A DNA stretch of 64,000 nt from a virus (taxonomy: Duplodnaviria > Caudoviricetes). The notes beneath the pieces were generated by a model that worked only from the letters and a program-made list of their open reading frames with translations, did not search any database and was not told where the DNA came from. Position numbers and translations under genes: made by a program. This document shows, one piece after another, positions 1 through 64,000 of this stretch (positions are counted from its first letter, which is position 1; each line of letters begins with the position of its first letter). The DNA lies in IMG/VR virus record IMGVR_UViG_2531839647_000001, positions 3,759 to 67,758 of that record. One strand, written 5' to 3'.

Positions 1-430
1 CAGTGCATTGATTAATTAAATTCAATGCATACTTATCATTTAAAGCGTTAATTAAAGCTTTACTAAACATATCAATCTCTGTCTTATCATCATTAATACC
101 AGGATGGACCGTAAAGTAAACAGAGATAGGCTTTTTAGATCCATGGCGATGCACATGACCTGAAAACTTATATAACTTGAAATTCTCAAGTTTTACTGAG
201 TTGTATTCAAATGCACCGCTCATTTCCTCAATTTTATTGATTTGAGCAAGTTGAGATAAATAACTATCAAAAGAATGTAAATTTCTTGGCAAATTAAAGT
301 CTTCAATTACAGTTTCTTCACCTAACCAAAAACTTAAATAAAGGTCATCTTTAGAAATATATCGACGCTCCCCGTTTACTTGATGCCAGCTATTATTTTC
401 AAGTACAGATTTAATATTTTCAAAGTTCAT
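1..430 (-). CDS. Hypothetical protein, 3' end runs off the window (MNFENIKSVLENNSWHQ...)
   Basis: Manual translation: ATG at 430, open frame to position 2. Absent from the ORF track because it has no stop in the window. Confidence 0.6.
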   Translation of the reverse strand, partial: MNFENIKSVLENNSWHQVNGERRYISKDDLYLSFWLGEETVIEDFNLPRNLHSFDSYLSQLAQINKIEEMSGAFEYNSVKLENFKLYKFSGHVHRHGSKKPISVYFTVHPGINDDKTEIDMFSKALINALNDKYALNLINQCT

Positions 431-511
431 AGGTGTACCATTGTTTGATAAAGCGATCTAGTTTAATAAGATTATGGCTTCCCCCTTCACTTTCAAGTCC
501 TTTAAATAATT

Positions 512-544
512 AAATAAATACGCTCAAAATGAGCGTATTTATTT
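512..544. terminator. Bidirectional intrinsic terminator-like palindrome
   Basis: aaataaatacgctca-aaa-tgagcgtatttattt, a perfect 15-bp stem downstream of the ddrB-like gene. Confidence 0.75.
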
Positions 545-595
545 ATCTCTGATTTCAAAATGCTAAATCAATATGGTTCTCTTGCTCAAATTCAT

Positions 596-2107
596 CTAAA
601 CATCTAATCCTTCTAAAAGAATGTCATTTATTTTGTTCGCTTCTTGATTATCCTTGTCATTACTTTGATCTATTCTAATTTTCAAAGCACTGTGGAAACG
701 TTCAGCTTCCTCTTTGGTTAATCTAATTATTTTAGAGCTACTTGAACTGCTGGAATCAACCAAGGAATCGTACATTTGTACACTTATGAATTCGTGACCA
801 AGTACTTGTTGTGCGTATTGAATGGCATCTTTTACGCTCACGGGCTCAGGCTCACCAAACAAACCTACATTACTGCTATCTAAAGCCTGTTTCTCTGCAA
901 ATTCAGCTAAAGCTTTAAATAACATACTCATTTTTTTTGAACTGCGGCTATTCTTGGCGAGAAACACAGCGAGCTCAGCAACACCTTCTCCCAGATCCTC
1001 AAAAAGCCCTTGCTGCTTTACAAACTCAACAATATCTTGATCATTTTGCTTTGCAGATAAAATAGTGTTTGCTGCATCAATAATTGCATTAGCAACACGC
1101 TGATCTATAGCTTGCTCCATACCATCAACGATTTGATCTGATATATCTTGAACATTCCCACGACCTATAGCTTGCGCTTCAATGAATTTAGGCGCTGCAA
1201 CACCTAGCGCATTTAGCATGTTTTGAAGATCTGGTTTTGTATGGTCAGCCATCATTTCTAGCAAACGGTCATCATTGTAAGCTTTACTAAAAATTGCGGC
1301 CTTAATTCTGCTAATGAGTGCTTGTGTTGGCTTTTTATCTTTGGTGGTGTACTGGGCTGCTTCTGTATCACCTAATTTAGTTAAAAATCCTTGAATAAAC
1401 TTTTGATTACTTACTGCAAGTAAATCGCCATCTTCACTTGGATTAAAGAGAGCCAGTAAATTCTCATCTAACCGCTTCGCATCTGCTTTAGCCCGCTCGG
1501 TAGCTGAAAAAGACAACTTATCATCTTGGTTAGCATCTATTGCAAATTGAGCTCTATCAATCTCAGTCGTACGAATACGTATCAAGATTGGTTGAGCTAT
1601 TGCTTGGACCTGTTCACTGCTAAAGCCAAAGTAATCAGCTTCATCAATCAACCATTGTTTATACTCATCTGCGGTACCGCGCTCATAGGCAAGCTTGATT
1701 GCCATTGTTCGGCCATTTCCTGATTCAACAACTAAATCATCACCAGTTATCGGTGCTCCCGTGTCTGCCCGACCTGAGCGGCCTAGGCTTTCGGGGTCTA
1801 AATCATTAGCAGTTTTCTGTACCCATGCTTGTGAGGATTCACGACTACGATCTCGTGGCTGCAATTCTTGCGGATAATTAGGGTTTTCCGCACCAGTTGC
1901 TGTATGAGATGCAATGACTTGATCAATATCAACTAAAGCGAATACAGTAGAAATCTTTTGTCCTTTGGCTGTTTTCACATTATTAGTTCTACCCTTCAAA
2001 AGCCTAGTAAAGGGCTGTTTAGGTTTAAAGAAACTAATCATTTGATCAATTACAACTAATGGATTTTTAGCAATATCTTGAGTAGAAATTAGATTTAAAG
2101 TAGTCAT
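596..2107 (-). CDS. DdrB-like ParB-superfamily protein (P1 anti-restriction/head cargo type)
   Basis: NPNYPQELQPRDR, GAPI..DDLVVESGNGRTMAI and FAIDAN motifs typical of the ddrB-like ParB domain; directly follows the DarA-like gene. Confidence 0.75.
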   Translation of the reverse strand: MTTLNLISTQDIAKNPLVVIDQMISFFKPKQPFTRLLKGRTNNVKTAKGQKISTVFALVDIDQVIASHTATGAENPNYPQELQPRDRSRESSQAWVQKTANDLDPESLGRSGRADTGAPITGDDLVVESGNGRTMAIKLAYERGTADEYKQWLIDEADYFGFSSEQVQAIAQPILIRIRTTEIDRAQFAIDANQDDKLSFSATERAKADAKRLDENLLALFNPSEDGDLLAVSNQKFIQGFLTKLGDTEAAQYTTKDKKPTQALISRIKAAIFSKAYNDDRLLEMMADHTKPDLQNMLNALGVAAPKFIEAQAIGRGNVQDISDQIVDGMEQAIDQRVANAIIDAANTILSAKQNDQDIVEFVKQQGLFEDLGEGVAELAVFLAKNSRSSKKMSMLFKALAEFAEKQALDSSNVGLFGEPEPVSVKDAIQYAQQVLGHEFISVQMYDSLVDSSSSSSSKIIRLTKEEAERFHSALKIRIDQSNDKDNQEANKINDILLEGLDV

Positions 2108-4059
2108 TAGATATTCTCCGCTTCCATTTTTTGTACTTGATTCAAGAGTTCTGTCACCGCTGGAATAAGAAGTGGATCATTTAAGTCTTTTTCTGCTTCA
2201 TCTCGAATTTGCTCTAATAACTCAAGATTAACTTTAACCTGCCCTTCAATTACTGAACGGTAAAGTTGATTACCTTCATCATTTGTCGTACTAGGCTGAA
2301 GATCTTCAACTTCTGTCGGAGCATTTAGTTCTTTAGATTCATCATTATCTGAATTTTGGGTTGGCTCTTTATTACTGAGGCGATCCGCTAAATGTTCATC
2401 TGCCCATGCTCTTGAATATTCATAAAATGCTGTTAAATATTCTTGTGAACCTTCGGCCCCATTCCAGTTTTTTAAGAATTCACTACGGCGATCTGAAACC
2501 CAAGCCATAAAGTCAATATTGTTAGAATCTTCAGGATTTTCCAAAGTGTCTAACCATGCTTGCATCATTTTGTTTTCAGCTATACCAGCTGCACGTGCTG
2601 CTAATACTTCTTCATCTCTTTTTTGGTTTTCTTCATTTTCAGCATCAATAAGTTTTTTTGCTTCTAATTCTGCTTGCTGTTGAGCCAAAGCCTGGTCATC
2701 TAGTTCAGAAATCCATTCACGTGCCCAAGCTACTGCATCAGAATCACCCTCTAGAGCCTTATTGATACGTTTAAAGAATGCTTGGTAACGTAAACCATCT
2801 TCACCTGCCCATTCAGGATCAGCATTTAAACGCTTTAAGTCGGCTTTTAAACGTTCGGCTTCTTCATCAGAAATACTATCTGGTAAATCATTATCGAGGT
2901 TATTCTCATTAATGATTCCTTCATTTTCTTCAGATTGATGTGTTAACAATGAATTTTGCAACTGATCCAATTCGTTTAATAAATTGGAAATTTCAGCACT
3001 TAAAGAATTCAATTGTCTTTGTTTTTGCTCGAGGCGTAGTTCAGCATCTGCTAATGCCTTGGCCTTTTCTGCTTTTTTAGATTGTAACCGCTTAAAACGA
3101 TTACTATTTTGGTTAATCAGCTTCATAATTCGACCAGCGAGCACTGGAATTGAAATTCCTTCTCCCTGATTAGGTTGAATGGCAGCTGTAATATCGCGAT
3201 TGTTCATTAAGATCTTCCATGAAATTAATGAATCTGCTGGGCTAATTTTTTTTGATAATCGATCTGGTTTATGAAAAAGGATTGTGAAGTTTTGGCCGTC
3301 ATCAAAATCATAAGTAAGGGCAATTTGAAGGACTTTTTTATGCTTAAAGGGCTTACTTTCCGTAACGTTAACGATTTTGACGCCAGTTTTTGAAAACTGT
3401 TCCATAGAGTGATGCAATATTGCAGACAGCTGCTCTAAATGCTGGTAATCAACAATAATAGAATCATAATGCGCTTCTTCTACACATAGACTAGATAAAA
3501 GCGTAGGTAACCCATCAAATTTACTTAATAATTGACTGTGATCATCATTTCGTTGCATATCTAATAACAACTTAGAAGTATCACCCTCATGAGAAGTTAA
3601 ATTGATTCCATCCCATTCAGGCTTTTCAGCTGCTACGACATTTTGTAATTGTTCTAGTTGCCATCTTTGAATCGGTTTTGAACCCGTCAAATTAAATTGT
3701 TTTGAAGATAAATGGCGTTTAAGTCCAAATTGATTTGTTTCAATAACATCTGTAACACATGCATCAAACATGCGGCCAAATTGCAGTATCGCTAAATCAG
3801 CTGCATGCTGGTCATCGATAGCGCCTAATACCGCAACGGAATCAAACGCATCCATCCCACTCTTTTTGCCTTTTAAATTTACAACACGCCAGAAATCATT
3901 TTCCGTGTAATCTTCAGTGACTAAAGCATTAATTTGACGGTAATCACCCTTAATAAACCCAATTGAACAAGCACCACTATTCACCATGGAGTCAAAACCA
4001 TGGACTAATCGGCTTTGATGTGGTGCGTGTGTTTGAATGAAAATTGATTTAACACTCAC
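2107..4059 (-). CDS. darA: DarA-related defence-against-restriction protein (DarA_N domain plus coiled coil)
   Basis: FDDGQNFTILFHKPD...LISWKILMNNRDITAAIQP...LAGRIMKLINQNSNRF resembles the P1 DarA N-terminal domain; coiled coil follows. Confidence 0.75.
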   Translation of the reverse strand: MSVKSIFIQTHAPHQSRLVHGFDSMVNSGACSIGFIKGDYRQINALVTEDYTENDFWRVVNLKGKKSGMDAFDSVAVLGAIDDQHAADLAILQFGRMFDACVTDVIETNQFGLKRHLSSKQFNLTGSKPIQRWQLEQLQNVVAAEKPEWDGINLTSHEGDTSKLLLDMQRNDDHSQLLSKFDGLPTLLSSLCVEEAHYDSIIVDYQHLEQLSAILHHSMEQFSKTGVKIVNVTESKPFKHKKVLQIALTYDFDDGQNFTILFHKPDRLSKKISPADSLISWKILMNNRDITAAIQPNQGEGISIPVLAGRIMKLINQNSNRFKRLQSKKAEKAKALADAELRLEQKQRQLNSLSAEISNLLNELDQLQNSLLTHQSEENEGIINENNLDNDLPDSISDEEAERLKADLKRLNADPEWAGEDGLRYQAFFKRINKALEGDSDAVAWAREWISELDDQALAQQQAELEAKKLIDAENEENQKRDEEVLAARAAGIAENKMMQAWLDTLENPEDSNNIDFMAWVSDRRSEFLKNWNGAEGSQEYLTAFYEYSRAWADEHLADRLSNKEPTQNSDNDESKELNAPTEVEDLQPSTTNDEGNQLYRSVIEGQVKVNLELLEQIRDEAEKDLNDPLLIPAVTELLNQVQKMEAENI

Positions 4060-4087
4060 GGAGTTATCCTCATTTTAATTTGAGGAT

Positions 4088-4128
4088 ATTTTCTCAATTA
4101 GGTGAATCTATAAAGCCAATGAGTTCCA
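4088..4128 (-). promoter_or_regulatory. Putative late promoter (TGGAAC-N30-AAAAT) for the darA-ddrB operon
   Basis: One of 13 fixed-spacing copies found in intergenic gaps. Confidence 0.75.
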
Positions 4129-4132
4129 TAGC

Positions 4133-4786
4133 TTATTTTAAGTTGGGAAACATTTTGATGAAATTTAAAGTAACAATGGCATGTGCTTTATTAGAGGCAT
4201 CAAGGGGCAAATTGCCTGCTTGAAGTGAAACTAGATGCTCAATTTCAAATTGGTTCTGATTTCTTGCAGCTTTATCAAAAGCATATATTTTTAATCTCAT
4301 TAAGTATTCAATTGGTAGCGATTGAGTACCATCTTTATTAAACATTATTTCTTTTATAGCTTTAGCACTATTCGCAATAGCCGCCTCTTTAGTCTCAATA
4401 AATGAAATGCTCAACTCATTTGAAGCATTGCCAGTTACATGGTTGAGTTGAAAGTGCCCCACATGCACTGCATCGGTTTGGGCATCTAGTAGTGATACAT
4501 CTACATTATTGGCTAACCAAGCAACTTTATTTGAAGGATCAAAAATTGGAATATTTGCTTGAGCAATTTTACTGTTTGCACGGTAAGGGCGAATTTCAAT
4601 TCCAAAATGGGCAGCAGAAAGTGTCCCTAATGCATAAAGTTCCTGATAATGTGAAACAGCTCGGTCAACAGTTAGACCAGACCACAAGACAGGATTCTTA
4701 GCAAAACGTTCTTTAAACGGATTTAAAACGTTTCCCAAACTGTTATTTATAGTTTTATTCTGTGTTTCGTAATCAAAAAAAGCCAT
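4133..4786 (-). CDS. Virion structural protein, possibly tail-tube-like or baseplate
   Basis: Coupled to the portal gene; beta-rich pattern (ELSISFIET...IVTLNF). Confidence 0.4.
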   Translation of the reverse strand: MAFFDYETQNKTINNSLGNVLNPFKERFAKNPVLWSGLTVDRAVSHYQELYALGTLSAAHFGIEIRPYRANSKIAQANIPIFDPSNKVAWLANNVDVSLLDAQTDAVHVGHFQLNHVTGNASNELSISFIETKEAAIANSAKAIKEIMFNKDGTQSLPIEYLMRLKIYAFDKAARNQNQFEIEHLVSLQAGNLPLDASNKAHAIVTLNFIKMFPNLK

Positions 4787-6321
4787 TATTCTTCATCCTC
4801 TGGAAATTTACGGCTCTTAGCAATACTTTCAGCTAATGTTAATGCTTCCTCATATTTCATACCTGTATCGCGCTCAAGAATGTACGCCATAATATCTACA
4901 TCTAAGTTTGATTCTTTCAATGATGCGATTACTTGTGTTTTAAGTAATGTTGTATTCATTCTTGATTGAGCATTGTTGATTTCTTCTGTCGCGGCTGCAG
5001 TTTGGTTTGAATAATATTCAACTTGCCAAGGGTAATCTTCAGGCTCAAATTGTTCGTTGTAAGCAAACCCCCAATCCAAGTGAAGAATTTGATTAATCCC
5101 TTCAGAAGATGCTGTTCGAATATCTTGTGACCTACGCATGATTTGTGCAGAAGTATGGAATGCACCGCCTTCACCGATACCACCGGTTAGCATATCTGCC
5201 CAACCGACCATGCTTGGATCTAGACCAATTCCGCCCATGAGCAAACGGACATTAATCATGAACTGTTCAATATTAATGGGTGAGCTTCGTTGATTCTTGA
5301 TATCACCTACTGGATTTAAAACTTGTTTTTCATCAAATACTGGAAGCATGTGAAAAGCAGTATTCCAGACTGCTTCACCACCTGATAAAGCATCACGGAC
5401 ATAAGCCTCATGATTTTTAAGTAAACCTTCTAAACCACGGATATAGGCTTGACGTTGTGCTGGTGGCATTCCCGACATATTTACTGTCAAGAACATCTGA
5501 TTTACGGTATCTGCAATTTGCTGGCTGTTCATAGATGCTAAAGCAAGGATTACATCATCATAAATGTCTTCAATTTCGTAAAGGAATGAGCCGCCTAAAT
5601 GCGCTGGTAAGATTGGTAGCTCATCTGGATCATCCCCTTCTAACATTTTCGTGACAAGACCAGTTTCTACAAGCTCATATTGAGCAATATTGCTCATACG
5701 GGGCATTTTGAAACGTACCATTTGAATAGTATTCAGTTTTGTAATAGTTTTTTGCCAATTACGAGGATCTAAGCAATAAAACGCTACAGTTTTACTGCCT
5801 TGTTCAAATGGCTGTATCAAAGGTGGATACGTATATTCATTACATACTAGATCAATTACACCTTTATCTTTTTTCCCGTAAATACGTGCATAAGAATCAC
5901 CAAATGAAATTGCATCTCGGGCTAGCTTGCTTAAATACTTATTGATCAGCTTTTCCATCTTTACACGGCGCTCATCAAGTTGTTTTTTTAATTTTTCAGC
6001 TGCTGGTCCATTGGCCTTTTTCAAACGTTCGGCTGGTGTAATAAATACTTGTTGGCCGCTATAAGAATCTCCTCCTAATGCGGCAGAAACATGAATCCCC
6101 ATACCTTCAGCAATCGGCGCAAAGCGCAACATTCTCTCCCATTTTGTGAGTATTTCTTTGCGAGTACGTTTCTTATTGGCTTTGGTTTGATTAGTCCCAA
6201 GTGAAAATGGTGCCATGGTTTCATATAGCTGCGCCGTGGAATCCTGATTAGCCGTATCGAATTGCTGATCATATGAATTTACATTTTCACCGAGTAACAA
6301 CGATAAGAACCGAGAAGACAT
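4786..6321 (-). CDS. Portal protein (P1 Prt-like)
   Basis: 511 aa; ARDAISFGDSYARI, GGSFLYEIE and GLDPSMVGWAD..GGIGEGG patterns seen in P1/T4-type portals. Confidence 0.7.
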   Translation of the reverse strand: MSSRFLSLLLGENVNSYDQQFDTANQDSTAQLYETMAPFSLGTNQTKANKKRTRKEILTKWERMLRFAPIAEGMGIHVSAALGGDSYSGQQVFITPAERLKKANGPAAEKLKKQLDERRVKMEKLINKYLSKLARDAISFGDSYARIYGKKDKGVIDLVCNEYTYPPLIQPFEQGSKTVAFYCLDPRNWQKTITKLNTIQMVRFKMPRMSNIAQYELVETGLVTKMLEGDDPDELPILPAHLGGSFLYEIEDIYDDVILALASMNSQQIADTVNQMFLTVNMSGMPPAQRQAYIRGLEGLLKNHEAYVRDALSGGEAVWNTAFHMLPVFDEKQVLNPVGDIKNQRSSPINIEQFMINVRLLMGGIGLDPSMVGWADMLTGGIGEGGAFHTSAQIMRRSQDIRTASSEGINQILHLDWGFAYNEQFEPEDYPWQVEYYSNQTAAATEEINNAQSRMNTTLLKTQVIASLKESNLDVDIMAYILERDTGMKYEEALTLAESIAKSRKFPEDEE

Positions 6322-6351
6322 AACTAAGCCAAAATACCTAAATAATTAAGT

Positions 6352-6392
6352 ATTTTGATGGCTACCATTTTTTAACTTTTAGATGAGTTCCA
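6352..6392 (-). promoter_or_regulatory. Putative late promoter (TGGAAC-N30-AAAAT) for the portal operon
   Basis: gttcca at 6387-6392 and atttt at 6352-6356 on the + strand. Confidence 0.75.
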
Positions 6393-6400
6393 AAGTGAAT

Positions 6401-6441
6401 TGGAACCCTACAGATTTAATAAATCTGGAGCATGCAATTCT
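6401..6441 (+). promoter_or_regulatory. Putative late promoter (TGGAAC-N30-ATTCT) for the 64-aa gene, back to back with the portal promoter
   Basis: Only plus-strand copy; followed by the hairpin tctgaaca...tgttcaga overlapping the GAGGA RBS. Confidence 0.7.
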
Positions 6442-6480
6442 ATCTGAACATATTTTTTAATCTGTTCAGAGGAAAAGCTC

Positions 6481-6675
6481 ATGGCTGAAGTTAAAGTATT
6501 TAATGATTTAGATATCGAATTAGCTCAAAAAACCAAAGACATTGTAAATGCCCAACGTTTTAACAACCGCCCTGCTTTCAAAACATTAAACCTAGGCTGG
6601 GATCTTGAAACTGGTTCCATTGCAGTTAACTACACTTTTGTAGAAGAACCGCCAGTTAACGATCAGCCTGCTTAA
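6481..6675 (+). CDS. Small hypothetical late protein
   Basis: GAGGA RBS, its own late-promoter motif and a downstream terminator. Confidence 0.7.
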   Translation: MAEVKVFNDLDIELAQKTKDIVNAQRFNNRPAFKTLNLGWDLETGSIAVNYTFVEEPPVNDQPA

Positions 6676-6683
6676 CAGTTAAT

Positions 6684-6710
6684 AAAGCGCTCTTAAATGA
6701 GCGCTTTTTT
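6684..6710 (+). terminator. Intrinsic terminator
   Basis: aaagcgctc-ttaaat-gagcgctttttt. Confidence 0.75.
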
Positions 6711-6765
6711 ATTCTCCTTAAATGAATATTGCCTTACTTAAACTTCAATTGGTAAAACTATTCTC

Positions 6766-7038
6766 ATGAAATACTTGATAATATTATTTGTTTTTTTAAG
6801 TGGCTGCTCTACATTTATTGAGCATAATAGAGTTATTCCATTTCCTGAACGTACTATTTCACATATTGAAATTAGAAAACTTAATGGAGGTAATCCCAAA
6901 ACACTGGCCTATGCAGATATTACGGGTGATTCCTGTATAATCTATTTACGAAAGTATCCGCAATGCTTAGCACATGAAATAAGACATTGCTATGAAGGTA
7001 ATTGGCATGAAGGGCGTGAAAGTCAAGAATGGTGCTAA
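6766..7038 (+). CDS. Small lipoprotein with an HExxH motif; Cor-like superinfection-exclusion candidate
   Basis: Lipobox MKYLIILFVFLSGC; AHEIRH; convergent with the tail-tip genes. Confidence 0.55.
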   Translation: MKYLIILFVFLSGCSTFIEHNRVIPFPERTISHIEIRKLNGGNPKTLAYADITGDSCIIYLRKYPQCLAHEIRHCYEGNWHEGRESQEWC

Positions 7039-7793
7039 GCGTTAGGTATATGAAAAAAGTACATCAGGAAATTTGAACTGAATGCCCTTTTAATACAATC
7101 ACCATAAGGGTCATTTGAATCTCCACGATAGTAATATCGGTTTCCTTTTCTCGTGACATTAACCCAAGAACAGCTCCAACTTTCTTCACCTGCATTCCAT
7201 ACACTCGCTGACATGTTATAAACATATATGTTGTCTGGATTATAAGGAGCAGGTACTTCAAAGTACTTGTTCCAATCTTTAAACAATTCAGTGTTTTCTT
7301 TATCAATCTCCACAGTATGAATAATAGTAGGAGAGTTGATTAAGCTTGCAGCACTCCACAGTAACTCACCTTTATCATTCATAACGTCTAAATAACCACT
7401 ACCATTCTGATTGGCATCCATAAGCTTAATAGGATACATGTAAGCAGTACTGTTGTTATTAGGGATAGCCATACAACCTTCTTCACCATTAATTGAGGTA
7501 ACATGTCCTCCAGGACATATACCTATAGTATGGCCTTCTTTAGGTTGCCATAGATGTATCTTACCTTTTAAAGTATATGGGAATGAGGTTTTACCTGATG
7601 GGTCAACATTATGTAAATAAGGTCTATCAGATAATAAAGAGCCGTCATAAGCACTATGTAATATACCGTTCCACGTATATTGTGTAGGTAAAGTGGAAAC
7701 ATCAATTTTCTTCTGAGAGCCTCCTGAATATACTCTAGTAGTATCATCCAAAATTACCTCAACATTAGCATCTGTAACACTAAACGAAGTCAT
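7035..7793 (-). CDS. Tail-tip associated or receptor-binding protein candidate
   Basis: Second gene after the J-like fibre; GYLDVMNDKGELLWSA resembles T1-like tail-tip proteins. Confidence 0.45.
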   Translation of the reverse strand: MTSFSVTDANVEVILDDTTRVYSGGSQKKIDVSTLPTQYTWNGILHSAYDGSLLSDRPYLHNVDPSGKTSFPYTLKGKIHLWQPKEGHTIGICPGGHVTSINGEEGCMAIPNNNSTAYMYPIKLMDANQNGSGYLDVMNDKGELLWSAASLINSPTIIHTVEIDKENTELFKDWNKYFEVPAPYNPDNIYVYNMSASVWNAGEESWSCSWVNVTRKGNRYYYRGDSNDPYGDCIKRAFSSNFLMYFFHIPNA

Positions 7794-8116
7794 TATAAGC
7801 TCACTACAATTACAGGTTTAAGGGCGGCTTTTAGCTGTTCTTGAGTATAGTCATTAGTGCTGTATGAGACACCTTCTGAAACTATACCTGATGAGACTAT
7901 AGTATCCCCTCTAACAATATCGTTACCATTAACTAGATGGATAAGGTGTCTAGTATTTCTATACTGTTCAGGCACCAAATAGTGGACAAGACAGTTTGAC
8001 CCATAAAATTGATAACCAACAGGAGTCAGTTCAGCAGCGTATCGCAACCCCCTATGACCGTCTGCATTAAATACCACAACTCCATTTTCATCCATAATTT
8101 CTAAACCAAAAGGCAT
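7793..8116 (-). CDS. Small tail-tip associated protein
   Basis: MPFGLEIMDENG N-terminus is typical of genes following J-like central fibres; GAGG RBS. Confidence 0.5.
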   Translation of the reverse strand: MPFGLEIMDENGVVVFNADGHRGLRYAAELTPVGYQFYGSNCLVHYLVPEQYRNTRHLIHLVNGNDIVRGDTIVSSGIVSEGVSYSTNDYTQEQLKAALKPVIVVSL

Positions 8117-8132
8117 CTTAACCTCTATAAAT

Positions 8133-8153
8133 AAAGGGCTAGAAAACTAGCCC
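8133..8153 (-). terminator. Terminator-like hairpin after the giant fibre gene
   Basis: gggctag-aaaa-ctagccc with a short U tract on the minus strand. Confidence 0.5.
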
Positions 8154-8159
8154 AATTTC

Positions 8160-11100
8160 TTACCACAAACCTAATTTAACCCGTGCAACATTATTATCGT
8201 CGTAAACCGTAATTAAGCTTCCACTTAGAACCATACGAGCACCATTAGGCTTTGCAGGATCCTTGTAGGTAGTTAAGGTCCCCAACTCACCAGCAATCGC
8301 GCTCAATTTATCGACTTTAAACAGTTCAGCTGTTAAAGACTTCGCTTTGAAGTTTGATGCGGTCAAATTCTTAATAAATACATCACTATTCATAATGACC
8401 TGATTGTCTTGAATTATGAACGGCATATATTTGGTAGAAGATGTACCAGTAGTGAAGAAAATCTTATCAGCTTGGAATCCAATAGAACTGAGCACAGTTC
8501 CATTCGTTTGCTCGCTGACCATAGACATTCCAGAGAACACACCATTATTATCCATTCCCATTACGTACTTACCTTTCACACCATCAATCAAGTCTGCTTG
8601 TGATTTAAGCTTGATAGCATTTTGGCCGTAAACAGAAACCAGTGTTTGTAATGCACCAGCATATGCCCCCACATCAGTTGTATATGTGGTTTTGAAATTT
8701 TCGAAATCAGCTATGTTGTCAGCATCTTCAATATCGATAAAGTCTAGATCCACTTCACCAGCTTTACCTGAATAGTTACCAATGAATACAGGTGTAAAGA
8801 AAGCAGCTTTGTTTGCGAATGTTTTAGGGCTTAGTAGAGTGCCAGCACCTGCACTTGCACCAGCAGATCTACCTTTGAAATATGCAGTTCCAGTTATCCA
8901 AGTTCCCAGCGCTGGAGCGGTACCAGCGACTAGATAGTGACTTGCACCAATATCATTGATTTCAGAGTTATCTTGAGCAATATATTTTGTTTTATTGGCG
9001 TTTTGACATGTCGCGCCAACATAAACAACTCCGGTACCACTTACACGGCGGAATCTATACTTAACTCGGTAATATTTATTGTCATCAATAGGCAAAGATG
9101 CAAACCAATTTAACCAAGCTTCATCATTTCCAACGTTATTACCTATTCTTAGTGCATATCCCCCACGGCAAGTTGCATCGGCCACTAAATTAAGCTCAGG
9201 TTTATTTCCACTTGGTGTTTTTACTAACCAATCTTTTTGCCATGTATCTAGTACTGAAGCCATGATCTTTTGACCATTTGCAGAATACAGAGCAGACATT
9301 CTTTCAGTTGAAGATGCGATTGCTTCATTCGTCTTGGTAGACGTCATGTAATCACGCTCTAATGACGCTTTTGTAGTTGATGCTAAGTCTTTTGCAGAAT
9401 CGGCTATCTCTTTCGCCTTTTCAGATATTGCTCTTACCAGTGCTTGACGTGCATTGTGAACGTTAGCAAAGTTGGTAATAAACTGATTTCGGTCAATCGT
9501 AATAGTTGCATTCATATTGGCGAATAAAGCGGCTAAATAAGTATTTAAAGTACTGAATGCCGTAGCATAAGCAGCTGAAGAGATTCCATAAGTGACAGCT
9601 TCAGCTCTTAAGCTTGCATCAGTTTGATAAAGTGTATCCCAGACCAACTTCGCCTGTTTTTTCTCAACGGGTGTGAGTTTATTATCAGCTGCAATATCAC
9701 TTAACTGGGCCATTGGAACGTCCACTTTGGCTTGTGAGCCTGCAGTGGTTTCCATCATTGAAGTGACTGTGAATGGAGTAACCGACTTATAAACGGTTAA
9801 ATCTGTTTCAATAGCCGCTGACCACCCATCCTTAAAGTTATCTGGCGGGTTTGTATGAGTAATTGTTGCTGACTCAACAGTAATAGCTGGATATGACCAA
9901 GCATCTTTTTTGGTAATTAAGATGCACACCTTATTATTGCTATCTAAAGCTAAAGCCAAACCTTTAGTCGTAGCATTACTATCATCTAAAGTGATACCAA
10001 AAGAACGAGAAGTCATATTTGGATAAAATGGCACTGTTGACGTATAGGCATAGAATGCCAAGTCCAAATCAAAAATATTATCTTCCTTATTGTTGTAGTT
10101 ATAACCAGAGATTTTAACCTTGGTCATGAAGGCACCAATTGTAATTGGTGTCTTAATTACAAGTGTACCTGTAGTCGTGATTGGTTGACGCCATGTCAAA
10201 GGTTTCACGAAAATCTTGCCTCCACCTGAACCAAGTGGTTGCACACTCATAGCATTCGTATACTCAGAAGTTAATTTTTGTGATGAAGCGGCAATAGCAC
10301 GTTCTACATTTGTATTCGTTAAATCTGAATTAAGAATATAAGCGCTACTTTTACTATCTAACTTTGAATTCATCTCAGTTAGTTTAGCCGCCCAAGTTTC
10401 TTTGAAATTAGTTAATGTTGAAATAGAGTCTGTAGCAGTAGATACAAAGTCTTGTAATGTCGGGTCAGCTGAAGCGTAATCAGTCACATCATATTGCTCA
10501 ATTTGAGCTAAGGTCCAAACTAACGGCGCAGTAGCTGTTGGTGTAGATCCTCCCGCCACATAAACATGTCCTGAGTTAGAAAAAGTACCCACAGCACCAC
10601 ATTTAATCATTCGAATATATGTTTCGAATTTGCCTGTACCCTCAGTACTGCCAATGAATCTATCAATTGCACCGGTTCCCATTAAATTGCCAGCATTCAT
10701 TAACTTATATCCAACTGGTAACTTGATTAAATACTTGATGACAAAAACAGCATTTGCACGGCCATAAACAAGTTGGAAAAATCCACCCCACGTTGGGTTG
10801 GCAGCACCAATGGTTTTAATTTCAATTTCATGGGTTGAGGTAGTTGGGTTGTCAGAACTTTTCGCGACTCGTGTAACTGTCACGTTCCCATTGCCTGCAT
10901 TGTTATAGACAGATACACCATTGTTACCTTTCTTGAAATTTACGTCTCCCTGCAACAATTTTCCATTCGTAATCATCATTGCCAGCATTGTTGTGTTTTC
11001 TAATGCCGAGCCAAGATTATTTGTACTTGTTTGAAGCTGAGAAATTTCAGTATTTCTAAGTGTAGCTAGATCCTGTGAAGTTTGGTCAGCTGTAGCTTTC

Positions 11101-14100
11101 GTTGTTTTTACTACAGAAGATAAACCACCAGGTACAGTTGCATCATATTGTTGAATTTGCTGAGCTATAACCCCCTTATTAACATCAGCCTTGATAAAAG
11201 TATCTTCAACAAATTGAGCATTTTGTTTAAGAGACGATCTAAATCCACCCCTAAAATTTGGCGCTGAATTCCCCCGACTGATAAACATATTGGTTACAGT
11301 AAATGTTCCCCCAGATGGAGCATTATCAAACCGTAAACCCAATGGAATAGCTTCATAAGCAGAGGCTTTTAAATCAGATGGGAAAATACCAGTAAGTTCT
11401 ATTTCACCACTTGCAGCTACAACAAACGAAGGTAACCCAACACTATAAGTTGCACCATGAAATTGAATATTACATGTAGCCCCAACTAATCCAGCTGCAG
11501 CTGTATATTTAATTCTTGCAACAATTGGATCACCTTTATCAATTGGAATTTCCTTGTGTTTATATTGCAGTTCCCAAACAGCTACGGTTCGGTTTGTACC
11601 AGTTGCGATACTTAAATTTTTAGTATCATCACCAAGTAAAATCCAGTTCTCTTCTGAATAACGTAAAGTATCAAGTTGTGCTTTAAAGACTTTGATTTCC
11701 TCAGCAAATACTTCTTTCGCATCAGATCTTGTAATTTTTTCTTGAAGAATTTGTGCGTGGTTTTCTAAAACCTTTTGTAAGTTTCCACTATTGTTTGCCA
11801 GACCAATCGGGATACCACTAACAACTTGAACTGCAAGCATGATTTGCTTTGCCCCATTTGGTCCAGTATCAGGTGTTGCATGCAATTCAATACCGCGACC
11901 TGAACCAATCCCTTTCTGACCAACTAAAATGTATGCATCCCGACCTGTTATTTGATCAAGTGTGAATGGATTGGCACCTAATGAAATTAGTGCATTCTTA
12001 ACTGGTGCTAGGTTTACACCAATACTGTCGTAGTTTGTAACGATAACAAAGGTGTCATTTGGAATCGCAGCAATAGCGTTACTCATTGCCGTAGCATTTG
12101 CTACAGCTGCATAAGTATCATATCTAGTTGAAGAAGCTATAGAACCATCAGCTGCTAAAACATGGACTGAAAAACCACGTGCTGAAGCTACTGATTTGAT
12201 TTCACCTTTTAAGTTTTTAATCCCTGTGAAAAAGCCATTCCAGCCACATGAATAAACACGGTAATTGAAAACTTGACCAAGTTCCTGATTTAATTGTTTA
12301 TAACTTGATTCCAAGTTATTAATAGACTGTGTAGTGTTCTGTTGATTATCACTAATAGTTGAATTAATTTCCTGAAATTTACCATCTACAGCAGTTTTAT
12401 TATTGTCTACAGTAGATTTTAAAGTCGTATAATTCTCTGCAAGTGAAGTAATCTTTTCACCGTTTTTTTGAACATCCGCTTTAGTACCCTCAATTGCAGA
12501 AGCATTAGCTTCGAGGGCCTTAACAAGCTCACGTGGGTTTTTTCTAAATCCAGTTGCTAACTCCCCCTTTTCGATTTGTACTTCTCTAATTGCAAAATCA
12601 GGGGCAAATCCAGTCTGTGCATATAAAATAATATTAATATTATTTAGATTTGCCACATTGGTTTTAAATGTAAAAGTACAAAGTGTTTCTTTATCAGTAT
12701 TAATTTGCCATGAACTACCAAGTTGATTATTACTTGAACCATCAAATCGATGAATAATTAAAAGCAAACTTGTTTGAGCCGCAGTGAGAGATTTTGCCTT
12801 AAATGACAAGGTATATGTTTGATCAATCTCCAACCCATCTTCTGAAGTTAGTTGTTCAAAAAAACCTTTGAATGCAGTTGTTGTATTTGTTGATCTAAAA
12901 CGTCCCCAATTTGCTCCATTTTGGTCCTTATAGACCTCCATAACGCTACCAGCAACGTTTGCATTAATACGCCAGTTAGACAAAGCAAACGGCTGTGAAA
13001 AATCACCATTTTTAATTATGTTGTCACCACCACTTGATGAAATAGCAGCTTTAATAATTTTGCTTTCTTCCGCAATGGCCTGGTTAGTTTCTGTTTTGGT
13101 GTAACGAGTACTATCAAGAGTTGCAGAACTGTTAGTCCATAGATCACCAAATTTTTGACGGAATTTGGCTTCAAGTGATTCCGTAGCAGCGGAGATTGCT
13201 TTCGTGGTATCTGACTTACTTGAATAATCAACAAGAATAGAAGACTTAACAATAGTGCTGTCTACATCTGATTCATTTAGAACTGGAGTAATTCTATATG
13301 CTTGTGCTTCCCACCAGCCAGCATTACCTGTATGCCCTAAAGCAATACCTAACTGAATTTGAGGATAGGTTTCTGCAACTGAAGTCATGTTGATGACTTT
13401 AGAAATAAGAGTCCAAGTCTCATTTGCAGGAATTTCTGCTACTGGAACCGCTACGCTCGTATAGTTTGCTATTGAAAATACGCCATCATTTTTTGCACGG
13501 CCAATTGGGATGTAACAAAGACCATTTGAATCAGAGCTTCGGCGAACGAGGAAACTCACAATATATGCACGTGTATTCGGTAGGGTTTGTTTATTGTAAT
13601 TAAAGCAGTTGGCAGGGTTAGAAGTGTCCTTTCTAAATACAGTATTACCAATTTTCCCCGTAGTTGTAGTTTTAAAATATTGAGACATGTCCCAGCCGTA
13701 ATGGCTATACCACATTTCAGGATTCTTACAGTTGTAGTCCCCAGCTAAAGAATCACTGTCATTTGCGGACTTAAGTGCCTCATCCAATTTTGTAAGAGAT
13801 GTATTAAATGTTTTTGTTTGTGAGGCTGTAACTTCGTCTAATTTTGCATTCGTAGCGTAATTATTTAATGCCTGTGCCGTATTATTGACTTTCTTCTCTA
13901 CATCAGTCATTCCAGATTCAAGTTTTGAAGTCCGCTGTGCCAATGCTCCACTTTCAGTAACATAAGTTTGCTTAAACTCATTCAGACTTGCTGAAACCTG
14001 ATCAAATGCCGCATTGAAGTCATATGGACTGGCAATCCAACTATCTGTCGTTATTAGTTCGCCTTTAACTAATACAGCCCAATAAACTGTACCTACACTA

Positions 14101-17100
14101 TTCTTGTCTGCAGTAGGCTTGTTAAGCATGTAGAAGTGAACTTCATTTGCCGTACCAGCTGAAGTCTTCGTAAAGGTGATTTTGCTAATTACCTTACCCG
14201 ATGTGTTAATCACCTGCTGTAAAAACTGACTTCCTCCACCAGCATAAACAGCTAAATTTGAGTTTGTATCACCAGCTCCACGAGTATGCTCAGCACACCA
14301 TAGAAGTGTGTACTTTGCCCCTACTTCCCAATCTTCACCAAGTTTATAGCGTAAATGGGGATATGAAACGCCATTGTACGTTCCTACCACATTAGATTTA
14401 ATCAATAGATTCGTACCAGCTGGGGCCGACTTGTTAAGATTGGCAGATAAAGTATTAGCCTGCTCAGTAACAGCTTTAATCTGTCCAGCTTGTTCTGTTA
14501 CTTGTGATTTTGTTGTATCTAATGCTTCTGTTGAGGCTTTTTTACTAACTTCGGTATTTGTTAAAGTTAGATCATTTCTAAGCTTTGAAATATCTATACT
14601 TTGAGAAGATAAACTATCACCATGCTTCTTCACTTCAGCTTGAGTAACTTTAATCGCTTCAGCATTAGCACTTAATGAGCTTTGAGTATCTCGCGGGCTT
14701 GGGCTCCACGCTGTGGCTTTATTGCCCGCTTCGATCTGTAATTTTTGAATAGTTGGAATTCGACCTGAGCCATATGTTCCATAAAACTCAATAGTAGATT
14801 CGGTAGTGCTACCAGTATGTACTTTAGGAAAAACAGTAACTGCAAATTTTTGAAATTCGCCTGCTTTAGTGACTGTTACTGAGGTTGTGAAAAAATGAGC
14901 GGATCCATTAGAAGAATAAACTTGTACCGTTCCAGCAACCGGTACACTCACTTCAAAAGAAATGGTAACCGGTTTATCTAAATTTTCGTCATAAAAAGCT
15001 TTTAACTCCTTGCTTCGTTCATACATTAGGTATTCACGGCTTGTAGGTGCAGTTGAACTTCTTGGAGCTTCTGAATTTGCTACCGCATTAACACCACCAA
15101 TTTTAATATTTTCGACTGCAGCAGTGATATCAGTAGCCACACGTCCCATTGCACTATCAAGATCATTCTTTGTTGCAGTTTTTAATAGCGCTTGGGCGTT
15201 GCTTTGAATGCCTGTTTCAGCATTCTGCATTCTTGATTCAAGCTTACTTGTGCGTTCAGCTTCTGCTTCAGTTCTATTCGTTGCTGTTTTGAATAAATCA
15301 TTTGCAGTTGCTGTTGCATCATTAGCAGAAGCTAAAGAGTTGTTATCTTCAACAATAATGTAATTAAGCTGACAAACTCCTGTCTGGAAGTTATAGTTTG
15401 CAATAAACATTGGGGCATAATATTCAGCTTGTGCTGGGAAAGTACGCGGATTATCAATTGTCCCTAAACCAGTTGCCGCCCCAGTAGATTTACCTTTCAT
15501 GTATAGAACTACTTCTTGCCACTCACCTAGATTAGGCTTAACGGCTGACAATAAGTAGTTAGAAGAACCCATATCTCCTGCAAGGGAGTTTGTAGTCGTT
15601 ACGTATTTACTTTTATCTGCATTTTTACATGCAACCCCAAGATAAATAGTTCCAGATTCCCCAAAAACACGGCGGAAACGTGCACGTACCCGATAAAGAG
15701 TATCTGGATTAATCTTTACAAACTCGTTCCAATGAACCCATGCCTCATCATTACCGGCATTATTCCCAAGCTCAAGAATATAGCCGCCAAATGCATCAGC
15801 ATCTTGAATTACTTTTGCTTCACCAGTGGTACGCCAATGTGTCCAATCATCAATACCTTTTGAAGTTACAACTGCACGAATACCAGTCGTTACTTGCGTT
15901 TGTGACATCAAGCTTAAAAGATTTTGAGAAAGGGCTTCAGTAGCTTTTACTGCGGTTGTTCCTGTTTGCTGAGCTTCTGCAGCATTATCAAAAGCTAATT
16001 TAGCAATATCATCAGTAGTCTTAATTGATGATGTAAGACCAGATATTTTTGTATTTGTATTACTTTCTAAGGTCGATACACTTTTTTGAACATCAGTAAT
16101 TTGCCCTTGTACCTTTAAATTTTCTTTAGAGATACTTGAATCTAATTGTGAAAATTTAGAGGTAGTAGACTTTTCAAATTCAGCGAGCGATTCAGAAACT
16201 TCTAGAATATTTGCTTTAGTTTGTCGATCTGCTTCTTCCAATGCTGCTTTTGTTTGGTCAATACGTAATGTTAAGGCTTTATCACCATCAGAAATTGACT
16301 GTGTAATCGTAGCTAATTCTGAAGTTGTTTTAGTCTTATTTGAATTATAGTCAGTCTTTAGTTCTTCAAGTTTTTTTGCTTCAGAAACAACCTTCTCATC
16401 CACAAGTTTTACAGATGATTCAACCTTTTCAATATATGAAGCATTACCAGTAATTTGATCACGCCATGCTTTTGGTATGGTGTCATTAAGTGCCGTAATG
16501 TCCCAGACTTCATAATCAGCAAGAATTACATCAACCGGGCTTGTAGTGCTTGGCAAAGGTGGATTAGAGCCCGCAATAACACGGAAATGCCCATGGATAG
16601 CTGCAGGCGCATCATAGCCACACTGAACAACAGAGTAATAAACCTCAAATTTGCCTGTTCCTTCTTTATTCCCAAGTACACGTAAATAACCACCCGTACC
16701 TGTAGCATTCCCAACCGGTAATAAATAAGTGCCCTTTGGCATTTTAATAATTTGTTTTATTAAATAAGTTTTATTTGGCGCAGCAACTAGTGTTGGTACC
16801 GTTGGATACCATCCACCACCATGAGAGGCTGTTGCTCTTAATAGCATCTCATGTGTGCTATTTACTGGGTTATCCGTAGATTTAGCTTGTCGAGTAAGTG
16901 TTGTGCCCGCAGGAACCGCATAAGCGCTTAATCCCCCATTCCCAGATAGAAATGTAGGATCGTCACGTAAAGGCTTACCAAGTGATTGCATTCGCGCTAA
17001 CTCGGTAGCATTTAACAAACTTGCATTTGTGGTATCTAAACTTGCTTGAATTTGATCAGTCTTTTCAGCAACAGACTTACCAAGATCAACTACTGTACGT

Positions 17101-18659
17101 TCAACATTATTAATTGCAGCTTTGTTATCACCAATTTGAGACTGAGCAGTACTAATTTGTTCAGTTATAGCTTTATCTTTTGCTGCAAGAGTTTTAATTT
17201 CTTCTGAGATTAAGGCGTTTGATTTTCCCAATTCAGTTTGCATTTCAGCAAACTTAAGCTCAAAGCTTTGAGTTAATGCCTCTTTATCATTTGCACGTGC
17301 TTCAGCTTCAGCTAGAAAGCCCGAATCGACTTTCTTATTAAGGTCAACATACTGGGCTGCAACTTGATCTACTTTTTTAACTGCAGCTTCAGTTTGGCTC
17401 ACAATAGGTTCAATTTTTTGATTAATGAGAGTATTAGTTTCTTCACCTAATGCTAATTTAGCATCATCAATCATTTGACCTGCTTTAACTAAGTTTTGAT
17501 CAATATCTTGTTTTAAAGCGGCTTTTGTTTGGTCTATTACAATAAGAGTTTCAGCTGCTTGCTTATTTCGGTCTAGAACTTCTTGATCTGCAACTTTTTT
17601 TGCGTTTTCAGCTAATATGCGAATTTCATCTGCATCACTTCTAACATCATCAATGATTGAATCAGTTTCTCTTTTGATAAAACCAATTTTGTCATCAAGT
17701 TCTTTCTCAGCTCGAATAGCCCGTTGTTGAGCATCAGCAACCAACGCCTCATTCGCTTGAATTGATTGATCAATACGTTGATTTGCTTCATCCAAACGAA
17801 TATTTGCATCACTTACATGCTGCTCAACAATCTGTTTTGTATCAATAATTTCTTGATCAATATAAGCCCGAATTTCATCAACTTTACTTTGTGCTATCTG
17901 ACCTACTTCTTTTACTTGGTCATGAATTTTTTGCACTTCTTCATCAATGTGATTAATACCTTCTTCAAGCAATTTGAAGGCATCAGAGTCTTTAATATTA
18001 TCTATTAACTCTTCTACTTCTTTTATTTTTTCATCAATTTCTTGGCTTACTTGGTCTTTATTTTCATCAATTTTTTCGCCTTGTTCTTTTAACTCCTCCT
18101 TTAAACCCTCTAACTTATCAAGAGCACCTTTTAATGCACCCTCAATTGACTTAGGGTCAATAGGTACACCTGCAACCGTAAGAGTTGTACCAACGGCCAT
18201 ACTTCCCGCAACAGAACTATTGCCAGCGACTGAAGTATTACCCACTACAGTGCTATTTCCCGTTAATGTGCTATTACCAGTTTGTTGTGTATTAGCTTGT
18301 ACATTCATCAACGGTGTTTTGATCGAAACGGTTGTACCAGAATCTACTTTTAAATTTTCTTTAGAGATAAATTCAATATTGTCTTGTCGAATACGGCGCA
18401 CACCTACAATCGCGCCGTCTCCATGACTGACATAACTATGGATTACTGGACGTTCTTCATTGCCATTTTCGAAAAAGACATAGACGTCTTCCCCATCTAC
18501 AATTTGAATTTCTGTATCTAAATCACTATCACCGACTGGATAGGCAAAAGTTGCTGTAATGCCTTCACTCGCGCCATCTGTTAAACCATGAATGTGTACT
18601 TGTGCAGTACGACCTTTTGCGTTGTAACTTAAAATCTTTGCACGTTTTAAACCATTCAT
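8160..18659 (-). CDS. Giant (3499 aa) spike/central-fibre protein: gpV-like N-terminus, coiled coils, carbohydrate-binding modules, ILEI-like domain, J-like (DUF1983-type) C-terminus
   Basis: N-terminal DGEDVYVFFENGNEERPVI OB-fold spike motif and GNSTxxGN beta repeats; C-terminal GFQADKIFF...PFIIQDNQVIMNSDVFIKN...RVKLGLW. Confidence 0.8.
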   Translation of the reverse strand: MNGLKRAKILSYNAKGRTAQVHIHGLTDGASEGITATFAYPVGDSDLDTEIQIVDGEDVYVFFENGNEERPVIHSYVSHGDGAIVGVRRIRQDNIEFISKENLKVDSGTTVSIKTPLMNVQANTQQTGNSTLTGNSTVVGNTSVAGNSSVAGSMAVGTTLTVAGVPIDPKSIEGALKGALDKLEGLKEELKEQGEKIDENKDQVSQEIDEKIKEVEELIDNIKDSDAFKLLEEGINHIDEEVQKIHDQVKEVGQIAQSKVDEIRAYIDQEIIDTKQIVEQHVSDANIRLDEANQRIDQSIQANEALVADAQQRAIRAEKELDDKIGFIKRETDSIIDDVRSDADEIRILAENAKKVADQEVLDRNKQAAETLIVIDQTKAALKQDIDQNLVKAGQMIDDAKLALGEETNTLINQKIEPIVSQTEAAVKKVDQVAAQYVDLNKKVDSGFLAEAEARANDKEALTQSFELKFAEMQTELGKSNALISEEIKTLAAKDKAITEQISTAQSQIGDNKAAINNVERTVVDLGKSVAEKTDQIQASLDTTNASLLNATELARMQSLGKPLRDDPTFLSGNGGLSAYAVPAGTTLTRQAKSTDNPVNSTHEMLLRATASHGGGWYPTVPTLVAAPNKTYLIKQIIKMPKGTYLLPVGNATGTGGYLRVLGNKEGTGKFEVYYSVVQCGYDAPAAIHGHFRVIAGSNPPLPSTTSPVDVILADYEVWDITALNDTIPKAWRDQITGNASYIEKVESSVKLVDEKVVSEAKKLEELKTDYNSNKTKTTSELATITQSISDGDKALTLRIDQTKAALEEADRQTKANILEVSESLAEFEKSTTSKFSQLDSSISKENLKVQGQITDVQKSVSTLESNTNTKISGLTSSIKTTDDIAKLAFDNAAEAQQTGTTAVKATEALSQNLLSLMSQTQVTTGIRAVVTSKGIDDWTHWRTTGEAKVIQDADAFGGYILELGNNAGNDEAWVHWNEFVKINPDTLYRVRARFRRVFGESGTIYLGVACKNADKSKYVTTTNSLAGDMGSSNYLLSAVKPNLGEWQEVVLYMKGKSTGAATGLGTIDNPRTFPAQAEYYAPMFIANYNFQTGVCQLNYIIVEDNNSLASANDATATANDLFKTATNRTEAEAERTSKLESRMQNAETGIQSNAQALLKTATKNDLDSAMGRVATDITAAVENIKIGGVNAVANSEAPRSSTAPTSREYLMYERSKELKAFYDENLDKPVTISFEVSVPVAGTVQVYSSNGSAHFFTTSVTVTKAGEFQKFAVTVFPKVHTGSTTESTIEFYGTYGSGRIPTIQKLQIEAGNKATAWSPSPRDTQSSLSANAEAIKVTQAEVKKHGDSLSSQSIDISKLRNDLTLTNTEVSKKASTEALDTTKSQVTEQAGQIKAVTEQANTLSANLNKSAPAGTNLLIKSNVVGTYNGVSYPHLRYKLGEDWEVGAKYTLLWCAEHTRGAGDTNSNLAVYAGGGSQFLQQVINTSGKVISKITFTKTSAGTANEVHFYMLNKPTADKNSVGTVYWAVLVKGELITTDSWIASPYDFNAAFDQVSASLNEFKQTYVTESGALAQRTSKLESGMTDVEKKVNNTAQALNNYATNAKLDEVTASQTKTFNTSLTKLDEALKSANDSDSLAGDYNCKNPEMWYSHYGWDMSQYFKTTTTGKIGNTVFRKDTSNPANCFNYNKQTLPNTRAYIVSFLVRRSSDSNGLCYIPIGRAKNDGVFSIANYTSVAVPVAEIPANETWTLISKVINMTSVAETYPQIQLGIALGHTGNAGWWEAQAYRITPVLNESDVDSTIVKSSILVDYSSKSDTTKAISAATESLEAKFRQKFGDLWTNSSATLDSTRYTKTETNQAIAEESKIIKAAISSSGGDNIIKNGDFSQPFALSNWRINANVAGSVMEVYKDQNGANWGRFRSTNTTTAFKGFFEQLTSEDGLEIDQTYTLSFKAKSLTAAQTSLLLIIHRFDGSSNNQLGSSWQINTDKETLCTFTFKTNVANLNNINIILYAQTGFAPDFAIREVQIEKGELATGFRKNPRELVKALEANASAIEGTKADVQKNGEKITSLAENYTTLKSTVDNNKTAVDGKFQEINSTISDNQQNTTQSINNLESSYKQLNQELGQVFNYRVYSCGWNGFFTGIKNLKGEIKSVASARGFSVHVLAADGSIASSTRYDTYAAVANATAMSNAIAAIPNDTFVIVTNYDSIGVNLAPVKNALISLGANPFTLDQITGRDAYILVGQKGIGSGRGIELHATPDTGPNGAKQIMLAVQVVSGIPIGLANNSGNLQKVLENHAQILQEKITRSDAKEVFAEEIKVFKAQLDTLRYSEENWILLGDDTKNLSIATGTNRTVAVWELQYKHKEIPIDKGDPIVARIKYTAAAGLVGATCNIQFHGATYSVGLPSFVVAASGEIELTGIFPSDLKASAYEAIPLGLRFDNAPSGGTFTVTNMFISRGNSAPNFRGGFRSSLKQNAQFVEDTFIKADVNKGVIAQQIQQYDATVPGGLSSVVKTTKATADQTSQDLATLRNTEISQLQTSTNNLGSALENTTMLAMMITNGKLLQGDVNFKKGNNGVSVYNNAGNGNVTVTRVAKSSDNPTTSTHEIEIKTIGAANPTWGGFFQLVYGRANAVFVIKYLIKLPVGYKLMNAGNLMGTGAIDRFIGSTEGTGKFETYIRMIKCGAVGTFSNSGHVYVAGGSTPTATAPLVWTLAQIEQYDVTDYASADPTLQDFVSTATDSISTLTNFKETWAAKLTEMNSKLDSKSSAYILNSDLTNTNVERAIAASSQKLTSEYTNAMSVQPLGSGGGKIFVKPLTWRQPITTTGTLVIKTPITIGAFMTKVKISGYNYNNKEDNIFDLDLAFYAYTSTVPFYPNMTSRSFGITLDDSNATTKGLALALDSNNKVCILITKKDAWSYPAITVESATITHTNPPDNFKDGWSAAIETDLTVYKSVTPFTVTSMMETTAGSQAKVDVPMAQLSDIAADNKLTPVEKKQAKLVWDTLYQTDASLRAEAVTYGISSAAYATAFSTLNTYLAALFANMNATITIDRNQFITNFANVHNARQALVRAISEKAKEIADSAKDLASTTKASLERDYMTSTKTNEAIASSTERMSALYSANGQKIMASVLDTWQKDWLVKTPSGNKPELNLVADATCRGGYALRIGNNVGNDEAWLNWFASLPIDDNKYYRVKYRFRRVSGTGVVYVGATCQNANKTKYIAQDNSEINDIGASHYLVAGTAPALGTWITGTAYFKGRSAGASAGAGTLLSPKTFANKAAFFTPVFIGNYSGKAGEVDLDFIDIEDADNIADFENFKTTYTTDVGAYAGALQTLVSVYGQNAIKLKSQADLIDGVKGKYVMGMDNNGVFSGMSMVSEQTNGTVLSSIGFQADKIFFTTGTSSTKYMPFIIQDNQVIMNSDVFIKNLTASNFKAKSLTAELFKVDKLSAIAGELGTLTTYKDPAKPNGARMVLSGSLITVYDDNNVARVKLGLW

Positions 18660-18668
18660 ATATTTGAC

Positions 18669-19562
18669 CTACAAATTAGCAATCCAGAACTTTGATGAAG
18701 TCCCCATTGATCCCCCGATTGCGCCTGTATCTATATGATGTGCAGCAGTTAAAACGACATACTTCTTACTATCTATTTCGAATATATCGCCTGCATTCCA
18801 GTTCAAATTTAGTGGTCTAATAATGGTCCCGCGCATGATCAAAACTTTTTCCAAGTTTTTAACTTGTCGGGCATCTAAACCAGCTCTTTGCGTAACAGTG
18901 TGGCCTGGGGTTATTGAGTCATCACCAACAACCGTTGAACCGTTATTCTCAACTGTGACGAAAGATGATTTTTGCATCAGTTCCAAAGGTTTACTGGATA
19001 TCCAAACGACACTGCTAGGATCTAGTTTTGTGATTGGTTCCTTTTTGAAGAAAGAATCAATTTTTTGAGCAGAAACTTTATTATTTTGAAAGCATATTAC
19101 TGCCGCTTCTTGTTGCAGATAATGAGCCAAACGCTGTGTAGGCATACTCCCCTTTAAACAAACAAATTTAGGCAAAGGTAAATCACTGCCTAAACTGATG
19201 GTTGCACCACAAGCTCGAATTACAGAATTAAAAGAAGTTTCATTACTAATAACTGCTTGCTTTGAATATTCGATAAGTCTTTTACAACCAGCCAAAATAC
19301 CAATACATGAGATGCCACCTACACGGCGATCTTGTTTAATAGTCTGAGTTTTTAGAGGGGTGACTTTGATAAGTTCGAAAGGATGAGATATGTCATTTAC
19401 AGTAAGTTGCTCCCCTTCTTTTAAAAGGGAGTCTAATTCAGTAGTAGATTGAACTGTGAACTCAATAGTCGCAGGAATAGGTACGAGATCAGTTCTTAAA
19501 GTAGCACTAATGAGCTCAGAGGCAGGAATAATTTTACCCGCAGATACAATGGTAATTTGCAT
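18669..19562 (-). CDS. Baseplate hub-like protein
   Basis: Immediately upstream of the spike; C-terminal YVVLTAAHHI pattern resembles gp27/gpD-type hubs. Confidence 0.5.
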   Translation of the reverse strand: MQITIVSAGKIIPASELISATLRTDLVPIPATIEFTVQSTTELDSLLKEGEQLTVNDISHPFELIKVTPLKTQTIKQDRRVGGISCIGILAGCKRLIEYSKQAVISNETSFNSVIRACGATISLGSDLPLPKFVCLKGSMPTQRLAHYLQQEAAVICFQNNKVSAQKIDSFFKKEPITKLDPSSVVWISSKPLELMQKSSFVTVENNGSTVVGDDSITPGHTVTQRAGLDARQVKNLEKVLIMRGTIIRPLNLNWNAGDIFEIDSKKYVVLTAAHHIDTGAIGGSMGTSSKFWIANL

Positions 19563-20011
19563 TAACGGTTCCCCAAGTTAAAATTAAAACTCATTGGGGC
19601 CATACAAAATGCAAGTTTAGGCAAAGCGTCTTTCTTTTCATTATAGATCTGTTGAGCTTCTGATACAGATAGCCCATAACTTTCGACTCCGAGCCCACGA
19701 GTAGCTTCAACCAATCTAGCTTGCAAAAGATCACAGTGAGCTTTAACTAAAGGTTGAATGATTACGTACTCATCACCGCTAAGTTCGATAGTTTCATTAA
19801 GTTCAATACTCGTGGTAGCTTTAGTTTGACAATCTAAAACAGCCCATCCGGCATAATATTTTGCCTCATCTAAAAATGCTTTCACGATATCATCAAGCAA
19901 AATTGAATAGCCCGATAATTGATATTCTTTATAGAGTTCTTCTGAAAGTTGCTGGATAGTACCAGCAACTACAGCATACCCTTCAGATTCAGGTAATAAC
20001 TTCATAGCCAT
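19562..20011 (-). CDS. Baseplate or tail structural protein
   Basis: Translationally coupled within the tube-hub-spike operon. Confidence 0.4.
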   Translation of the reverse strand: MAMKLLPESEGYAVVAGTIQQLSEELYKEYQLSGYSILLDDIVKAFLDEAKYYAGWAVLDCQTKATTSIELNETIELSGDEYVIIQPLVKAHCDLLQARLVEATRGLGVESYGLSVSEAQQIYNEKKDALPKLAFCMAPMSFNFNLGNR

Positions 20012-20658
20012 TACCCAAATAGATTGCCCAGTTGACGACCAACACCTTGCACTGCATTTGCAAGGTTAGTTGCTTGTTGAGCAGTATTGATCACTTGCTG
20101 AACTCGATTAACAAGCTCAGCTGTACCATCAATTTCTTTTTTACCCGGCTGAATACTGCCGTTGGTACCAATGTTTGCAAAGCTACCAAAGTAGTTATAG
20201 TCGATTGGGCAAGAGACAGTCATAACTTGAGATCGGTTATCTGAATCATATTCAGCTGACTCAAAGCGAATAGCACAGTTTTCAAGTGCATAAGAACGGG
20301 TAAAACTACCTAAACGACCATCATAGTAATCACCATGGATGATTCCACCACTAGCTACGACATATTCAGCTAGTAGTTGATCATGTCCTGCTTCAGTTAC
20401 TAGGATTTGAAGGTTGCCTGTGTAATGGGTTTTCGGAGGACCAGCAACAATTCCAGTAAAACCACCCGCATATTGAACTTCTGCAGGATCTTCGTTACTC
20501 ACAATTGGACGTGGGCAACTTTTAAATAAGAAGCGAAGGTCTTCCATGCCACGAGGAACAAACATCCCCTGACACGCTAATAAGGGTGAACCAAGTTGCT
20601 GTAGTGCAATGTGATCTTGTTTAAGCTGATTTAGTAATATCGGATTAGATTGTTGCAT
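20011..20658 (-). CDS. Tail tube-like protein
   Basis: Start moved to ATG 20658 (MQQSNP), downstream of the late promoter; LFKSCPRP..EVQYAGG..C.I.FE...DYNYFG pattern resembles P1-type tubes. Confidence 0.5.
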   Translation of the reverse strand: MQQSNPILLNQLKQDHIALQQLGSPLLACQGMFVPRGMEDLRFLFKSCPRPIVSNEDPAEVQYAGGFTGIVAGPPKTHYTGNLQILVTEAGHDQLLAEYVVASGGIIHGDYYDGRLGSFTRSYALENCAIRFESAEYDSDNRSQVMTVSCPIDYNYFGSFANIGTNGSIQPGKKEIDGTAELVNRVQQVINTAQQATNLANAVQGVGRQLGNLFG

Positions 20659-20691
20659 ATTTCTGATGCTCAATAGCTTTAATATGCCCCA

Positions 20692-20732
20692 AGGTTAAAA
20701 GGTTATATCTACTTAAAATTTGATTGGTTCCA
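20692..20732 (-). promoter_or_regulatory. Putative late promoter (TGGAAC-N30-AACCT) for the tube-hub-spike operon
   Basis: Fixed spacing; directly follows the terminator at 20734-20763. Confidence 0.75.
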
Positions 20733-20733
20733 T

Positions 20734-20763
20734 AAAAAAAGCCACCCTAAAAGGTAGCTTTTT
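20734..20763. terminator. Bidirectional terminator
   Basis: aaaaaaagccacc-ctaaaa-ggtagcttttt. Confidence 0.7.
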
Positions 20764-20774
20764 AAATCTGCTTT

Positions 20775-21053
20775 TTATCCAATATTTGGTGGTACTCGCA
20801 GAACCTGTACTGAAGGTACACCCCGATCTAGCGCATCTTGGACACAACGATAATCAGGATTATTTGGTTCATAACCTAGTTCACCACGGATATTACCCTT
20901 ATGTATTGTCATCGGTGCATCAAAACGCCCACGCATAAAACGACCAATAATAATTGTGTCAGTTAATGATTGATTGGTCTTTGTTTCTGTTTTATCAGTT
21001 TTTTTCTGATATTGAATACCAGGCGCTTCACCTAAGATTTGAGTTGTATTCAT
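20775..21053 (-). CDS. Stand-alone tail-sheath N-terminal-domain-like protein
   Basis: APGIQYQ..D, GRFMRG...PM and ALDRG....VLRV are motifs of sheath N-termini; start moved to ATG 21053. Confidence 0.55.
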   Translation of the reverse strand: MNTTQILGEAPGIQYQKKTDKTETKTNQSLTDTIIIGRFMRGRFDAPMTIHKGNIRGELGYEPNNPDYRCVQDALDRGVPSVQVLRVPPNIG

Positions 21054-21115
21054 GAGTATTTCCTTAATTAAATGGATTATAGGTAAAGCCAAAAAATGAC
21101 CTTACCTATGAGTAA

Positions 21116-21883
21116 TTAGTAAATACCTAAGCGTTTACCTTTTTTGAATGAACGTAAACGCTTGTTGATTGCATTCGCAGTAAAAGCATGAAGTCGAGCT
21201 TTTTTCATTCCAGCTTTTTGTGCTGAAGTTAAACGGACCTTTTGACCAGGTAATCGTTTATTCACAACGGTTTTGACACCTTGACGAATAGCCAGCACAC
21301 CACGGTAGTGAATTTTTCGCCCATTTACTTTCCGTTGGCTAAATGCTCCATTTCGAGCTTTAATTTTTTTAGCCATTGAATCGAAACCTTCTTCAGTTTC
21401 ATCTGCTTCACCGAAAATAAACTCACGAACCAGTTCTTCAAGTTCAGGGCCTTCGTCTGGCATATTAGCAAGAACAGTATTGGCTGCTGCTTCTAACGCC
21501 GCATCAGCAACTTCTGTATCATCACTAAAGATCTCTTCAATATCAGAAGCGTCAACGCCAAATGTTAAGAAAGCATCGGAAAGAGACGCCATTAAAGCGT
21601 TTTCATAGATGCCTTCTTCATCATCTGCACCATCTAATGCATCGACAATTAATGCGTCTAAATGATCAACGCCCAGTTCACCTTCTTCAAGCTTACCTTC
21701 ACTGATTGTATCTACCGTATCGGATAGAATGTTCAGAGCAATTTGTCGTACTTGTTCAATCACAGATTGCTGTTCTCGATCAGTACTTGAAACCTTATTA
21801 ACAACGGTAGAAATATTCTCCGCTGCTGAATCAAAAGCACGTAAAGCTAAAGGTTTTTCTGTAGTTGGGCCAAATGGATTCAT
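21116..21883 (-). CDS. Prohead core or scaffold-like protein
   Basis: Very acidic body with a very basic C-terminus (RLTSAQKAGMKKAR...RSFKKGKRLGI), reminiscent of T4 prohead core proteins; two FDS motifs. Confidence 0.5.
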   Translation of the reverse strand: MNPFGPTTEKPLALRAFDSAAENISTVVNKVSSTDREQQSVIEQVRQIALNILSDTVDTISEGKLEEGELGVDHLDALIVDALDGADDEEGIYENALMASLSDAFLTFGVDASDIEEIFSDDTEVADAALEAAANTVLANMPDEGPELEELVREFIFGEADETEEGFDSMAKKIKARNGAFSQRKVNGRKIHYRGVLAIRQGVKTVVNKRLPGQKVRLTSAQKAGMKKARLHAFTANAINKRLRSFKKGKRLGIY

Positions 21884-21901
21884 CTTGATAGATCCTTAAA
21901 A

Positions 21902-23197
21902 TTATTTAACTAAAACGTCGTCATCAAAAATTGCGGCACGAGTTGTACCGACAACTCCATGGGCTAAATAGAGTCGTACACGCTCATATGGATAGTCTTT
22001 GTCAGGTATTAAGCTGAACTCAAAGGGCTTACCACCTAGATCTTCAGCTGGTTGCAACCAACCTGTTGTTTCACTAGATGCACCTTCTAAAAACTCTTGG
22101 ATGTCTTCACCAGCTTTTTTGATGTAATCCGGTGTAGCTTGGAACATATAAGTTCGTAGAATTTCTATACATTTGTTAGTAACTCGAGCCGCAATCTCAG
22201 CTGCAGGAACTAAACGCAATGGACTATTTTTACTTTGATACTGGGTTAGTACATCACTTAATACGAATAATGTAGTTTCAAACTTAACTGGGCGAACTAC
22301 ATTTACTTTAGCCTTAGCCAACATTTCTTGAATCTGTTCATCTTCAAGATCAATATTCGGCATCTGGCTTAGGTTTTTTGCTGTAAATGGATAATCTTTC
22401 CATGCAACGGCATTTTTTAATGGCGCAAAACCTTGCTTATTCAGTTTCGCATTACGTAGTAATTTATCGCCGATATAATGGCCCAAATAATAAGCAGGCA
22501 CCTTACGCCCTCTAAGCGTAACAGCATCTGAAGGACGGCAAAGGTTTGGACTCCAAATGAATTGTACAAACTGTGATTGAGCATCTACGCTTGTAGCAAA
22601 TTGGGCCGCTTGTTCAGCTGTAAAAGTTGGGTTGATTTCAGCATCCAAAGGAATACGTAATTTTGTAGCTGCACGTTGTGCCGCAACATAAATTGGTAAA
22701 TCATGAGGATTAGGCAAAGTCAGATATGCTGGTGTAGTTAACTGACCTGTTAAAATCTTAAACAGTGAGTCAGCGTTAAATGAAGGTAATACTTCATCTT
22801 CTAATACCAATGTTTTTGAAGCACGACCTAAGCTATTTGATTCGTTATAAGCATTTGATTTGAGAATTGCTTGTAGCGCATCAATGCCCAGTTTTAAATC
22901 AAATTTCTCGAAATATTCTTTAGCATCAGCTACTGCCACAATAGAAGCAGAATTTTCAATGTCACCATCTACTAATCCTTGTACAGTAACAATTTGATCA
23001 CCAGTTACAGCATCACGTATTTCCAAACGCATAGAAATATCTGCAGGTCCGCGTGGACTAGTTACTTTCGCAAAAAAGGCCACATTAATTTCTGCATTTG
23101 CAAGATAACTGTGAGTATCAAATTCTAATTTGAGTGATGGGCTGGCCCCTGCTACAAGGGATAGCTCACCTGAACTCGACAGAGCAAGTATATTCAT
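21902..23197 (-). CDS. Contractile tail sheath protein (P1 gp22-like)
   Basis: EMLAKAKVNVV, SDVLT...LRLV and GWLQPAEDLGGKPFEF...YERVRLYL C-terminal sheath pattern. Confidence 0.65.
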   Translation of the reverse strand: MNILALSSSGELSLVAGASPSLKLEFDTHSYLANAEINVAFFAKVTSPRGPADISMRLEIRDAVTGDQIVTVQGLVDGDIENSASIVAVADAKEYFEKFDLKLGIDALQAILKSNAYNESNSLGRASKTLVLEDEVLPSFNADSLFKILTGQLTTPAYLTLPNPHDLPIYVAAQRAATKLRIPLDAEINPTFTAEQAAQFATSVDAQSQFVQFIWSPNLCRPSDAVTLRGRKVPAYYLGHYIGDKLLRNAKLNKQGFAPLKNAVAWKDYPFTAKNLSQMPNIDLEDEQIQEMLAKAKVNVVRPVKFETTLFVLSDVLTQYQSKNSPLRLVPAAEIAARVTNKCIEILRTYMFQATPDYIKKAGEDIQEFLEGASSETTGWLQPAEDLGGKPFEFSLIPDKDYPYERVRLYLAHGVVGTTRAAIFDDDVLVK

Positions 23198-23230
23198 TAC
23201 ATTACACGCCCAAGGCTATTTGTTTTAAGT

Positions 23231-23271
23231 ATTTTGAGCCGTGGTTGTTTTTGATTTTCTGGCTAGTTCCA
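23231..23271 (-). promoter_or_regulatory. Putative late promoter (TGGAAC-N30-AAAAT) for the sheath operon
   Basis: gttcca at 23266-23271 and atttt at 23231-23235. Confidence 0.75.
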
Positions 23272-23275
23272 ATGT

Positions 23276-23302
23276 AAAAAAACCACTCGAAAGTGGTTTT
23301 TT
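23276..23302. terminator. Bidirectional terminator
   Basis: aaaaaaaccact-cgaa-agtggtttttt. Confidence 0.75.
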
Positions 23303-23314
23303 ATTTCTTAAATT

Positions 23315-23614
23315 TTATAACCCGCTAGCAGGTTCTGTAGGCTCTTCTGCCTCAGTAGGTACAATTTGAAGTACATAACCTTTCAAGCCATTAATTTGAT
23401 CTAGGTTATCTAGCAATTGTTTATGAGCTTCGTCACCGATCAAAGTGAATGTTACCTTTTGACCAGCTTGTACCAAAACTTGTGTAAATGGTTCGGTAAT
23501 GTCACTTAAACCGTTATTTTGAAGTGTAATACTTCGTTCAGTTGGTTGATCACCTACAGCATCCATAATTGGGTTCGTGCCATCAATAATGAAAATAGTC
23601 ATCTTGTTACTCAA
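23315..23614 (-). CDS. Small virion protein, paralogous to the C-terminus of 23607..24155
   Basis: ITLQNNG...EPFTQVLVQAG...QLLDNLDQINGL aligns with INVTNNG...EPLSRVAIEAG...QVLENLRQLKGL. Confidence 0.6.
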   Translation of the reverse strand: MSNKMTIFIIDGTNPIMDAVGDQPTERSITLQNNGLSDITEPFTQVLVQAGQKVTFTLIGDEAHKQLLDNLDQINGLKGYVLQIVPTEAEEPTEPASGL

Positions 23615-24155
23615 CAGTTAGATTCTTACCAAGACCCTTCAACTGACGTAAGTTTTCAAGAACTTGATGTTTAAATGTTTGGTTATGACACGTAATACTT
23701 GCTGTTTTACCTGCCTCAATAGCAACACGTGATAACGGTTCTAAAACAGTTGAAAATCCGTTATTAGTCACATTAATAACTAGAGGATCTACAATACTAA
23801 TGGTAGAACCAGATAGATTTTCCACAATTTGATGTTCGGCCATGGGAATATCAGTTTGTTGTGTCTTATTTGATGATTCAGTTGAATTTCCATTATCTTT
23901 AGTACTGGAATCTTCATTATCTGAATCGCCATTTTTCAAATCAGTAGGTTGCTCATCTTCATTTTGAGATACGCCGTTTTCAGGACCTTGGCTATTTAAC
24001 AAATCACCTTGATCTGAAGTTTTGTCATCACCTGCTTGGGTATTCTGTGTTTCTGTAGTTTTATTGGTTTTATTACGTGTGTTTTTTGATTTAGTAGTCG
24101 CTTGTTCGTCAGTTGAAGCTAAAGTTTCGTCAGTGTTTTGTGTTGCTGTAGCCAT
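23607..24155 (-). CDS. Virion-associated protein, low-complexity N-terminus
   Basis: Follows the capsid gene; its C-terminal domain is shared with the next gene. Confidence 0.55.
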   Translation of the reverse strand: MATATQNTDETLASTDEQATTKSKNTRNKTNKTTETQNTQAGDDKTSDQGDLLNSQGPENGVSQNEDEQPTDLKNGDSDNEDSSTKDNGNSTESSNKTQQTDIPMAEHQIVENLSGSTISIVDPLVINVTNNGFSTVLEPLSRVAIEAGKTASITCHNQTFKHQVLENLRQLKGLGKNLTVE

Positions 24156-24181
24156 GAGATTTTCCTTTCAATAGATAGGGT

Positions 24182-24204
24182 AAAAAGGCGCATCGAAATG
24201 CGCC
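24182..24204 (-). terminator. Terminator after the major capsid gene
   Basis: aaaaaggcgcat-cgaa-atgcgcc. Confidence 0.65.
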
Positions 24205-24218
24205 CTTATTTGTTTTAC

Positions 24219-25997
24219 TTACGAATTTTTGAGGGATGGCATATTGATACAGTGGATGACATAGCTTTGATCAGCATAACGTTCTAACGGGTTCATTTCG
24301 GCTGCTTGAGCACCGATTAAAGTAAGTACTGATTCACGCGCGTCTGGTCGAGTTTCAATAACTGAAAGAGGAGTTTGAATAAAGCCAACGAACGGCGCAC
24401 GAATTGGCTCATTACCACGACCCACTAAAAGCATATCAAACGCTGTATCTGCTTCAGCTACAAGCTCTTGTGCTGACGGTGCGTGGTAAACGTTAGTACC
24501 ATCTGCAAGAGTACCAATACGGACAATTTGACCATAACCAGCAGTGTATCCTGTTTTAACTGGCATCTTATCGCTTGACAGTTGATTAAAGAATACTGAC
24601 CCAGTATCGCCAACATAAAGGTCAAATGCGACGGTAGAGCCACCTGTTCGTTGGTTAATATCCAATTTGGCCGCAGCAATAAACTTATTTACTTCAGCAA
24701 ACAAGTCACCAGATGTATTATATGCAGCTGCTAATTTACCAGTCACACCACGAGAAGCATCAAAAGTAACTTCACGGCCTGAGTATTCAGCTAAGTCTTT
24801 TGCTTCACCTAATAAACGTACAGTTTGTTCTAAGAAGATTTTTCCTTGAACAATTGCTAAAGCCTGACCTAGGAAACCAAGCTTAAGTTCGTTAGTTAGT
24901 TGAGATTGTAATAGTGTTGAAGCTGTTACCCGTGCCATGATTGGTGATGCCACCAAAGTTTCATATTCAGGTTCAAAATCAACACCAACTGGGGTTAATA
25001 GGTAGTTATTATTACCATCACGTGCGTCAAAATCAGCTACAAGATGAACTTCAACTTTTGCACCAGCTGGTAATGCTTCATTTAAGGTCACGCTAATTTT
25101 GCTAGCTGAAATATCAATTTCGCTACCAATTACACGATATTCAACGCCGTTTACTACTACGTCTTTCTCAGCAATAGCTGAAATTTTACCTGTAATCTTT
25201 GATTTTGTTCGGTTACGGGTATGTGCTACTTCTTTACCATTGATCTTGATAGATACATTACCAGCAATAAATGGCAATAAGCTCGCTTTGGCGTCAGGTG
25301 TTTTAGCTTTGAAGTCTTCATAACCAGTTCGAGCTGTTACAGAGTATGTCGCCCCAGCACCCCCATTGGATAGTGCATAACGGAAACGTCCCTCTACATA
25401 CGGCTTAGAAGCATTTGCACCATCTAAGTATTCTGATTTCTTCATTGCCCCAAAATCACGGTTGGTGATGAAGCGAATAGATACAATCGGGACTTCATTT
25501 GAACCATTCGAGTTGGGAATCATTGCAACGATAGGAGTTGCATAAGCGATAACGTTGGCGATAGTAGCAACTGTAATTGCTGGAACGATGCTTACAGATT
25601 CATGATGCTGGTGATTCACATCATCAAAACCAGATTCATTAATACTGTCGTAATAGCTAATAGTATCAGCAGGCAATGCAGCTGCTTGTTTTGCACCATT
25701 TAAACCAGCTGTTAAAGCCGCTGCAACAATTGATGGATGTGGTAGTTCACCGCCATGACGTGCTTGATATTGTGATACCCCAAACATCACAGCTTTATCA
25801 ACTTCTGGTGCATAATCCATGCCGATTGAATCAAAGATTTCTTTTAATACTTCTGGGTAATCTTCTGCAGCTGTTTGGGCACTATCAAACCCATTTTCAA
25901 GCTCATCAGGACTTTTGAAATAGTAATTTCGGCACTGAACAGTAGCTAGTTGTTGAGCATCATACTTTTTACGAATTTCGTCTGTTAACACAGTCAT
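24219..25997 (-). CDS. Major capsid protein precursor (P1 gp23-like)
   Basis: 592 aa; HGGELPHPS prodomain and QIVRIGTLADGTNVYH; own promoter and terminator. Confidence 0.75.
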   Translation of the reverse strand: MTVLTDEIRKKYDAQQLATVQCRNYYFKSPDELENGFDSAQTAAEDYPEVLKEIFDSIGMDYAPEVDKAVMFGVSQYQARHGGELPHPSIVAAALTAGLNGAKQAAALPADTISYYDSINESGFDDVNHQHHESVSIVPAITVATIANVIAYATPIVAMIPNSNGSNEVPIVSIRFITNRDFGAMKKSEYLDGANASKPYVEGRFRYALSNGGAGATYSVTARTGYEDFKAKTPDAKASLLPFIAGNVSIKINGKEVAHTRNRTKSKITGKISAIAEKDVVVNGVEYRVIGSEIDISASKISVTLNEALPAGAKVEVHLVADFDARDGNNNYLLTPVGVDFEPEYETLVASPIMARVTASTLLQSQLTNELKLGFLGQALAIVQGKIFLEQTVRLLGEAKDLAEYSGREVTFDASRGVTGKLAAAYNTSGDLFAEVNKFIAAAKLDINQRTGGSTVAFDLYVGDTGSVFFNQLSSDKMPVKTGYTAGYGQIVRIGTLADGTNVYHAPSAQELVAEADTAFDMLLVGRGNEPIRAPFVGFIQTPLSVIETRPDARESVLTLIGAQAAEMNPLERYADQSYVIHCINMPSLKNS

Positions 25998-26035
25998 TTT
26001 AAACCAGCCTTTGGCTTTCTATGTAAGATGCAGAA

Positions 26036-26076
26036 AGTCTGACATGTGCTATTTTTACTAAAGCTGGTCGGTTCCA
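26036..26076 (-). promoter_or_regulatory. Putative late promoter (TGGAAC-N30-AGACT) for the capsid operon
   Basis: gttcca at 26071-26076 and agtct at 26036-26040. Confidence 0.75.
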
Positions 26077-26151
26077 AACGTAAAAAAGTCCCCAAAATTG
26101 AGGACAAAGAAAATGTAGCTAAAGGACCATCTCAGCCCTTTATTTATATAG

Positions 26152-26454
26152 CTATCCGCTTACACCACTTGAAACATAAATCTCCACATTATCACCTGCT
26201 TTCACTTTATAACGGAGCTTATCCCAGCAATGCTGTCTAAACGGTTCTGTATCGGGTGCAGCAGCTGTTAAAGTAAGAATAGGCACCCAATGAGAATCGT
26301 TTTGCGGATCTGCATATGGAACATTGCTTCCGAAAAACTCTACTTCTGCCCCGTTCCCGATAACCTGGTAATTGAAAATTGCAGAAGTACATTGTTCAGC
26401 TATTTCAATGTCGCCAGTCTTTTTACCTTTTACATTGAAAATTAAATAGCTCAT
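26152..26454 (-). CDS. Small beta-sandwich virion protein
   Basis: Coupled ORF; GAEVEFFGSN...W..I pattern. Confidence 0.5.
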   Translation of the reverse strand: MSYLIFNVKGKKTGDIEIAEQCTSAIFNYQVIGNGAEVEFFGSNVPYADPQNDSHWVPILTLTAAAPDTEPFRQHCWDKLRYKVKAGDNVEIYVSSGVSG

Positions 26455-26999
26455 TTGGTTTCTCCATCACCCATAGGTGAAATAAACAAATCATCTCTAC
26501 GGTTTAAAACATACTTACTGCCAAAATCAGCCATGAGGCTAAAACCAGTAATATTTACAATTTCAAACCACAACATTAGATTTTCATAAATCATTAAACC
26601 TAAAAGATCCCCTTCTTTAAGAATCAAGTCGGGAATGTTGGTTATCCTTTCCAATACATCTTCCAACTCATCATTAAATGGCTCTACTTGAGCAGTTAGC
26701 ACCAAATCTGAGGGGTTGTTCATTGAGAAGTTCTTTTGAATATAACCACCATTAAATTTATCTAAATGAACATAAGCAGCGCCTTTATATTCATACTTGT
26801 AGTTAGGTTCATCTTGAATCGATAAAGTATTTGCTTCAAAAGAAAGAGGATCTACAGGTTTTGAATCTTCAGCTGGATTATTGAAAATTACTTCTTTGCG
26901 CCAAACTTGTGCTGGAATACTAGCTAGTGCATTCATAACAACACGTCTCGCTGCTAAACGGCGTCCATTTGCAACTTGATTTACTGATCTATTTAGCAT
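26451..26999 (-). CDS. Head-tail joining protein candidate
   Basis: Late operon context; LKEGDLL...WFEIVN head-closure-like pattern. Confidence 0.4.
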   Translation of the reverse strand: MLNRSVNQVANGRRLAARRVVMNALASIPAQVWRKEVIFNNPAEDSKPVDPLSFEANTLSIQDEPNYKYEYKGAAYVHLDKFNGGYIQKNFSMNNPSDLVLTAQVEPFNDELEDVLERITNIPDLILKEGDLLGLMIYENLMLWFEIVNITGFSLMADFGSKYVLNRRDDLFISPMGDGETK

Positions 27000-28119
27000 T
27001 TCGACTTAGACCCTTCATAAAGATATTAAGCATTTCTTGGTCAATAGCGCCTGATTTATGTAAGGCTTGAACTCTTTCAATCTGACTAGCTTTAAGAGTT
27101 TCTAATTCAAAACGTTTAAGGGTTTTCAGTTCACGTTCTAATAGTTTTTTCGCAACTTTATCTGCTCTACGCATCATTTCTTTTTCAGCTTTTTGAATAT
27201 TGGCTTTGATGGGCTTAACAGAACCATTCATCACATCTTTTACTTGTTCATTGATCGAATTCTGAATTTGCTTATCTGTTTGCTTATATCGTGCACCAAC
27301 TTGTTTCTGGCGGTCTTTCTCTACTTCCTTTTTAAGATATGCAATGCCTGATGGCGAACCAATCCACTTAACAACACGCAAAACATGCTTACAAGCTACA
27401 CCGGATAAATGCGGGTTACGTATTTTCGGAAAGCCACCCTCTTCACGTCCTAAATTGTAGCCGCCTATAGTTGCCATATAGCGGTACCAGAACGTATGAC
27501 GCTCGCAATCACACTGAAATTTAATTTTGCCTTTAGCCAAGCGGTTTTTAACAGTCGTTAATGCTTGTTTATCGATATCAAAAACAACTGATTTAAAGTT
27601 TGAAAACTCAATCTCAACATGATGATTTAAAACTTTACTATTTGGACCGGCATTAGTAAGTAAGTGTACTAAACCAGCTTTTCTGCTGACTGGTACCGCC
27701 AAATAGATTTGCTCATTTGCCCTGTCAATATCGTCTTGTCGGCTTAAATTAATGATGTTTTGAGGGGTAATACCCTTACTATACTGGTCTTTTAATAGTT
27801 GAATGTTTTCCTGAAATGCTAAGATATCATCACGGGTAATACGCCGTGGTACTTCTCCATTTCGCTGACCTAATGTTGTAAAAAGTACTCTCTCTACATC
27901 ATATTTTTCGCCTTGTGCAATATCTTGTGGCCGCAAGAACATAGGCTTAGGGATCTTTCGTCCCCAATCATCATATTCAATTTCTTTTTCGGCAAATGCT
28001 CGCTGTTCTCTGTCTGCACGCTGGCGGCTCTGTTGATCTCTACGAACTCCACCATTTTGCAAAGATTGATTTATTTGAAGCTGGGCACGGCGTAAATCAT
28101 CTGGCTTGAAAGCTGACAT
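26989..28119 (-). CDS. SWIM-type zinc-finger protein
   Basis: FQCDCERH...GVACKHVLRV (CxC...CxH). Confidence 0.6.
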   Translation of the reverse strand: MSAFKPDDLRRAQLQINQSLQNGGVRRDQQSRQRADREQRAFAEKEIEYDDWGRKIPKPMFLRPQDIAQGEKYDVERVLFTTLGQRNGEVPRRITRDDILAFQENIQLLKDQYSKGITPQNIINLSRQDDIDRANEQIYLAVPVSRKAGLVHLLTNAGPNSKVLNHHVEIEFSNFKSVVFDIDKQALTTVKNRLAKGKIKFQCDCERHTFWYRYMATIGGYNLGREEGGFPKIRNPHLSGVACKHVLRVVKWIGSPSGIAYLKKEVEKDRQKQVGARYKQTDKQIQNSINEQVKDVMNGSVKPIKANIQKAEKEMMRRADKVAKKLLERELKTLKRFELETLKASQIERVQALHKSGAIDQEMLNIFMKGLSRNAK

Positions 28120-28120
28120 A

Positions 28121-28399
28121 TTAATTATCCTGCAAGTATTCTTTTTGAAGTCTTAAAAGATCAACGAGCCTTGGAAATGCTACCTTTAGTAGTGGTAGTT
28201 TTTCCCAAATGCCGTTGGCACCACAGGCCACTAAAACTGCATCAATATGAGTCCTTGAACCATAAAGCTTGTAGCTTAAGAGTGATGGATCTTGCGATTC
28301 ATCCTCCTTAATCTCCCAAACGATTAGATTCTGAATATTATTTTGTTGTAAGTTGCGATGAATTAAATCCCTGATGGCATTTCGATAGTCATTTCTCAT
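28121..28399 (-). CDS. LysM/gpX-like baseplate wedge protein
   Basis: DPSLLSYKLYGS...VLVACG...KVAFP. Confidence 0.55.
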   Translation of the reverse strand: MRNDYRNAIRDLIHRNLQQNNIQNLIVWEIKEDESQDPSLLSYKLYGSRTHIDAVLVACGANGIWEKLPLLKVAFPRLVDLLRLQKEYLQDN

Positions 28400-28413
28400 A
28401 CTGTTTCACCTAT

Positions 28414-29952
28414 TTAAGCTTTAACAGTACTTACACGCGCAAAGCCACCAATACCCGCTTTACCGCTGTTTCCGTTACTTTCAGTAGTGTGACCAGCTTC
28501 ACCAACAACTAAAGTCATATACTGAGTTTTTTCGGTTGAATTTACATATCGGCAAATGAGTAAACCACCACTTGCACCACCACCACCAAGTGCCCAGCCA
28601 TCATCTCCAACACCATTGGCACCATCACCACCAGCACCCCAGTTTGATACTGGACTTACTGATGCGCCGCCTTTGTGGTTAGTTTGGTTTGCAGCTGTAC
28701 CAGCAATACCTAATTTTCTTGAAAGTTCTGTAATACTGGATGTGATAGTGATTGTTCCAGCTAAACCGCCAGCACCATTTGAGAAAGCACTACCATTTGA
28801 CCACTGACCACTTGTACCGCCTTTACCGCCACCAACAACCGCCAAGTCGAGCTCATTTAAACGTAAGCGTGTATCTGTACCATGGGTCCCATGAGCCAAT
28901 GCTCCTAACTCCCATACACTGCCACCACCAGCCCCGCCAGCACCGACTAAAATGAATTCTTTTTGTTCTTTTGGTTGAATTGGAATGATATAAACACCTG
29001 GTACTGTGTAATCGCCGTTTCCATCGTTAAGTGTTTCTGCAGCTACCTGAATAACTGACCAATTCACAGTACCTGAATATCCAATACGGTTTTGACCTGA
29101 GCGCTCCCAAACTTCATATGAAAAACCTTTTTCCGCACGAGTAAGCTTCCAAGCTTCATGTGAGCTTTCGGGCGTTAGATGGATTGCATACTTTGAATCA
29201 CGTAAATCAGTAACTTTGCCACCTAATTCAATTGTCGCAGTGCTACCAATATTTACACCTGATCCAATCAATTTTGGATATTGAGCATCTAAGGTTTTCT
29301 TGAAATCGATTAACTGCTGTAACAAGTTTTTGGAACTAAGATCTAGATCATCAATCTGATGTTGTAAATCATCGTCTTTGGCTTTTACATCCTTCTCTAA
29401 TGCATATTGAGGATGAGGATCCTCATGCTGATTATGTTCAGTCATGAGCTTACGGATTAACGCACCGTATTGTGGGTGTGGGTCTTCATCTGCACTATGC
29501 TGATTCATCAACATCACAGCAATTGGGGTGTTTGGATCAATCTTGATAGTTACGTTTTTTAAATTAACGTCAGTTAAAACAAATCCAAATGTAACGATGG
29601 CTACTACGTTTGCATGTAAAGACATGATTGATTGAGCTTCTGTAGTTGAAGCTACCGCAAGCAAAGTACCATCTGATAGGTATATACCCATCTCAAACAC
29701 TTCCATTGTTAAAGTTGGCTCAATACTCATCACAAAACGCAAAGTACCAGTCTCAGTATCTACACCACCACCGTTAAGAGAAAATCTGGCTAATTCATTT
29801 TTAAGAGAAGTTAGGTTTTTCGCTTCTACTGATGCATCAAATTTGCTATTACCTACAGCAAGATGGGTTAACTCCCCACCAAAACTAGCAACATCACCTA
29901 CTTTATTTAATGCATTACGACCTGCGTCAGTCAAAAAGAAGTTAATAGCCAT
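28414..29952 (-). CDS. Side tail fibre (tail-collar-fibre N-terminus, DPHPQY repeats, Gly-rich C-terminus)
   Basis: LTDAGRNAL..THLAVG..EMGIYLSDGTLLAV; HxxxEDPHPQY twice; GAGGAGG repeats. Confidence 0.8.
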   Translation of the reverse strand: MAINFFLTDAGRNALNKVGDVASFGGELTHLAVGNSKFDASVEAKNLTSLKNELARFSLNGGGVDTETGTLRFVMSIEPTLTMEVFEMGIYLSDGTLLAVASTTEAQSIMSLHANVVAIVTFGFVLTDVNLKNVTIKIDPNTPIAVMLMNQHSADEDPHPQYGALIRKLMTEHNQHEDPHPQYALEKDVKAKDDDLQHQIDDLDLSSKNLLQQLIDFKKTLDAQYPKLIGSGVNIGSTATIELGGKVTDLRDSKYAIHLTPESSHEAWKLTRAEKGFSYEVWERSGQNRIGYSGTVNWSVIQVAAETLNDGNGDYTVPGVYIIPIQPKEQKEFILVGAGGAGGGSVWELGALAHGTHGTDTRLRLNELDLAVVGGGKGGTSGQWSNGSAFSNGAGGLAGTITITSSITELSRKLGIAGTAANQTNHKGGASVSPVSNWGAGGDGANGVGDDGWALGGGGASGGLLICRYVNSTEKTQYMTLVVGEAGHTTESNGNSGKAGIGGFARVSTVKA

Positions 29953-29978
29953 AACCCACCCATATGATTTATTGATCT

Positions 29979-30019
29979 ATGGTAGTTATGGCTATTAAGT
30001 AACTTAGGGGTCAGTTCCA
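29979..30019 (-). promoter_or_regulatory. Putative late promoter (TGGAAC-N30-ACCAT) for the tail-fibre operon
   Basis: gttcca at 30014-30019; -10 box TACCAT. Confidence 0.75.
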
Positions 30020-30024
30020 CTAAA

Positions 30025-32016
30025 TTAATCCTTTTCACTTTCAGCCGCTTCTCTTAAAGCACTGAATCTTGACTTACGTTCAGCCTGCTCTCGACCTTCA
30101 GGCGTATCATCTGTGACATTTACAGTTTCATATGCTTCAGTGTAGTGAACGTTTTCAAGGAATAAGAAAGCAAATGCATCCCCTATATCGGGCGACTTAA
30201 TTCCCATCCGTTTCATTTCATCTTTACTCAAGATTTTGTATCGTGCAAAGTCATCAAAACGGTATGGAACGTGAATTAATTGATCTTTAATTTTCACATT
30301 GTGTTTCTTTGTTTTTATTTTAAAACGACCACTTGCGATTGCTCGAGCCAAGCCCACATAAGCCAATGACCGCTTATTCGTGAACTCTTTTCTATTGTCA
30401 TTACTAAAACATTGTGAGCCCCAATAAACTGGAACGTAGAAAATGCCTTGCTTTTTAAGGTACTGACCAAGACCTTTACCAGCACCATTATCATCAACTA
30501 CTAGGTTTGCATTTGGATACTGTAAAAGCAGCTCATTAATTTTTGCGAATAACTCAATAATATCGTCTCTATTTTTACATAGAGGGATATCAACAACTTC
30601 TACACGGCGTGCACGCTCGCCCCATTGCGATTCACCCCAAACTTTAGAAACAACAATTACAGAATCGTCTCGGCCAACACCACCACCAACGTCTACCGTA
30701 ATGACATAACCAAATTGATGATCCTCAAAAATACTCGCGCCAACATACATTTCTTCTGTTTGACGTTTGGTAATTAAGAACTCATCTGATAAGTCTGGGA
30801 ATTCACCTAGAACACGGATCTTGTACTGAGCATCTTCACGGCTTCCATACTTTTGCCGTTGTTCCTCTAAGGATTGCTTACTAACTAGTGGTGACTCTTC
30901 CCCATTAAATGTGAGAGCTATCCAAACGCCACCAGCTCTATGACTTAACTTGTGATGAGTCTCATAGAACATACCCGCGTTACGGGTAGGCTGAGAGGTC
31001 ATTACTGCACGGTTATCTTCGTGCGTTAAGGCACCAAACGCCACATCAAGTACGGCATCATCTACACCGCTGGCCTCATCGACCCAGACCATGTAGTTAT
31101 CGCCGTGGTTACCAGCCAAATTTGTAGGTTGATGTTTTGGTGCTGTCTTAGCAAAGACATACCACTTTTCTTTGTAGCCTTTAATGTAAACGAGTTCAGA
31201 CTGGTACCCGACATAATCAGCAAGCCAAGCCAAAGGCCCTTGCTTCAATCGTGCTAGATTGATACTGATTTCTTTCCAGACTTGTTTCTTTAACTGCCCG
31301 ATCTGCGGGGCAGTAAACATCATGATTGATTCATCAAAAAACAAGAGATGCCATAAGGCAACAATACCGGCACTGGCCGTTTTACCAGTGTTATGTAGTA
31401 CTAAGTCATCTTCACCTAAGAAAAATGGATCTGGATCGAGTACAAAACCGTAATATTTACCTTCACCCAGCTCGGCAACCGATGTGATTTTTATAGGCTC
31501 ATGTTCCCCATCAACAAGCCTATATGATGCAAACTGTTCTCTATTTTCTGGCTTTAGGTTCATGTATTGAGAAACAAGCAATTCAATCTTGTCGCCCTTT
31601 GACCAGCCGTTACCATCGTATAAAGATATTAAACAAAGGATGTGTGATTTGTTGAATGTATGAGCTTTGCCATTCTCATATTCAAACCGGTACATTTCCT
31701 GATAACCGGTTACTGTTTTAATTACATCTAGTTCAGTCTTACCATCTGCAGCAAGGATCTTGTGATTTAGGTTAATGCGCTCAACAGGGATAAAGTCCCC
31801 ATTGGCTAATTTGATTAATGTCCCTTTACCAAAACAACCGTGACCTGAAGCTACGGATGTACGACTACCATCAAATGCAATAGATTCAAAAAGTAATTCT
31901 TGTTGCCATGTGGGTTCGACACCTAATGCTTCTACGGCGAAAGCATAGATGTCGTAACGATAACGCTCACAAAGTTCCCACCATTCGGGAATTTCTTTTA
32001 ATGGTGCCAAAGCCAT
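30025..32016 (-). CDS. terL: Terminase large subunit (PacB-like) containing an intein
   Basis: SGHG|TGKT Walker A, VWVDEASG Walker B, VDVGGG.GRD nuclease motif, SPDIGDA. Confidence 0.9.
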   Translation of the reverse strand: MALAPLKEIPEWWELCERYRYDIYAFAVEALGVEPTWQQELLFESIAFDGSRTSVASGHGCFGKGTLIKLANGDFIPVERINLNHKILAADGKTELDVIKTVTGYQEMYRFEYENGKAHTFNKSHILCLISLYDGNGWSKGDKIELLVSQYMNLKPENREQFASYRLVDGEHEPIKITSVAELGEGKYYGFVLDPDPFFLGEDDLVLHNTGKTASAGIVALWHLLFFDESIMMFTAPQIGQLKKQVWKEISINLARLKQGPLAWLADYVGYQSELVYIKGYKEKWYVFAKTAPKHQPTNLAGNHGDNYMVWVDEASGVDDAVLDVAFGALTHEDNRAVMTSQPTRNAGMFYETHHKLSHRAGGVWIALTFNGEESPLVSKQSLEEQRQKYGSREDAQYKIRVLGEFPDLSDEFLITKRQTEEMYVGASIFEDHQFGYVITVDVGGGVGRDDSVIVVSKVWGESQWGERARRVEVVDIPLCKNRDDIIELFAKINELLLQYPNANLVVDDNGAGKGLGQYLKKQGIFYVPVYWGSQCFSNDNRKEFTNKRSLAYVGLARAIASGRFKIKTKKHNVKIKDQLIHVPYRFDDFARYKILSKDEMKRMGIKSPDIGDAFAFLFLENVHYTEAYETVNVTDDTPEGREQAERKSRFSALREAAESEKD
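31390..31836 (-). mobile_element. Mini-intein (149 aa, no homing endonuclease)
   Basis: Starts CFGKGT, block B TFNKSH, ends YYGF...LVLHN followed by Thr. Confidence 0.9.
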
Positions 32017-32035
32017 ACCGTAAAAACACCATTAA

Positions 32036-32593
32036 TTAAAAGATTGAAAAAGGAAGCATTGTTGGATCTACAGCATCTTCTTCAAACTGATTCCCTTCAG
32101 TAATTGAAAAGCCTTTGGCAATTTTTGTACTAGCCCAAACTGCTAACAGGATTGCAATGTGGCCGTTGTTTAAGCTGCTGCTATCAAATTCCTGCTGAAG
32201 GCCGTTTTTATCGACTTTACGGATTTCAAGTACGTTCTTAGGGTTGTACTGGTTTAACTTCGGCTCAATTTCAATTAATTTTGCTCTGTAACGAGCTTGA
32301 TAAATTGAAATCACTTCCTCTAAGTGGTCTTTAGCATTGAAACTTAATTGCCAATTCTGTACTTGGTCCGGTGAGTCAGTTACTACAACCGTTTGATCTC
32401 TTAAATCACTTGGTACAGGTAAATTTGAATAAACGGCTGTTTTTTGAATAACAAGCTCACCAGTATCCGCAAATGCGGCTCCAATGAGACGAATCGGTTG
32501 ATCAGAAAACCCAGCAACACGACTGTCAATACGAATAATTCCAGACATTACATGTATCCTTAGCGCCGTTTGCGTTCTAACTTGGTTTGGCAT
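32036..32593 (-). CDS. Hypothetical late protein (true start may be MSGII)
   Basis: ORF directly upstream of terL. Confidence 0.55.
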   Translation of the reverse strand: MPNQVRTQTALRIHVMSGIIRIDSRVAGFSDQPIRLIGAAFADTGELVIQKTAVYSNLPVPSDLRDQTVVVTDSPDQVQNWQLSFNAKDHLEEVISIYQARYRAKLIEIEPKLNQYNPKNVLEIRKVDKNGLQQEFDSSSLNNGHIAILLAVWASTKIAKGFSITEGNQFEEDAVDPTMLPFSIF

Positions 32594-32760
32594 TCAATGC
32601 AGAATTTCACGCCACCGAGTGCACGACGGCGCTCTGGTATTTCTTCACCACATTCAACGCATTCTTTTTCAGATTCGCCGTCAAAACGGCATCGATTTGC
32701 AATTTCTTGCTGCAATAAATAATCAGCACTTTCTTGTGCCTTATCGATTAAGTCAGTCAT
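32560..32760 (-). CDS. TraR/DksA C4-type zinc-finger protein
   Basis: MTDLIDKAQ...CVECGEEIPERRRALGGVKFCIECQ. Confidence 0.9.
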   Translation of the reverse strand: MTDLIDKAQESADYLLQQEIANRCRFDGESEKECVECGEEIPERRRALGGVKFCIECQTKLERKRR

Positions 32761-33568
32761 CTATACGCTCAACTGTAATTTCACCTGTTTCTCTGTCACC
32801 CTTCACACGTTGATGGTCGAGTGGCGTGTACTGATCAGCTTGCACTACAACTTTGTCGTTGATTGCGGGCTGTTCCGTTGCTGAGCCGTCAGGTTCATAC
32901 CCATTACCCGTGTTTTGATCGAAAGGACCACCGAAACCGATAACGTTAGGTGTGTAACCCACAAGCTGAATATCTACAGTTGAGATAGAAAGATTGACTG
33001 CTTCGCTAGGTACGGGTGATGGAAAAAGTTCATTTTCAAAAACAGTGAAAGTTGAATTAACAACATGTTCATTCCATTGCTGAAATGGCACATTAAAACG
33101 GCGGTTATCACTGCTAGACATATACGCGCAAAATTGCCCAATGACTGAACGTAGATCGTTAGGATTCGTTGCAAAGAATGCGATTTGAGCTCTTACAGTA
33201 GTTGGTACCAGACGAACTTTTACCCGCTTCTCATCAATGACCGTTTCAACAAAATCTGGCACTGGTAGTAATTGATTAATATCTGGGGGTTGATCTGTTA
33301 GCGCTGTTGCAGTGAGCATTACTGGTAAAAGTACTTTCGATTCTTCATCATGCTTTTGGCTTTTTCTATATTCAGAAAGCATAGCTTCTGAATCGTCCAT
33401 CATCCGTGACGGACATGCTTTAATAGCGTTGCCAATGGCTCTCAATTTCCAGTCAGCTGTTAATTGTGTTTCAGGCATATACCAAGCACGAAAATTGACA
33501 AGCTGCTTATACCAAGCGTTTTGAATGCATTTAAGCGAATCGTTGGGGTAATTCATTGTTACCCCCAC
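32753..33568 (-). CDS. Tail completion or terminator-like structural protein
   Basis: Late operon context; LPVMLT and TVRAQIAFF beta pattern. Confidence 0.35.
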   Translation of the reverse strand: MGVTMNYPNDSLKCIQNAWYKQLVNFRAWYMPETQLTADWKLRAIGNAIKACPSRMMDDSEAMLSEYRKSQKHDEESKVLLPVMLTATALTDQPPDINQLLPVPDFVETVIDEKRVKVRLVPTTVRAQIAFFATNPNDLRSVIGQFCAYMSSSDNRRFNVPFQQWNEHVVNSTFTVFENELFPSPVPSEAVNLSISTVDIQLVGYTPNVIGFGGPFDQNTGNGYEPDGSATEQPAINDKVVVQADQYTPLDHQRVKGDRETGEITVERIDD

Positions 33569-34464
33569 ACACTAAAAATACTGCCAAATGACTTTTTCGA
33601 CTTTTTTGGTTTCTCTTTTACACTTGGTTGATCCATGGATTGCAAAATTTGTTCAGCTTGTTGCTGAACTGAATCAAAGCTCATCACAGGATTTACCATT
33701 CCCGTATAGAGTTCTTTTTTGCGTTCTTCTCTTAGTTGTTGTACTCGTTTTTGCCTATCAACTACTTCTGATAATTCACCCACTAACCCTTGAGCATTTC
33801 CTAACTCGTTTAATAGATGCAGCTGACTATTGATATTGTCGTATGTCTGTAAAATTTGATCTTCAAGTAATTGAGCAATAATAATTTCGGGCTTTGATAA
33901 CTGGGAAATATCTGTTGCACTATCAAAGCAAGAAACAACGCCTTCAGGCTCTTCAGGTATGAATAAATCATCAAATAACTGACCATCCCCAACATTACTT
34001 GCAAAGTTAGGCAATAGGGCAAAATCGAATCCAAAAAAACCAGTTGGAATTAAGCGGCCACCAACATTTTTATAATTTACAGCTGTACTAAAGCCACCCG
34101 CTTGGGCTTTATACTGCTGTAAGGCAACCTCACCTGGTTCGTTTTCATAGAATTCTTCACGGTGTTCAACCGTACCATCTTTGAATGCACGTAATTCAAT
34201 TGTTTTAAATGCACTAACTAGATATACCAACTTCCCCTTAATAATGACTGTTTCTGGCGGTGCCATCCCGAAACGCTGCCGGATTTGATGACCGTAATAA
34301 CCTTGTAAAGAGTTAGTAGCCACCATTTCTTGAACATAGTCACTATTAATTAGATTGACCATTGCATCAACATCGACATTACTTCGATCAACACCGGTAT
34401 ATTTACGGCATCGATCATGTAGGTTGTAAGAGAGAACTTTAGTCTTTCTATTTTTGCTAGCCAT
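33559..34464 (-). CDS. Prohead (head-processing) protease, P1 Pro / T4 gp21 type
   Basis: GYYGH (His), GGFSTA (Ser) and GFDFALLPNF motifs in the order expected for prohead serine proteases. Confidence 0.7.
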   Translation of the reverse strand: MASKNRKTKVLSYNLHDRCRKYTGVDRSNVDVDAMVNLINSDYVQEMVATNSLQGYYGHQIRQRFGMAPPETVIIKGKLVYLVSAFKTIELRAFKDGTVEHREEFYENEPGEVALQQYKAQAGGFSTAVNYKNVGGRLIPTGFFGFDFALLPNFASNVGDGQLFDDLFIPEEPEGVVSCFDSATDISQLSKPEIIIAQLLEDQILQTYDNINSQLHLLNELGNAQGLVGELSEVVDRQKRVQQLREERKKELYTGMVNPVMSFDSVQQQAEQILQSMDQPSVKEKPKKSKKSFGSIFSVWG

Positions 34465-34494
34465 AAAAAAAGCCCCAATGCTATGATTGAGGCT

Positions 34495-34535
34495 ATTGTT
34501 TCAGTTGTTCTACAGTTGAAATTTAATCAGTTCCA
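34495..34535 (-). promoter_or_regulatory. Putative late promoter (TGGAAC-N30-ACAAT) for the protease-terL operon
   Basis: gttcca at 34530-34535 and attgt at 34495-34499. Confidence 0.75.
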
Positions 34536-34537
34536 GA

Positions 34538-34765
34538 TCAAATCTTTTGATCAAACTTAATCAATTCTAATAGTTTGTCATGTTGTTTATCTTCAATAGT
34601 TGCATCAAAGATGTATCCACTTTTTAGTGAGATAAAAACATCATAAAAGCTCTCATAAACCATGCTGCCTCTATGATCACTTTTGGAGACTTGCAAACAA
34701 TCCATTTGAGATAAGTCAATTAATTGAGAACAACCACGCTTTCGACAAAAAATACTTAATCGCAT
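34538..34765 (-). CDS. Small hypothetical protein
   Basis: ORF directly after the Tad1-like gene, with a GGGTG RBS. Confidence 0.55.
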   Translation of the reverse strand: MRLSIFCRKRGCSQLIDLSQMDCLQVSKSDHRGSMVYESFYDVFISLKSGYIFDATIEDKQHDKLLELIKFDQKI

Positions 34766-34776
34766 ACTTCACCCAA

Positions 34777-35235
34777 TTATTTTTCAAGTGTGCCTTCAAC
34801 ACCACGAGCACGGCGCTCTGCAGTACGCTTATTAAATTCTTCTAGCGCACTTTCCATATCAATAATGGCTTGTTTATTGAATTCGCTTGGGAATTTTTCA
34901 TCTAAAGTTTTAGTACGGTGAATAAGTACTTTTAATAATGCTTCACTGGTAACCCCATTCACACCATGTTCTGGAATTGGGCCATCCTGAAAATGAAGAC
35001 TGATTTCAAAATCTTTTGCGTTCTGAGTTTCTGGATTTGCTGAAATCTTATAGTAATGGCCCTGAGCATAAGCTGTAATGCCTTCAACCACTTCCCCATT
35101 AACAACTTTATCAATTTCTTGTGATTCTAATTCTCGGTTTGCGTAACCTAAGAAATGATCAATTAATAGGTTTTCTCCTTGATCATTGATTGGTTCTGCG
35201 ATTCCTACTAAAACATTGTCTTGAGCTTGTTGCAT
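34777..35235 (-). CDS. tad1: Tad1-like nucleotide-signal sponge (anti-Thoeris/anti-CBASS)
   Basis: HYYKI...LHFQDGP..HGVNGVTSEALL..LIHR....FPSEFN..A...E.AL....KRTAERRARGVEGT matches the Tad1 family pattern as recalled. Confidence 0.8.
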   Translation of the reverse strand: MQQAQDNVLVGIAEPINDQGENLLIDHFLGYANRELESQEIDKVVNGEVVEGITAYAQGHYYKISANPETQNAKDFEISLHFQDGPIPEHGVNGVTSEALLKVLIHRTKTLDEKFPSEFNKQAIIDMESALEEFNKRTAERRARGVEGTLEK

Positions 35236-35267
35236 ATAAAAAAAGTCCTGAACTAATGAACAGGACT

Positions 35268-35308
35268 ATGAAATCATTTTGTATTTGTGTACTAACTCAA
35301 CAGTTCCA
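35268..35308 (-). promoter_or_regulatory. Putative late promoter (TGGAAC-N30-TTCAT, weak -10) for tad1
   Basis: gttcca at 35303-35308; the -10 pentamer lacks the conserved A. Confidence 0.6.
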
Positions 35309-35314
35309 AAGCAA

Positions 35315-35929
35315 TTAAAGGAAGTTATAAATTGCATAAGGCTTCGCTGCTATCGCTGCTGCAAAGCTGGTCGAGCCTAAGTCTCTATCAAATACCATCG
35401 AGTGAACTTTAACGACAATATTGGCTGGTACCAAACGTCGTAATATCGGTGACAGCTCTACCACTTCAGTTGCATCAACAGTTTTATCTAAAACAATTCT
35501 AATCCGACTTGTTAAGAAGTAATTTGGCTTTTCAAAATCAGACAAATAGGCTGGATATTCTTTTAGCTTTTCCAAGCTATGCCATAGCCGGATAATCTGA
35601 AAATGATCTTTCCCCCACAGCATTCGTAAAACAAACTCTAAAAACGCTATTCCTCTTTTATTACCCATGCTGCTCCAATTGGCATAAATAATTCGCATTA
35701 ACGTGTCAGAGGTGTTATTTCGCCGTAATACAACAAGTCCGTTTTGTTTAGAGAACCGTTCTACAACTGTTTTACTACCGATATGAGGACAACCGTAATC
35801 CAATAAATCTTGAATGGACTGCTCAAAGTTTTGTGCAAATACTTGTTTAAATGCTTTAGCAAGTGCGGTTTGCAAGCCCGTACTTACATAGTGTTCATCT
35901 AGAGGCCGTGTAAAGCTTATAGGGTCCAT
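35315..35929 (-). CDS. Baseplate wedge protein (gpI-like)
   Basis: NKRGIAFLEFVLRMLWG...LRRLVPANIVV; follows the J-like baseplate gene. Confidence 0.6.
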   Translation of the reverse strand: MDPISFTRPLDEHYVSTGLQTALAKAFKQVFAQNFEQSIQDLLDYGCPHIGSKTVVERFSKQNGLVVLRRNNTSDTLMRIIYANWSSMGNKRGIAFLEFVLRMLWGKDHFQIIRLWHSLEKLKEYPAYLSDFEKPNYFLTSRIRIVLDKTVDATEVVELSPILRRLVPANIVVKVHSMVFDRDLGSTSFAAAIAAKPYAIYNFL

Positions 35930-37371
35930 GTAGCCCCCGAGATATCAGCGGTGCGTTCCAACTCAACAGTAATGCTGTCTTTTGTCACATACACCCACTC
36001 ATTAGGCTTATTCAACTCATTTGAAAGCATAATGGTAAAGTCACTCATTCGGTCTTGGAATGCCACAATATTGTCATTGATAAGCTTTGACATTTCTTGT
36101 TTATTAAATCCATACATTAGCCATCTGCTAGAGCTAAGTGATTCACGTCCGTAACGCTCAACAAGTAATTCTTTGATCTGTGTTTTAACCATATCCGAAT
36201 TATGTACAGAAGCCAAAGAGCCTTTAATTTTTACTTCAATAGGCTTTTCTACAACTTCATGTACATTCACTTTACCTTCATACAAGTTATCGCAATAACC
36301 AATATACCGACAGATATCTTGTTCTAATGTTGCTTGTTCAGCTGGGTTCTTCGCAACTACCACAAGGTTTAAATGATTTATGTCGCGATAAGTAACTTCG
36401 AAATGCTGTTCTTGAAGCGTTTCATTCCACACGGATGTAAACTGAGCCCGCTTCATGAACTTTTTACGGACAGCGTAATCAAAATTGCCCATAAATACTG
36501 CATCTTCATCATAAAGGGATGGATAGCTTGATAATAAACGTAATTCTGGTACAGCTAATGGATCTACACCCTCTCTAATCACTCCACCAGCTTTAAAACG
36601 CACTGATATGCGTTGTTCATCATTAGTAAGTACATCAAGTAAAGCAGCATCTTTTAAACGATTAACATCAACTTCCCCGTATGTCTCAAGAATTCCAATT
36701 ATTACCGTTTCATTGGCTTGCAGAGTACGTCCAGCTCTATCAGAATCTCCAAACTCAATAAACAGTCTTCTTAGATTATCTGTAGTGACTGTTACAGCAT
36801 ATTCACCTGGTTCAACATTCATCCAGCGCGGCTTAATTACATAGTTATTATTGCCCTGCTTAATAGAAATATTTGCAAGTGAAAGGTCCTCTAAAAGATC
36901 TATTCGATATTTATGAAACCCCTCAGTAACTGGTACAACATATTTAATTTCACGGTATTCACTTTGTTCTGCAATTACTTCCGCCGTCTCACCAGCTTTA
37001 ACAGTAATTGATTGAAGTAACCGCCAGACTCTACCGCCGCTATGGTCCTCAATCATTCGTCCTTGGCTTAAGCTGACAGCATTTGTTGATCGGTTGATGA
37101 TTTCAATTAAGTGCTGACACGGCGTACCTATTGGCAAAATGCCTTTATTTGTTGCATCCGCAATAATAGAGCGGTCACGTGTTTTGGTGAATGGTTCAAT
37201 TGAAGCAATATCGATTTCTGGACCAAGTGCAGTCAAAAAACTAGCCATAGAACGCAGCTGGTGAACGACTAGCGGATCTTGAGCTTTATAGCGTTCCTGA
37301 ATCTCATAATCATCTATCGCTGCTTGGAGCTGGGCTTCAAAATCAGCTTGCGTTAATGTCATATGTCTCAC
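35917..37371 (-). CDS. Baseplate wedge protein (gpJ/gp6/BplA-like)
   Basis: TKTRDRSIIADA..KG, IEFGDSDRAGR and GVDPLAVPELR motifs. Confidence 0.65.
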   Translation of the reverse strand: MRHMTLTQADFEAQLQAAIDDYEIQERYKAQDPLVVHQLRSMASFLTALGPEIDIASIEPFTKTRDRSIIADATNKGILPIGTPCQHLIEIINRSTNAVSLSQGRMIEDHSGGRVWRLLQSITVKAGETAEVIAEQSEYREIKYVVPVTEGFHKYRIDLLEDLSLANISIKQGNNNYVIKPRWMNVEPGEYAVTVTTDNLRRLFIEFGDSDRAGRTLQANETVIIGILETYGEVDVNRLKDAALLDVLTNDEQRISVRFKAGGVIREGVDPLAVPELRLLSSYPSLYDEDAVFMGNFDYAVRKKFMKRAQFTSVWNETLQEQHFEVTYRDINHLNLVVVAKNPAEQATLEQDICRYIGYCDNLYEGKVNVHEVVEKPIEVKIKGSLASVHNSDMVKTQIKELLVERYGRESLSSSRWLMYGFNKQEMSKLINDNIVAFQDRMSDFTIMLSNELNKPNEWVYVTKDSITVELERTADISGATWTL

Positions 37372-37681
37372 CTGTTACTGATTTACCCAATCGATCTGCT
37401 ACTTGGTTAAGATCTATATTCACATTCATGATGTTTAGATGAATATGAACCGTCTCAAAACCTTCGGTTTGTGAATACAGTGCTAATTGGTCAGAGTTAA
37501 GCTCAGATAATATTGGTAGATCTTTTTTCATCTTAATTAGAAAACTATCTGCAACCCTTGAGTCCAAAGGTGCCATTAGCAAATCATAAAGAGGTGCACC
37601 AAAATCTGAACCATACTTTCCATTGACCGGATGATTAAGCCAGTACTCAACCATGTCTAAAATTGTTTTAGATGTGATCAT
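37343..37681 (-). CDS. Baseplate gp25/gpW-like protein
   Basis: WLNHPVNGKYGSDFGAPLYDLL. Confidence 0.6.
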   Translation of the reverse strand: MITSKTILDMVEYWLNHPVNGKYGSDFGAPLYDLLMAPLDSRVADSFLIKMKKDLPILSELNSDQLALYSQTEGFETVHIHLNIMNVNIDLNQVADRLGKSVTGETYDINAS

Positions 37682-38037
37682 TAAGAAGTTGCTCTATTAC
37701 TGAAAATCATCATAAGCTTTACTAGTATTGCGGTGCCAATCTGGTAAGTTGAAAAAATAGTGAAATAGATAATGAATATCCAAAATGAAACGCTTAAAGC
37801 ATCAAAATAAGAAGCAACGTAATAGATTCGCCAATCAACAAGAAGAATAGTGACCAATACACATGCCATGCTTATGAAATACATATATCTAATTTCTTTA
37901 AATAAGCGGCTTATAGGCAAATGGCGTAATTGTTTTATAGATGTCGCTTTATTCTTACTATTCCATCCAGTTATAACTGAAAGATAAGCTAAAAACGCCA
38001 GAATTAAGACAATATCGATACCGATCTGAATTTGCAT
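37681..38037 (-). CDS. Three-TM membrane protein (holin candidate)
   Basis: Start moved to ATG 38037 (MQIQIG) because the late promoter lies at 38067-38107; three hydrophobic segments. Confidence 0.45.
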   Translation of the reverse strand: MQIQIGIDIVLILAFLAYLSVITGWNSKNKATSIKQLRHLPISRLFKEIRYMYFISMACVLVTILLVDWRIYYVASYFDALSVSFWIFIIYFTIFSTYQIGTAILVKLMMIFSNRATS

Positions 38038-38066
38038 AAAAAACACCCTTAATAAAAACTGTATTA

Positions 38067-38107
38067 AGGGTATTGCTTTTATAATTATGTAAGCGGGAAT
38101 GGTTCCA
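38067..38107 (-). promoter_or_regulatory. Putative late promoter (TGGAAC-N30-ACCCT) for the baseplate operon
   Basis: gttcca at 38102-38107; -10 box TACCCT. Confidence 0.75.
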
Positions 38108-38236
38108 GATTTGAAAATAAGAAATGCATGGATTATTATATATACAAAGCCCGCTCCACTTATGACACGAGAACGTATAGGGTCATAAGTGTAGGTTAGA
38201 AGATGTCGCAACCCATCTCTAACTATCGGGCTTTTT

Positions 38237-39178
38237 TTAATACACTTCAAAAGCTGTTAATAACCACGCATTACCACCTTCCCGCTTAATCAAAGAAGCT
38301 TCATGTGAATTAAAAACAATATTAATTCGTGTTGATAATCCACGTTCTGTTCGCCGTTGTGTACTTCCTTGAGCAATTGTCTCCACAATATTATCTACTA
38401 ACATATGTACAACATCTTCATATGTCATGCCGTCACTTTCCATACGGCGCTTGATAATATGCTTAATGCCCTGTTTATCGCTGCCATATTCAAAATCCAC
38501 CCAGCCTAGATCATTGCGATACATAGCTCTATGAACTGTGGTTTTTTCCATAATGGCTTTGTTCATCGCAGCTTTACCACGTGTGATATTTGCTGTAACT
38601 GATTTGATTGGACTCGCGCTATCAAATTCAGGCTTTCCCGATTCGGATTGACCAGCCTCCGAACTTATACCTAGTTGTTGCTTAGCATGTTCAATTTGTT
38701 CCTTCAGTTGGTCACGCTGAGCTGTTTGTTTTGCTAAATCTTCATCTAGCTTTTGTTCTTGTTCTTGTACTTCTTTAATTTTCTGATCTACAGAAGTACG
38801 GCGCGGCGGCAAACTAACTTTTTCCCGTTTATTTTGTTCTTGTATCTTAGATTGTGCTTCACGAATAAGCTTAGCTACCCCAGCCACGGCGTTTTCAAAT
38901 GTTGGCTTATAGTCATCACTAAAATCGCCTGATAGCACAATTACTTTGTCATTCAGTTCGGCCTTGACCACATCTGCTAAAGCTCGAACATAAAGCGTAA
39001 GTATTGCACCACCAGAAAAGAATAAAGCTACTGGTAAAACACTAACACCAGCAACGCGCTTAATTTTGCGAAACTCAGGTGTGACAATAGTTTGCCCTGT
39101 TGCCTTTTCTAATGCAGATTGGATCTTTTTAATATATGGAGTAGTAGCTGTTACAGCTGCAAGATTAAGACTGCCCAT
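38237..39178 (-). CDS. Hdf/DarA_N-like domain, coiled coil and C-terminal PBECR-like (Barnase/EndoU/ColicinE5/RelE fold) nuclease
   Basis: N-terminal KRVAGVSVLPVALFFSGG; C-terminal MYRNDLGWVDFEYG...GIKHIIKRR...AWLLTAFE; start moved to ATG 39178. Confidence 0.65.
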   Translation of the reverse strand: MGSLNLAAVTATTPYIKKIQSALEKATGQTIVTPEFRKIKRVAGVSVLPVALFFSGGAILTLYVRALADVVKAELNDKVIVLSGDFSDDYKPTFENAVAGVAKLIREAQSKIQEQNKREKVSLPPRRTSVDQKIKEVQEQEQKLDEDLAKQTAQRDQLKEQIEHAKQQLGISSEAGQSESGKPEFDSASPIKSVTANITRGKAAMNKAIMEKTTVHRAMYRNDLGWVDFEYGSDKQGIKHIIKRRMESDGMTYEDVVHMLVDNIVETIAQGSTQRRTERGLSTRINIVFNSHEASLIKREGGNAWLLTAFEVY

Positions 39179-39205
39179 GAAAAATAACCTCATTAATATG
39201 AGATT

Positions 39206-39246
39206 ATTTTGCAATTTATCTAATCAGTGATAAGAAAGTGGTTCCA
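39206..39246 (-). promoter_or_regulatory. Putative late promoter (TGGAAC-N30-AAAAT) for the Hdf-PBECR gene
   Basis: gttcca at 39241-39246 and atttt at 39206-39210. Confidence 0.75.
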
Positions 39247-39342
39247 TAAAAAATTTTAAATCATGTTTAAAAATTATTTATATTGAAATCTTTATTAACT
39301 TCTAAGAATATCCTAAATAAATTGAATGTTTGGAATTTATGA

Positions 39343-41064
39343 ATGCTACAAATTTGTACAGGAAAACTTTATACCCGAGAAATTGAATATCGAAATAATT
39401 TAAAAGGGATTATTTATACAAATTTAAAATTATTTCGTGATGAAAAAATTCAGACTAAAGCAGGCACAATACTATCTGTTGAAAATGCAGAAGGTCCAAA
39501 TACTGTTATCTATGAAATAGAAGAACTAGTTGAAGAAACTGAAAGTAAACCAGGAGTTCTAATTTCTCATGGGATTAGTTATTTAATTTTAGACTTTTCT
39601 ACAATTCTTTCCTTTACTTTAAATTGTACAGCTTCACCTAGTCATTCACTTACGGAACGATTGCTAAGCGATGAACGAGGGGTTTCTACTCATACATCAC
39701 CAAGTAAAATGATTAAAACCGTTTTTGACAAAAATATTTTCTGCCAAGAAGAAGATCAAAAATTTTTTATAAGCTTCACTAATCATTTAATTGGACTAGA
39801 ACGTAAAACGTTTTTAGGTGTAATGAGTTCAATTCGAACATATGTTACAGGCATGCATCGAATCGCCGATGATTTTGAATTAGCCTACACTCTACTCGTT
39901 GCATCAATTGAATCTCTTGCACAAAATTTCGATGGTCACCAATCAACTTGGGAAGATTTCGATCAGCTTAAAAAAAAGAAAATTGATGAAGCATTAAATG
40001 GATGTGAAACTGAAATTGCTCTAAGAGTTAGGGAGGCAATATTAAGTTTAGAGCATACCTCTTTAAGAAAAAGATTCGAAGCATTTGCACTTGAACATGT
40101 ATCTCCTTCTTATTTTAGGGAGGATGCTGATTTTGTACTAAATCCTATTGCTAAATTAGATTTACCGACAGCCCTTTCAAATGCTTATCAAGCTAGATCA
40201 AAATATGTGCACAATTTAATAAAATTACCAAAGCAATTAATCTTTGCTGAATATTCTGAAACGTGTTCAATAAACGATAAAAAATGGCTTACCCTCCAAG
40301 GGTTATCGAGACTTGCAAGGCATGTAATTATCGAATTTGTTATGAAACAAAAAATTATTGAAAAAGAACCATACGATTATTCTTTAGAACGATCTAATAT
40401 TTTACAAGTGCATTTAGCACCTCAATATTGGATTGCATATCCTGACTTTAGCATAGGTGCTGGGATTCAAAAGCTGGAAGGGTTTCTTTCTCAGCTAAAA
40501 GAATGTTTAACAAATGTTCCTGATGCGAGTGTAACTGACTTATCAAACGTTTTAGACGAATTTGAATCTAAAATTGATACATTAAAGCAAGCAGATAAAC
40601 ATGCTTTTCTAGCTTTATACATAATTTATAACGCATATTTGAATAAAACATATGAAGACCATGAACAACGTATAAAAAAAGCAAGAAGATTTATTAAGAA
40701 ACATCAAAAAAAGATTTCAAATCCTTGCGTTGAAGGTCTTATAGTTAACAGTTTGCTAATACTTGATATTCAATGGGATATTGAAGAACATGAAAAATAC
40801 TTACAACAATATTTTAAAGATAGAGATAAAAAATTAAAAATAAGATGTCCAGATATATTTGAATCAGGAATGATTCTTCAATTAGCTGAACGTTATCGAA
40901 AAGATGGTAATCAGATAAAGGCAATTGAACTAATTGAAATGGCCGTTGAAAACCTACCTTCTCACAAAGAACTACGCAATTTTGAAAACGAATATAAAAA
41001 ATCTCCAAAAAAAATTGATAGTAAGGAAATATTATTCCCAATCATTGAGGAAAAAAGCCCATAA
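39343..41064 (+). CDS. HEPN-domain (ApeA-like) putative anti-phage protein, moron
   Basis: AYTLLVASIESLA...AYQARSKYVH (RxxxxH); AT-rich, opposite strand, own terminator. Confidence 0.65.
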   Translation: MLQICTGKLYTREIEYRNNLKGIIYTNLKLFRDEKIQTKAGTILSVENAEGPNTVIYEIEELVEETESKPGVLISHGISYLILDFSTILSFTLNCTASPSHSLTERLLSDERGVSTHTSPSKMIKTVFDKNIFCQEEDQKFFISFTNHLIGLERKTFLGVMSSIRTYVTGMHRIADDFELAYTLLVASIESLAQNFDGHQSTWEDFDQLKKKKIDEALNGCETEIALRVREAILSLEHTSLRKRFEAFALEHVSPSYFREDADFVLNPIAKLDLPTALSNAYQARSKYVHNLIKLPKQLIFAEYSETCSINDKKWLTLQGLSRLARHVIIEFVMKQKIIEKEPYDYSLERSNILQVHLAPQYWIAYPDFSIGAGIQKLEGFLSQLKECLTNVPDASVTDLSNVLDEFESKIDTLKQADKHAFLALYIIYNAYLNKTYEDHEQRIKKARRFIKKHQKKISNPCVEGLIVNSLLILDIQWDIEEHEKYLQQYFKDRDKKLKIRCPDIFESGMILQLAERYRKDGNQIKAIELIEMAVENLPSHKELRNFENEYKKSPKKIDSKEILFPIIEEKSP

Positions 41065-41073
41065 AATTAAGTA

Positions 41074-41114
41074 AATTTAAGTTCTCATTTTATTCATTAA
41101 TGAGAACTTAAATT
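41074..41114. terminator. Long inverted repeat between convergent genes
   Basis: aatttaagttctcatt-ttattcatt-aatgagaacttaaatt. Confidence 0.65.
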
Positions 41115-41209
41115 AAGTAACGGAGAGCTCTTTATAATCTTTTAAGAAATGGGATTATAATCAACTAGGTTCATTTCCTGATCTGCACTCTTGTATATCT
41201 TATAATTCT

Positions 41210-42034
41210 TTAATCCGAGTTTCTATCTTTAGCACATGGTAACCAAATCAAATCTGATCCTGCAGCATTTTGATTTTCTGAACCCCAACACCAACCACCA
41301 TTTTTTATATCAACATATAAAGCATCTCTTGCGTTACAGCTTTGAATTGTTTTGGGGTCATCACCCGAACCACCACGGCATGAATCATTGAGCTTTTCAA
41401 ATTGAGAAATTTTGTTTTGAATGATTTTAGGAAGTTCAGAAGGTTGTTTTTTCAGATAATCGTTTATACCTTGTATTGATAGGTCACCAGCTTGATAGTA
41501 ATGAACATAAATAATCGGCAACTCTTCAATTTGATTAGTCGTAGGGTTCGTATAAGTAAATACATCTGACGGCGCTACAGTGCCTTTAAATGCGATTATA
41601 TCTCCTTCTATTACCCTCGCTTTTTCATTCGGGTCAAAAACCAGTACTGCTAAGTTACCATCGAAATTAGCTTTATTTCCGATTACACCATATAGACCAG
41701 CCTTTTGATTAATTAGAGGCCGTGTTGATACCAAAGCTAAAGTGTGATTATCAACTTTTTGGATTGAATCAATACTCGCTGCGCCTACTACCTTTGTACC
41801 TACAGCATAATCATGAAATCTGATAGCTCTATAGGTTTTGTCATCATTTATTAAAATACTTTGATTCAAAAAATCAGATTCATTTAAAGATGAGAAATCA
41901 TAAGTTGCTTCCGCTTTAACTGGTTCTTGCATTGCTGATTTAGAACCTTCAGCTGGTTGCTCATTATTTTTATTACAACCAGCTAATGCAAGCATAGTAA
42001 TTAATACCGTTAAATTTAAAGCTCTAAGAGTCAT
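41210..42034 (-). CDS. Lipoprotein (OB-fold-like centre, Cys-rich C-terminus)
   Basis: Lipobox LALAGC; CRGGSGDDP...C...GWCWG...WLPC. Confidence 0.65.
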   Translation of the reverse strand: MTLRALNLTVLITMLALAGCNKNNEQPAEGSKSAMQEPVKAEATYDFSSLNESDFLNQSILINDDKTYRAIRFHDYAVGTKVVGAASIDSIQKVDNHTLALVSTRPLINQKAGLYGVIGNKANFDGNLAVLVFDPNEKARVIEGDIIAFKGTVAPSDVFTYTNPTTNQIEELPIIYVHYYQAGDLSIQGINDYLKKQPSELPKIIQNKISQFEKLNDSCRGGSGDDPKTIQSCNARDALYVDIKNGGWCWGSENQNAAGSDLIWLPCAKDRNSD

Positions 42035-42041
42035 TAATAAA

Positions 42042-44285
42042 CTAACCTTCTAAGTTTCCCATTCCTATTCCACCAGTTAAAGCATGGGCTAGGTATCTAT
42101 CATTTACATTCTGACCGATATTACCATTATTTCCATTAACAACAACGACTTCCTGAGGATTTGGTGTATTAAGTGGCTGTTTAAAGGCTGGTATTTTTGT
42201 TATAGGAATACTTTTTAAGCTAGTTACATTTGAGCTTTGATCCCTGTTTGAAGTTGGTATATGTGGAGTTCTAGAGCTCAGTACGCCTGAGAGTTTTCTA
42301 CTTGTTTGGTTATAGATATTCTCCTGCTTTTGCTCAACCTTAGAAGCGCTCTTTACTGTTTTAGCTTCAATATCTTTTAACGTTTTAGAGTTATCTTGCT
42401 TATCTGTGAGTAGTGATCTTTTACCAGCATCAACATGGATATTTTGTGCCATTGCAGAACGTTTCATAGCTTCAGCTTCAGCTGCTGCTGGTCGCTCATA
42501 ATATCGAGAAATAATAGCGCCAGCTTGATTAGCGGTTTTAGATTGTCTTAACTTTTTACCTGCAGATGATTCATTGTTATTTAATTCCCAGTTAACAAAA
42601 GCTAATTGTTCTTGATATGAGGATTGACGAATATCTTTACCAAACTTTTGTTTAAATTTAGCTTGTCTATCAGGATGCCATTGACCAATTCCAAAAGCTT
42701 TACCACTATCACCTATAGCCGTATGTTTAAAGCCACTTTCAGCTTCAAGATTCGCAACTATTCCAGCAGCTTGTTCAGATGTCCAATTTCCCCCTTCCTT
42801 GCTTGTGAAAAACTTTAATGCCTCATCTCTAGCAGATGATCTATTAACAGGTTGTGCAATAGTGGCACCATATTGTGCTACACCAGCATTTGCACCAAAA
42901 CCCAGCTTATAAACGCCTTGGCCGATGCCCCATGTTGGAACACCGTCATGGAATGGATTAAATCGGTTAAATTTATCCTTAATGAAATCTAAAGTATCGC
43001 CAGTAGTATCTTTAACTCCGTCTACAACTTTTGAAGCTGTACCTTTCGCCTGTTCGAAAGCATTAGACGCATAACTTAAAAATCCTTTCCATGCACTATT
43101 AATAATACCTGGTACATCTGCAGCTATTAAAGAATCTGTCCACTCTTTGAAATACGGCGCAACTACGGTTCCTAGCTTATTCCCAATCCAAGAACCAGTC
43201 ATGCCCCCAATTAATGTACCAGCTGGACCAAATAAAGAACCGACAGTACCACCAATTACTCCACCTGCAAGACTACCAACTGTACCGCCCTTTTCTTGTG
43301 TGCTTTGTTCATTCCAATCTAACAATGATGCTCCAGCAGCCAGTGCACCAATTACGGGTAGTCCACGGCCAAACTTAAGAAGTTTACCCAAGCCCTTTCC
43401 TAATTTCCCTACACCTTTCTTTCCTTTGCCTAGAGCACCACCTAGAAGCCCACCACCAGCAGATAACACGGAAGTAAGTAATTTCCCTAGAGAACTTAAT
43501 AAACCGCCTCTAGCAGCTAAATTATCGGCAATTCGCTGCAATAACTTTATTTGTTTACGGTTATGGCTCTCATGCTCTCTTGGTAATGGTTCATTACGTT
43601 TTTTACTACGCATCAATCCAGTTAATGGCCGCAAGGCTAAACCAGCAGCACGGCGTACAGGTGAAAGTAAGTGACCAACTTCATTGATTGCATCAACTGT
43701 AGGATCTACACCTTGCGGTGAGTTCGGCATTACACCCTTTACCGCCGTGGTAATTGTTTGTGCAACTTTGCTAATAGCGGATTGGTTTTTAACATCATCT
43801 TGATTAGAAACAAAACGTCCGTTCTCATCACGTTCTGGTGTAGATGAGCTTACGACCTTATTCAAATCTTCATGGCTATTAATCTCTATAGCTGGCTTTC
43901 GTGCCTTAGGTCGGTTGATTTGTTCTTTATTTGCTGAATTAAGGTCACTAACCGATTGCTCCAATACATCTGCAAAGTCTTTCACCAACTTATCGGCTAC
44001 AACAAAAGACTGCGTGATAGGATTTGCTTTTTCTTTTAATAAATCTTCAAAGTCTAGAGCTTGTCTATTATTGACAGCATTTAGCATCTTTTGAAATTCA
44101 GTAAGTTTTGGCTGAGGCTTAGCTAACTGTGTTTTTTGCTCTTCAAAGCTTTGAGTAAGAATATCTATGATTCTTTCAATATTTGAATCAATCGCACTTA
44201 CTTTTTTTTCAACTCGTTTCATCCCGATGATGAAGCCCAGCTCATCGTATGATAAAACTGGATTATTGTGATTTGAATCTGCCAT
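42042..44285 (-). CDS. Tape-measure-like protein with a phage tail lysozyme domain
   Basis: Gly-rich hydrophobic segment; QAAGIVANLEAESGF...AFGIGQWH..R...QLAFVNWEL...YERP. Confidence 0.75.
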   Translation of the reverse strand: MADSNHNNPVLSYDELGFIIGMKRVEKKVSAIDSNIERIIDILTQSFEEQKTQLAKPQPKLTEFQKMLNAVNNRQALDFEDLLKEKANPITQSFVVADKLVKDFADVLEQSVSDLNSANKEQINRPKARKPAIEINSHEDLNKVVSSSTPERDENGRFVSNQDDVKNQSAISKVAQTITTAVKGVMPNSPQGVDPTVDAINEVGHLLSPVRRAAGLALRPLTGLMRSKKRNEPLPREHESHNRKQIKLLQRIADNLAARGGLLSSLGKLLTSVLSAGGGLLGGALGKGKKGVGKLGKGLGKLLKFGRGLPVIGALAAGASLLDWNEQSTQEKGGTVGSLAGGVIGGTVGSLFGPAGTLIGGMTGSWIGNKLGTVVAPYFKEWTDSLIAADVPGIINSAWKGFLSYASNAFEQAKGTASKVVDGVKDTTGDTLDFIKDKFNRFNPFHDGVPTWGIGQGVYKLGFGANAGVAQYGATIAQPVNRSSARDEALKFFTSKEGGNWTSEQAAGIVANLEAESGFKHTAIGDSGKAFGIGQWHPDRQAKFKQKFGKDIRQSSYQEQLAFVNWELNNNESSAGKKLRQSKTANQAGAIISRYYERPAAAEAEAMKRSAMAQNIHVDAGKRSLLTDKQDNSKTLKDIEAKTVKSASKVEQKQENIYNQTSRKLSGVLSSRTPHIPTSNRDQSSNVTSLKSIPITKIPAFKQPLNTPNPQEVVVVNGNNGNIGQNVNDRYLAHALTGGIGMGNLEG

Positions 44286-44314
44286 AACAAAAATGCCCCA
44301 TTTTGATATAGGGC

Positions 44315-44355
44315 ATTTTGGATAATTTTTTTATATAAAATCCTATGAAGTTCCT
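44315..44355 (-). promoter_or_regulatory. Putative late promoter (AGGAAC-N30-AAAAT) for the tape-measure operon
   Basis: gttcct at 44350-44355 and atttt at 44315-44319. Confidence 0.7.
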
Positions 44356-44368
44356 ATTGTTATAATTC

Positions 44369-44638
44369 TTAGACAGGCCATCTAACCTCCAATTTAAGTG
44401 TGCTTGGTGTATGAATGCCAGCATTTGCTTGGTATCCATCAGCTCTTAAGACGTTTACCACAGTTTCTAACACATTTAATGGGACGAAATCTGGATCAAA
44501 CACTCGAGTTAAATCACCACTGCTTGGATTATTTTTAATAAATTCATATACCTGATTTAGTAATGATTCAGAAGTCGGTTTCGCAGTTTGAGATGCCAGT
44601 TTAGTTGCTTCAGCTGCAGTAATACGATTTGATGACAT
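44369..44638 (-). CDS. Hypothetical protein
   Basis: ORF with a GAGA RBS; N-terminal ITAAEA pattern common in small phage proteins. Confidence 0.6.
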   Translation of the reverse strand: MSSNRITAAEATKLASQTAKPTSESLLNQVYEFIKNNPSSGDLTRVFDPDFVPLNVLETVVNVLRADGYQANAGIHTPSTLKLEVRWPV

Positions 44639-44743
44639 TTGAAAGTCTCTATTAAGTTATTGGTTCTTATTAATATAGTCAGACTAGGGTGAAAACATGG
44701 GAAGTATTTTTAATTTTCGTCATCATTTGTTCAATAGTTATGC

Positions 44744-44770
44744 AAAAGCCCTCCATTTGGGAAGGCTTTT
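44744..44770. terminator. Bidirectional terminator
   Basis: aaaagccctcc-attt-gggaaggctttt (imperfect stem). Confidence 0.6.
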
Positions 44771-44788
44771 TAAAGTCATTAATTAAAA

Positions 44789-45070
44789 CTATTTACGCAT
44801 TTCTTTTACGACCAATATAGAAAAGCCAAGAGGCATAAAAAATATTAAAAAAGTGCTGGCAATAATAAGACCTATTGCAAGGAAATCGAAAGCTACTCCA
44901 GTTTGAATTAAATCCATTGGAGCAAAGAAATAATCTATTGCGTGTTGTTGCATTTTTATAGCAGGTGGGAAAAAAACTTTAAATGCAATTAAATAGGTGA
45001 TTAAAATAACCAAATACGCCCACCATGGTAGGGGATCATTATCCTTTGGATTAGTAACTTGATGAGACAT
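44789..45070 (-). CDS. Two-TM membrane protein
   Basis: AGGAG RBS; two hydrophobic helices. Confidence 0.6.
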   Translation of the reverse strand: MSHQVTNPKDNDPLPWWAYLVILITYLIAFKVFFPPAIKMQQHAIDYFFAPMDLIQTGVAFDFLAIGLIIASTFLIFFMPLGFSILVVKEMRK

Positions 45071-45152
45071 TTTTGCTCCTTAGTTCTAAAGGCTGTCAAT
45101 TTATTGTAGATTTCAAACAAATAGTATATTCATTACTCAACTATATTCCAGT

Positions 45153-45998
45153 TCAATTTTCACTTAGTTTTTCATCTTCAGGATCTACTTCACCGGCTTC
45201 AATTAAGGCAAGCTTACGCATAAATGCTTCTTCTTTTTTCCGCTTCATATTAGCCTTGGCTAATGCCATACGCTCTTCTGCGCCTGAGATAACAGAACTT
45301 CGGCGTGCCTGAACTTCCGATTGATCTTTCAAATCATCAACATCTAAACCCCAGAACATTGCTTCAGTTCGAGCAATGTTAGAAATGCTGATACTTTGTT
45401 TAACGTTCAAATCAACCACTTGACTAATCAAGCCCATTTTAAACTTAACCAGCGCCAATTCATCTTCAGTAGGATTATTCAGATTAAGTACTTCATCTCT
45501 AATATGAATAACGCTATCGATAGTGTCTGTAATTAACTCCCCGAGCTTATGAGCTCTAATACGGTTATTTTTGACAACCAAAGCTGACTTTAGATAGTTC
45601 TCGTTGACTGTAGAACGCCCGCCGTTGTTATGACCACTATTTTTTGAGTTTTGACTATTAAATTCAGCAATATTTGACGTTTTTTTGACAGATTTTTGAC
45701 TATCACTTTTTTCTGATTTTTCAGTGCCTTGTGTATCATCTTGACCATTGTTTTTTTTGGTCAATTTTTTAATCTCTTTATTAAGCTCTTGGGCTGTCTT
45801 TTTGACTAGAGATTTAGCTTTCTTTTTCCATTTCTCAGCAAGTGCTTTACGGCGTACAACGGATGGCGAAGGCATCTCACAACCGAGTTCTTCGCCAACC
45901 TGATCAACTAAACCTTGCCACGTAATCTTAGGAGAAGATTCATAGACTTCTTTTAGCCGGTTCCAAATTTCTTCCGAGTATTCAATCTTGCGAGCCAT
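45153..45998 (-). CDS. Terminase small subunit candidate (PacA-like)
   Basis: N-terminal HTH (W..LK..YE...VRRKALAEKW), charged linker, helical C-terminus ending WGLD. Confidence 0.55.
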   Translation of the reverse strand: MARKIEYSEEIWNRLKEVYESSPKITWQGLVDQVGEELGCEMPSPSVVRRKALAEKWKKKAKSLVKKTAQELNKEIKKLTKKNNGQDDTQGTEKSEKSDSQKSVKKTSNIAEFNSQNSKNSGHNNGGRSTVNENYLKSALVVKNNRIRAHKLGELITDTIDSVIHIRDEVLNLNNPTEDELALVKFKMGLISQVVDLNVKQSISISNIARTEAMFWGLDVDDLKDQSEVQARRSSVISGAEERMALAKANMKRKKEEAFMRKLALIEAGEVDPEDEKLSEN

Positions 45999-46011
45999 TA
46001 AAGTCTATCCC

Positions 46012-46698
46012 TTAATCAGTAAATAGACCTATTTGTTTTACTTCAGCTATAGCTTGTTGCTGTAAAGAAGCCTTGCTAAAACGTTTTTTATTTTGGATAA
46101 GATCAATTAGAGCTTTTTGCTGTAAATCGTTCTCTTCACGTTGGAAAACATCATCGATAGCCATTTCTAAGTTACGGATTTGTTTCGCACGATTTTGTTC
46201 ACACTCACGAACGATACGCATAAGAGTGTGAAGTTCTGGTAAAACCTTTTCTTGAATAGATTGATCTTGCGATAAACATGCTTGAATGAGCCCTTTTGAG
46301 GCTTCAAGTAACTCAACCGTTAAGGCTTTAGGGAAAGAAGTAATATGCTGTGCTGCAGCCATACTTAATTGAAATGCCATGGCTTGAGTATATTCACTCA
46401 TCATTTCACCAAGACTGTTAAACAGAATACCAGCTACAGAAGCCGTTTTATCTAGTTCAGGTTCAATTGTAAAACCAAGAACCCAGTCGGCTGAAACACC
46501 ATATTTTTGACATAGCAAAGAAAGTAATTCTGCATCAGGCATTAACTTACCGTTTTCAATTTCACTCATTCGATTTTTATGTGGAGTACCGAATATCTCT
46601 AATGCTACGTCTTCTTGACGTAATTGAGCCATGTCACGCGCCATTGCAAGTTTTCTACCGATAAGTACTCGACGTTGCAAATCGCTCTTTTTCGCCAT
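46012..46698 (-). CDS. XRE-family HTH regulator with a helical C-terminal domain
   Basis: GRKLAMARDMAQLRQEDVA...MSEIENG..MPDAELL..LC..YGVSADWVLG. Confidence 0.8.
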   Translation of the reverse strand: MAKKSDLQRRVLIGRKLAMARDMAQLRQEDVALEIFGTPHKNRMSEIENGKLMPDAELLSLLCQKYGVSADWVLGFTIEPELDKTASVAGILFNSLGEMMSEYTQAMAFQLSMAAAQHITSFPKALTVELLEASKGLIQACLSQDQSIQEKVLPELHTLMRIVRECEQNRAKQIRNLEMAIDDVFQREENDLQQKALIDLIQNKKRFSKASLQQQAIAEVKQIGLFTD

Positions 46699-47388
46699 TT
46701 AAATGCTTCTCCCAGCTAACCAATCAAAATCTACAGATTGTGACAACCAATCAGTTTCATCAGTAAACACGCAAGAAAGCCAGACACAACCGTTTTCACA
46801 TGGTTCTGCCAGCTTAATTTGTTCACTTATGAAAATATTGTCGTCTTTGAATAACAAGCCATCACCTTTGACACTATCAATAATAAGTTTGGGATAGTTA
46901 TCAATATCAAATCGTGGATATGTCTTAGCGCTGTAAGAACGAGTTTTAAGTGGTGGTTGAACAATTAACCGTATTTCACAAAGTTGATCGATAGCTTTTA
47001 ACTTAAGTGCTTTAAACATAGGTCCATATTGCTTTTGAACCTTGTCTTTATATTTTTTAGCACCTACAGAAAGACTATTTCTTTGCTTTCCGTTCTGATC
47101 AATTGTAGCCCGCCAAATCTCGTTAGCGCTTAAGCCATAAGGCAATTTGATTGTGATGTATTGCTTACCAGAAATGATAACACCGCCTGTGCTTCCCCTA
47201 TATATACTATTTTCACCATCATTTTCTTTTTCTATATGGCACGGGAAAAACACATGTTTAGATGAGCTAGTTTTTTGCTTTTTAACTTTGTCATGACCTG
47301 ATGAAAAACTGAAATCCTTAAAGAGTTCCTGTCTTTTATTATTAGAGAAAAATTCACTCCACTGACGGCGTTTAGAACGTGATGACAT
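46699..47388 (-). CDS. rusA: RusA-like Holliday junction resolvase
   Basis: LPYGLSANEIWR and RFDIDNYPKLIIDS...FKDD catalytic Asp motifs. Confidence 0.8.
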   Translation of the reverse strand: MSSRSKRRQWSEFFSNNKRQELFKDFSFSSGHDKVKKQKTSSSKHVFFPCHIEKENDGENSIYRGSTGGVIISGKQYITIKLPYGLSANEIWRATIDQNGKQRNSLSVGAKKYKDKVQKQYGPMFKALKLKAIDQLCEIRLIVQPPLKTRSYSAKTYPRFDIDNYPKLIIDSVKGDGLLFKDDNIFISEQIKLAEPCENGCVWLSCVFTDETDWLSQSVDFDWLAGRSI

Positions 47389-47420
47389 TCTGAAAAACTC
47401 AATTAAATTTTATTTAAGTG

Positions 47421-47461
47421 ATTATTTATTAATTGTTATTACGTCGTTCGGTACAGTTCCA
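47421..47461 (-). promoter_or_regulatory. Putative late promoter (TGGAAC-N30-ATAAT) for the rusA-HTH-terS operon
   Basis: gttcca at 47456-47461 and attat at 47421-47425. Confidence 0.75.
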
Positions 47462-47572
47462 ATTATAAAAATGAATTTTAGATTTAGTTCTTATATATAA
47501 ATTGATTAAATTTTATTTTATAGTGAATTATTCACATTTAATCTCAACTTTTAATTTTCAAGATAACTTAAA

Positions 47573-49063
47573 ATGACTGAAATACATGATCAAAAACCAA
47601 AAGTATTTATTTCATATAGCTGGACAACACCAGAGCATGAAAAATGGGTAGATGAATTAGCTCATTCTCTTCACGATGCTGATATACATGTAATTTTTGA
47701 TAAATGGGATTTAAGACCTGGACAAGATTCAATAGCTTTCATGGAGGGCATGGTTTTAGATCCTAGTATTACTAAAATTATTATGGTTATTGACCAAAAG
47801 TATACCGAAAGAGCAAATAATCGATCAGGGGGTGTTGGAACAGAATCGACCATTCTCTCCCAAGAACTTTATTCTAGAAAAGAAACCAAAGATATTGTTG
47901 CAGTTATCGCTGAACCTGGGGCAAAACCACCAGTATTTTACTCAAGTAGAATATATATAGACTTATCAGACTCAGATAACTTTCCAAATCAATTTGAACA
48001 ACTTGTCCGTTGGATATATGGAAGATTTGAATATGAGCGTCCAAAGAGATCAGGTCAAAGACCTAGTTACATAACAGAAGATGCCAATGATACTTCCTTA
48101 AGAACTAATACGGAATACCGTTTTGCTCTAGATGCAATCGAAAAAGGCAAGTCGAATATTAGCGGTTTAATTAATACTTATCTTTATAAATTTTTAAGTG
48201 AGTTAGATAAATTAATTATCAATGAAAATGATGAAGCACTAGCTTTGAAAGCAGTTCTAAAAAACTTTAATTTAGTTCAACCCCATATAAGAGAATATAA
48301 AAACCTGTTAAATTCTTTATGTATCCACGCACCTGATCAAAAACATTTTAAACATTTTAAAAAATTCCTAGAATTAACATTAAAATTTTTAGAAGTTGAA
48401 CCTAATCAACCATACTCCAGAGCAAATATTTCACTCTTTGAATCAATTATTTATCAAATATTTACTTCTACATTAGCAATCTTTCTAAAAAATGATGAAC
48501 TTTCAGCAATAGAAGATTTACTTGAAGAAATTTATATCTACTCTCCAAAACATTTAAAAGTTCACTCTAGGGAACGTTCTACTAGTTTTGAGATTTTTGC
48601 ACCTTATGAATGTATTAATTATCTAAAAAGTATTTACCCAGATAAAATTGAACCTATTAGTGAATTTCTAAAATTAAATATTGATAATGAAATTGTGAAT
48701 TTTGATGACTTAGTTGATATAGATATAATTCTTTATCTTAAATCAGCTGCAATAACAATTCTAGAAAGCAAAACACATATAATGTGGTGGCCGCATTTAG
48801 CACTTAATAAAGGATGGAGACCCCGCCCATTAACAATTTTTTCTAAGGCTGAAAAAAAATCTAAATATGATGAGCTTGTAAAACTATTTAAATTTGAAGA
48901 TTTAAGCTTTATTGAAACTATTTATGAAAGAAGAGATTCTGGTGTGTGGGGAGATGTTTATCTTCCTCAATGGAGAAATGGTTGTGGATTCCTGCAATTA
49001 AAAGAATTGACTAACTATGAGGTATTAAAAAAATATAATTTAGCTAGTTTAACGATAATTTAA
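47573..49063 (+). CDS. SEFIR/TIR-domain putative anti-phage protein, moron
   Basis: PKVFISYSW...WV..LA..L...IFDKWDL.PGQD...FME...GGVGTE; AT-rich, opposite strand. Confidence 0.85.
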   Translation: MTEIHDQKPKVFISYSWTTPEHEKWVDELAHSLHDADIHVIFDKWDLRPGQDSIAFMEGMVLDPSITKIIMVIDQKYTERANNRSGGVGTESTILSQELYSRKETKDIVAVIAEPGAKPPVFYSSRIYIDLSDSDNFPNQFEQLVRWIYGRFEYERPKRSGQRPSYITEDANDTSLRTNTEYRFALDAIEKGKSNISGLINTYLYKFLSELDKLIINENDEALALKAVLKNFNLVQPHIREYKNLLNSLCIHAPDQKHFKHFKKFLELTLKFLEVEPNQPYSRANISLFESIIYQIFTSTLAIFLKNDELSAIEDLLEEIYIYSPKHLKVHSRERSTSFEIFAPYECINYLKSIYPDKIEPISEFLKLNIDNEIVNFDDLVDIDIILYLKSAAITILESKTHIMWWPHLALNKGWRPRPLTIFSKAEKKSKYDELVKLFKFEDLSFIETIYERRDSGVWGDVYLPQWRNGCGFLQLKELTNYEVLKKYNLASLTII

Positions 49064-49067
49064 ATGT

Positions 49068-49101
49068 AAAAAAAGTCCGCACCTTGGGGAAGTTGCGGAC
49101 T
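49068..49101 (-). terminator. Terminator-like hairpin
   Basis: aaaaaaagtccgca...tgcggact. Confidence 0.55.
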
Positions 49102-49179
49102 ATAAACTACAAAAACTAAAGCGTTAACTAGTTCTCATAATATAATGTAGAAATTGATAATTTTCAACATATAAACTCT

Positions 49180-49395
49180 TTAATATTTTTTCCTAATCAT
49201 CTTTTCAACAATTTTGCAAGCTTCATGAAAATTAATGTCATAGCAAAACCAAAATTTATATGTTTTATCATCGAGAATATGGCTCTGGATAAAATATTCT
49301 GACTTTTTCTCTGGATCAATCTCGGTTGCTTTAAATGAATAAACATCCTTCTCAACTACTTGTCCATCGAGATCACCACCTATACAAATTTTCAT
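49180..49395 (-). CDS. Small hypothetical protein
   Basis: MKICIGGDLDGQ motif seen in small phage proteins. Confidence 0.55.
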   Translation of the reverse strand: MKICIGGDLDGQVVEKDVYSFKATEIDPEKKSEYFIQSHILDDKTYKFWFCYDINFHEACKIVEKMIRKKY

Positions 49396-49451
49396 AAATT
49401 AGCCAACAAGAGTTAAGAATTTGATTGTACTCTTATTAAAGAAGGTTTCAA

Positions 49452-50204
49452 TTACTGAGATTCCAAGTTTTTTGCTCCAGCAAAAAGTGTTTCACTTATA
49501 TCCTTATGAGAGAAAATTTCAATATAAGGTACATAAGCCTCATTATTATTAACTAAAAAGCCCAATTTATTTCCAAATTGAAAATTTAGTGTGGTGAAAT
49601 ATATTTCAAATAAATAACCTTCAAACACTAATGTATACATAAAACCTTTAGATAAATCTTTTCTAAATGGGGAAATAATAATTTGCTTTATAAGAATTTC
49701 ATCAAAAAAATTAGAGCTGTCTTTAAGTAACCGCATTCTCACTTTCAACAATTTTGGATCTATTTTAATTTTCTTCTTGAGGATTCCTATTAAAACTTTA
49801 TCTAATTCTGGAAAAGTTATACATTCTGTAAAGGCTTCATGATCGGAATGTGAAGCTCGCCAATAGATAGAAAAAATGAATAAAACAATTTTTTCAACAT
49901 CTACATTTTTAAATGTAACACCATCGGGTTCTTCATTTATTTCAATTTCTTTTCTTTTTCTTCTTAAAGCAGCAATTGAATAATTTTCATATTCCTCATT
50001 AAAAAATCTCTCGCAATTACTACATAACAATCGTGTATACCATGTATCATTAGTTTGTATCACAGTGTTATTTCTAAACTCAAATTGTGTAGCGACATTT
50101 TTATAAGAGTCACGCAATATGCTGCTGAAAAAAGTTTTACCAATTACATGAGAACGTTGTAATTCTTTTTCTTCGCCGCAAAGTTTACAAATACCTATTG
50201 TCAT
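49452..50204 (-). CDS. HNH-like zinc-binding nuclease candidate, moron
   Basis: CKLC....SHVI...LLCSNCE..F; very AT-rich; preceded by a terminator. Confidence 0.6.
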   Translation of the reverse strand: MTIGICKLCGEEKELQRSHVIGKTFFSSILRDSYKNVATQFEFRNNTVIQTNDTWYTRLLCSNCERFFNEEYENYSIAALRRKRKEIEINEEPDGVTFKNVDVEKIVLFIFSIYWRASHSDHEAFTECITFPELDKVLIGILKKKIKIDPKLLKVRMRLLKDSSNFFDEILIKQIIISPFRKDLSKGFMYTLVFEGYLFEIYFTTLNFQFGNKLGFLVNNNEAYVPYIEIFSHKDISETLFAGAKNLESQ

Positions 50205-50220
50205 ACAATTTCACTAATAT

Positions 50221-50246
50221 AAAAAAGCTCACCAATAGGCGAGCTT
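50221..50246 (-). terminator. Terminator ending the replication/nin-like operon
   Basis: aaaaaagctcacc-aata-ggcgagctt. Confidence 0.65.
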
Positions 50247-50281
50247 AATCGATTTTTTATTTAAAAACCATACTTTACATA

Positions 50282-50872
50282 CTATCGTTGGGTATGCCAG
50301 ATCCTTTCACCTGTAGTTTCCGATTGTCCAAAACCACATAATAAACATGCGACATCGTACCCATGTACACATGGTTCTGGAATCAGCTTTACATCTGTTG
50401 ATGGGCATCCAAAAAAACCACCTTTATCAAGCCTACCAATTAGAAAATCGTTATCTTCATCTACCCTATCAATCATGCCAATACCGAAAATATGAGTTCC
50501 ATCAGTTTCCATACTGTTAGATGATTTGAAATCAACATAAACTCTATCACCACGCTTGAATTTTGGATTTGAGATTAATTTGTCGTTCTTACTATGATCG
50601 GAATGCTCTACAAAATTCTTTACTTTACTATCTTCCAATTTTTTTATTTTTATTTGATACCGGCGCTCAGGTAATAATTCTTCTGCTTTATAAATACGAT
50701 GCCCAACCGCTAATTCTTTAGGGGTGGCATGACGCTCCACAAGACTATAAGCCACTGCTTTTCCACACTTCATAATGAATCCATTGCCAATATGCGAATA
50801 GTGATTAATTTGATAAATAACTGAATCTGAATTATCTAATACTACAAAATCACCGGAGTTAAAGTTATTCAT
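50282..50872 (-). CDS. Hypothetical mosaic protein (nin-like region)
   Basis: Coupled ORF; RHATPKEL..GHR module. Confidence 0.55.
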   Translation of the reverse strand: MNNFNSGDFVVLDNSDSVIYQINHYSHIGNGFIMKCGKAVAYSLVERHATPKELAVGHRIYKAEELLPERRYQIKIKKLEDSKVKNFVEHSDHSKNDKLISNPKFKRGDRVYVDFKSSNSMETDGTHIFGIGMIDRVDEDNDFLIGRLDKGGFFGCPSTDVKLIPEPCVHGYDVACLLCGFGQSETTGERIWHTQR

Positions 50873-51276
50873 TGGCCCAACTCCACTTTCATACCGTCAA
50901 ACTCTTTTTCGATTACAGACATCCCACGTGTAACAGCTGCTTGAGAAGGCAATTTTTTGAAGTCAATTTCATTAACTTCATGGCAGCGCTTACACATGAA
51001 CTTGTTTTTCTTTTCAAGCTTCGCCTGAATTACTCTTACCTCAGCTAACATTCGGTTATTACGATCTGTCACTTGGTTAAGTTGTCTTAAGTATTTACCT
51101 ATCCAATCAACAGGGTTTAATTTTGTCTTGCAATCAATGCAAAGTATTTCGCTCTCTTCTTCCGAAATTTGAATATGTTTATGATCACATTTCCTTAATT
51201 CCCGTTTTGGAGTGAACTTAATAATTTGTTGCACTTCATCAATTTGAATTAGCTGCTTATCTTGAAAACGGTTCAT
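50869..51276 (-). CDS. Zinc-binding hypothetical protein
   Basis: CDH...CIDC...CKRC. Confidence 0.6.
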   Translation of the reverse strand: MNRFQDKQLIQIDEVQQIIKFTPKRELRKCDHKHIQISEEESEILCIDCKTKLNPVDWIGKYLRQLNQVTDRNNRMLAEVRVIQAKLEKKNKFMCKRCHEVNEIDFKKLPSQAAVTRGMSVIEKEFDGMKVELGQ

Positions 51277-51644
51277 GCTGCAGCTCCCTTTTCATGACTT
51301 GATCGTTTTTGATATTTACCCTTAGATAAATTCGGTCGATAGGCATTGTCATAACATCCTTTACAAGCTGAATCTGGTCGATGTACAACTGATCCATCTT
51401 TAAGTTTTGCTTTAACCATGAACCAAAATTCAGAATCAACGGGCCAATATTCTTGACAATGTTTGCAAAGCTTCTCTTTCCCTAGATCTGTGAAGATATA
51501 TCTAGGTTTTGCAGATTGTGTTTGTATTTCTTTAGGAGCAACAACCTCAGAACTTTTAAAAGTACTTGTCTCCATAGAGTTGCTTTGCAACATCGCAAAA
51601 ATACTTCGTTGCTGGCGCTGGCGTTGTCTTAGTCTCTTCATCAT
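51273..51644 (-). CDS. Zinc-finger hypothetical protein
   Basis: KLCKHC...P.DSEFW...CKGC. Confidence 0.6.
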   Translation of the reverse strand: MMKRLRQRQRQQRSIFAMLQSNSMETSTFKSSEVVAPKEIQTQSAKPRYIFTDLGKEKLCKHCQEYWPVDSEFWFMVKAKLKDGSVVHRPDSACKGCYDNAYRPNLSKGKYQKRSSHEKGAAA

Positions 51645-52378
51645 GCTGCGTCCCCAAAAGCAAGAGATTTACCGTTCCCTATAATTTGATCAGCAATCCA
51701 AAGCTGGCGTAATTTTTCCTCAGCTACCCCACTGTTTACCCACTCAGCAACACTCAAGAATTCTTTATATGCAGACACACTTTTAAATTTTGAGGAAGTG
51801 CTTATATTTACTTCTATCAAATCGATCCCAAAACCATCAGGGATATTTTTGTTTTGCTCTAATGCCATTAATATCTCAGTATTTAATCCTTTCCAGCCTT
51901 TTCTACGTAACCCACCACCCACATCAACATAACAGTCTGCTTTTCCTTCTGAAAACTCAAAATAATTCATTTTCGGTGCGGTAAATGGCTGGTTTATTAT
52001 AAGCTGCCCTTCATATTCATCAGTTCTATCTGACATAGTGATAGTGAGCTCAACATTCCATTGCTCACACTCTTCAACATGTTCAAGGACTTGAACAATT
52101 GCTAAATCTTGATAACCATAAGCCGCAATACTGAAGTGATAAGGTATTGTTAAGCGATTAGGGAAACGCTCAAGTAACTCTGCCTCTTCAACTTTCTTTG
52201 CTTCGATATAATCCCGTACGTCTTTTGAAACGAATCGCATGCTGAACTCATATTCTTGAGCAGCTTCTCTACCCAATTCAGCCTTTCTCTGATTTGCTTG
52301 AACTTGCGCAGGTGTAAGCTTATTTGGATTGTATTTTTTTGAGCGTTTTTTGCTATTTGAGTTAGATTTCATTTTCAC
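51641..52378 (-). CDS. Hypothetical protein
   Basis: Coupled ORF; basic N-terminus KKRSKKYNPNK. Confidence 0.6.
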   Translation of the reverse strand: MKMKSNSNSKKRSKKYNPNKLTPAQVQANQRKAELGREAAQEYEFSMRFVSKDVRDYIEAKKVEEAELLERFPNRLTIPYHFSIAAYGYQDLAIVQVLEHVEECEQWNVELTITMSDRTDEYEGQLIINQPFTAPKMNYFEFSEGKADCYVDVGGGLRRKGWKGLNTEILMALEQNKNIPDGFGIDLIEVNISTSSKFKSVSAYKEFLSVAEWVNSGVAEEKLRQLWIADQIIGNGKSLAFGDAA

Positions 52379-52899
52379 ATTCCCCCTTTAGCATTTAGCT
52401 TTTCTGCAACTAACTGATCCGCAATTTTCTTCACATATTTCCATGTGAAATATTGATCAATTTCTGACTTACCTTGATAAACCCGTTTAAGTTGAAAAGC
52501 TGTAACTGCATAACCGATCTCAAAAGCTAATAATTGCCAATCTTCTTCAAATACCTTAGCAAACCTACTTAAACCTTCTTTTTGTGCCTGTATACGCATT
52601 TGACGCTCATCTGGTCCACGTTTTGTCTCTGACTTAGGCTTAGTTTTTACAAAACCTGAGGATATGGCCCAAGTAACACAAATTTCACAGCGGCAACCCA
52701 TTCGTTTATAAGCGCGCGGATTTCCATGAACCATAGATTCAAACTGCTTTGGTTGAACTGGTTGAATTTTATTACCAGGGTGTTTCAACCATTTTTTAAC
52801 TTCTTTTTCGAGCGCTTTACGCTCTTTTGATTTGGCTGCTACGTTTGAGTAAGCAACTAATGCGTATTCAGATTTTTTCATATCAACAAATGCGTTCAC
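52375..52899 (-). CDS. Hypothetical protein with an HG..AY...GCRC..C zinc motif
   Basis: HGNPRAYKRMGCRCEIC. Confidence 0.6.
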   Translation of the reverse strand: MNAFVDMKKSEYALVAYSNVAAKSKERKALEKEVKKWLKHPGNKIQPVQPKQFESMVHGNPRAYKRMGCRCEICVTWAISSGFVKTKPKSETKRGPDERQMRIQAQKEGLSRFAKVFEEDWQLLAFEIGYAVTAFQLKRVYQGKSEIDQYFTWKYVKKIADQLVAEKLNAKGGM

Positions 52900-53660
52900 T
52901 GTGCTTTACCTCCCCCTATACGAGCATCATCCCAATCACATTCAACAATATCTAAGCCATCATGTTGGAATCTTGACCAAAGCCGGTCCCCAAGATCTTC
53001 GCGGACCTCAGAAAGACTTAGGTTTGAAATCACTACTGTTGGCTTCAACTCGTCATAACGAGTGAGTAGAACCTTATGAACACTCTCAAGAAGTTGAGGA
53101 CGTTTTTCAGCACGGTCATGTAAACCGTATTCATCAATAATTAATAAATCTTTTTTCACATAGCGTTTTAGCGCTTCATCTTCACTATCACCACTACGGC
53201 GATAGGCACCCGCGATATCTTCAGCTAAGTCTGCAGATGTTATGTAGATAGCCTCCGAATTTTTGATGATGATATTTTTCAGAATAGATGAACCTAGATG
53301 GGTTTTGCCTGTACCAGTGCGACCAACGAGGAGTAAATTTCTAAAAACACCTGCATTAAAATCCATTGTGAATTTTTCACAAGTTTTACGTGCTGTGTCT
53401 TGCCCTTTGTGAGTTACAGCATAGTTACTAAAGCCGCTTTTTACATGTCTTTTAGGAATACCAGCTCGAGCCATTTTCAAATTTAAAATGCGATTGTTCT
53501 TATCGCTTTCATATTTTTCATTTGACTGCTTCATGATTTTTTCAACACAAGACTGACAAACGATTCGACCATGTACATTGATCATGTGTTCTTTGTGGAT
53601 ATTACAGATCTGGTTTGTATGGGAAATTTTATATTCCAATTTTTGAGGCATTGCGTTCAT
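52896..53660 (-). CDS. dnaC: DnaC/IstB-like AAA+ helicase loader
   Basis: GRTGTGKT, LLIIDE, PTVVISN, GDRLWSR. Confidence 0.9.
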   Translation of the reverse strand: MNAMPQKLEYKISHTNQICNIHKEHMINVHGRIVCQSCVEKIMKQSNEKYESDKNNRILNLKMARAGIPKRHVKSGFSNYAVTHKGQDTARKTCEKFTMDFNAGVFRNLLLVGRTGTGKTHLGSSILKNIIIKNSEAIYITSADLAEDIAGAYRRSGDSEDEALKRYVKKDLLIIDEYGLHDRAEKRPQLLESVHKVLLTRYDELKPTVVISNLSLSEVREDLGDRLWSRFQHDGLDIVECDWDDARIGGGKAQ

Positions 53661-54700
53661 ATCAATTCACCCTCCACAGCTGTGTGAGCAACCGGTTCAT
53701 ATTTTTTTGGTGCTCCCCATTGATCATTTACGTTGCGGGGTAACGATTGATGGCTTGACTGTTGACCAGTAGTCACTTCGGGATTTTCGTTTAGGTACCA
53801 AGATGCTTTGAATGCACCCCAAGGATTTTGTCTTTTTAAACAATATTCGACCGCTTGCTGAAGTGTGATTCCTGCTTTTTGAGCTTCATTCAAAAGTGCG
53901 TCAAAAGCGTTTTCGGTGTTTTGAGCTTTCTTCGCTTTACGAACTTGTAAGAACTCAGCAGCGTCTTTCTCAGGTACACCATTTTTTTTCAAAGCACTCT
54001 TGAAACTAAATTTTGCTTGAGTCGATGAATCAACTTCGCCAACGGCGGAGTTGTTATTACCTTCTGGATTCTGATTAAAGGATTCAGGATTCAGTGAATC
54101 AGGATTCAGATTAAAGGATTCAGGATTCAGGGCGTTTTGGTCTGAGATAGAAACAGTTTTAGAACCGTTATCCAACTGTTCTTGTGTGTTTCCACTACTG
54201 TTTGCTTGATTCGATTCGCTATCTTGATAACTGTTTTCCACAGCAGAACCAGTATTTTGAGGGGCAAAAGGACCTGTTTTATCGTAAAAATGCTTTAAAT
54301 CAGCTTTATTTAACTGAATTGCCTTTCCAACAATTGTTTTGTTTTTTGGATTACGTTGATAGACAGTGTAGATGCCATTTCTGTCAGGTAGCTCACTATC
54401 TTTCTCAAGACCATGTGGGTTTTGATGTTTAACAAAGTTAACGATATGGATAACATCAATACCATCAGCGTTATATAACTCGATAAAACCGAACTTAGAA
54501 ATGTTCTCTAACTGTTCTGCAACGTTTATATCGTCTGCAGGAAATAAAGACATTTTGATTTTCTTAGGTCGATTTTCGAGTCTGCCTTCGCGATCTGCTA
54601 AAGTCCAAAGCCCTATAAATAGCAATCGAGCTTCATAAGGTAATTCAATAATGTCTTCATTCATAAAGAATGAGGGCTTAATATTTCTAGATCTTGCCAT
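53657..54700 (-). CDS. Phage replication initiator (O-like)
   Basis: MARSRNIKPSFF...RLLFIGLWTLADREGR; internal iteron repeats; precedes the DnaC-like gene. Confidence 0.85.
   Translation of the reverse strand: MARSRNIKPSFFMNEDIIELPYEARLLFIGLWTLADREGRLENRPKKIKMSLFPADDINVAEQLENISKFGFIELYNADGIDVIHIVNFVKHQNPHGLEKDSELPDRNGIYTVYQRNPKNKTIVGKAIQLNKADLKHFYDKTGPFAPQNTGSAVENSYQDSESNQANSSGNTQEQLDNGSKTVSISDQNALNPESFNLNPDSLNPESFNQNPEGNNNSAVGEVDSSTQAKFSFKSALKKNGVPEKDAAEFLQVRKAKKAQNTENAFDALLNEAQKAGITLQQAVEYCLKRQNPWGAFKASWYLNENPEVTTGQQSSHQSLPRNVNDQWGAPKKYEPVAHTAVEGELI
54062..54130. repeat. Iteron-like repeats, putative replication origin
   Basis: 22-bp gattaaaggattcaggattcag at 54073-54094 and 54109-54130, plus extra ggattc units. 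Confidence 0.75.
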
Positions 54701-54773
54701 TTCTTAAGCTGCCTCATGGTATTTTGTATAATTACGATTAACTGTCGTAAAATTTGATCTAGTTCCCAAATAA

Positions 54774-55850
54774 TTAGACATAGCAAACCCCTTCTAGAGG
54801 TAATTCCATATTTGTTTGGTTTTGAATCTCAGACAGTCTTTCCTTCTGCAAAGACTCGTATGCTGGATTTAACTCACAGCCTAAATACTGTCTATGCAAT
54901 TTCTTTGCTACGGCTGCAGTGGTACCACTGCCCATGAATGGATCAAATACCACATCATTTACTCGAGAACCCGCCAAGATACAGGGCTCAATTAAATCCA
55001 TTGGAAACGTGGCGAAATGCGCACCTTTGTATGGTTTAGTCGAGACTTGCCACACAGAACGCTTATTTCTGGTGAGAAGGTCATAATTACTTTCTTTTCT
55101 GTCTGCACGGTGAGTACCCATATTTTGATTAGGGTGAACAGCAGCTCTCTTACTATTAATTCTTTTAAAACTATCTCTTGAAGATCTCGAGTAAACAGCT
55201 TTCATTGGTCCGTTATGTTTACTAACAACACGTGTACTGCCCTGTTGTTGATCAAGATTTTGAGAAAGTCTTTTAATAGAGCTTTCAGCAACCGGCTCTT
55301 TAATAGCTACATGATCAAAGTAATATCTACGGGATTTACTAAATAGGAAAATATATTCATGTGCTTTAGTACAACGGTCAGTAATACTCTCAGGCATAGG
55401 ATTTGGTTTATGCCAAATAATATCTTGGCGCAAATACCAGCCATCAGCTTGAAGAGCAAAAGCTACTTTCCATGGAATACCTATCAAATCTTTAGGCTTT
55501 AGATTTGATTGAGCTGCATTTTGCTTTGGTAAAAATAACCCTTTTGTTTTTGGGTTTTTACCATCATTTAGCCCAGTGCGAGTCATTCCACGGCCTGAAC
55601 CTGCATAACTATCACCAAGATTCAACCATAGGGTTCCATCATCATGTAGGAGCTCTCTAACCAAGCGAAATACTTCAACCATATTCTGAACGTATTCATC
55701 TACAGTGCTTTCTAAGCCTAATTGACCATCTACCCCGTAATCACGTAATCCAAAATATGGCGGGGAAGTTACACAAGTTTGAGCCTTCACCCCTTCTTGA
55801 ATCATTTGTGATATCAGAGCACGGCAATCACCAAATAAAATTTTATTCAC
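54774..55850 (-). CDS. N4-cytosine/N6-adenine DNA methyltransferase (beta class), orphan
   Basis: TSPPY motif IV before DPFMGSGTT motif I; HFATFP. Confidence 0.9.
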   Translation of the reverse strand: MNKILFGDCRALISQMIQEGVKAQTCVTSPPYFGLRDYGVDGQLGLESTVDEYVQNMVEVFRLVRELLHDDGTLWLNLGDSYAGSGRGMTRTGLNDGKNPKTKGLFLPKQNAAQSNLKPKDLIGIPWKVAFALQADGWYLRQDIIWHKPNPMPESITDRCTKAHEYIFLFSKSRRYYFDHVAIKEPVAESSIKRLSQNLDQQQGSTRVVSKHNGPMKAVYSRSSRDSFKRINSKRAAVHPNQNMGTHRADRKESNYDLLTRNKRSVWQVSTKPYKGAHFATFPMDLIEPCILAGSRVNDVVFDPFMGSGTTAAVAKKLHRQYLGCELNPAYESLQKERLSEIQNQTNMELPLEGVCYV

Positions 55851-56495
55851 TTAATATTCCCCCACTTGCCCGCAATGATCACAGTGATCAAATTCATAGG
55901 GGTTGTATTGCCAAACGATTTTTCCGCAATTTGGGCAGTTAAATCGTGTTTGAGGGTTTTTGACTTTTCTTTTAGCTCTTTTTAAATGTTCAGGCATTTT
56001 CAAGCCTGCGCCTTGAGTCATGGTTCGTGGGTTATACAGATTAAAATCAAAAGTTCTACGCTTCGCTTTTTCAGCTAAATGAAAAGGTATAGCAATGTAC
56101 TTTTCACCTAATTGACTTACCTCATCTTTGGAAAAATAAGATGCTTTTTCAAAATCAGTAGCTATATCAAAAGAGCTTTTATTTAACCAAAAGACATCAT
56201 TCCCTGAATATTTACCTTGAACGAAAACCGCATAACCGAAAACACCATCAAGAATTTGAGTGTTGTTAGGTATCGTTTGGTGATCGACTTTCCATACTGC
56301 TAACGCATCAACATGATCAGCAGAAATTGGACGTTCAAATTCTCTAGCTTGATTGAATTGACGCTGGGCTTCCTCTAATGTACAAACATATGCTTGATCA
56401 ATATCAGTGTGATAACCTGCAAATTGATGGCGATGAAAACTTACATTAGGTCCTACATTATCTCTGAAGCATGCGATGTAAAAACGATCTCTCAT
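55851..56495 (-). CDS. Hypothetical protein with a C-terminal zinc ribbon
   Basis: GYHTDIDQA; CPNCG...CDHCG. Confidence 0.65.
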   Translation of the reverse strand: MRDRFYIACFRDNVGPNVSFHRHQFAGYHTDIDQAYVCTLEEAQRQFNQAREFERPISADHVDALAVWKVDHQTIPNNTQILDGVFGYAVFVQGKYSGNDVFWLNKSSFDIATDFEKASYFSKDEVSQLGEKYIAIPFHLAEKAKRRTFDFNLYNPRTMTQGAGLKMPEHLKRAKRKVKNPQTRFNCPNCGKIVWQYNPYEFDHCDHCGQVGEY

Positions 56496-56941
56496 GCTTC
56501 ACCTTCCTGAGCTGGTTTATACAAGCTCACTTGTTCAGCAAAAGCCCAAGCATATTGACAAAAATTGTTGAATTTAGAGTTCAGTCTATCTTTTGAATGT
56601 TCTAACACTTGCTTAGGTGTCTTAAGTGTGAATTCCTTAGATTCCTGATATGCCTTTCTTCCTACTCCAGTACCCATTAAGACGGAATTTAAACTTATAT
56701 AAAGTTGCTCCTTCTCCTGTGAAAGTACTTCATTAAGAGTTTCGACAAAATTTGTACCGAAATTGGAAATGAACCATTCATCATGTCCACCAAAAATAAA
56801 TGGTGGTATTGCCTTTTCACCATCTATGGATATCGCTGGATATTGTCCATGACATAAAGAGCAAACGACTAAAGCAGCAATTTTTAAATTAGGTGCTTCA
56901 AAACTGAATTTTTCTTGATGTTTACTGATTTCATAAATCAT
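56492..56941 (-). CDS. Hypothetical protein
   Basis: Coupled ORF in the early operon. Confidence 0.6.
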   Translation of the reverse strand: MIYEISKHQEKFSFEAPNLKIAALVVCSLCHGQYPAISIDGEKAIPPFIFGGHDEWFISNFGTNFVETLNEVLSQEKEQLYISLNSVLMGTGVGRKAYQESKEFTLKTPKQVLEHSKDRLNSKFNNFCQYAWAFAEQVSLYKPAQEGEA

Positions 56942-57261
56942 TGAGCTTCCCCCACTTCAAAACGAGAATCTAAGAAAGCTTTATTCACTAGTCCTACGTA
57001 CCGTGACCAGCCAAAGTTTTCTTGCCAAAACCACCAATTGTTCTGATCATCACGCTTCCACGGTGTACTTTCAGAATCTGTATGGTTAGTTCCAAACGGC
57101 CAAACCATTTTTGACGTTTTGTCTTCATCGGTTTGAAGTTCTACGATTTGATGCGGGGCATCTTGTTTAATAAGACAGGTTGAGCACTGTTCTTCATTAA
57201 AATCAGTGCATTTGCCTGAGCAAGGATGATTTGCTAAATTACTCACGTTCATTTCTTCCAA
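56938..57261 (-). CDS. Hypothetical protein
   Basis: Coupled ORF, rich in Cys and Trp. Confidence 0.55.
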   Translation of the reverse strand: MEEMNVSNLANHPCSGKCTDFNEEQCSTCLIKQDAPHQIVELQTDEDKTSKMVWPFGTNHTDSESTPWKRDDQNNWWFWQENFGWSRYVGLVNKAFLDSRFEVGEAQ

Positions 57262-57278
57262 GGTTTTGAACAGCCATG

Positions 57279-57311
57279 ACCATTTCCTGTTGGCGCAGGA
57301 AGTGGTTTTTT
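57279..57311 (+). terminator. Antisense (oop-like) terminator at the 3' end of the cII-like gene
   Basis: accatttcctg-ttggcg-caggaagtggt-tttttt. Confidence 0.55.
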
Positions 57312-57684
57312 ATTTCCAGCTAAGTAGATCGAGCTGGACTGATTTATCACAAGCATTTGTATGCCGTGATTTTTCGGCCCGTAAAGGCACTAATTCAAAG
57401 GTATCTTCGGTATACCCGTTTTGTTTTGACCCAATAAAAACATTTCTGAGAAACTCATATTCAGTTTCAGCTTCTGAGATTTTTCTTGTGCAAATGTTTT
57501 TAATTACTTCTAGAGAGCTTTTATTAGCCATCTCACCTTCTACTTCTGAAATCTTTTTCTTACACATAGAGCGGATGAGATTTGATAGAGAATTCTTGCC
57601 CTCTAACTTGGCAATCCATTCCATCTTTGCTTTTTCTTCTAAAGATAATTTTGCTGAAGCATTTGCTAAAAGTTTTTCAGCCAT
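57310..57684 (-). CDS. CII-position regulatory protein (ribbon-helix-helix-like N-terminus)
   Basis: Directly downstream of cro; GAGGT RBS; C-terminus QLDLL. Confidence 0.5.
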   Translation of the reverse strand: MAEKLLANASAKLSLEEKAKMEWIAKLEGKNSLSNLIRSMCKKKISEVEGEMANKSSLEVIKNICTRKISEAETEYEFLRNVFIGSKQNGYTEDTFELVPLRAEKSRHTNACDKSVQLDLLSWK

Positions 57685-57719
57685 ACATACCTCATTACAT
57701 AGATATAGAGAGAAAACCT

Positions 57720-57923
57720 TTAAGAAGTTTTGGATTGGACGTTTTTCTTTTCACGATTTACGAAAGCATCTAATGCCACACCTTTTTCATATCCAATATT
57801 TTTTTGGGTGTTATTTAAAATCCGAGAAACTGAACTTTGCTCAATCCCGGTTTCTTCACTTACTTGTTGTTGGGTGAACCCACGAGTGCTTGTTAAAAAA
57901 AGGATTTTTTCTTTAAGTGTCAT
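57720..57923 (-). CDS. cro: Cro-like HTH repressor
   Basis: GFTQQQVSEETGIEQSSVSRIL; divergent from cI. Confidence 0.85.
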   Translation of the reverse strand: MTLKEKILFLTSTRGFTQQQVSEETGIEQSSVSRILNNTQKNIGYEKGVALDAFVNREKKNVQSKTS

Positions 57924-57956
57924 AATTAGCTCTTACGTCTAGACCGATTTATGCAA

Positions 57957-58027
57957 ATTATTATGCATATTTGCATTATCGTCAATGCATAAGTGAGTTA
58001 TTTTACCCAAATTATGCGTTTGCGCAT
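57957..58027. promoter_or_regulatory. OR region: PR-like promoter (minus strand TTGACG-17-AATAAT, 57985-57957) and operators
   Basis: ATGCA-tatt-TGCAT at 57963-57976, ATGCG-tttg-CGCAT at 58014-58027, partial site ATGCA-taag-TGAGT at 57985-57998. Confidence 0.75.
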
Positions 58028-58050
58028 AAAATGGTTTCGCGGAATTACTG

Positions 58051-58824
58051 GTGAAATCTATGAATTACCTGAAATCGAATCTTGAATACTTGCTTAATAA
58101 ACATGAAACAAATCCAAATGATCTTGAGCAAAAGAATCCAGAGATTAAGCAATCGACTGTTTTCCGCATTTTGAACGGAATTACTAAAGATCCTAGACGC
58201 TCTACATTAGAACCTATTGCTAAATGGGCAGGCGTTACTGTTAATGAATTATTTGATAAAGACTTATCTTTATTAGAAAGAAATCAAAATCAACATAATC
58301 CAGGTCCTGATAACAATAAAATTTACGATACCGAAATTCATTTATATGAAGAAGGTGACCCTATCCCTGATGGTTATGTAGCTATTGATTTCTATAGTGA
58401 AATTAAAGTTAGTGCCGGAGGTGGTTACTTGAATATAGAGCAGCAAAGCCCGCATAAATTCTTATTTCCAGTGAATGAAATTAGAAGGTATGACGTAAAA
58501 CCAGACTGTGCAAAAGTCATCGTTGTGGATGGTGAAAGCATGGTGCCAGACCTTTATCCAGGTCAAAGAATATCTATTGATACATCAGCAAAAAGAATTT
58601 TTGATGGTGAAATTTATGCCTTTTTAAGAGGTGATGAATTGAAAATCAAAATGTTATTTGAATGGAATGAACAAGGTAGAGGTGGTTTTAAAGCTGTTTC
58701 TCGTAACACTGACAAAGTTAAATATCCTGATGAATACTACTCTCCAGCTCGGATTGAGGCTGAAAATGTTCAAATCATTGGTCAATATTGGTGGAAATCC
58801 GAAGGTCGCAAGGTGAGACGTTAA
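58051..58824 (+). CDS. cI: CI-like repressor (HTH plus S24 autopeptidase)
   Basis: QSTVFRILNG HTH; SAGGG cleavage site; GESM Ser; KIK Lys. Confidence 0.9.
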   Translation: MKSMNYLKSNLEYLLNKHETNPNDLEQKNPEIKQSTVFRILNGITKDPRRSTLEPIAKWAGVTVNELFDKDLSLLERNQNQHNPGPDNNKIYDTEIHLYEEGDPIPDGYVAIDFYSEIKVSAGGGYLNIEQQSPHKFLFPVNEIRRYDVKPDCAKVIVVDGESMVPDLYPGQRISIDTSAKRIFDGEIYAFLRGDELKIKMLFEWNEQGRGGFKAVSRNTDKVKYPDEYYSPARIEAENVQIIGQYWWKSEGRKVRR

Positions 58825-58827
58825 GTT

Positions 58828-59112
58828 ATGAAAAATACTGAAGTTACCACTGCTGACTTGATTGGTAGACAAGCTCTTCTCACAACATTTGTTGAAGAGG
58901 TTGTAAGATCATCACCTGATATAGCTGCATCGATTCTCATGAATATAAAACAACTCACAAATGAGCATCATCCTCTTGTAACTCAAGCATTTACAATGGA
59001 TCATTTTGAAAATCATGATATGGCAGGCAACATTATTAAAAATGCTTTGCATGGTTTTGACATGGAATTAGCAAGAATGCTTAAGCTTACAGTTGAAAAT
59101 TTAAAGATTTAA
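58828..59112 (+). CDS. Hypothetical protein co-transcribed with cI (rex position)
   Basis: Starts 3 bp after the cI stop; followed by a terminator. Confidence 0.65.
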   Translation: MKNTEVTTADLIGRQALLTTFVEEVVRSSPDIAASILMNIKQLTNEHHPLVTQAFTMDHFENHDMAGNIIKNALHGFDMELARMLKLTVENLKI

Positions 59113-59165
59113 TCTATTCATTCAGTAAATTAACTTTTTAAATTAATAGTTTAATCCTCATCCCG

Positions 59166-59192
59166 AAAAACCGCTCTAGTAGCGGTTTTTTT
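59166..59192. terminator. Terminator after the cI operon
   Basis: aaaaaccgct-ctagt-agcggttttttt. Confidence 0.75.
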
Positions 59193-59220
59193 ATTGCCTG
59201 CTAATTAAAAAATAAAAATA

Positions 59221-59272
59221 ATGCACATTTGCATAATGCAGTATTGCATTAAGTTATGCACTTATGCATAAT
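59221..59272 (+). promoter_or_regulatory. OL region: three ATGCA-N4-TGCAT operators overlapping a PL-like promoter TTGCAT-17-CATAAT
   Basis: Operators at 59221-59234, 59236-59249 and 59256-59269; -35 at 59244-59249, -10 at 59267-59272. Confidence 0.8.
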
Positions 59273-59303
59273 AATTTCACCAACACATCTAACAGTGAAT
59301 TAA

Positions 59304-59639
59304 ATGATGACTAATTTACGCCCTACAGATTGCGATGAATTCATTAATGACATTGACGGCGGTGCATTCGCTGACCAGCTAAGTCATGCAGTTAGTAAAG
59401 TTGCTTCTGCTGCAATGGAAACTCAAAAAGTAGGCGTAATTACTATCCAACTTAAGTTCTCTAAAGGTGCTGGTCACAACAACATAACTGTAGAACATAA
59501 ATTAGTTTCAAATGCCCCACTTCCTAAAGGCAAATGTGTGGAAGAGCATAGAGATAAAACACCCATGTATGTAAATACGGGTGGAGATGTATCTCTATTT
59601 GCTAAACATACTGAGCAGCTTTTTGAAGCAAAAGCTTAG
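59304..59639 (+). CDS. YfdP-like prophage protein
   Basis: TD..EF..D.DGG.F..QLS.A.S.VA...TPMYV..GG..SLF pattern. Confidence 0.55.
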   Translation: MMTNLRPTDCDEFINDIDGGAFADQLSHAVSKVASAAMETQKVGVITIQLKFSKGAGHNNITVEHKLVSNAPLPKGKCVEEHRDKTPMYVNTGGDVSLFAKHTEQLFEAKA

Positions 59640-59644
59640 AAATG

Positions 59645-59685
59645 AAAAAAGCCCCGAAAACTTTGGACGGCTATCAGGGCTTTTT
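59645..59685. terminator. Terminator-like hairpin after the first PL gene
   Basis: aaaaaagccc...ctttggacgg...gggcttttt. Confidence 0.55.
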
Positions 59686-59719
59686 CCTACCAATACTGTG
59701 CGTATTAAGGCGATTTATT

Positions 59720-60049
59720 ATGAATCAGAAATACATAGGCAGTCAATCTGCCCCATCTACCCCTATTTGTTTTGTACCTGAACTAAGTGGGAATAAAACA
59801 AATAAACCGGCTACTTCTAAGCTTTATCAGCATCCATCAGCAGAGGATCTAAAGTTTAAAAAAGATAGTAAATGGCCGTATTTTTTATGCTTCCTTATAT
59901 TTAGTGCATTAGCTATTGCCTTTCTTTATGCATGTGATGCAGAAGCCCAAGTGCGTGAGCAGAAGGCACAACATTGGCAACAACAATTTAACTCAGGCGA
60001 ACCAGTTGAAGTCCAAGTACGAGTAGTGAAATTAGGTGGTGCACAATGA
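59720..60049 (+). CDS. Single-TM hypothetical protein
   Basis: Start moved to ATG 59720 (AAGG RBS), after the hairpin. Confidence 0.55.
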   Translation: MNQKYIGSQSAPSTPICFVPELSGNKTNKPATSKLYQHPSAEDLKFKKDSKWPYFLCFLIFSALAIAFLYACDAEAQVREQKAQHWQQQFNSGEPVEVQVRVVKLGGAQ

Positions 60050-60417
60050 GAACTAATTTTTTACGTGGTGCGAAAAGAACACAAAATTTTGCAAATGGCC
60101 AAGCTAATCCAAAAACCCCTTTCCGTGAGTTTATTGGGAAAGATGAAGAGCGTGGTTTATACAAAGTACGTTTAGGACCTACTATTTATGCAGCAAATCA
60201 CACGCTAACTCGCGTTTATACAATTGATGAAGCTGGTGAATTAATTCCTGTTTCACAATATACGTTAAATACCAAAGAATGGATTTTACGCAATTTACAA
60301 ACTGAAATTAAATTTCGTAGAGGACGCGAGTTAGATCAAATTCTTCAAAAAACACACATCCCTTCCACTGATCGGAAAGCTTACAAAATGCGCCGTGGTT
60401 TTTCAGGTACACGATAG
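60046..60417 (+). CDS. Hypothetical protein
   Basis: Coupled ORF. Confidence 0.6.
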   Translation: MRTNFLRGAKRTQNFANGQANPKTPFREFIGKDEERGLYKVRLGPTIYAANHTLTRVYTIDEAGELIPVSQYTLNTKEWILRNLQTEIKFRRGRELDQILQKTHIPSTDRKAYKMRRGFSGTR

Positions 60418-60431
60418 TTGGGGTCAGTTTA

Positions 60432-61112
60432 ATGAAAGCACTAATTGTTGACACTGAAACCAATACATTAAATGGTTATCCAATCGAAATTGCTTACACG
60501 CCATTTAGCTTCGAATGCGGCCAAATTCATATTCACAAAGATCATGCATTTAGTCGGTATTTCTCTTGTCCAGAACCAATTGATATTGAAGCAATGGCTG
60601 TGCACAACATCATTGAGGCGGATATTGAAGGTCAACCAAGCTGCGAATCGTTCCGGCTACCAGAAGGTGTTGAGTTCATAGTCGGCCACAATATTGATTA
60701 CGACATCAAAGCTCTCAATAAATGTGGTCCGGCAATTAAGGCAAAGACTATTTGCACTTTAGCTTTAGCTAGGGATGTCTGGCCTAATTTACCAAGTCAT
60801 AAGTTGGCTGTTCTTTACTATTTCGTGATGAGCAACCGAGAAGAAGCACGAAAGCATTTAAGACATGCACATTCAGCTCGGGCGGATGTTTATTTTACTG
60901 GGATTATTCTGATAGCTCTTATTGAACGGTTGGGAATTAAAGATCTGAACTCATTATTCCTTATGTCTGAAGCAGTGCGTTTACCCAAAATAATGACATG
61001 GGGTAAACATAAAGGAACTCCGCTTAAAGAGCTTCCTAGACCATATATCTCATGGTTACTTGCCAAACAAGATTTAGATCTACATTTGCGTAAAGCACTA
61101 GAAAATATTTAA
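60432..61112 (+). CDS. DEDDh 3'-5' exonuclease (ExoX-like)
   Basis: VDTET, VGHNIDYD, HSARAD; C-terminal WGKHKG...YISWL. Confidence 0.85.
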   Translation: MKALIVDTETNTLNGYPIEIAYTPFSFECGQIHIHKDHAFSRYFSCPEPIDIEAMAVHNIIEADIEGQPSCESFRLPEGVEFIVGHNIDYDIKALNKCGPAIKAKTICTLALARDVWPNLPSHKLAVLYYFVMSNREEARKHLRHAHSARADVYFTGIILIALIERLGIKDLNSLFLMSEAVRLPKIMTWGKHKGTPLKELPRPYISWLLAKQDLDLHLRKALENI

Positions 61113-61124
61113 AGGTTTGAGAAT

Positions 61125-62165
61125 ATGCAAACACAATTATTCACACCAGAAACATGGGCGGAGTTTACCCAACAACTCAAAAATTCTTGGGAAAAAGATA
61201 ACGCTGGTACTGATTCACCTATTTTCGTTGTTCAAGCAAAAAATATTGTCTGGGGTTTAGACCCTACACATGATTCAGTTGAAATAACGAATATTGTAGA
61301 TGTAGATCAAGACTCAAAATATAAATCTGTTGAAGAATTTTTTGAATCACTTAAAGCGACTGATAAACATGATTTAAATGGCTTAGCTATTGATGAAGAA
61401 GATGAGCTATTCCTCGATGTCAAAACATCTACACAATTCAACATTTTAACTGATTGGAATTGGAACGGGCACAACGTTCATATCTGCCATGGTAAATATT
61501 TTTGGGAAGACGTTAATTGCCATCTAACACGTTCAGCAGCTGAAGCATTTATTAAACGCAAATCACATGATTATGGTGAGTTACGTGTATTTGTAAAATC
61601 ACTTTATTGGTGTGATGAGTTTAAAAATCTACTGAATGCAATTATTAGTGGTGAAGTAGGTTTAACAAGTAAAGATGACGACAACATTCTAAGTGTTTTG
61701 GGTCCAATTGATTCCAAAGTAGATTCTGAATCTACACCTGTAGGGAAAACACCTAAGAAATCAAAAAAAGTAGAGACCAAAGTGGAAAACTGGACACGTT
61801 ACCATAATGGTAAACCTGTTGAGCCTAGCCCTTTATCTGAACTTATAGAAAAGCTAAAGAAAACCAAATCTGCTGATGATGCTAATAGTCTCATTGAGGA
61901 AACCAAAGACTGGGCTACTGAAGATCAGAGTTTATTTAAAACCGAATTAAATAAGCATTTAGTAATTATTGCTGGTCACTCTAAAGAAAATATTTCTATT
62001 GGGGAAAAGATCAGACAAGCAAAGGACCTGACTACATTAGATGCCCTTGAAATTGATATTTCTGAAGCTGATGAACGTATTCAAGAACGTCTAATGGAGC
62101 TGGTTGTAAAAAGAAGAAAAGAACTTGAGGTCGAAGGTAACTTTTTATTGGAGTCGCCTCAATGA
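61125..62165 (+). CDS. Hypothetical early protein (Ead/Ea22-like N-terminus)
   Basis: DNAGTDSPIFVVQ...HLTRSAAEAFI..K.H pattern. Confidence 0.55.
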   Translation: MQTQLFTPETWAEFTQQLKNSWEKDNAGTDSPIFVVQAKNIVWGLDPTHDSVEITNIVDVDQDSKYKSVEEFFESLKATDKHDLNGLAIDEEDELFLDVKTSTQFNILTDWNWNGHNVHICHGKYFWEDVNCHLTRSAAEAFIKRKSHDYGELRVFVKSLYWCDEFKNLLNAIISGEVGLTSKDDDNILSVLGPIDSKVDSESTPVGKTPKKSKKVETKVENWTRYHNGKPVEPSPLSELIEKLKKTKSADDANSLIEETKDWATEDQSLFKTELNKHLVIIAGHSKENISIGEKIRQAKDLTTLDALEIDISEADERIQERLMELVVKRRKELEVEGNFLLESPQ

Positions 62166-62302
62166 TTCAAATTTATAACAGCAAAACTAGAACTTTTACT
62201 GTGATCGGTAAACGAATACAGGTGTTTGCGAATGTTTCTCTCTATGAAACTGAAGACCTGCTAGCTAGGGCAATCCTTAAAGATGCCATTTGGAGATTTT
62301 GA
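62162..62302 (+). CDS. Small hypothetical protein (46 aa, below the ORF-track cut-off)
   Basis: ATGA overlap with the upstream gene, GGAG RBS, fills the gap exactly (MIQIYNSKTRTF...AIWRF). Confidence 0.55.
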   Translation: MIQIYNSKTRTFTVIGKRIQVFANVSLYETEDLLARAILKDAIWRF

Positions 62303-62593
62303 ATGATGCGACACATTCCAGATTCAATGTCATTTCCTTTCACCGTTTGGATGTGTGAAAACGGATTTTATCCTTCTCACAAGAATGGATTTATTGTTTT
62401 AAAGCGTGGAAAAGAAGTCGCAAAGATTTCCATGATAGAAACAAAAAACGGCTTTCCAATGAATGATATTTGCCAAAAGAAATTTGCTTCCTTTTGTAGA
62501 GCTTGGATGAATAGAGATAAACACTTTATTGAACAATTACGTATGCGTGGTTTAGCAAGATTAAATCAACAAAGTTATCAGATGGTGGCATAA
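62303..62593 (+). CDS. Hypothetical protein
   Basis: Coupled ORF. Confidence 0.6.
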   Translation: MMRHIPDSMSFPFTVWMCENGFYPSHKNGFIVLKRGKEVAKISMIETKNGFPMNDICQKKFASFCRAWMNRDKHFIEQLRMRGLARLNQQSYQMVA

Positions 62594-63085
62594 ATGAAAA
62601 AATTTAAATTGACTTGGTTAGAGCGTGTTTGTGATGAAGATGGATACACCCTTTATCACGAGAATAAATCACAAATTATCGAAGCTGTAAATGAAGATAA
62701 AGCTTGTGAAATGTGGGAACAAGAAAATGAGTTCAACGAAAATCAGAATGGTCTTGATGACTGTATTGAGGTGGTTGAACATCCTCTATTTAGTAAACAT
62801 TTGATAGTAACTATGCCAGATGGGCTTGACTATGGTGTACCTATTGAAGTCATTGCTCGCAACCGTGCTGAACATTATGCAAATGAATTTAATAATGACA
62901 TTGCTATTAGCCTAATTGAAGACACACTGCCACTATTTGAATCGGATGTGAACGAAATACACGACTGGGCAGCAAATAATATGAACTTTTCAGACGTTAA
63001 AGATCAAACAATAATTCTCAAAAAGAAGGTCGAAAAAGTCGACTATGAGGATGCTTGGTGTAATGGCGAATGGAAAGTGGTGTAA
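62594..63085 (+). CDS. Hypothetical protein
   Basis: Coupled ORF; IARNRAEHYA...DWAANNMN pattern. Confidence 0.6.
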   Translation: MKKFKLTWLERVCDEDGYTLYHENKSQIIEAVNEDKACEMWEQENEFNENQNGLDDCIEVVEHPLFSKHLIVTMPDGLDYGVPIEVIARNRAEHYANEFNNDIAISLIEDTLPLFESDVNEIHDWAANNMNFSDVKDQTIILKKKVEKVDYEDAWCNGEWKVV

Positions 63086-63090
63086 GGTGA

Positions 63091-63576
63091 ATGGCAATGG
63101 ATTTAAGTTTAGAGCTCAAAGACTTTATAAATGCCATGAAAAGAAATGGCTGTCCAATATGGATGTTTGAAACAGATGAAGAAGGCAACTTTGAAGATAT
63201 AACCATGTCTCATTCATGGTATGCATGGCAAGAAAAAGCCAAAGCTCAGGCGGTGCCATCACAAAAATTCTTTAGCCATGATTTTAATGGGGACGGCTTT
63301 AAATATCATGACTCTTTAGAAGAGGCACAAAAAGAAGCTGAATCAAGTCTCGATTGGTATAGAGATCGAGTAGCAGATGGACACCATGTAGGTGAAGATG
63401 GTGAATTTTATGAGCTATGTTACGGCGTTGTTATTGCATCGGCTGGTTATACAGTCGATGACGTTGTGAATGAAGAACATCATAAAAATGATGAGTTTAA
63501 AAACTACAAGGTGGGAACGGAAATCCTAAGTCTTCACTTAGAAACGTATAAAAGCACCTCAGGAGCTGAGGTGTGA
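63091..63576 (+). CDS. Hypothetical protein
   Basis: Coupled ORF; WYAWQEKAKAQAVP junction motif. Confidence 0.6.
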   Translation: MAMDLSLELKDFINAMKRNGCPIWMFETDEEGNFEDITMSHSWYAWQEKAKAQAVPSQKFFSHDFNGDGFKYHDSLEEAQKEAESSLDWYRDRVADGHHVGEDGEFYELCYGVVIASAGYTVDDVVNEEHHKNDEFKNYKVGTEILSLHLETYKSTSGAEV

Positions 63577-63767
63577 GTGGATTTGACTTTGAACAACTTT
63601 ATTTTTTAGCGATTCAAAATGCACCTAAAAAGCGTAAATCAGATACTAATTGGGTGCACGTTAGTAGATTGGGACCAGGTTCAACAAAAGCTCGGCAGAT
63701 ATGCGAATATTTTGGAGTAGATCCAGAAGGTACTATTTTCAGAAAAGTGGAAAATATGGAGGTCTAA
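63573..63767 (+). CDS. Hypothetical protein
   Basis: GTGA overlap; NWVHV..LG.GST.A..IC..FGVDP. Confidence 0.55.
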   Translation: MSGFDFEQLYFLAIQNAPKKRKSDTNWVHVSRLGPGSTKARQICEYFGVDPEGTIFRKVENMEV

Positions 63768-63772
63768 ATTTA

Positions 63773-64000
63773 ATGGCAATTTACATCTCAACTCCAGAGA
63801 TTTTACAAAGGTACAAAATTTCTAAAGGTACTTTAAAAAATATGCGGGAAAGGGGTTCCGACCCCTTTCCTGAGCCAATTGTTAGAGGTCATGGAAGAGC
63901 TACTAACTTATATGGTGTTAAAGCCGTAGCCTCTTGGGAAAGTAGAAATGGATATTTAGAAGCACTTGAAATTGAGCCTTTAATATCAAATCTTTCGTAG
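63773..64000 (+). CDS. xis: Excisionase / AlpA-type winged-helix protein
   Basis: GGAGG RBS; YISTPEILQRYKISKGTL....FPEP......V..WE; last gene of the PL operon, so an integrase is expected beyond the window. Confidence 0.7.
   Translation: MAIYISTPEILQRYKISKGTLKNMRERGSDPFPEPIVRGHGRATNLYGVKAVASWESRNGYLEALEIEPLISNLS

Follow-up and report, generated by a model that had tools for sequence, protein, structure and literature searches.

The closest known counterparts of the elements described here, as far as the available portions of the source papers go, are the hairpins of the phage T4 genes e, soc, 49, and I-TevI and the promoter-early stem-loops (PeSLs) of T4-type phages. In the former, long RNA initiated upstream holds the Shine-Dalgarno (SD) sequence and/or the AUG in a helix, and the late transcript, which lacks the promoter-proximal 5' part of the structure, is translated (PMC3014915). 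PeSLs, found in RB49, phi1, PST, and nt-1, are composite promoter/terminator cassettes, ~100-bp repeated intergenic units with a promoter that are located at mosaic junctions and whose stem-loop has been shown with lacZ to terminate or attenuate transcription arriving from upstream (PMC2839356, PMC4122927). In the lambdoid PR'-tR'/Q arrangement, according to the part of the source available, a terminator follows closely after the promoter and a -10-like element lies near the start (PMC7547250).

The window studied here, a stretch of 64,000 nt, belongs to a temperate Acinetobacter myovirus with 93% identity to vB_AbaM_ABMM1 and a whole genome of 67.8 kb. In this genome, a promoter cassette consisting of tTGGAACy, 33 unconserved bases, and aAATAnCC is repeated 15 times, and in 10 of the 15 copies a hairpin has a -10-like box in its 5' arm and an SD in its 3' arm. 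As in the T4 genes, the hairpin would sequester the ribosome binding site (RBS) and a late promoter within it would bypass it, with start and translation predicted here from sequence. In the available T4 text this applies to a few special genes, whereas in the present phage late operons have it as a rule; moreover, the -10-like box itself supplies the anti-SD, and six hairpins resemble intrinsic terminators. The promoter, GGAAC plus a distal box, is not of the T4 gp55 type (TATAAATA), and the present phage is temperate.

PeSLs are, from what is available of those reports, as close a precedent as T4 e/soc, sharing with the present cassettes the repeated intergenic combination of promoter and stem-loop and the mosaic junctions. 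PeSL promoters, however, are described there as consensus sigma-70 early promoters flanking accessory ORFans, whereas here the cassettes precede late structural operons and have no sigma-70 -35/-10 pair. Pairing of the stem-loop with an SD is not described in the available portions of the PeSL papers (PMC2839356, PMC4122927), whereas here the 3' arm is the SD. A terminator-like hairpin close to the promoter also recalls lambdoid PR'-tR', but there a single late promoter serves the genome and the terminator lies well downstream of the mapped start, while the present genome has 15 cassettes with the -10-like box as their sole -10 candidate, and no Q family turned up with PHROGs or Pfam. Late promoters controlled by Mu C/Mor, P2 Ogr, and P1 Lpa have a -10 without a usable -35 and an upstream site for a small activator, and they serve several operons. 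They resemble the present ones in the upstream element and -10-like box repeated across late operons, but here a single heptamer, asymmetric and ~34 bp away from the box, forms the upstream element, and no Mor/C, Ogr, or Lpa relatives were detected among the phage proteins with PHROGs or Pfam. We know of no coupling of a hairpin to the RBS in those phages.

Results

Thirteen GGAAC promoters lie inside the window, and the start codon stands 66 to 80 nt from the first G of the cassette GGAAC (G1, position 1). In the 11 cassettes of standard spacing, the only informative positions are T-1, GGAAC, T6, A36, and A39-T40-A41 (with c43 and c44). GGAAC-N33-ATA occurs 10 times on the minus strand of the 67.8-kb genome; the other GGAAC-to-ATA gaps (15 to 44) mostly occur 0 to 3 times, with 6 occurrences of gap 18 and 5 of gap 41. 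Across relatives, GGAAC and the box are constant and the spacer between them is hypervariable; the TA has its peak at position 40 (33 of 55 non-redundant spacer variants) and a second peak at 35 (11/55). The same 55 variants show no TA peak at positions 21 to 27, where a sigma-70 -10 would fall if GGAAC were the -35, and some spacers have no -10-like signal at all. A sigma-70 -35/-10 pair is absent from the cassettes, and a consensus promoter scan did not flag them.

Judged by its conservation, the -10-like box is a DNA element and more than part of a stem, because it is kept even where unpaired. TAGC at positions 40 to 43 is invariant in nine orthologous promoters, including those of Faucicola and Moraxella boevrei, in which it is unpaired inside the loop, and the hairpin-less relative L077 retains CATAATAA at the same place in three promoters. 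As a -10 the box is imperfect: several copies lack the final T (TACTTA, TAGTCC, TAGATC), and in the tape-measure family TG replaces TA. Its spacing from GGAAC varies as well (28 at 38106; 18 to 20 at 26075 and perhaps also 20731), an offset of a half-turn or 1.5 turns that is awkward for one activator geometry.

Of the gene names given in a previous sequence-only reading, PHROG and Pfam searches back darA (DarA_N), Hdf (Hdf-like), portal, fibre (tail fibre), and tape measure. The names "protease" and "tad1" from the same source are not borne out, the PHROG families of both genes being of unknown function and Pfam matching none. No activator, sigma factor, or antiterminator families were found in scans of PHROGs (41 + 25 proteins), Pfam (40), and NCBIfam (11). 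The features are given below, with transcription start sites (TSSs) predicted from the motif as T40+12, i.e., position 52 from the first G, and with z-scores from 200 dinucleotide shuffles each.

4123..4127, minus: GGAAC of the darA-operon late promoter (G1 = 4127)
4065..4088, minus: darA hairpin TATCCTCA..TGAGGATA; 5' arm, -10-like TATCCT (4083-4088); 3' arm, SD GAGGA; no U-run; z -4.27
~4076, minus: motif-predicted darA TSS; GTG 4059
6387..6391, minus: GGAAC of the portal promoter, back to back with plus-strand GGAAC 6402-6406
6331..6356, minus: portal hairpin AAAATACTTA..TAGGTATTTT; -10-like TACTTA in 5' arm; predicted TSS ~6340; ATG 6321; z -4.32
6402..6406, plus: GGAAC, promoter of the 64-aa gene 6481..6675
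6443..6470, plus: 6481 hairpin TCTGAACA..TGTTCAGA, preceding SD AGAGGAA and ATG 6481; TA at position 40-41 from G1; z -2.79
~6453, plus: predicted TSS of the 6481 gene, in the loop
20727..20731, minus: GGAAC of the tail-tube promoter; no straddling hairpin, no clear -10
20738..20761, minus: canonical terminator, stem of 10 plus U-run, ending 6 nt upstream of GGAAC 20731
23266..23270, minus: GGAAC of the sheath promoter; -10-like TACTTA at position 40-45; no RBS hairpin
23277..23302, minus: canonical terminator, bidirectional-looking, directly upstream of GGAAC 23270
26071..26075, minus: GGAAC, promoter of gene 24219..25997; TA at position 25-26; leader longer
26088..26105, minus: canonical terminator GTCCTCAATTTTGGGGAC plus T6, upstream of GGAAC 26075
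30014..30018, minus: GGAAC of the tail-fibre promoter
29949..29991, minus: fibre hairpin CCATAACTACCATA..TATGGGTGGGTTATGG; conserved -10-like TAGATC at 3' end of 5' arm; z -2.26
~29967, minus: predicted fibre TSS; ATG 29952
34530..34534, minus: GGAAC, promoter of gene 33559..34464 (formerly "protease")
34465..34494, minus: hairpin AGCCTCAAT..ATTGGGGCT plus U7, then ATG 34464; -10-like TAGCCT in 5' arm; terminator-like; z -3.53
~34483, minus: predicted TSS of the 34534 cassette
35303..35307, minus: GGAAC, promoter of gene 34777..35235 (formerly "tad1")
35236..35267, minus: hairpin AGTCCTG..CAGGACT plus U7; predicted TSS ~35256; ATG 35235; z -3.58
38102..38106, minus: GGAAC, promoter of gene with ATG 38037; TA 5 nt closer, position 35-36
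38038..38074, minus: hairpin (AAT)ACCCTTAATA..TATTAAGGGT(GTT) plus U6; predicted TSS ~38060; z -5.14
39241..39245, minus: GGAAC of the Hdf-like gene promoter
39179..39210, minus: Hdf hairpin AAAATAATCTCAT..ATGAGGTTATTTT, then TC ATG (39178); predicted TSS ~39194; z -5.50
44350..44354, minus: (A)GGAAC of the tape-measure promoter
44286..44319, minus: tape-measure hairpin AAAATGCCC(TAT)..(ATG)GGGCATTTT plus UGUU, then ATG 44285; predicted TSS ~44303; z -3.65
47456..47460, minus: GGAAC ahead of the RusA-like gene (ATG 47388); ATA at position 36-38

The sequence-only reading had reported nine inverted repeats with the 5' arm in or beside the -10 box and the 3' arm over the RBS or beside the start codon. 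All 18 arms were located where it had placed them, eight hairpins being on the minus strand and that of the 6481 gene on the plus strand, its coding strand. Each 5' arm holds or abuts the conserved TA (position 40-41 from the first G of GGAAC), and each 3' arm has a purine-rich, SD-like run (GAGGA, AGGT, GGGTGGG, GGGG, AGGA, AAGGG, GAGG, and GGGG; at 6481 only AGA of AGAGGAA). The reading's statement that most late promoters carry such a hairpin is likewise correct for the window (9 of 13 GGAAC promoters). Just outside the window, 35 nt to its left (G000 3723), is a tenth, similarly built hairpin. The remaining 5 of the 15 cassettes have no RBS hairpin.

The nine hairpin RNAs fold with a dG of -10.3 to -15.7 kcal/mol and z-scores of -2.26 to -5.50; for each, an equally good fold was reached by 0 to 4 of 200 shuffles. 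Part of the CCT/AGG complementarity would follow automatically from a C-rich box 15 nt from the SD. The hairpins have 7 to 18 predicted pairs, and their stems reach past this CCT/AGG core with a sequence that differs per cassette. To assess specificity, duplex energies were calculated between ATG-45..-19 and ATG-20..+3, with pairing called strong at <= -11.7 kcal/mol and z <= -1.9. Among the 14 promoter-proximal starts on the minus strand, 9 showed strong pairing (Fisher-combined p 3e-11), versus 6 of 51 other start codons (combined p 0.26), a difference with a Fisher exact p of 1.9e-4. In 8/10 hairpins the sense strand gives a better fold than the antisense one, and the hdf and tmp alignments contain G-U and A-C in a ratio of 30 to 1.

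Of 123 distinct ortholog variants, 114 retain the hairpin, and such hairpins are also present in prophages of Faucicola and Moraxella. When relatives were compared for covariation, as the earlier reading had suggested, hairpins were retained with compensatory changes at hdf, tmp, darA (a variant in L228), and the 34534 hairpin. In the last, 98.4% of cells pair and three pairs are changed on both sides, in seven sequences, a result matched by 5/500 shuffles. Covariation among close relatives is thin: hdf and tmp each show a single two-sided change, and their pair counts are reached by 183/500 and 77/500 shuffles, respectively. At eight distant loci, 12 of 31 candidate cassettes gave z <= -2.0, several at non-homologous genes, and 19 had no RBS hairpin.

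A U-run follows 6 of the 10 straddling hairpins; those of darA, fibre, and 6481 have none. U-runs of at least five, a feature noticed previously, precede the start in 6/13 promoter-proximal genes versus 2/51 others (p 5e-4), while a stricter terminator scan flags only 2/9 hairpins. A canonical terminator ends 5 to 14 nt upstream of GGAAC in four cassettes that lack a straddling hairpin and in none of the 10 that have one (Fisher p 0.0037). The 47460 cassette, ahead of the RusA-like gene, has neither hairpin nor upstream terminator. The terminators at the four hairpin-less promoters point to insulation from incoming transcription and are the best internal support for an insulator role.

The predicted TSS, which depends wholly on TAnnnn at position 40-45 being read as a -10, falls in the loop at 9 of the 15 promoters; at a tenth it lies 2 nt inside the 3' arm. 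Folding of long and start-truncated leaders gave the contrast anticipated in the earlier reading: long leaders pair the RBS, and truncated ones free it, the unpaired probability of -14..+3 rising, e.g., from 0.13 to 0.34, 0.12 to 0.46, and 0.24 to 0.64.

Public RNA runs comprise assembled contigs of ~90% relatives, a form of data that cannot reveal 5' ends. One such contig, from an RNA library of a relative, spans the tape-measure hairpin, though contigs give neither strand nor level. The strings searched for were absent from two Acinetobacter supplementary files.

Discussion

We think it probable, judging from the arrangement of motifs and predicted folds, that cassettes of ~70 nt insulate each late operon, in transcription as well as translation, from everything upstream. 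Each cassette would drive one late operon and is ordered as tTGGAACy, the likely site of a putative phage late activator at about -51 to -47; 33 free bases; the -10-like aAATAnCC(T); a leader of 15 to 23 nt; and the start codon. Ten of the 15 appear to have recruited the free downstream half of their -10 box (CCT...) as an anti-SD; it forms the 5' arm, with the SD of the first gene as the 3' arm and, in six, a U-run next. RNA entering from upstream would carry both arms and be terminated at the hairpin and U-run, and any that reads through would have a shut RBS. RNA from the cassette's own promoter would start in the loop, without the 5' arm, and so form no terminator and present an open RBS. 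Hence, only RNA started at the cassette's own promoter, not that from upstream, is probably translated. The lock proposed in the sequence-only reading is partly supported: it agrees with the data in every prediction testable at the sequence level. The decisive TSS position is a motif-based one, and the incoming RNA, which that reading took to be early read-through, could equally be that of the preceding late operon.

It is possible, though in our view unlikely, that the hairpins are simply intrinsic terminators of the preceding operon, with SD cover as a by-product and no selected translational lock. The overlap with the next promoter would then exist because intergenic space is short, and the SD would be covered because a C-rich box sits 15 nt from a G-rich SD. 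Such a view fits the U-runs in six of the ten straddling hairpins, the ordinary terminators at the equivalent place in the other four cassettes, and the position of GGAAC, often directly after the upstream stop codon (4127/gene end 4133; 30018/30025; 44354/44369). T4-type PeSL stem-loops, too, overlap a -10 box and were shown to terminate, according to the available text. Yet the darA, fibre, and 6481 hairpins have equally strong support and conservation without a U-run, the 3' arm always lies on the SD, and the stems extend beyond the CCT/AGG core in differing sequences. Moreover, the 34534 cassette embeds its hairpin in the promoter despite 240 nt of free intergenic space upstream.

A start upstream of the hairpin, with GGAAC as a -35-like element and RNA from about position 35, would place the whole hairpin on every late mRNA; this we consider improbable. 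The hairpin might then be a terminator overcome by a promoter-loaded, Q-like antiterminator, with TAnCCT as a sigma-dependent pause element such as that of lambdoid PR', or else a 5' stabiliser or translational throttle. In keeping with such a start, the distance between GGAAC and the beginning of the hairpin varies little (position 36-41 in eight cassettes), the hairpins are terminator-like, the TA lies 18 to 20 nt from GGAAC in 26075 and perhaps 20731, near -35/-10 spacing, and an HTH protein follows the RusA-like gene at the lambdoid Q position (a positional lead only). Against it, the 55 non-redundant spacers lack a -10-like signal at position 21-27, the box is conserved where unpaired, and no antiterminator family was found with PHROGs or Pfam. 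The 5' arms beginning at 7, 18, 22, 23, 27, and 28 (26075, L079_15907, L078, L080, fibre, and L081_14189) also argue against a start near 35, because RNA from there would lack them too, and a shut RBS would sit on abundant structural mRNAs.

A role of the inverted repeats in DNA rather than RNA, as protein operators, promoter-opening cruciforms, or mosaic recombination junctions, is very improbable: although mosaic breakpoints lie inside cassettes and PeSLs have been proposed as recombination sites in the available reports, the arms differ between cassettes, so that there is no common protein site, G-U on the coding strand is tolerated where the mirror A-C is not (30 to 1), the 3' arm tracks the SD, U-runs occur only on the coding strand, and recombination, which could coexist with an RNA role, leaves the stems unexplained. 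At hdf, tmp, and darA, relatives share fixed flanks but have unrelated spacers and unrelated sequence to the left of GGAAC. The GGAAC element and the terminators of the hairpin-less promoters are additions to what the sequence-only reading had described.

RESULTS

A repeated late-promoter cassette

The sequence-only reading had described inverted repeats at about nine late promoters, each with its 5' arm in or beside the -10 box and its 3' arm over the RBS or beside the start codon. All 18 arms were found in place, which confirms the observation; eight of these straddling hairpins lie on the - strand and one ("6481") on the + strand, before the 64-aa gene 6481..6675. Upstream of every hairpin is a conserved tTGGAACy, an element left undescribed in that reading. 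The - strand of the genome has ten copies of GGAAC-N33-ATA; at the other gap lengths from 15 to 44 the count is mostly 0 to 3, with 6 at gap 18 and 5 at gap 41. Of these ten copies, the one at 18984 is intragenic and may be due to chance, and two lie left of the window. After addition of tmp (with ATG for ATA), 38106, 26075, 20731, 47460, and 6402 on the + strand, the cassettes number 15. Below, numbered cassettes bear the coordinate of the first G of GGAAC (G1), from which positions are counted.

m35 and m1881, - strand: cassettes left of the window
darA, - strand: DarA-like gene
portal, - strand: portal gene
6402, + strand: gene 6481..6675
20731, - strand: tail-tube gene
23270, - strand: sheath gene
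26075, - strand: gene 24219..25997
30018 (fibre), - strand: fibre gene
34534, - strand: gene 33559..34464
35307, - strand: gene 34777..35235
38106, - strand: gene starting at ATG 38037
hdf, - strand: Hdf-like gene
tmp, - strand: tape-measure gene
47460, - strand: RusA-like gene

Non-standard gaps are seen at 38106 (28), 47460 (30), and 26075 (18 to 20); at 20731 a TA also lies nearer, and the -10 could not be placed. The 11 cassettes of standard spacing carry information only at T-1, G1 G2 A3 A4 C5, T6, A36, A39 T40 A41, and weakly at c43 c44. TGGAAC on its own is weakly over-represented (40 versus 27.9 +/- 4.9), and the promoter signal resides in the spacing, not in TGGAAC alone. The start codon follows G1 at a distance of 66 to 80 nt, with SD and start codon at the 3' end of the cassette. 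No Rfam family matched in the window, and a literature search found no description of the motif or of the arrangement, an absence that does not prove that none exists; as far as that search went, tTGGAACy-N33-aAATA is a late-promoter motif new to the literature. At 6387-6406 two cassettes are arranged back to back, and GTTCCAAAGTGAATTGGAAC is a near-palindrome of both GGAAC elements; this pair serves the portal operon (- strand) and the 64-aa gene (+ strand).

The -10-like box and the predicted start

The comparison with relatives drew on IMG/VR loci surrounding the baseplate gene (71), the sheath gene (80), and the portal gene (80), and on nine genome loci, down to 37% identity, from A. puyangensis, A. 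boissieri, A. lwoffii, A. chengduensis, Faucicola, and Moraxella boevrei; the latter were obtained with a profile of the 33559..34464 protein (26 homologues), a single-protein scan having given one locus. The alignments show GGAAC and the aAATAnCC-hairpin block as fixed and the ~30 nt between them as hypervariable, essentially unrelated at hdf and tmp, with a length constant within 1 nt across relatives. Among 55 spacer variants, each differing by at least 6 nt, 33 have a TA beginning at position 40 and 11 have one beginning at position 35; elsewhere between positions 6 and 49 the count is at most 17, and at positions 21 to 27 it is 1 to 11. By this distribution GGAAC has no -10 at the distance that sigma-70 would require, which leaves the box at 40 to 45 as the sole -10 candidate. 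A sigma-54 (GG-N10-GC) reading of the cassette was rejected by eye, and GGAAC as an ECF-type or sigma-70 -35 element was rejected because there is no -10 signal at the proper distance. No cassette was among the sigma-70-like matches of scans for a consensus sigma-70 early promoter.

TAGC at positions 40 to 43 is invariant in nine orthologous cassettes, including those of Faucicola and M. boevrei, where it is held in the loop, so that pairing alone does not account for conservation of the box. At the same place, a hairpin-less relative (locus L077) has CATAATAA in three cassettes. If T40 is taken as -12, GGAAC would fall at about -51 to -47 and the TSS at about position 52, giving a leader of 15 to 23 nt. 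Such a start would lie inside the hairpin loop in 9 of the 15 cassettes (m35, darA, portal, 34534, 35307, 38106, hdf, tmp, and 6402) and 2 nt into the 3' arm in the fibre cassette. In distant relatives, the 5' arm may lie entirely 5' of the box (positions 22-32, 23-39, 28-36, and 18-34), with both box and predicted start contained in the loop. What stays constant, these placements suggest, is that the 3' arm covers the RBS and that the 5' arm precedes the predicted start.

Folding over the RBS

Folded as RNA, the nine hairpin regions have a dG of -10.3 to -15.7 kcal/mol and z scores of -2.26 to -5.50, with 0 to 4 of 200 shuffles per region folding equally well. The SD and/or start codon is predicted to be paired on upstream-initiated RNA in the MFE and centroid folds of all nine. 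A first test of RBS accessibility, in which the whole upstream part was shuffled, gave weak single-site z scores (-1 to -2.3) because the segment -14..+3 includes unpaired U-runs; we therefore used the duplex energy (E) between ATG-45..-19 and ATG-20..+3, with z taken against 1000 shuffles of the upstream piece. Nine of the 14 cassette starts on the - strand have E <= -11.7 and z <= -1.9 (combined p 3e-11), and m1881, 20731, 23270, 26075, and 47460 do not reach these values. Among the 51 other start codons of the window, E <= -11.5 is reached by six and z <= -1.9 by six (combined p 0.26), the two sets of starts differing with a Fisher exact p of 1.9e-4.

The idea that a long leader hides the RBS and a leader begun at the late TSS exposes it agrees with the folding predictions for the nine hairpin cassettes of the - strand, with truncation at the predicted start. 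In long leaders, beginning 30 nt before GGAAC, -14..+3 is predicted to be less accessible, the unpaired probabilities (long/truncated) being 0.33/0.61, 0.34/0.52, 0.45/0.70, 0.22/0.48, 0.13/0.34, 0.33/0.68, 0.24/0.64, 0.14/0.38, and 0.12/0.46. The difference is absent in 20731, 23270, and 47460.

Conservation and covariation

A duplex of <= -10 kcal/mol is kept in 114 of 123 distinct ortholog variants.

Duplex kept per cassette family (variants with duplex/variants compared)
darA: 11/12
portal: 13/17
fibre: 17/17
34534: 11/11
35307: 18/18
38106: 11/12
hdf: 19/22
tmp: 14/14
26075 (hairpin-less): 0/11
sheath (hairpin-less): 0/18

Covariation across homologous prophages, proposed earlier as a check on the hairpins, is found at 34534: over seven sequences at 37-95% protein identity, 98.4% of 62 cells are paired and three pairs are altered on both sides, with 5 of 500 shuffles as high and slid controls at 27-68%. 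It is sparser at hdf and tmp, where 95.3% of 258 cells and 99.4% of 156 cells, respectively, are paired and one pair each is altered on both sides; this covariation among close relatives is, taken alone, not significant (183/500 and 77/500 shuffles reach the pair counts). In one darA variant (n=1), TATCCTCA/TGAGGATA is replaced by TAATCTCA/TGAGGTTA. G-U exceeds A-C by 30 to 1 in the combined hdf and tmp alignments, whose cells are not independent, and the sense strand outfolds the antisense strand in eight of ten hairpins, the exceptions being darA and fibre. Eight distant loci hold 31 candidate cassettes, some surely false, of which 12 have z <= -2.0, several at non-homologous genes.

Terminator character and placement

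A T-run of at least 5 within 12 nt before the start codon is present in 6 of 13 cassette genes versus 2 of 51 others (p 5e-4). By a simple terminator rule (stem >= 5, dG <= -5, 4-5 T in 6), six of ten straddling hairpins (m35, 34534, 35307, 38106, hdf, and tmp) and all four upstream ones qualify as terminator-like; the six end at position 62-65, and the darA, portal, fibre, and 6481 hairpins fail the rule. A stricter scan listed two of nine straddling hairpins, both among those six. In m1881, 20731, 23270, and 26075, which have no straddling hairpin, a canonical terminator ends 5-14 nt before GGAAC in each, as against none of the ten hairpin cassettes; 47460 has neither hairpin nor terminator (Fisher p 0.0037). 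In relatives, the terminator may also be placed between GGAAC and the box (locus L078, twice) or upstream (the hairpin-less L077). Of the internal arguments, this either/or pattern is the strongest for a terminator or insulator function of the straddling hairpins, and it also argues for a TSS downstream of the 5' arm.

The sequence-only reading had interpreted the hairpins as a possible lock, closed on RNA arriving from upstream and bypassed by RNA begun at the late TSS. This interpretation is supported in part: its geometry and all of its sequence predictions hold, with the TSS placed by prediction. Any incoming RNA may be early or may stem from the preceding late operon.

Genome context

The window (G000 3759-67758 of a 67,758-bp virus record) contains a 20.4-kb query stretch matched by Acinetobacter phage vB_AbaM_ABMM1 at 93.1% identity over 43% of the query and by A. 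baumannii records at 91.5-92%. Nearly all genes lie on the - strand, from ~57.7 kb down to 0.6 kb: replication genes; the RusA-like gene and an HTH gene; tape measure, Hdf-like gene, and baseplate; a head-gene block with the large terminase; fibre, sheath, and tube; a 3,499-aa tail protein; the portal; and DarA- and DdrB-like genes. The late operons are all co-directional, and the cassettes serve structural genes. Four further features were noted:

47573-49063, + strand: 496-aa protein with an N-terminal TIR/SEFIR domain (Pfam TIR_2 2.6e-17, SEFIR 1.7e-14)
8160-18659, - strand: one 3,499-aa ORF with matches to PHROG families for tail protein, baseplate spike, and host range (phrog_5911, phrog_11, phrog_5499)
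37681-38250: longest ORF, over-called start, PHROG match from residue 72
38237-39214: longest ORF, over-called start, PHROG match from residue 13

The TIR/SEFIR protein, probably a defence moron, runs opposite to all neighboring phage genes at a site that separates the replication block from the late region, and its gene also stands in the way of early-operon transcripts reading directly into the RusA-like operon. For a phage of 68 kb the 3,499-aa ORF is unusually big; it belongs to the same operon as the tail-tube gene, which probably starts at ATG 20658 rather than TTG 20673. From the PHROG matches, the true starts of the two over-called ORFs are ATG 38037 and ATG 39178, each immediately 3' of a cassette hairpin.

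Public RNA and TSS data

The public RNA consisted of 24 listed runs, all assembled contigs, of which four (X1, X4, X5, and X14), from ~90% relatives, were compared. Contig ends fall near 34456/34469, 35264, and 38095, and one contig of a relative spans the tape-measure hairpin; contigs cannot show strand, starts, ends, level, or read-through. In run X4, from a related strain, contigs over the Hdf-like gene (37450-39440) and the 5' part of the tape-measure gene (43430-45400) have word depths of 200-590 versus ~5-45 for the remainder of the late region, again without strand or end information, a contrast that may reflect lysogenic expression of an antirestriction region. Save for two chance hits of a single 9-mer, none of six hairpin strings occurs in the A. 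baumannii ATCC 17978 TSS table (PMC6182133) or an AB5075 supplementary file (PMC11472050). Few TSS-upstream rows of the ATCC 17978 table begin with GAAC or GGAAC; they are at ordinary genes, with no above-chance excess.

DISCUSSION

The arrangement resembles two systems of T4-type phages. In T4, e, soc, 49, and I-TevI carry RBS-sequestering helices that late transcripts begun within the structure cannot form (PMC3014915). Shared with these is an SD and/or start codon in a helix on upstream-initiated RNA, here in predicted folds; another T4-type trait, a late TSS 3' of the 5' arm, would follow here if the conserved TA at 40-41 belongs to a -10. [quoted passage not shown] Like PeSLs, the 15 cassettes are repeated and intergenic, with a conserved promoter motif and a 3' end that carries SD and start codon; the predicted stem-loop is within the promoter, over the -10 in 10 of the 15, and appears terminator-like with a U-run in six. 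Unlike PeSLs, they have no consensus sigma-70 early promoter, and the genes served are structural. They also differ from the lambdoid Q antitermination module, which pairs a Q-family protein with a promoter whose own -35/-10 precedes the pause element and the terminator: no Q-family protein or other antiterminator family was found among 66 proteins scanned against PHROGs and 40 against Pfam, and there is no -10 signal at 21-27.

Among relatives, upstream and spacer sequence is unrelated at the hdf, tmp, and darA cassettes. At 39181-39245 and 44290-44354, loci L002-L072 show what look like mosaic breakpoints inside cassettes: GGAAC, its distance to the box, the hairpin, and the gene are kept, and the left flank and 30-nt spacer are unrelated. 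This pattern resembles the shuffling proposed for PeSL cassettes.

The cassettes appear to unite the T4 RBS hairpin with the PeSL, here at activator-type late promoters in a lineage of temperate phages. Our most far-reaching reading, a serious possibility that we would place somewhat short of probable, is that a Moraxellaceae temperate myovirus lineage shares one self-insulating late cassette of ~70 nt. The same DNA would act in three ways, as the -10 in a promoter that depends on an activator, as the 5' arm in a terminator that stops incoming RNA, and as an anti-SD locking the RBS of the first gene; initiation in the loop would disarm both blocks. The cassettes would further be breakpoints for late-module swapping, a late-gene counterpart of PeSLs, and in phages of the lineage without the straddling form the terminator would lie directly ahead of GGAAC or in the stretch that separates GGAAC from the box.

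If the TSSs are as predicted, this would be a compact rule by which a temperate phage insulates about fifteen late operons from transcription upstream: an operon would stay silent until its own promoter is active, and separate terminators or repressors would not be needed. It would bring together the RBS hairpin that a late promoter bypasses and the promoter/terminator cassette, two ideas so far known separately and only from T4-type lytic phages. The cassette might also be used in synthetic operons as a naturally occurring, portable insulator, and the motif should be useful for annotating Acinetobacter prophages and in the search for the late activator. No late-activator family was found via Pfam, PHROGs, or NCBIfam (66 proteins against PHROGs, 40 against Pfam). 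As a lead, the best positional candidate is a 228-aa XRE-type HTH protein (46012-46698, - strand), encoded just downstream of the RusA-like gene. Nearby, the 281-aa protein of 45153-45998 (- strand) is perhaps a small terminase, judged from language-model neighbors only (high similarity score), and is encoded at a distance from the large terminase at 30025-32016.

Follow-up and report, generated by a model that had tools for sequence, protein, structure and literature searches.

The window, a 64,000-nucleotide stretch beginning at position 3,759 of a 67,758-base, 96%-complete virus record, is a temperate Acinetobacter prophage of the myovirus type with 93% DNA identity to phage vB_AbaM_ABMM1 (ABMM1). 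It carries an immunity region of the cI/Cro type, for which reason the label "lambdoid-regulated" given in an earlier note on this DNA is fair, together with the P1-like Dar genes DarA_N, DdrB-ParB and Hdf-like. The prophage type is very common in Acinetobacter, as a single scan found 80 IMG/VR loci with a sheath identity of 89-96%, and homologues were found in A. baumannii, A. pittii, A. nosocomialis and A. calcoaceticus. By our own ORF table, 7.1% of the whole record is intergenic (4.8 kb, versus 62.9 kb coding), and before the particle-building and lysis genes stand about fifteen copies of a two-part signal, namely the box TGGAACY, 29 free bases and a -10-like hexamer (Table 1).

Table 1. 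Copies of the two-part signal and the candidate activator gene (window positions unless marked "record", which lie left of the window)
Position	Strand	Signal or product	Gene context	Hairpin or remark
record 1838-1878			before holin/endolysin pair	
record 3684-3724			before 270-aa gene (baseplate tail-tube protein in ABMM1 annotation)	
4088..4128	-	TGGAACT, 29 nt, GAAAAT	before DarA-like 650-aa gene (2107-4059) and DdrB-ParB gene	leader hairpin overlapping predicted start, dG -9.8, z -4.3
6352..6392	-	box, CAAAAT	before portal gene (4786-6321)	leader hairpin, dG -11.2, z -4.5
6401..6441	+	TGGAACC, AATTCT; divergent	before 64-aa ORF (6481-6675) and 90-aa lipoprotein-like ORF (6766-7038)	only plus-strand member; conserved in ABMM1
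20692..20732	-	box, TAACCT	before tail tube gene and operon with 3,499-aa gene	terminator-like hairpin immediately 5' of box, upstream dG -14.4, z -4.3
23231..23271	-	box, CAAAAT	before tail sheath gene (21902-23197)	terminator-like hairpin immediately 5' of box, upstream dG -11.0, z -4.2
26036..26076	-	box, CAGACT	before 592-aa head gene (24219-25997)	terminator-like hairpin immediately 5' of box, upstream dG -9.7, z -4.2
29979..30019	-	box, TACCAT	before 512-aa tail-fibre-like gene and baseplate genes	begins 6 nt past large terminase stop; weak leader hairpin, dG -6.0, z -1.2
34495..34535	-	box, AACAAT	before operon 33559-34464 ... TraR-like ... large terminase	hairpin and T7 run adjoining ATG, dG -11.2, z -3.4
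35268..35308	-	box, TTTCAT (sole hexamer lacking A2)	before 152-aa gene	hairpin and T7 run, dG -10.6, z -4.2
38067..38107	-	box, TACCCT	before 118-aa gene (true start 38037) and baseplate genes	hairpin takes in hexamer, dG -11.7, z -5.1
39206..39246	-	box, CAAAAT	before Hdf-like 313-aa gene (start 39178)	leader hairpin, dG -11.6, z -5.6
44315..44355	-	AGGAACT, CAAAAT	before 747-aa tape-measure/tail-lysozyme-like gene	leader hairpin, dG -15.3, z -5.1
46012..46698	-	P0001, candidate activator, 228 aa	second gene of the operon below	N-terminal XRE-type helix-turn-helix, helical C-terminal part
47421..47461	-	box, AATAAT	before operon RusA-like / 228-aa helix-turn-helix / TerS-like	only member without upstream terminator and without leader hairpin (leader z 0.1, upstream z 0.2)

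All 13 copies listed in the earlier note were found where it had placed them, with the hexamers it gave; 12 match GGAAC-N30-ANNNT, and the thirteenth (35268-35308) ends in TTCAT, as had been said. The number 13 holds for the window, but the prophage total is 15 intergenic members. GGAAC-N30-ANNNT occurs 20 times in the window, 19 times on the minus strand, against 7.2 +/- 2.7 matches (maximum, 16) in 100 dinucleotide shuffles, and the eight matches beyond the earlier list all lie in coding DNA. The whole record holds 26 copies of TGGAACY, 15 intergenic (14 sense to genes) and 11 coding, and the comparison of intergenic with coding DNA that had been called for gave 3.1 versus 0.17 copies per kb, an 18-fold difference in density. 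Among 180 permutations of the letters of the hexamer, TGGAAC ranked top for intergenic copies (15), followed by the overlapping GGAACT with 10, all others having five or fewer. A spacing test, likewise called for, took in all 17 intergenic GGAAC sites with no preselection and gave a sharp result: ANNNT follows at N30 in 14 of 17, whereas the best of the other spacings reached 7 of 17 and most reached 0-3.

Within the aligned sites the best-kept positions are A37 and T41, the T being invariant; the -10-like hexamer has the consensus nAnAAT, its positions 4-5 being A or C in 14-15 of 15 sites. An A at position 48, seven bases past the hexamer, is present in 12 of the 15 sites of the record and in 32 of 41 non-redundant sites, in whose selection that position played no part, and position 47 is a pyrimidine in 32 of the 41. 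Judged from sequence, this A fits a sigma-70-type -10 element and start site. The spacer had been described as unconserved and lacking a -35 box, which broadly holds: positions 20-32 carry at most 0.5 bit each among the 15 sites and at most 0.28 bit among the 41, the 12 positions 5' of the box at most 0.22 bit each (41 sites), and none of the 15 units has a -35 element. Positions 23-30 and those 16-17 nt past the box are unconserved; the hexamer 29 nt past it is conserved. To the earlier description we add a weak 3' extension of the box (C11, A14, T16-17), and at the putative right half-site, which is weak too, 36 of 72 sites have C at position 11 and 33 have A at position 12.

Two layouts of secondary structure are new relative to the earlier note. 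In nine of the 15 units the predicted promoter overlaps a terminator-like hairpin enclosing the ribosome site (leader z <= -3.2), so arranged that promoter DNA supplies the 5' arm and the Shine-Dalgarno bases lie in the 3' arm, and four units sit just past a strong terminator-like hairpin. Across relatives, the leader hairpin reaches z < -2 at 23 of 41 sites, and over the 41 non-redundant sites folding from the hexamer gives a mean dG of -8.3, folding from position 48 one of -1.4. The 5' arm begins anywhere from position 37 to 46, whereas the distance from box to hexamer is rigid. An A-rich hexamer followed by a hairpin and T-run also resembles a bidirectional intrinsic terminator, a likeness that could explain part of the A conservation.

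Related prophages, a further check that had been proposed, also carry the motif: it recurs at orthologous places in the 80 proviruses related to this one, in ABMM1, and in two prophages that are only distantly related. Among close relatives (four orthologous sites, 15-19 distinct sequences each), identity is 0.96-1.00 in the box, 0.82-1.00 in the hexamer and 0.65-0.80 in the 29-base spacer, which varies in sequence and keeps its length. The 80 loci (1.53 Mb) contain 419 pattern matches on the sense strand versus 52 antisense, and ABMM1 has 17 sense copies plus one divergent copy. The N30 pentamer accompanies 17 of 52 sense-strand copies of TGGAAC versus 1 of 17 antisense in a prophage of Alkanindiges, and 19 of 40 versus 0 of 9 in one of A. 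puyangensis. When the whole host genomes of these two were scanned, 10 of 25 and 10 of 19 matches fell in the late regions of 45-48 kb, all sense, and reversed-pattern controls gave 8 and 11 matches; as the rest of both host chromosomes carries the motif at background level only, the signal is phage-specific. Two points count against the explanation favoured below: more distant homologue loci have a spacing of 29 instead of 30, and several loci showed no site within the 10-20 kb examined.

Every in-silico test named beforehand thus came out in favour of the late regulon proposed in the earlier note, and we consider it quite probable that the units are phage-specific late promoters. A promoter would be needed at the four sites past a strong terminator-like hairpin and at 6401-6441, which has no upstream plus-strand gene, and the stretch 28000-47900 is poor in consensus sigma-70 promoters (39, versus 65.1 +/- 7.7 in shuffles). 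It counts against this reading that none of the four leader strings searched occurs in the published start-site table of A. baumannii ATCC 17978. We infer promoter activity and a start site as follows. Host sigma-70 RNA polymerase would read the TGGAACY-N29-nAnAAT units through a minimal -10 (A2, T6, A or C at 4-5) with no -35, probably starting at the A 7 nt past the hexamer. Given that predicted +1, the box would span -47 to -42, in agreement with the activator box near -45 suggested before, and with its weak 3' flank (C11, A12) would make up a site of roughly 12 bp whose centre is near -41.5. Bound there, a DNA-binding protein encoded by the phage would recruit polymerase in the manner of a class II activator; the units have what class II sigma-70 promoters are expected to have, a -10 with A2 and T6, no -35 and a putative site overlapping the -35 zone. 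The activator gene would first be expressed through early read-through, and its product would then turn on about 15 units, among them its own operon, that together span the genes for head, tail, baseplate, packaging, anti-restriction and lysis. Each unit would be insulated from upstream transcription by a terminator before the box or by a terminator-like hairpin whose 5' arm lies over the -10/+1 region and whose 3' arm includes the Shine-Dalgarno bases; transcripts begun inside that hairpin would lack the 5' arm, and would therefore meet neither termination nor a translation block.

The earlier note had recognized no Q or Lpa gene, and our searches bear this out: the Q families PF06530 and PF03589 had no match at E <= 0.1 in a six-frame search of the 96%-complete record, and P1 Lpa (from AF234172) gave only a 12-residue match (E 2.6) by tblastn against the whole record. 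Nor was there a match to Ogr/Delta (PF04606, E <= 0.1), to the Mor family (PF08765) or, in six frames, to the sigma domains PF04542 (Sigma70_r2) and PF08281 (r4_2). We infer activation by a phage protein, for which P0001 is our tentative candidate. Its gene comes after the RusA-like gene at the early/late border, which is where lambdoid phages carry Q. P0001 is 99% identical in ABMM1, where cI falls to 27% identity and most of the early genes are missing, and together with the products of its two flanking genes (RusA-like and TerS-like) it makes up the only non-structural proteins common to the window phage and the Alkanindiges and A. puyangensis prophages. Its putative recognition helix, (Q/H/R)(K/A)NR(I/M)SE(I/M)E, is almost constant down to 36% overall identity, as is the box, and we count in its favour that its own operon is the only unit without terminator or hairpin. 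XRE-type helix-turn-helix proteins usually bind dyads as dimers, and the weakness of the right half-site counts against P0001. Because P0001 belongs to a conserved gene block, inside which it travels with the motif, its link to the motif is correlative. Its structure model is mediocre (pLDDT 66), and a fold search returned generic XRE domains only, with no match at E <= 0.001. More tentatively still, the P0001 family, found so far only in Moraxellaceae prophages, may represent a new class of dedicated phage late-gene activator, acting from about -41.5 on some 15 promoters per genome, each built into a terminator or set just behind one. In that case the late genes would be under a double lock, insulated in transcription and with the ribosome site sequestered, which only transcription starting within the hairpin would open. 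For the observations as a whole, late promoters with P0001 as activator and insulated units are, on balance, the likely best explanation.

The same late promoters might instead have their box read by a phage protein other than P0001, or by polymerase altered by a small phage protein, which we think unlikely. P0001 is tied to the motif by co-occurrence and position only, and many conserved late-region proteins have no assigned function; the encoded TraR/DksA-like zinc finger (32560-32760; 37.3 bits), found in the A. puyangensis prophage too, could for example act via the secondary channel with an unknown DNA binder. That gene, however, is itself part of a late operon preceded by a box promoter, and a search of the Alkanindiges prophage did not detect it at E <= 1e-5; TraR-type proteins are not known to have DNA sequence specificity, and among the Pfam-scanned conserved proteins none has a recognizable DNA-binding domain beyond P0001 and the TerS-like P0002. 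Others might read the A-tract, hairpin and T-run as a terminator before every late gene block, with TGGAACY, at its constant distance, loading a processive antiterminator onto transcripts started upstream. Such cassettes would account for the significant hairpin and T-run adjoining the start codon in 9 of 15 sites, for the hairpins at 23 of the relatives' 41 sites, for a hexamer that often pairs with the T-run and for the Q-like location of P0001. They are nevertheless very improbable: the box-hexamer distance is rigid where the hairpin position varies, 6 of 15 sites without a significant leader hairpin still keep box, spacing and hexamer, and an A-tract would not need the invariant T41. Moreover, no transcript comes from upstream of the plus-strand copy that could be modified there, neither of the two Q families searched is present, and there is no upstream consensus promoter to feed the cassettes.

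Most improbable in our view is a box that serves either as a repressor operator silencing otherwise constitutive late promoters or as the -35 equivalent of an unrecognized phage sigma-like factor. In favour are the invariance and phage specificity of the box and a likeness between GGAAC and the -35 element of ECF sigma promoters. The sigma form is opposed by the absence of Sigma70_r2 and r4_2 domains, by the unconserved positions 16-17 nt past the box, where no -10 is found, and by a 29-nt gap that exceeds the span of one sigma; this also sets the units apart from known ECF and alternative sigma systems. Repression is hard to reconcile with promoters that lack a -35, have a weak -10 and are therefore not likely to be active constitutively, with a location at -45, a poor place for repression, and with an immunity repressor that differs (27% identity) between phages sharing the box.

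If the units are late promoters activated by a phage protein, the regulator would match none of the five kinds searched for (Q, Lpa, Ogr/Delta, Mor domains, sigma regions 2 and 4). The literature on the motif, late promoters and Acinetobacter yielded no description of gene control in such prophages, for which the motif offers a ready map of late transcription units, and the candidate activator and promoter form a testable pair, absent from the host chromosome, that could serve as an orthogonal switch in Acinetobacter. With lambda the prophage shares immunity, early region and a candidate regulator past the RusA-like gene at the early/late border, but it has no domain of the two Q families searched, and 15 dispersed units without -35 stand in place of one strong late promoter that has a -35 and a -10 and leads into a terminator. 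At lambda PRM, cI binds a site centred near -42 and contacts sigma region 4; by analogy, an XRE-type helix-turn-helix is predicted here just upstream of, and overlapping, a weak -35 zone (centre -41.5), although P0001 has no peptidase S24 or cI-type C-terminal domain and, as a dedicated late activator, would serve 15 promoters through a site with one strong and one weak half. P2/P4 differ in that the prophage has no Ogr_Delta protein and no conserved dyad at about -55. Mu, in which C activates the late promoters and Mor the middle one, has four late promoters, compared with 15 here, where the motif is different in sequence and no Mor-family domain is found. The activator site in Mu, according to a passage of PMC3152322, covers roughly -30 to -55 of promoters with a -10 and poor -35, the zone in which the predicted start would also place our box. 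As in P1 (Lpa with host SspA), many units are scattered over the genome of a temperate myovirus, ahead of its operons for morphogenesis, packaging and lysis, and the 15 units here show in their sequence a -10, an upstream element specific to the phage and no -35; the P1 element, however, is a 9-bp sequence centred at -22 (AF234172 annotation; a passage of PMC3152322), whereas here the region around -22 is unconserved, the box would be at about -45 and no Lpa homologue was found. The closest parallel to the hairpins comes from T4 gene e and I-TevI, in which, as an excerpt of PMC3014915 describes, a late promoter lies in the DNA for the 5' arm of a ribosome-site hairpin, long upstream transcripts being untranslatable and late transcripts lacking that arm. 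T4 uses gp55 and TATAAATA without an upstream box, as opposed to nAnAAT with one. The hairpins here also carry terminator-like T-runs, and the layout, present by sequence in 9 of 15 units, is the rule here and the exception in T4; a promoter-in-terminator arrangement would widen a device known from a few T4 genes to a whole regulon.

The late genes of this provirus carry a bipartite signal, a box TGGAAC(C/T) followed at a fixed distance by a -10-like hexamer, that is real, phage-specific and strongly conserved. The window contains GGAAC-N30-ANNNT 20 times, with 19 of these copies on the minus strand, against 7.2 ± 2.7 in shuffled windows, and none of 100 shuffles reached 20. An earlier note had listed 13 copies as a late-promoter regulon: 12 of these match the pattern, the thirteenth (35268-35308) carries TTCAT, as had been stated, and the remaining eight window matches lie in coding DNA. 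Two extra copies were found just left of the window, one before a holin/endolysin pair and the other before a 270-aa gene annotated as baseplate tail-tube protein in the close relative ABMM1 (Acinetobacter baumannii myovirus vB_AbaM_ABMM1). The listed sites are therefore borne out but their number was too low, as the record holds 15 intergenic units (14 minus, one plus). By our own ORF table, intergenic DNA makes up 4,830 of the 67,758 bases of the record, yet it contains 15 of the 26 copies of TGGAACY (14 of the 15 on the gene-sense strand), which over the whole record makes the box 18 times as dense there as in coding DNA; among 180 letter permutations of the hexamer, TGGAAC is the most intergenic. 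When all 17 intergenic GGAAC sites were chosen blind to the downstream sequence, ANNNT stood at exactly 30 in 14 of them, with seven at the runner-up spacing and 0-3 at most others, so that the fixed spacing claimed previously holds. A site upstream of the replication initiator gene (54727-54767, minus strand) was not counted as a member, having GGGAACT and then CAAAAT at spacing 36 instead of 30, and 6614-6618 was left out of the unit count. One pair of boxes lies back to back (GTTCCA, 8 nt, TGGAAC) and would drive transcription leftward into the portal operon and rightward into two small ORFs; ABMM1 keeps the arrangement. A full motif (TGGAACT ... GAGAAT) also occurs some 280 nt ahead of a 3,499-aa gene, within a tail gene of 297 aa; this copy is kept in relatives, for which coding sequence alone may account.

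Numbering each unit from the T of TGGAAC as position 1, the 15 sites have T1 in 14, an invariant G2, G3, A4, A5 and C6, and C or T at position 7, whereas positions 8-35 are almost free; in the hexamer A37 is present in 14 and T41 in all 15, with A or C at position 39 in 14 and at position 40 in 15. Position 48, which was not used in site selection, is A in 12 of the 15 sites of this record and in 32 of a non-redundant set of 41 from relatives, a set in which 32 sites carry a pyrimidine at position 47; this set and a 72-site set passed through a crude ORF filter, include a few coding false positives and, being selected on A37 and T41, are informative in other columns only. An nAnAAT hexamer with a YA dinucleotide 6-7 nt downstream has the look of a sigma-70 -10 element and its start site, a reading that would place the box at -47 to -42. 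The unconserved spacer without a -35 box described in the earlier note holds for the nearly free positions, but must be qualified by a weak 3' extension of the box among the 72 non-redundant sites (C11 in 36, A12 in 33, A14 in 48, T16-17 in 37-38). T1G2G3 and C10C11A12 hint at a feeble dyad that would be centred at -41.5.

The overlap of the units with hairpins and terminators was absent from that note. Nine of the 15 units have a hairpin that starts at the hexamer or within it and finishes with a T-run abutting the start codon (leader z <= -3.2). On inspection of the sequences, its 3' arm holds the G-rich Shine-Dalgarno bases; a simple terminator scan flags two of these nine. Units at record position 1877 and window positions 20731, 23270 and 26075 are without a significant leader hairpin and lie 1-13 nt after a strong terminator-like hairpin and T-run (z <= -4.2), unit 30018 has a weak hairpin only, and unit 47460, which heads an operon of a RusA-like protein, an XRE-type HTH protein and a protein resembling small terminase subunits, has neither leader hairpin nor upstream terminator. 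Across the 41 non-redundant sites, leader hairpins have z < -2 in 23, and the mean folding energy is -8.3 kcal/mol from hexamer to start codon and -1.4 kcal/mol if the RNA starts at position 48. With a start site at the place predicted from the -10, late transcripts would be made without the 5' arm of the hairpin and would escape termination and the block to translation, unlike read-through transcripts from upstream. Section 29 of PMC3014915 describes this logic for T4 gene e and I-TevI, where the 5' arm is likewise lost only from late transcripts.

The units might be RNA elements or antitermination cassettes rather than promoters. However, the distance between box and hexamer is rigid while hairpin position varies, the six units without a significant leader hairpin still have box, spacing and hexamer, and T41 is invariant. 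Four units come after a terminator, so that a new transcription start is needed there, and the plus-strand unit at 6401-6441, conserved in ABMM1, has no plus-strand gene upstream at all. Consensus sigma-70 promoters are also depleted in 28000-47900 (39 vs 65.1 ± 7.7). Two other promoter readings were rejected, namely sigma-54 (GG-N10-GC), as positions 13-14 are unconserved, and the box as a -35 element with a -10 about 17 nt on, as there is no conserved A/T pattern at 24-29.

The RNA-seq libraries matched were assembled contigs with about one-fifth of the words (relatives), and four of these libraries were compared over 20600-40000; long contigs span several sites and shorter ones end near some, although contigs cannot show starts. 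TGGAAC occurs 39 times in the A. baumannii ATCC 17978 start-site table (PMC6182133 supplement), and in neither of two passages of it does the box stand at -47; three of four hexamer-plus-leader strings of this phage are absent from that table and the fourth, an 11-mer, matches an unrelated tRNA-modification gene. Taking sequence features together, we propose that the units are most likely late promoters, about 15 in all, that depend on an activator, share a new box and have a promoter-in-terminator layout across the regulon.

Over four orthologous sites in close relatives, with 15-19 distinct sequences per site, pairwise identity averages 0.96-1.00 for the box, 0.82-1.00 for the hexamer and 0.65-0.80 for the 28-nt spacer, whose length is kept. 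The pattern recurs in related prophages: 80 related loci (1.53 Mb) hold it 419 times on the sense strand vs 52 times on the antisense strand, and ABMM1 has 17 sense copies (three coding, at orthologous codons) and a divergent copy. Two distant prophages were rebuilt, whose proteins share only about 33-78% identity with those of the window; the pentamer stands at N30 for 17 of 52 sense TGGAAC vs 1 of 17 antisense in Alkanindiges illinoisensis, and for 19 of 40 vs 0 of 9 in A. puyangensis. With a stricter pattern over the whole host genomes, 10 of 25 (Alkanindiges) and 10 of 19 (A. puyangensis) matches fall inside late regions of 45-48 kb, all in sense, and those outside are about as numerous as in reversed-pattern controls (8 and 11), which makes the signal the phage's and not that of a host regulon. 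The spacing is 29, not 30, in the most distant homologue loci. ABMM1 carries inserted genes beside the putative box promoters at its positions 12082-14486 and 37123-38472 (antirepressor-like, a Phd/RelE-type pair and a small repressor), and two copies of a gene starting MSKAL, each with its own box and with different leader hairpins.

The predicted geometry is closest to class II activation, exemplified by lambda cI at PRM. The proposed design, in which each of many dispersed late promoters has a -10 and an element specific to the phage but lacks a -35, resembles the late systems of P1, Mu and P2, for which the Discussion of PMC3152322 gives Lpa and an element at -22, C and a site at -30 to -55, and Ogr and a dyad at -55, respectively. 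Unlike in those phages, their regulator families are absent here and the element differs in sequence and, with the start site as predicted, also in position from P1 and P2 but not from Mu; the system is a member of none of the three. No account of the motif turned up in full-text literature searches.

Six-frame HMM searches of the record for Ogr_Delta, Mor, Phage_antitermQ, Antiterm, Sigma70_r2 and Sigma70_r4_2 found none, and tblastn found no P1 Lpa homologue, in agreement with the earlier failure to recognise a Q or Lpa gene. The immunity repressor was ruled out as reader of the box because it has diverged (27% identity) between the window phage and ABMM1, which share the box. When every record ORF was compared with the two distant prophages, only three non-structural proteins, encoded side by side, proved to be shared by the three phages: the RusA-like protein, the HTH protein P0001 and the 281-aa P0002. 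Their genes stand in the same order in 10 of 18 homologue loci. P0001 is 99% identical in ABMM1, and all its homologues come from Acinetobacter and other Moraxellaceae. Its putative recognition helix, (Q/H/R)(K/A)NR(I/M)SE(I/M)E, is near-invariant down to 36% overall identity; box and helix both being nearly invariant, no co-variation is left to read. The AlphaFold model of P0001 is mediocre (pLDDT 66), with an HTH and then long helices, Foldseek against the PDB gave generic XRE domains only and no match at E <= 0.001, and a sequence search against solved structures gave none below E 0.07 for P0001 and none for P0002. P0001 occupies the position of Q in lambdoid phages, and only unit 47460, which heads its operon, could be entered by early-operon read-through. 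No box was seen in the roughly 600 nt before the RusA-like gene of the A. puyangensis prophage, which fits early-operon expression. P0001 is thus a correlative but the best candidate for reading the box, and the activator family is probably new.

Coordinates of features discussed in the text (window positions)
Feature	Position	Strand	Remarks
P1-like virion anti-restriction set	596-4059 and 38237-39178	-	DarA_N (650 aa), DdrB-ParB (503 aa), Hdf-like
Back-to-back boxes	6387-6407		
3,499-aa ORF	8160-18659	-	long coiled-coil stretches, internal domain repeats
Motif within 297-aa tail gene	18945-18985	-	
66-aa TraR/DksA-type C4 zinc-finger ORF	32560-32760	-	PF01258, 37.3 bits
573-aa ORF	39343-41064	+	low-GC DNA (32%)
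P0001, 228-aa XRE-type HTH protein	46012-46698		HTH_19, E 1e-6
RusA-like protein	46699-47388		
P0002, 281-aa protein			lead only: likened to small terminase subunits by a language-model search (score 0.93)
496-aa TIR/SEFIR protein	47573-49063	+	PADLOC bSEFIR defence model, E 8.9e-83
67-aa Cro-like HTH ORF	57720-57923	-	faces cI-like repressor
cI-like repressor	58051-58824	+	PHROG/Pfam; faces Cro-like ORF

The 64-kb window spans bases 3759-67758 of the IMG/VR provirus record. This record is rated 96% complete, and its structural region has 93% DNA identity to the temperate ABMM1. PHROG and Pfam matches place portal, tail sheath and tube, baseplate, large terminase, the 3,499-aa fibre-like protein and P1-like DarA, DdrB and Hdf proteins in a minus-strand morphogenesis block, and a replication initiator, a DnaC-like loader and a methyltransferase in an early operon running from about 57.9 to 49.4 kb on the same strand; gene starts are mechanical ORF calls corrected via PHROG matches. 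This operon and the facing cI-like and Cro-like genes make the regulatory layout lambdoid, as had been assumed. Conservation of the 3,499-aa ORF in the distant prophages is limited to its first ~140 residues. The TraR/DksA-type ORF is flanked inside the late operon by a 271-aa gene and by the gene that precedes the large terminase, is masked by a mechanical ORF (32036-32593), and is also found in the A. puyangensis prophage. Two of the three anti-restriction genes are directly behind boxes (4127 and 39245), the DdrB-ParB gene following DarA in the 4127 unit. Lying on the opposite strand, in an island of 28% GC that separates the early operon from the first late unit, the TIR/SEFIR gene looks like a defence moron. 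The 573-aa ORF, with no PHROG or PADLOC match, a sole Pfam match far under the cut-off and no ABMM1 counterpart, may be another moron.
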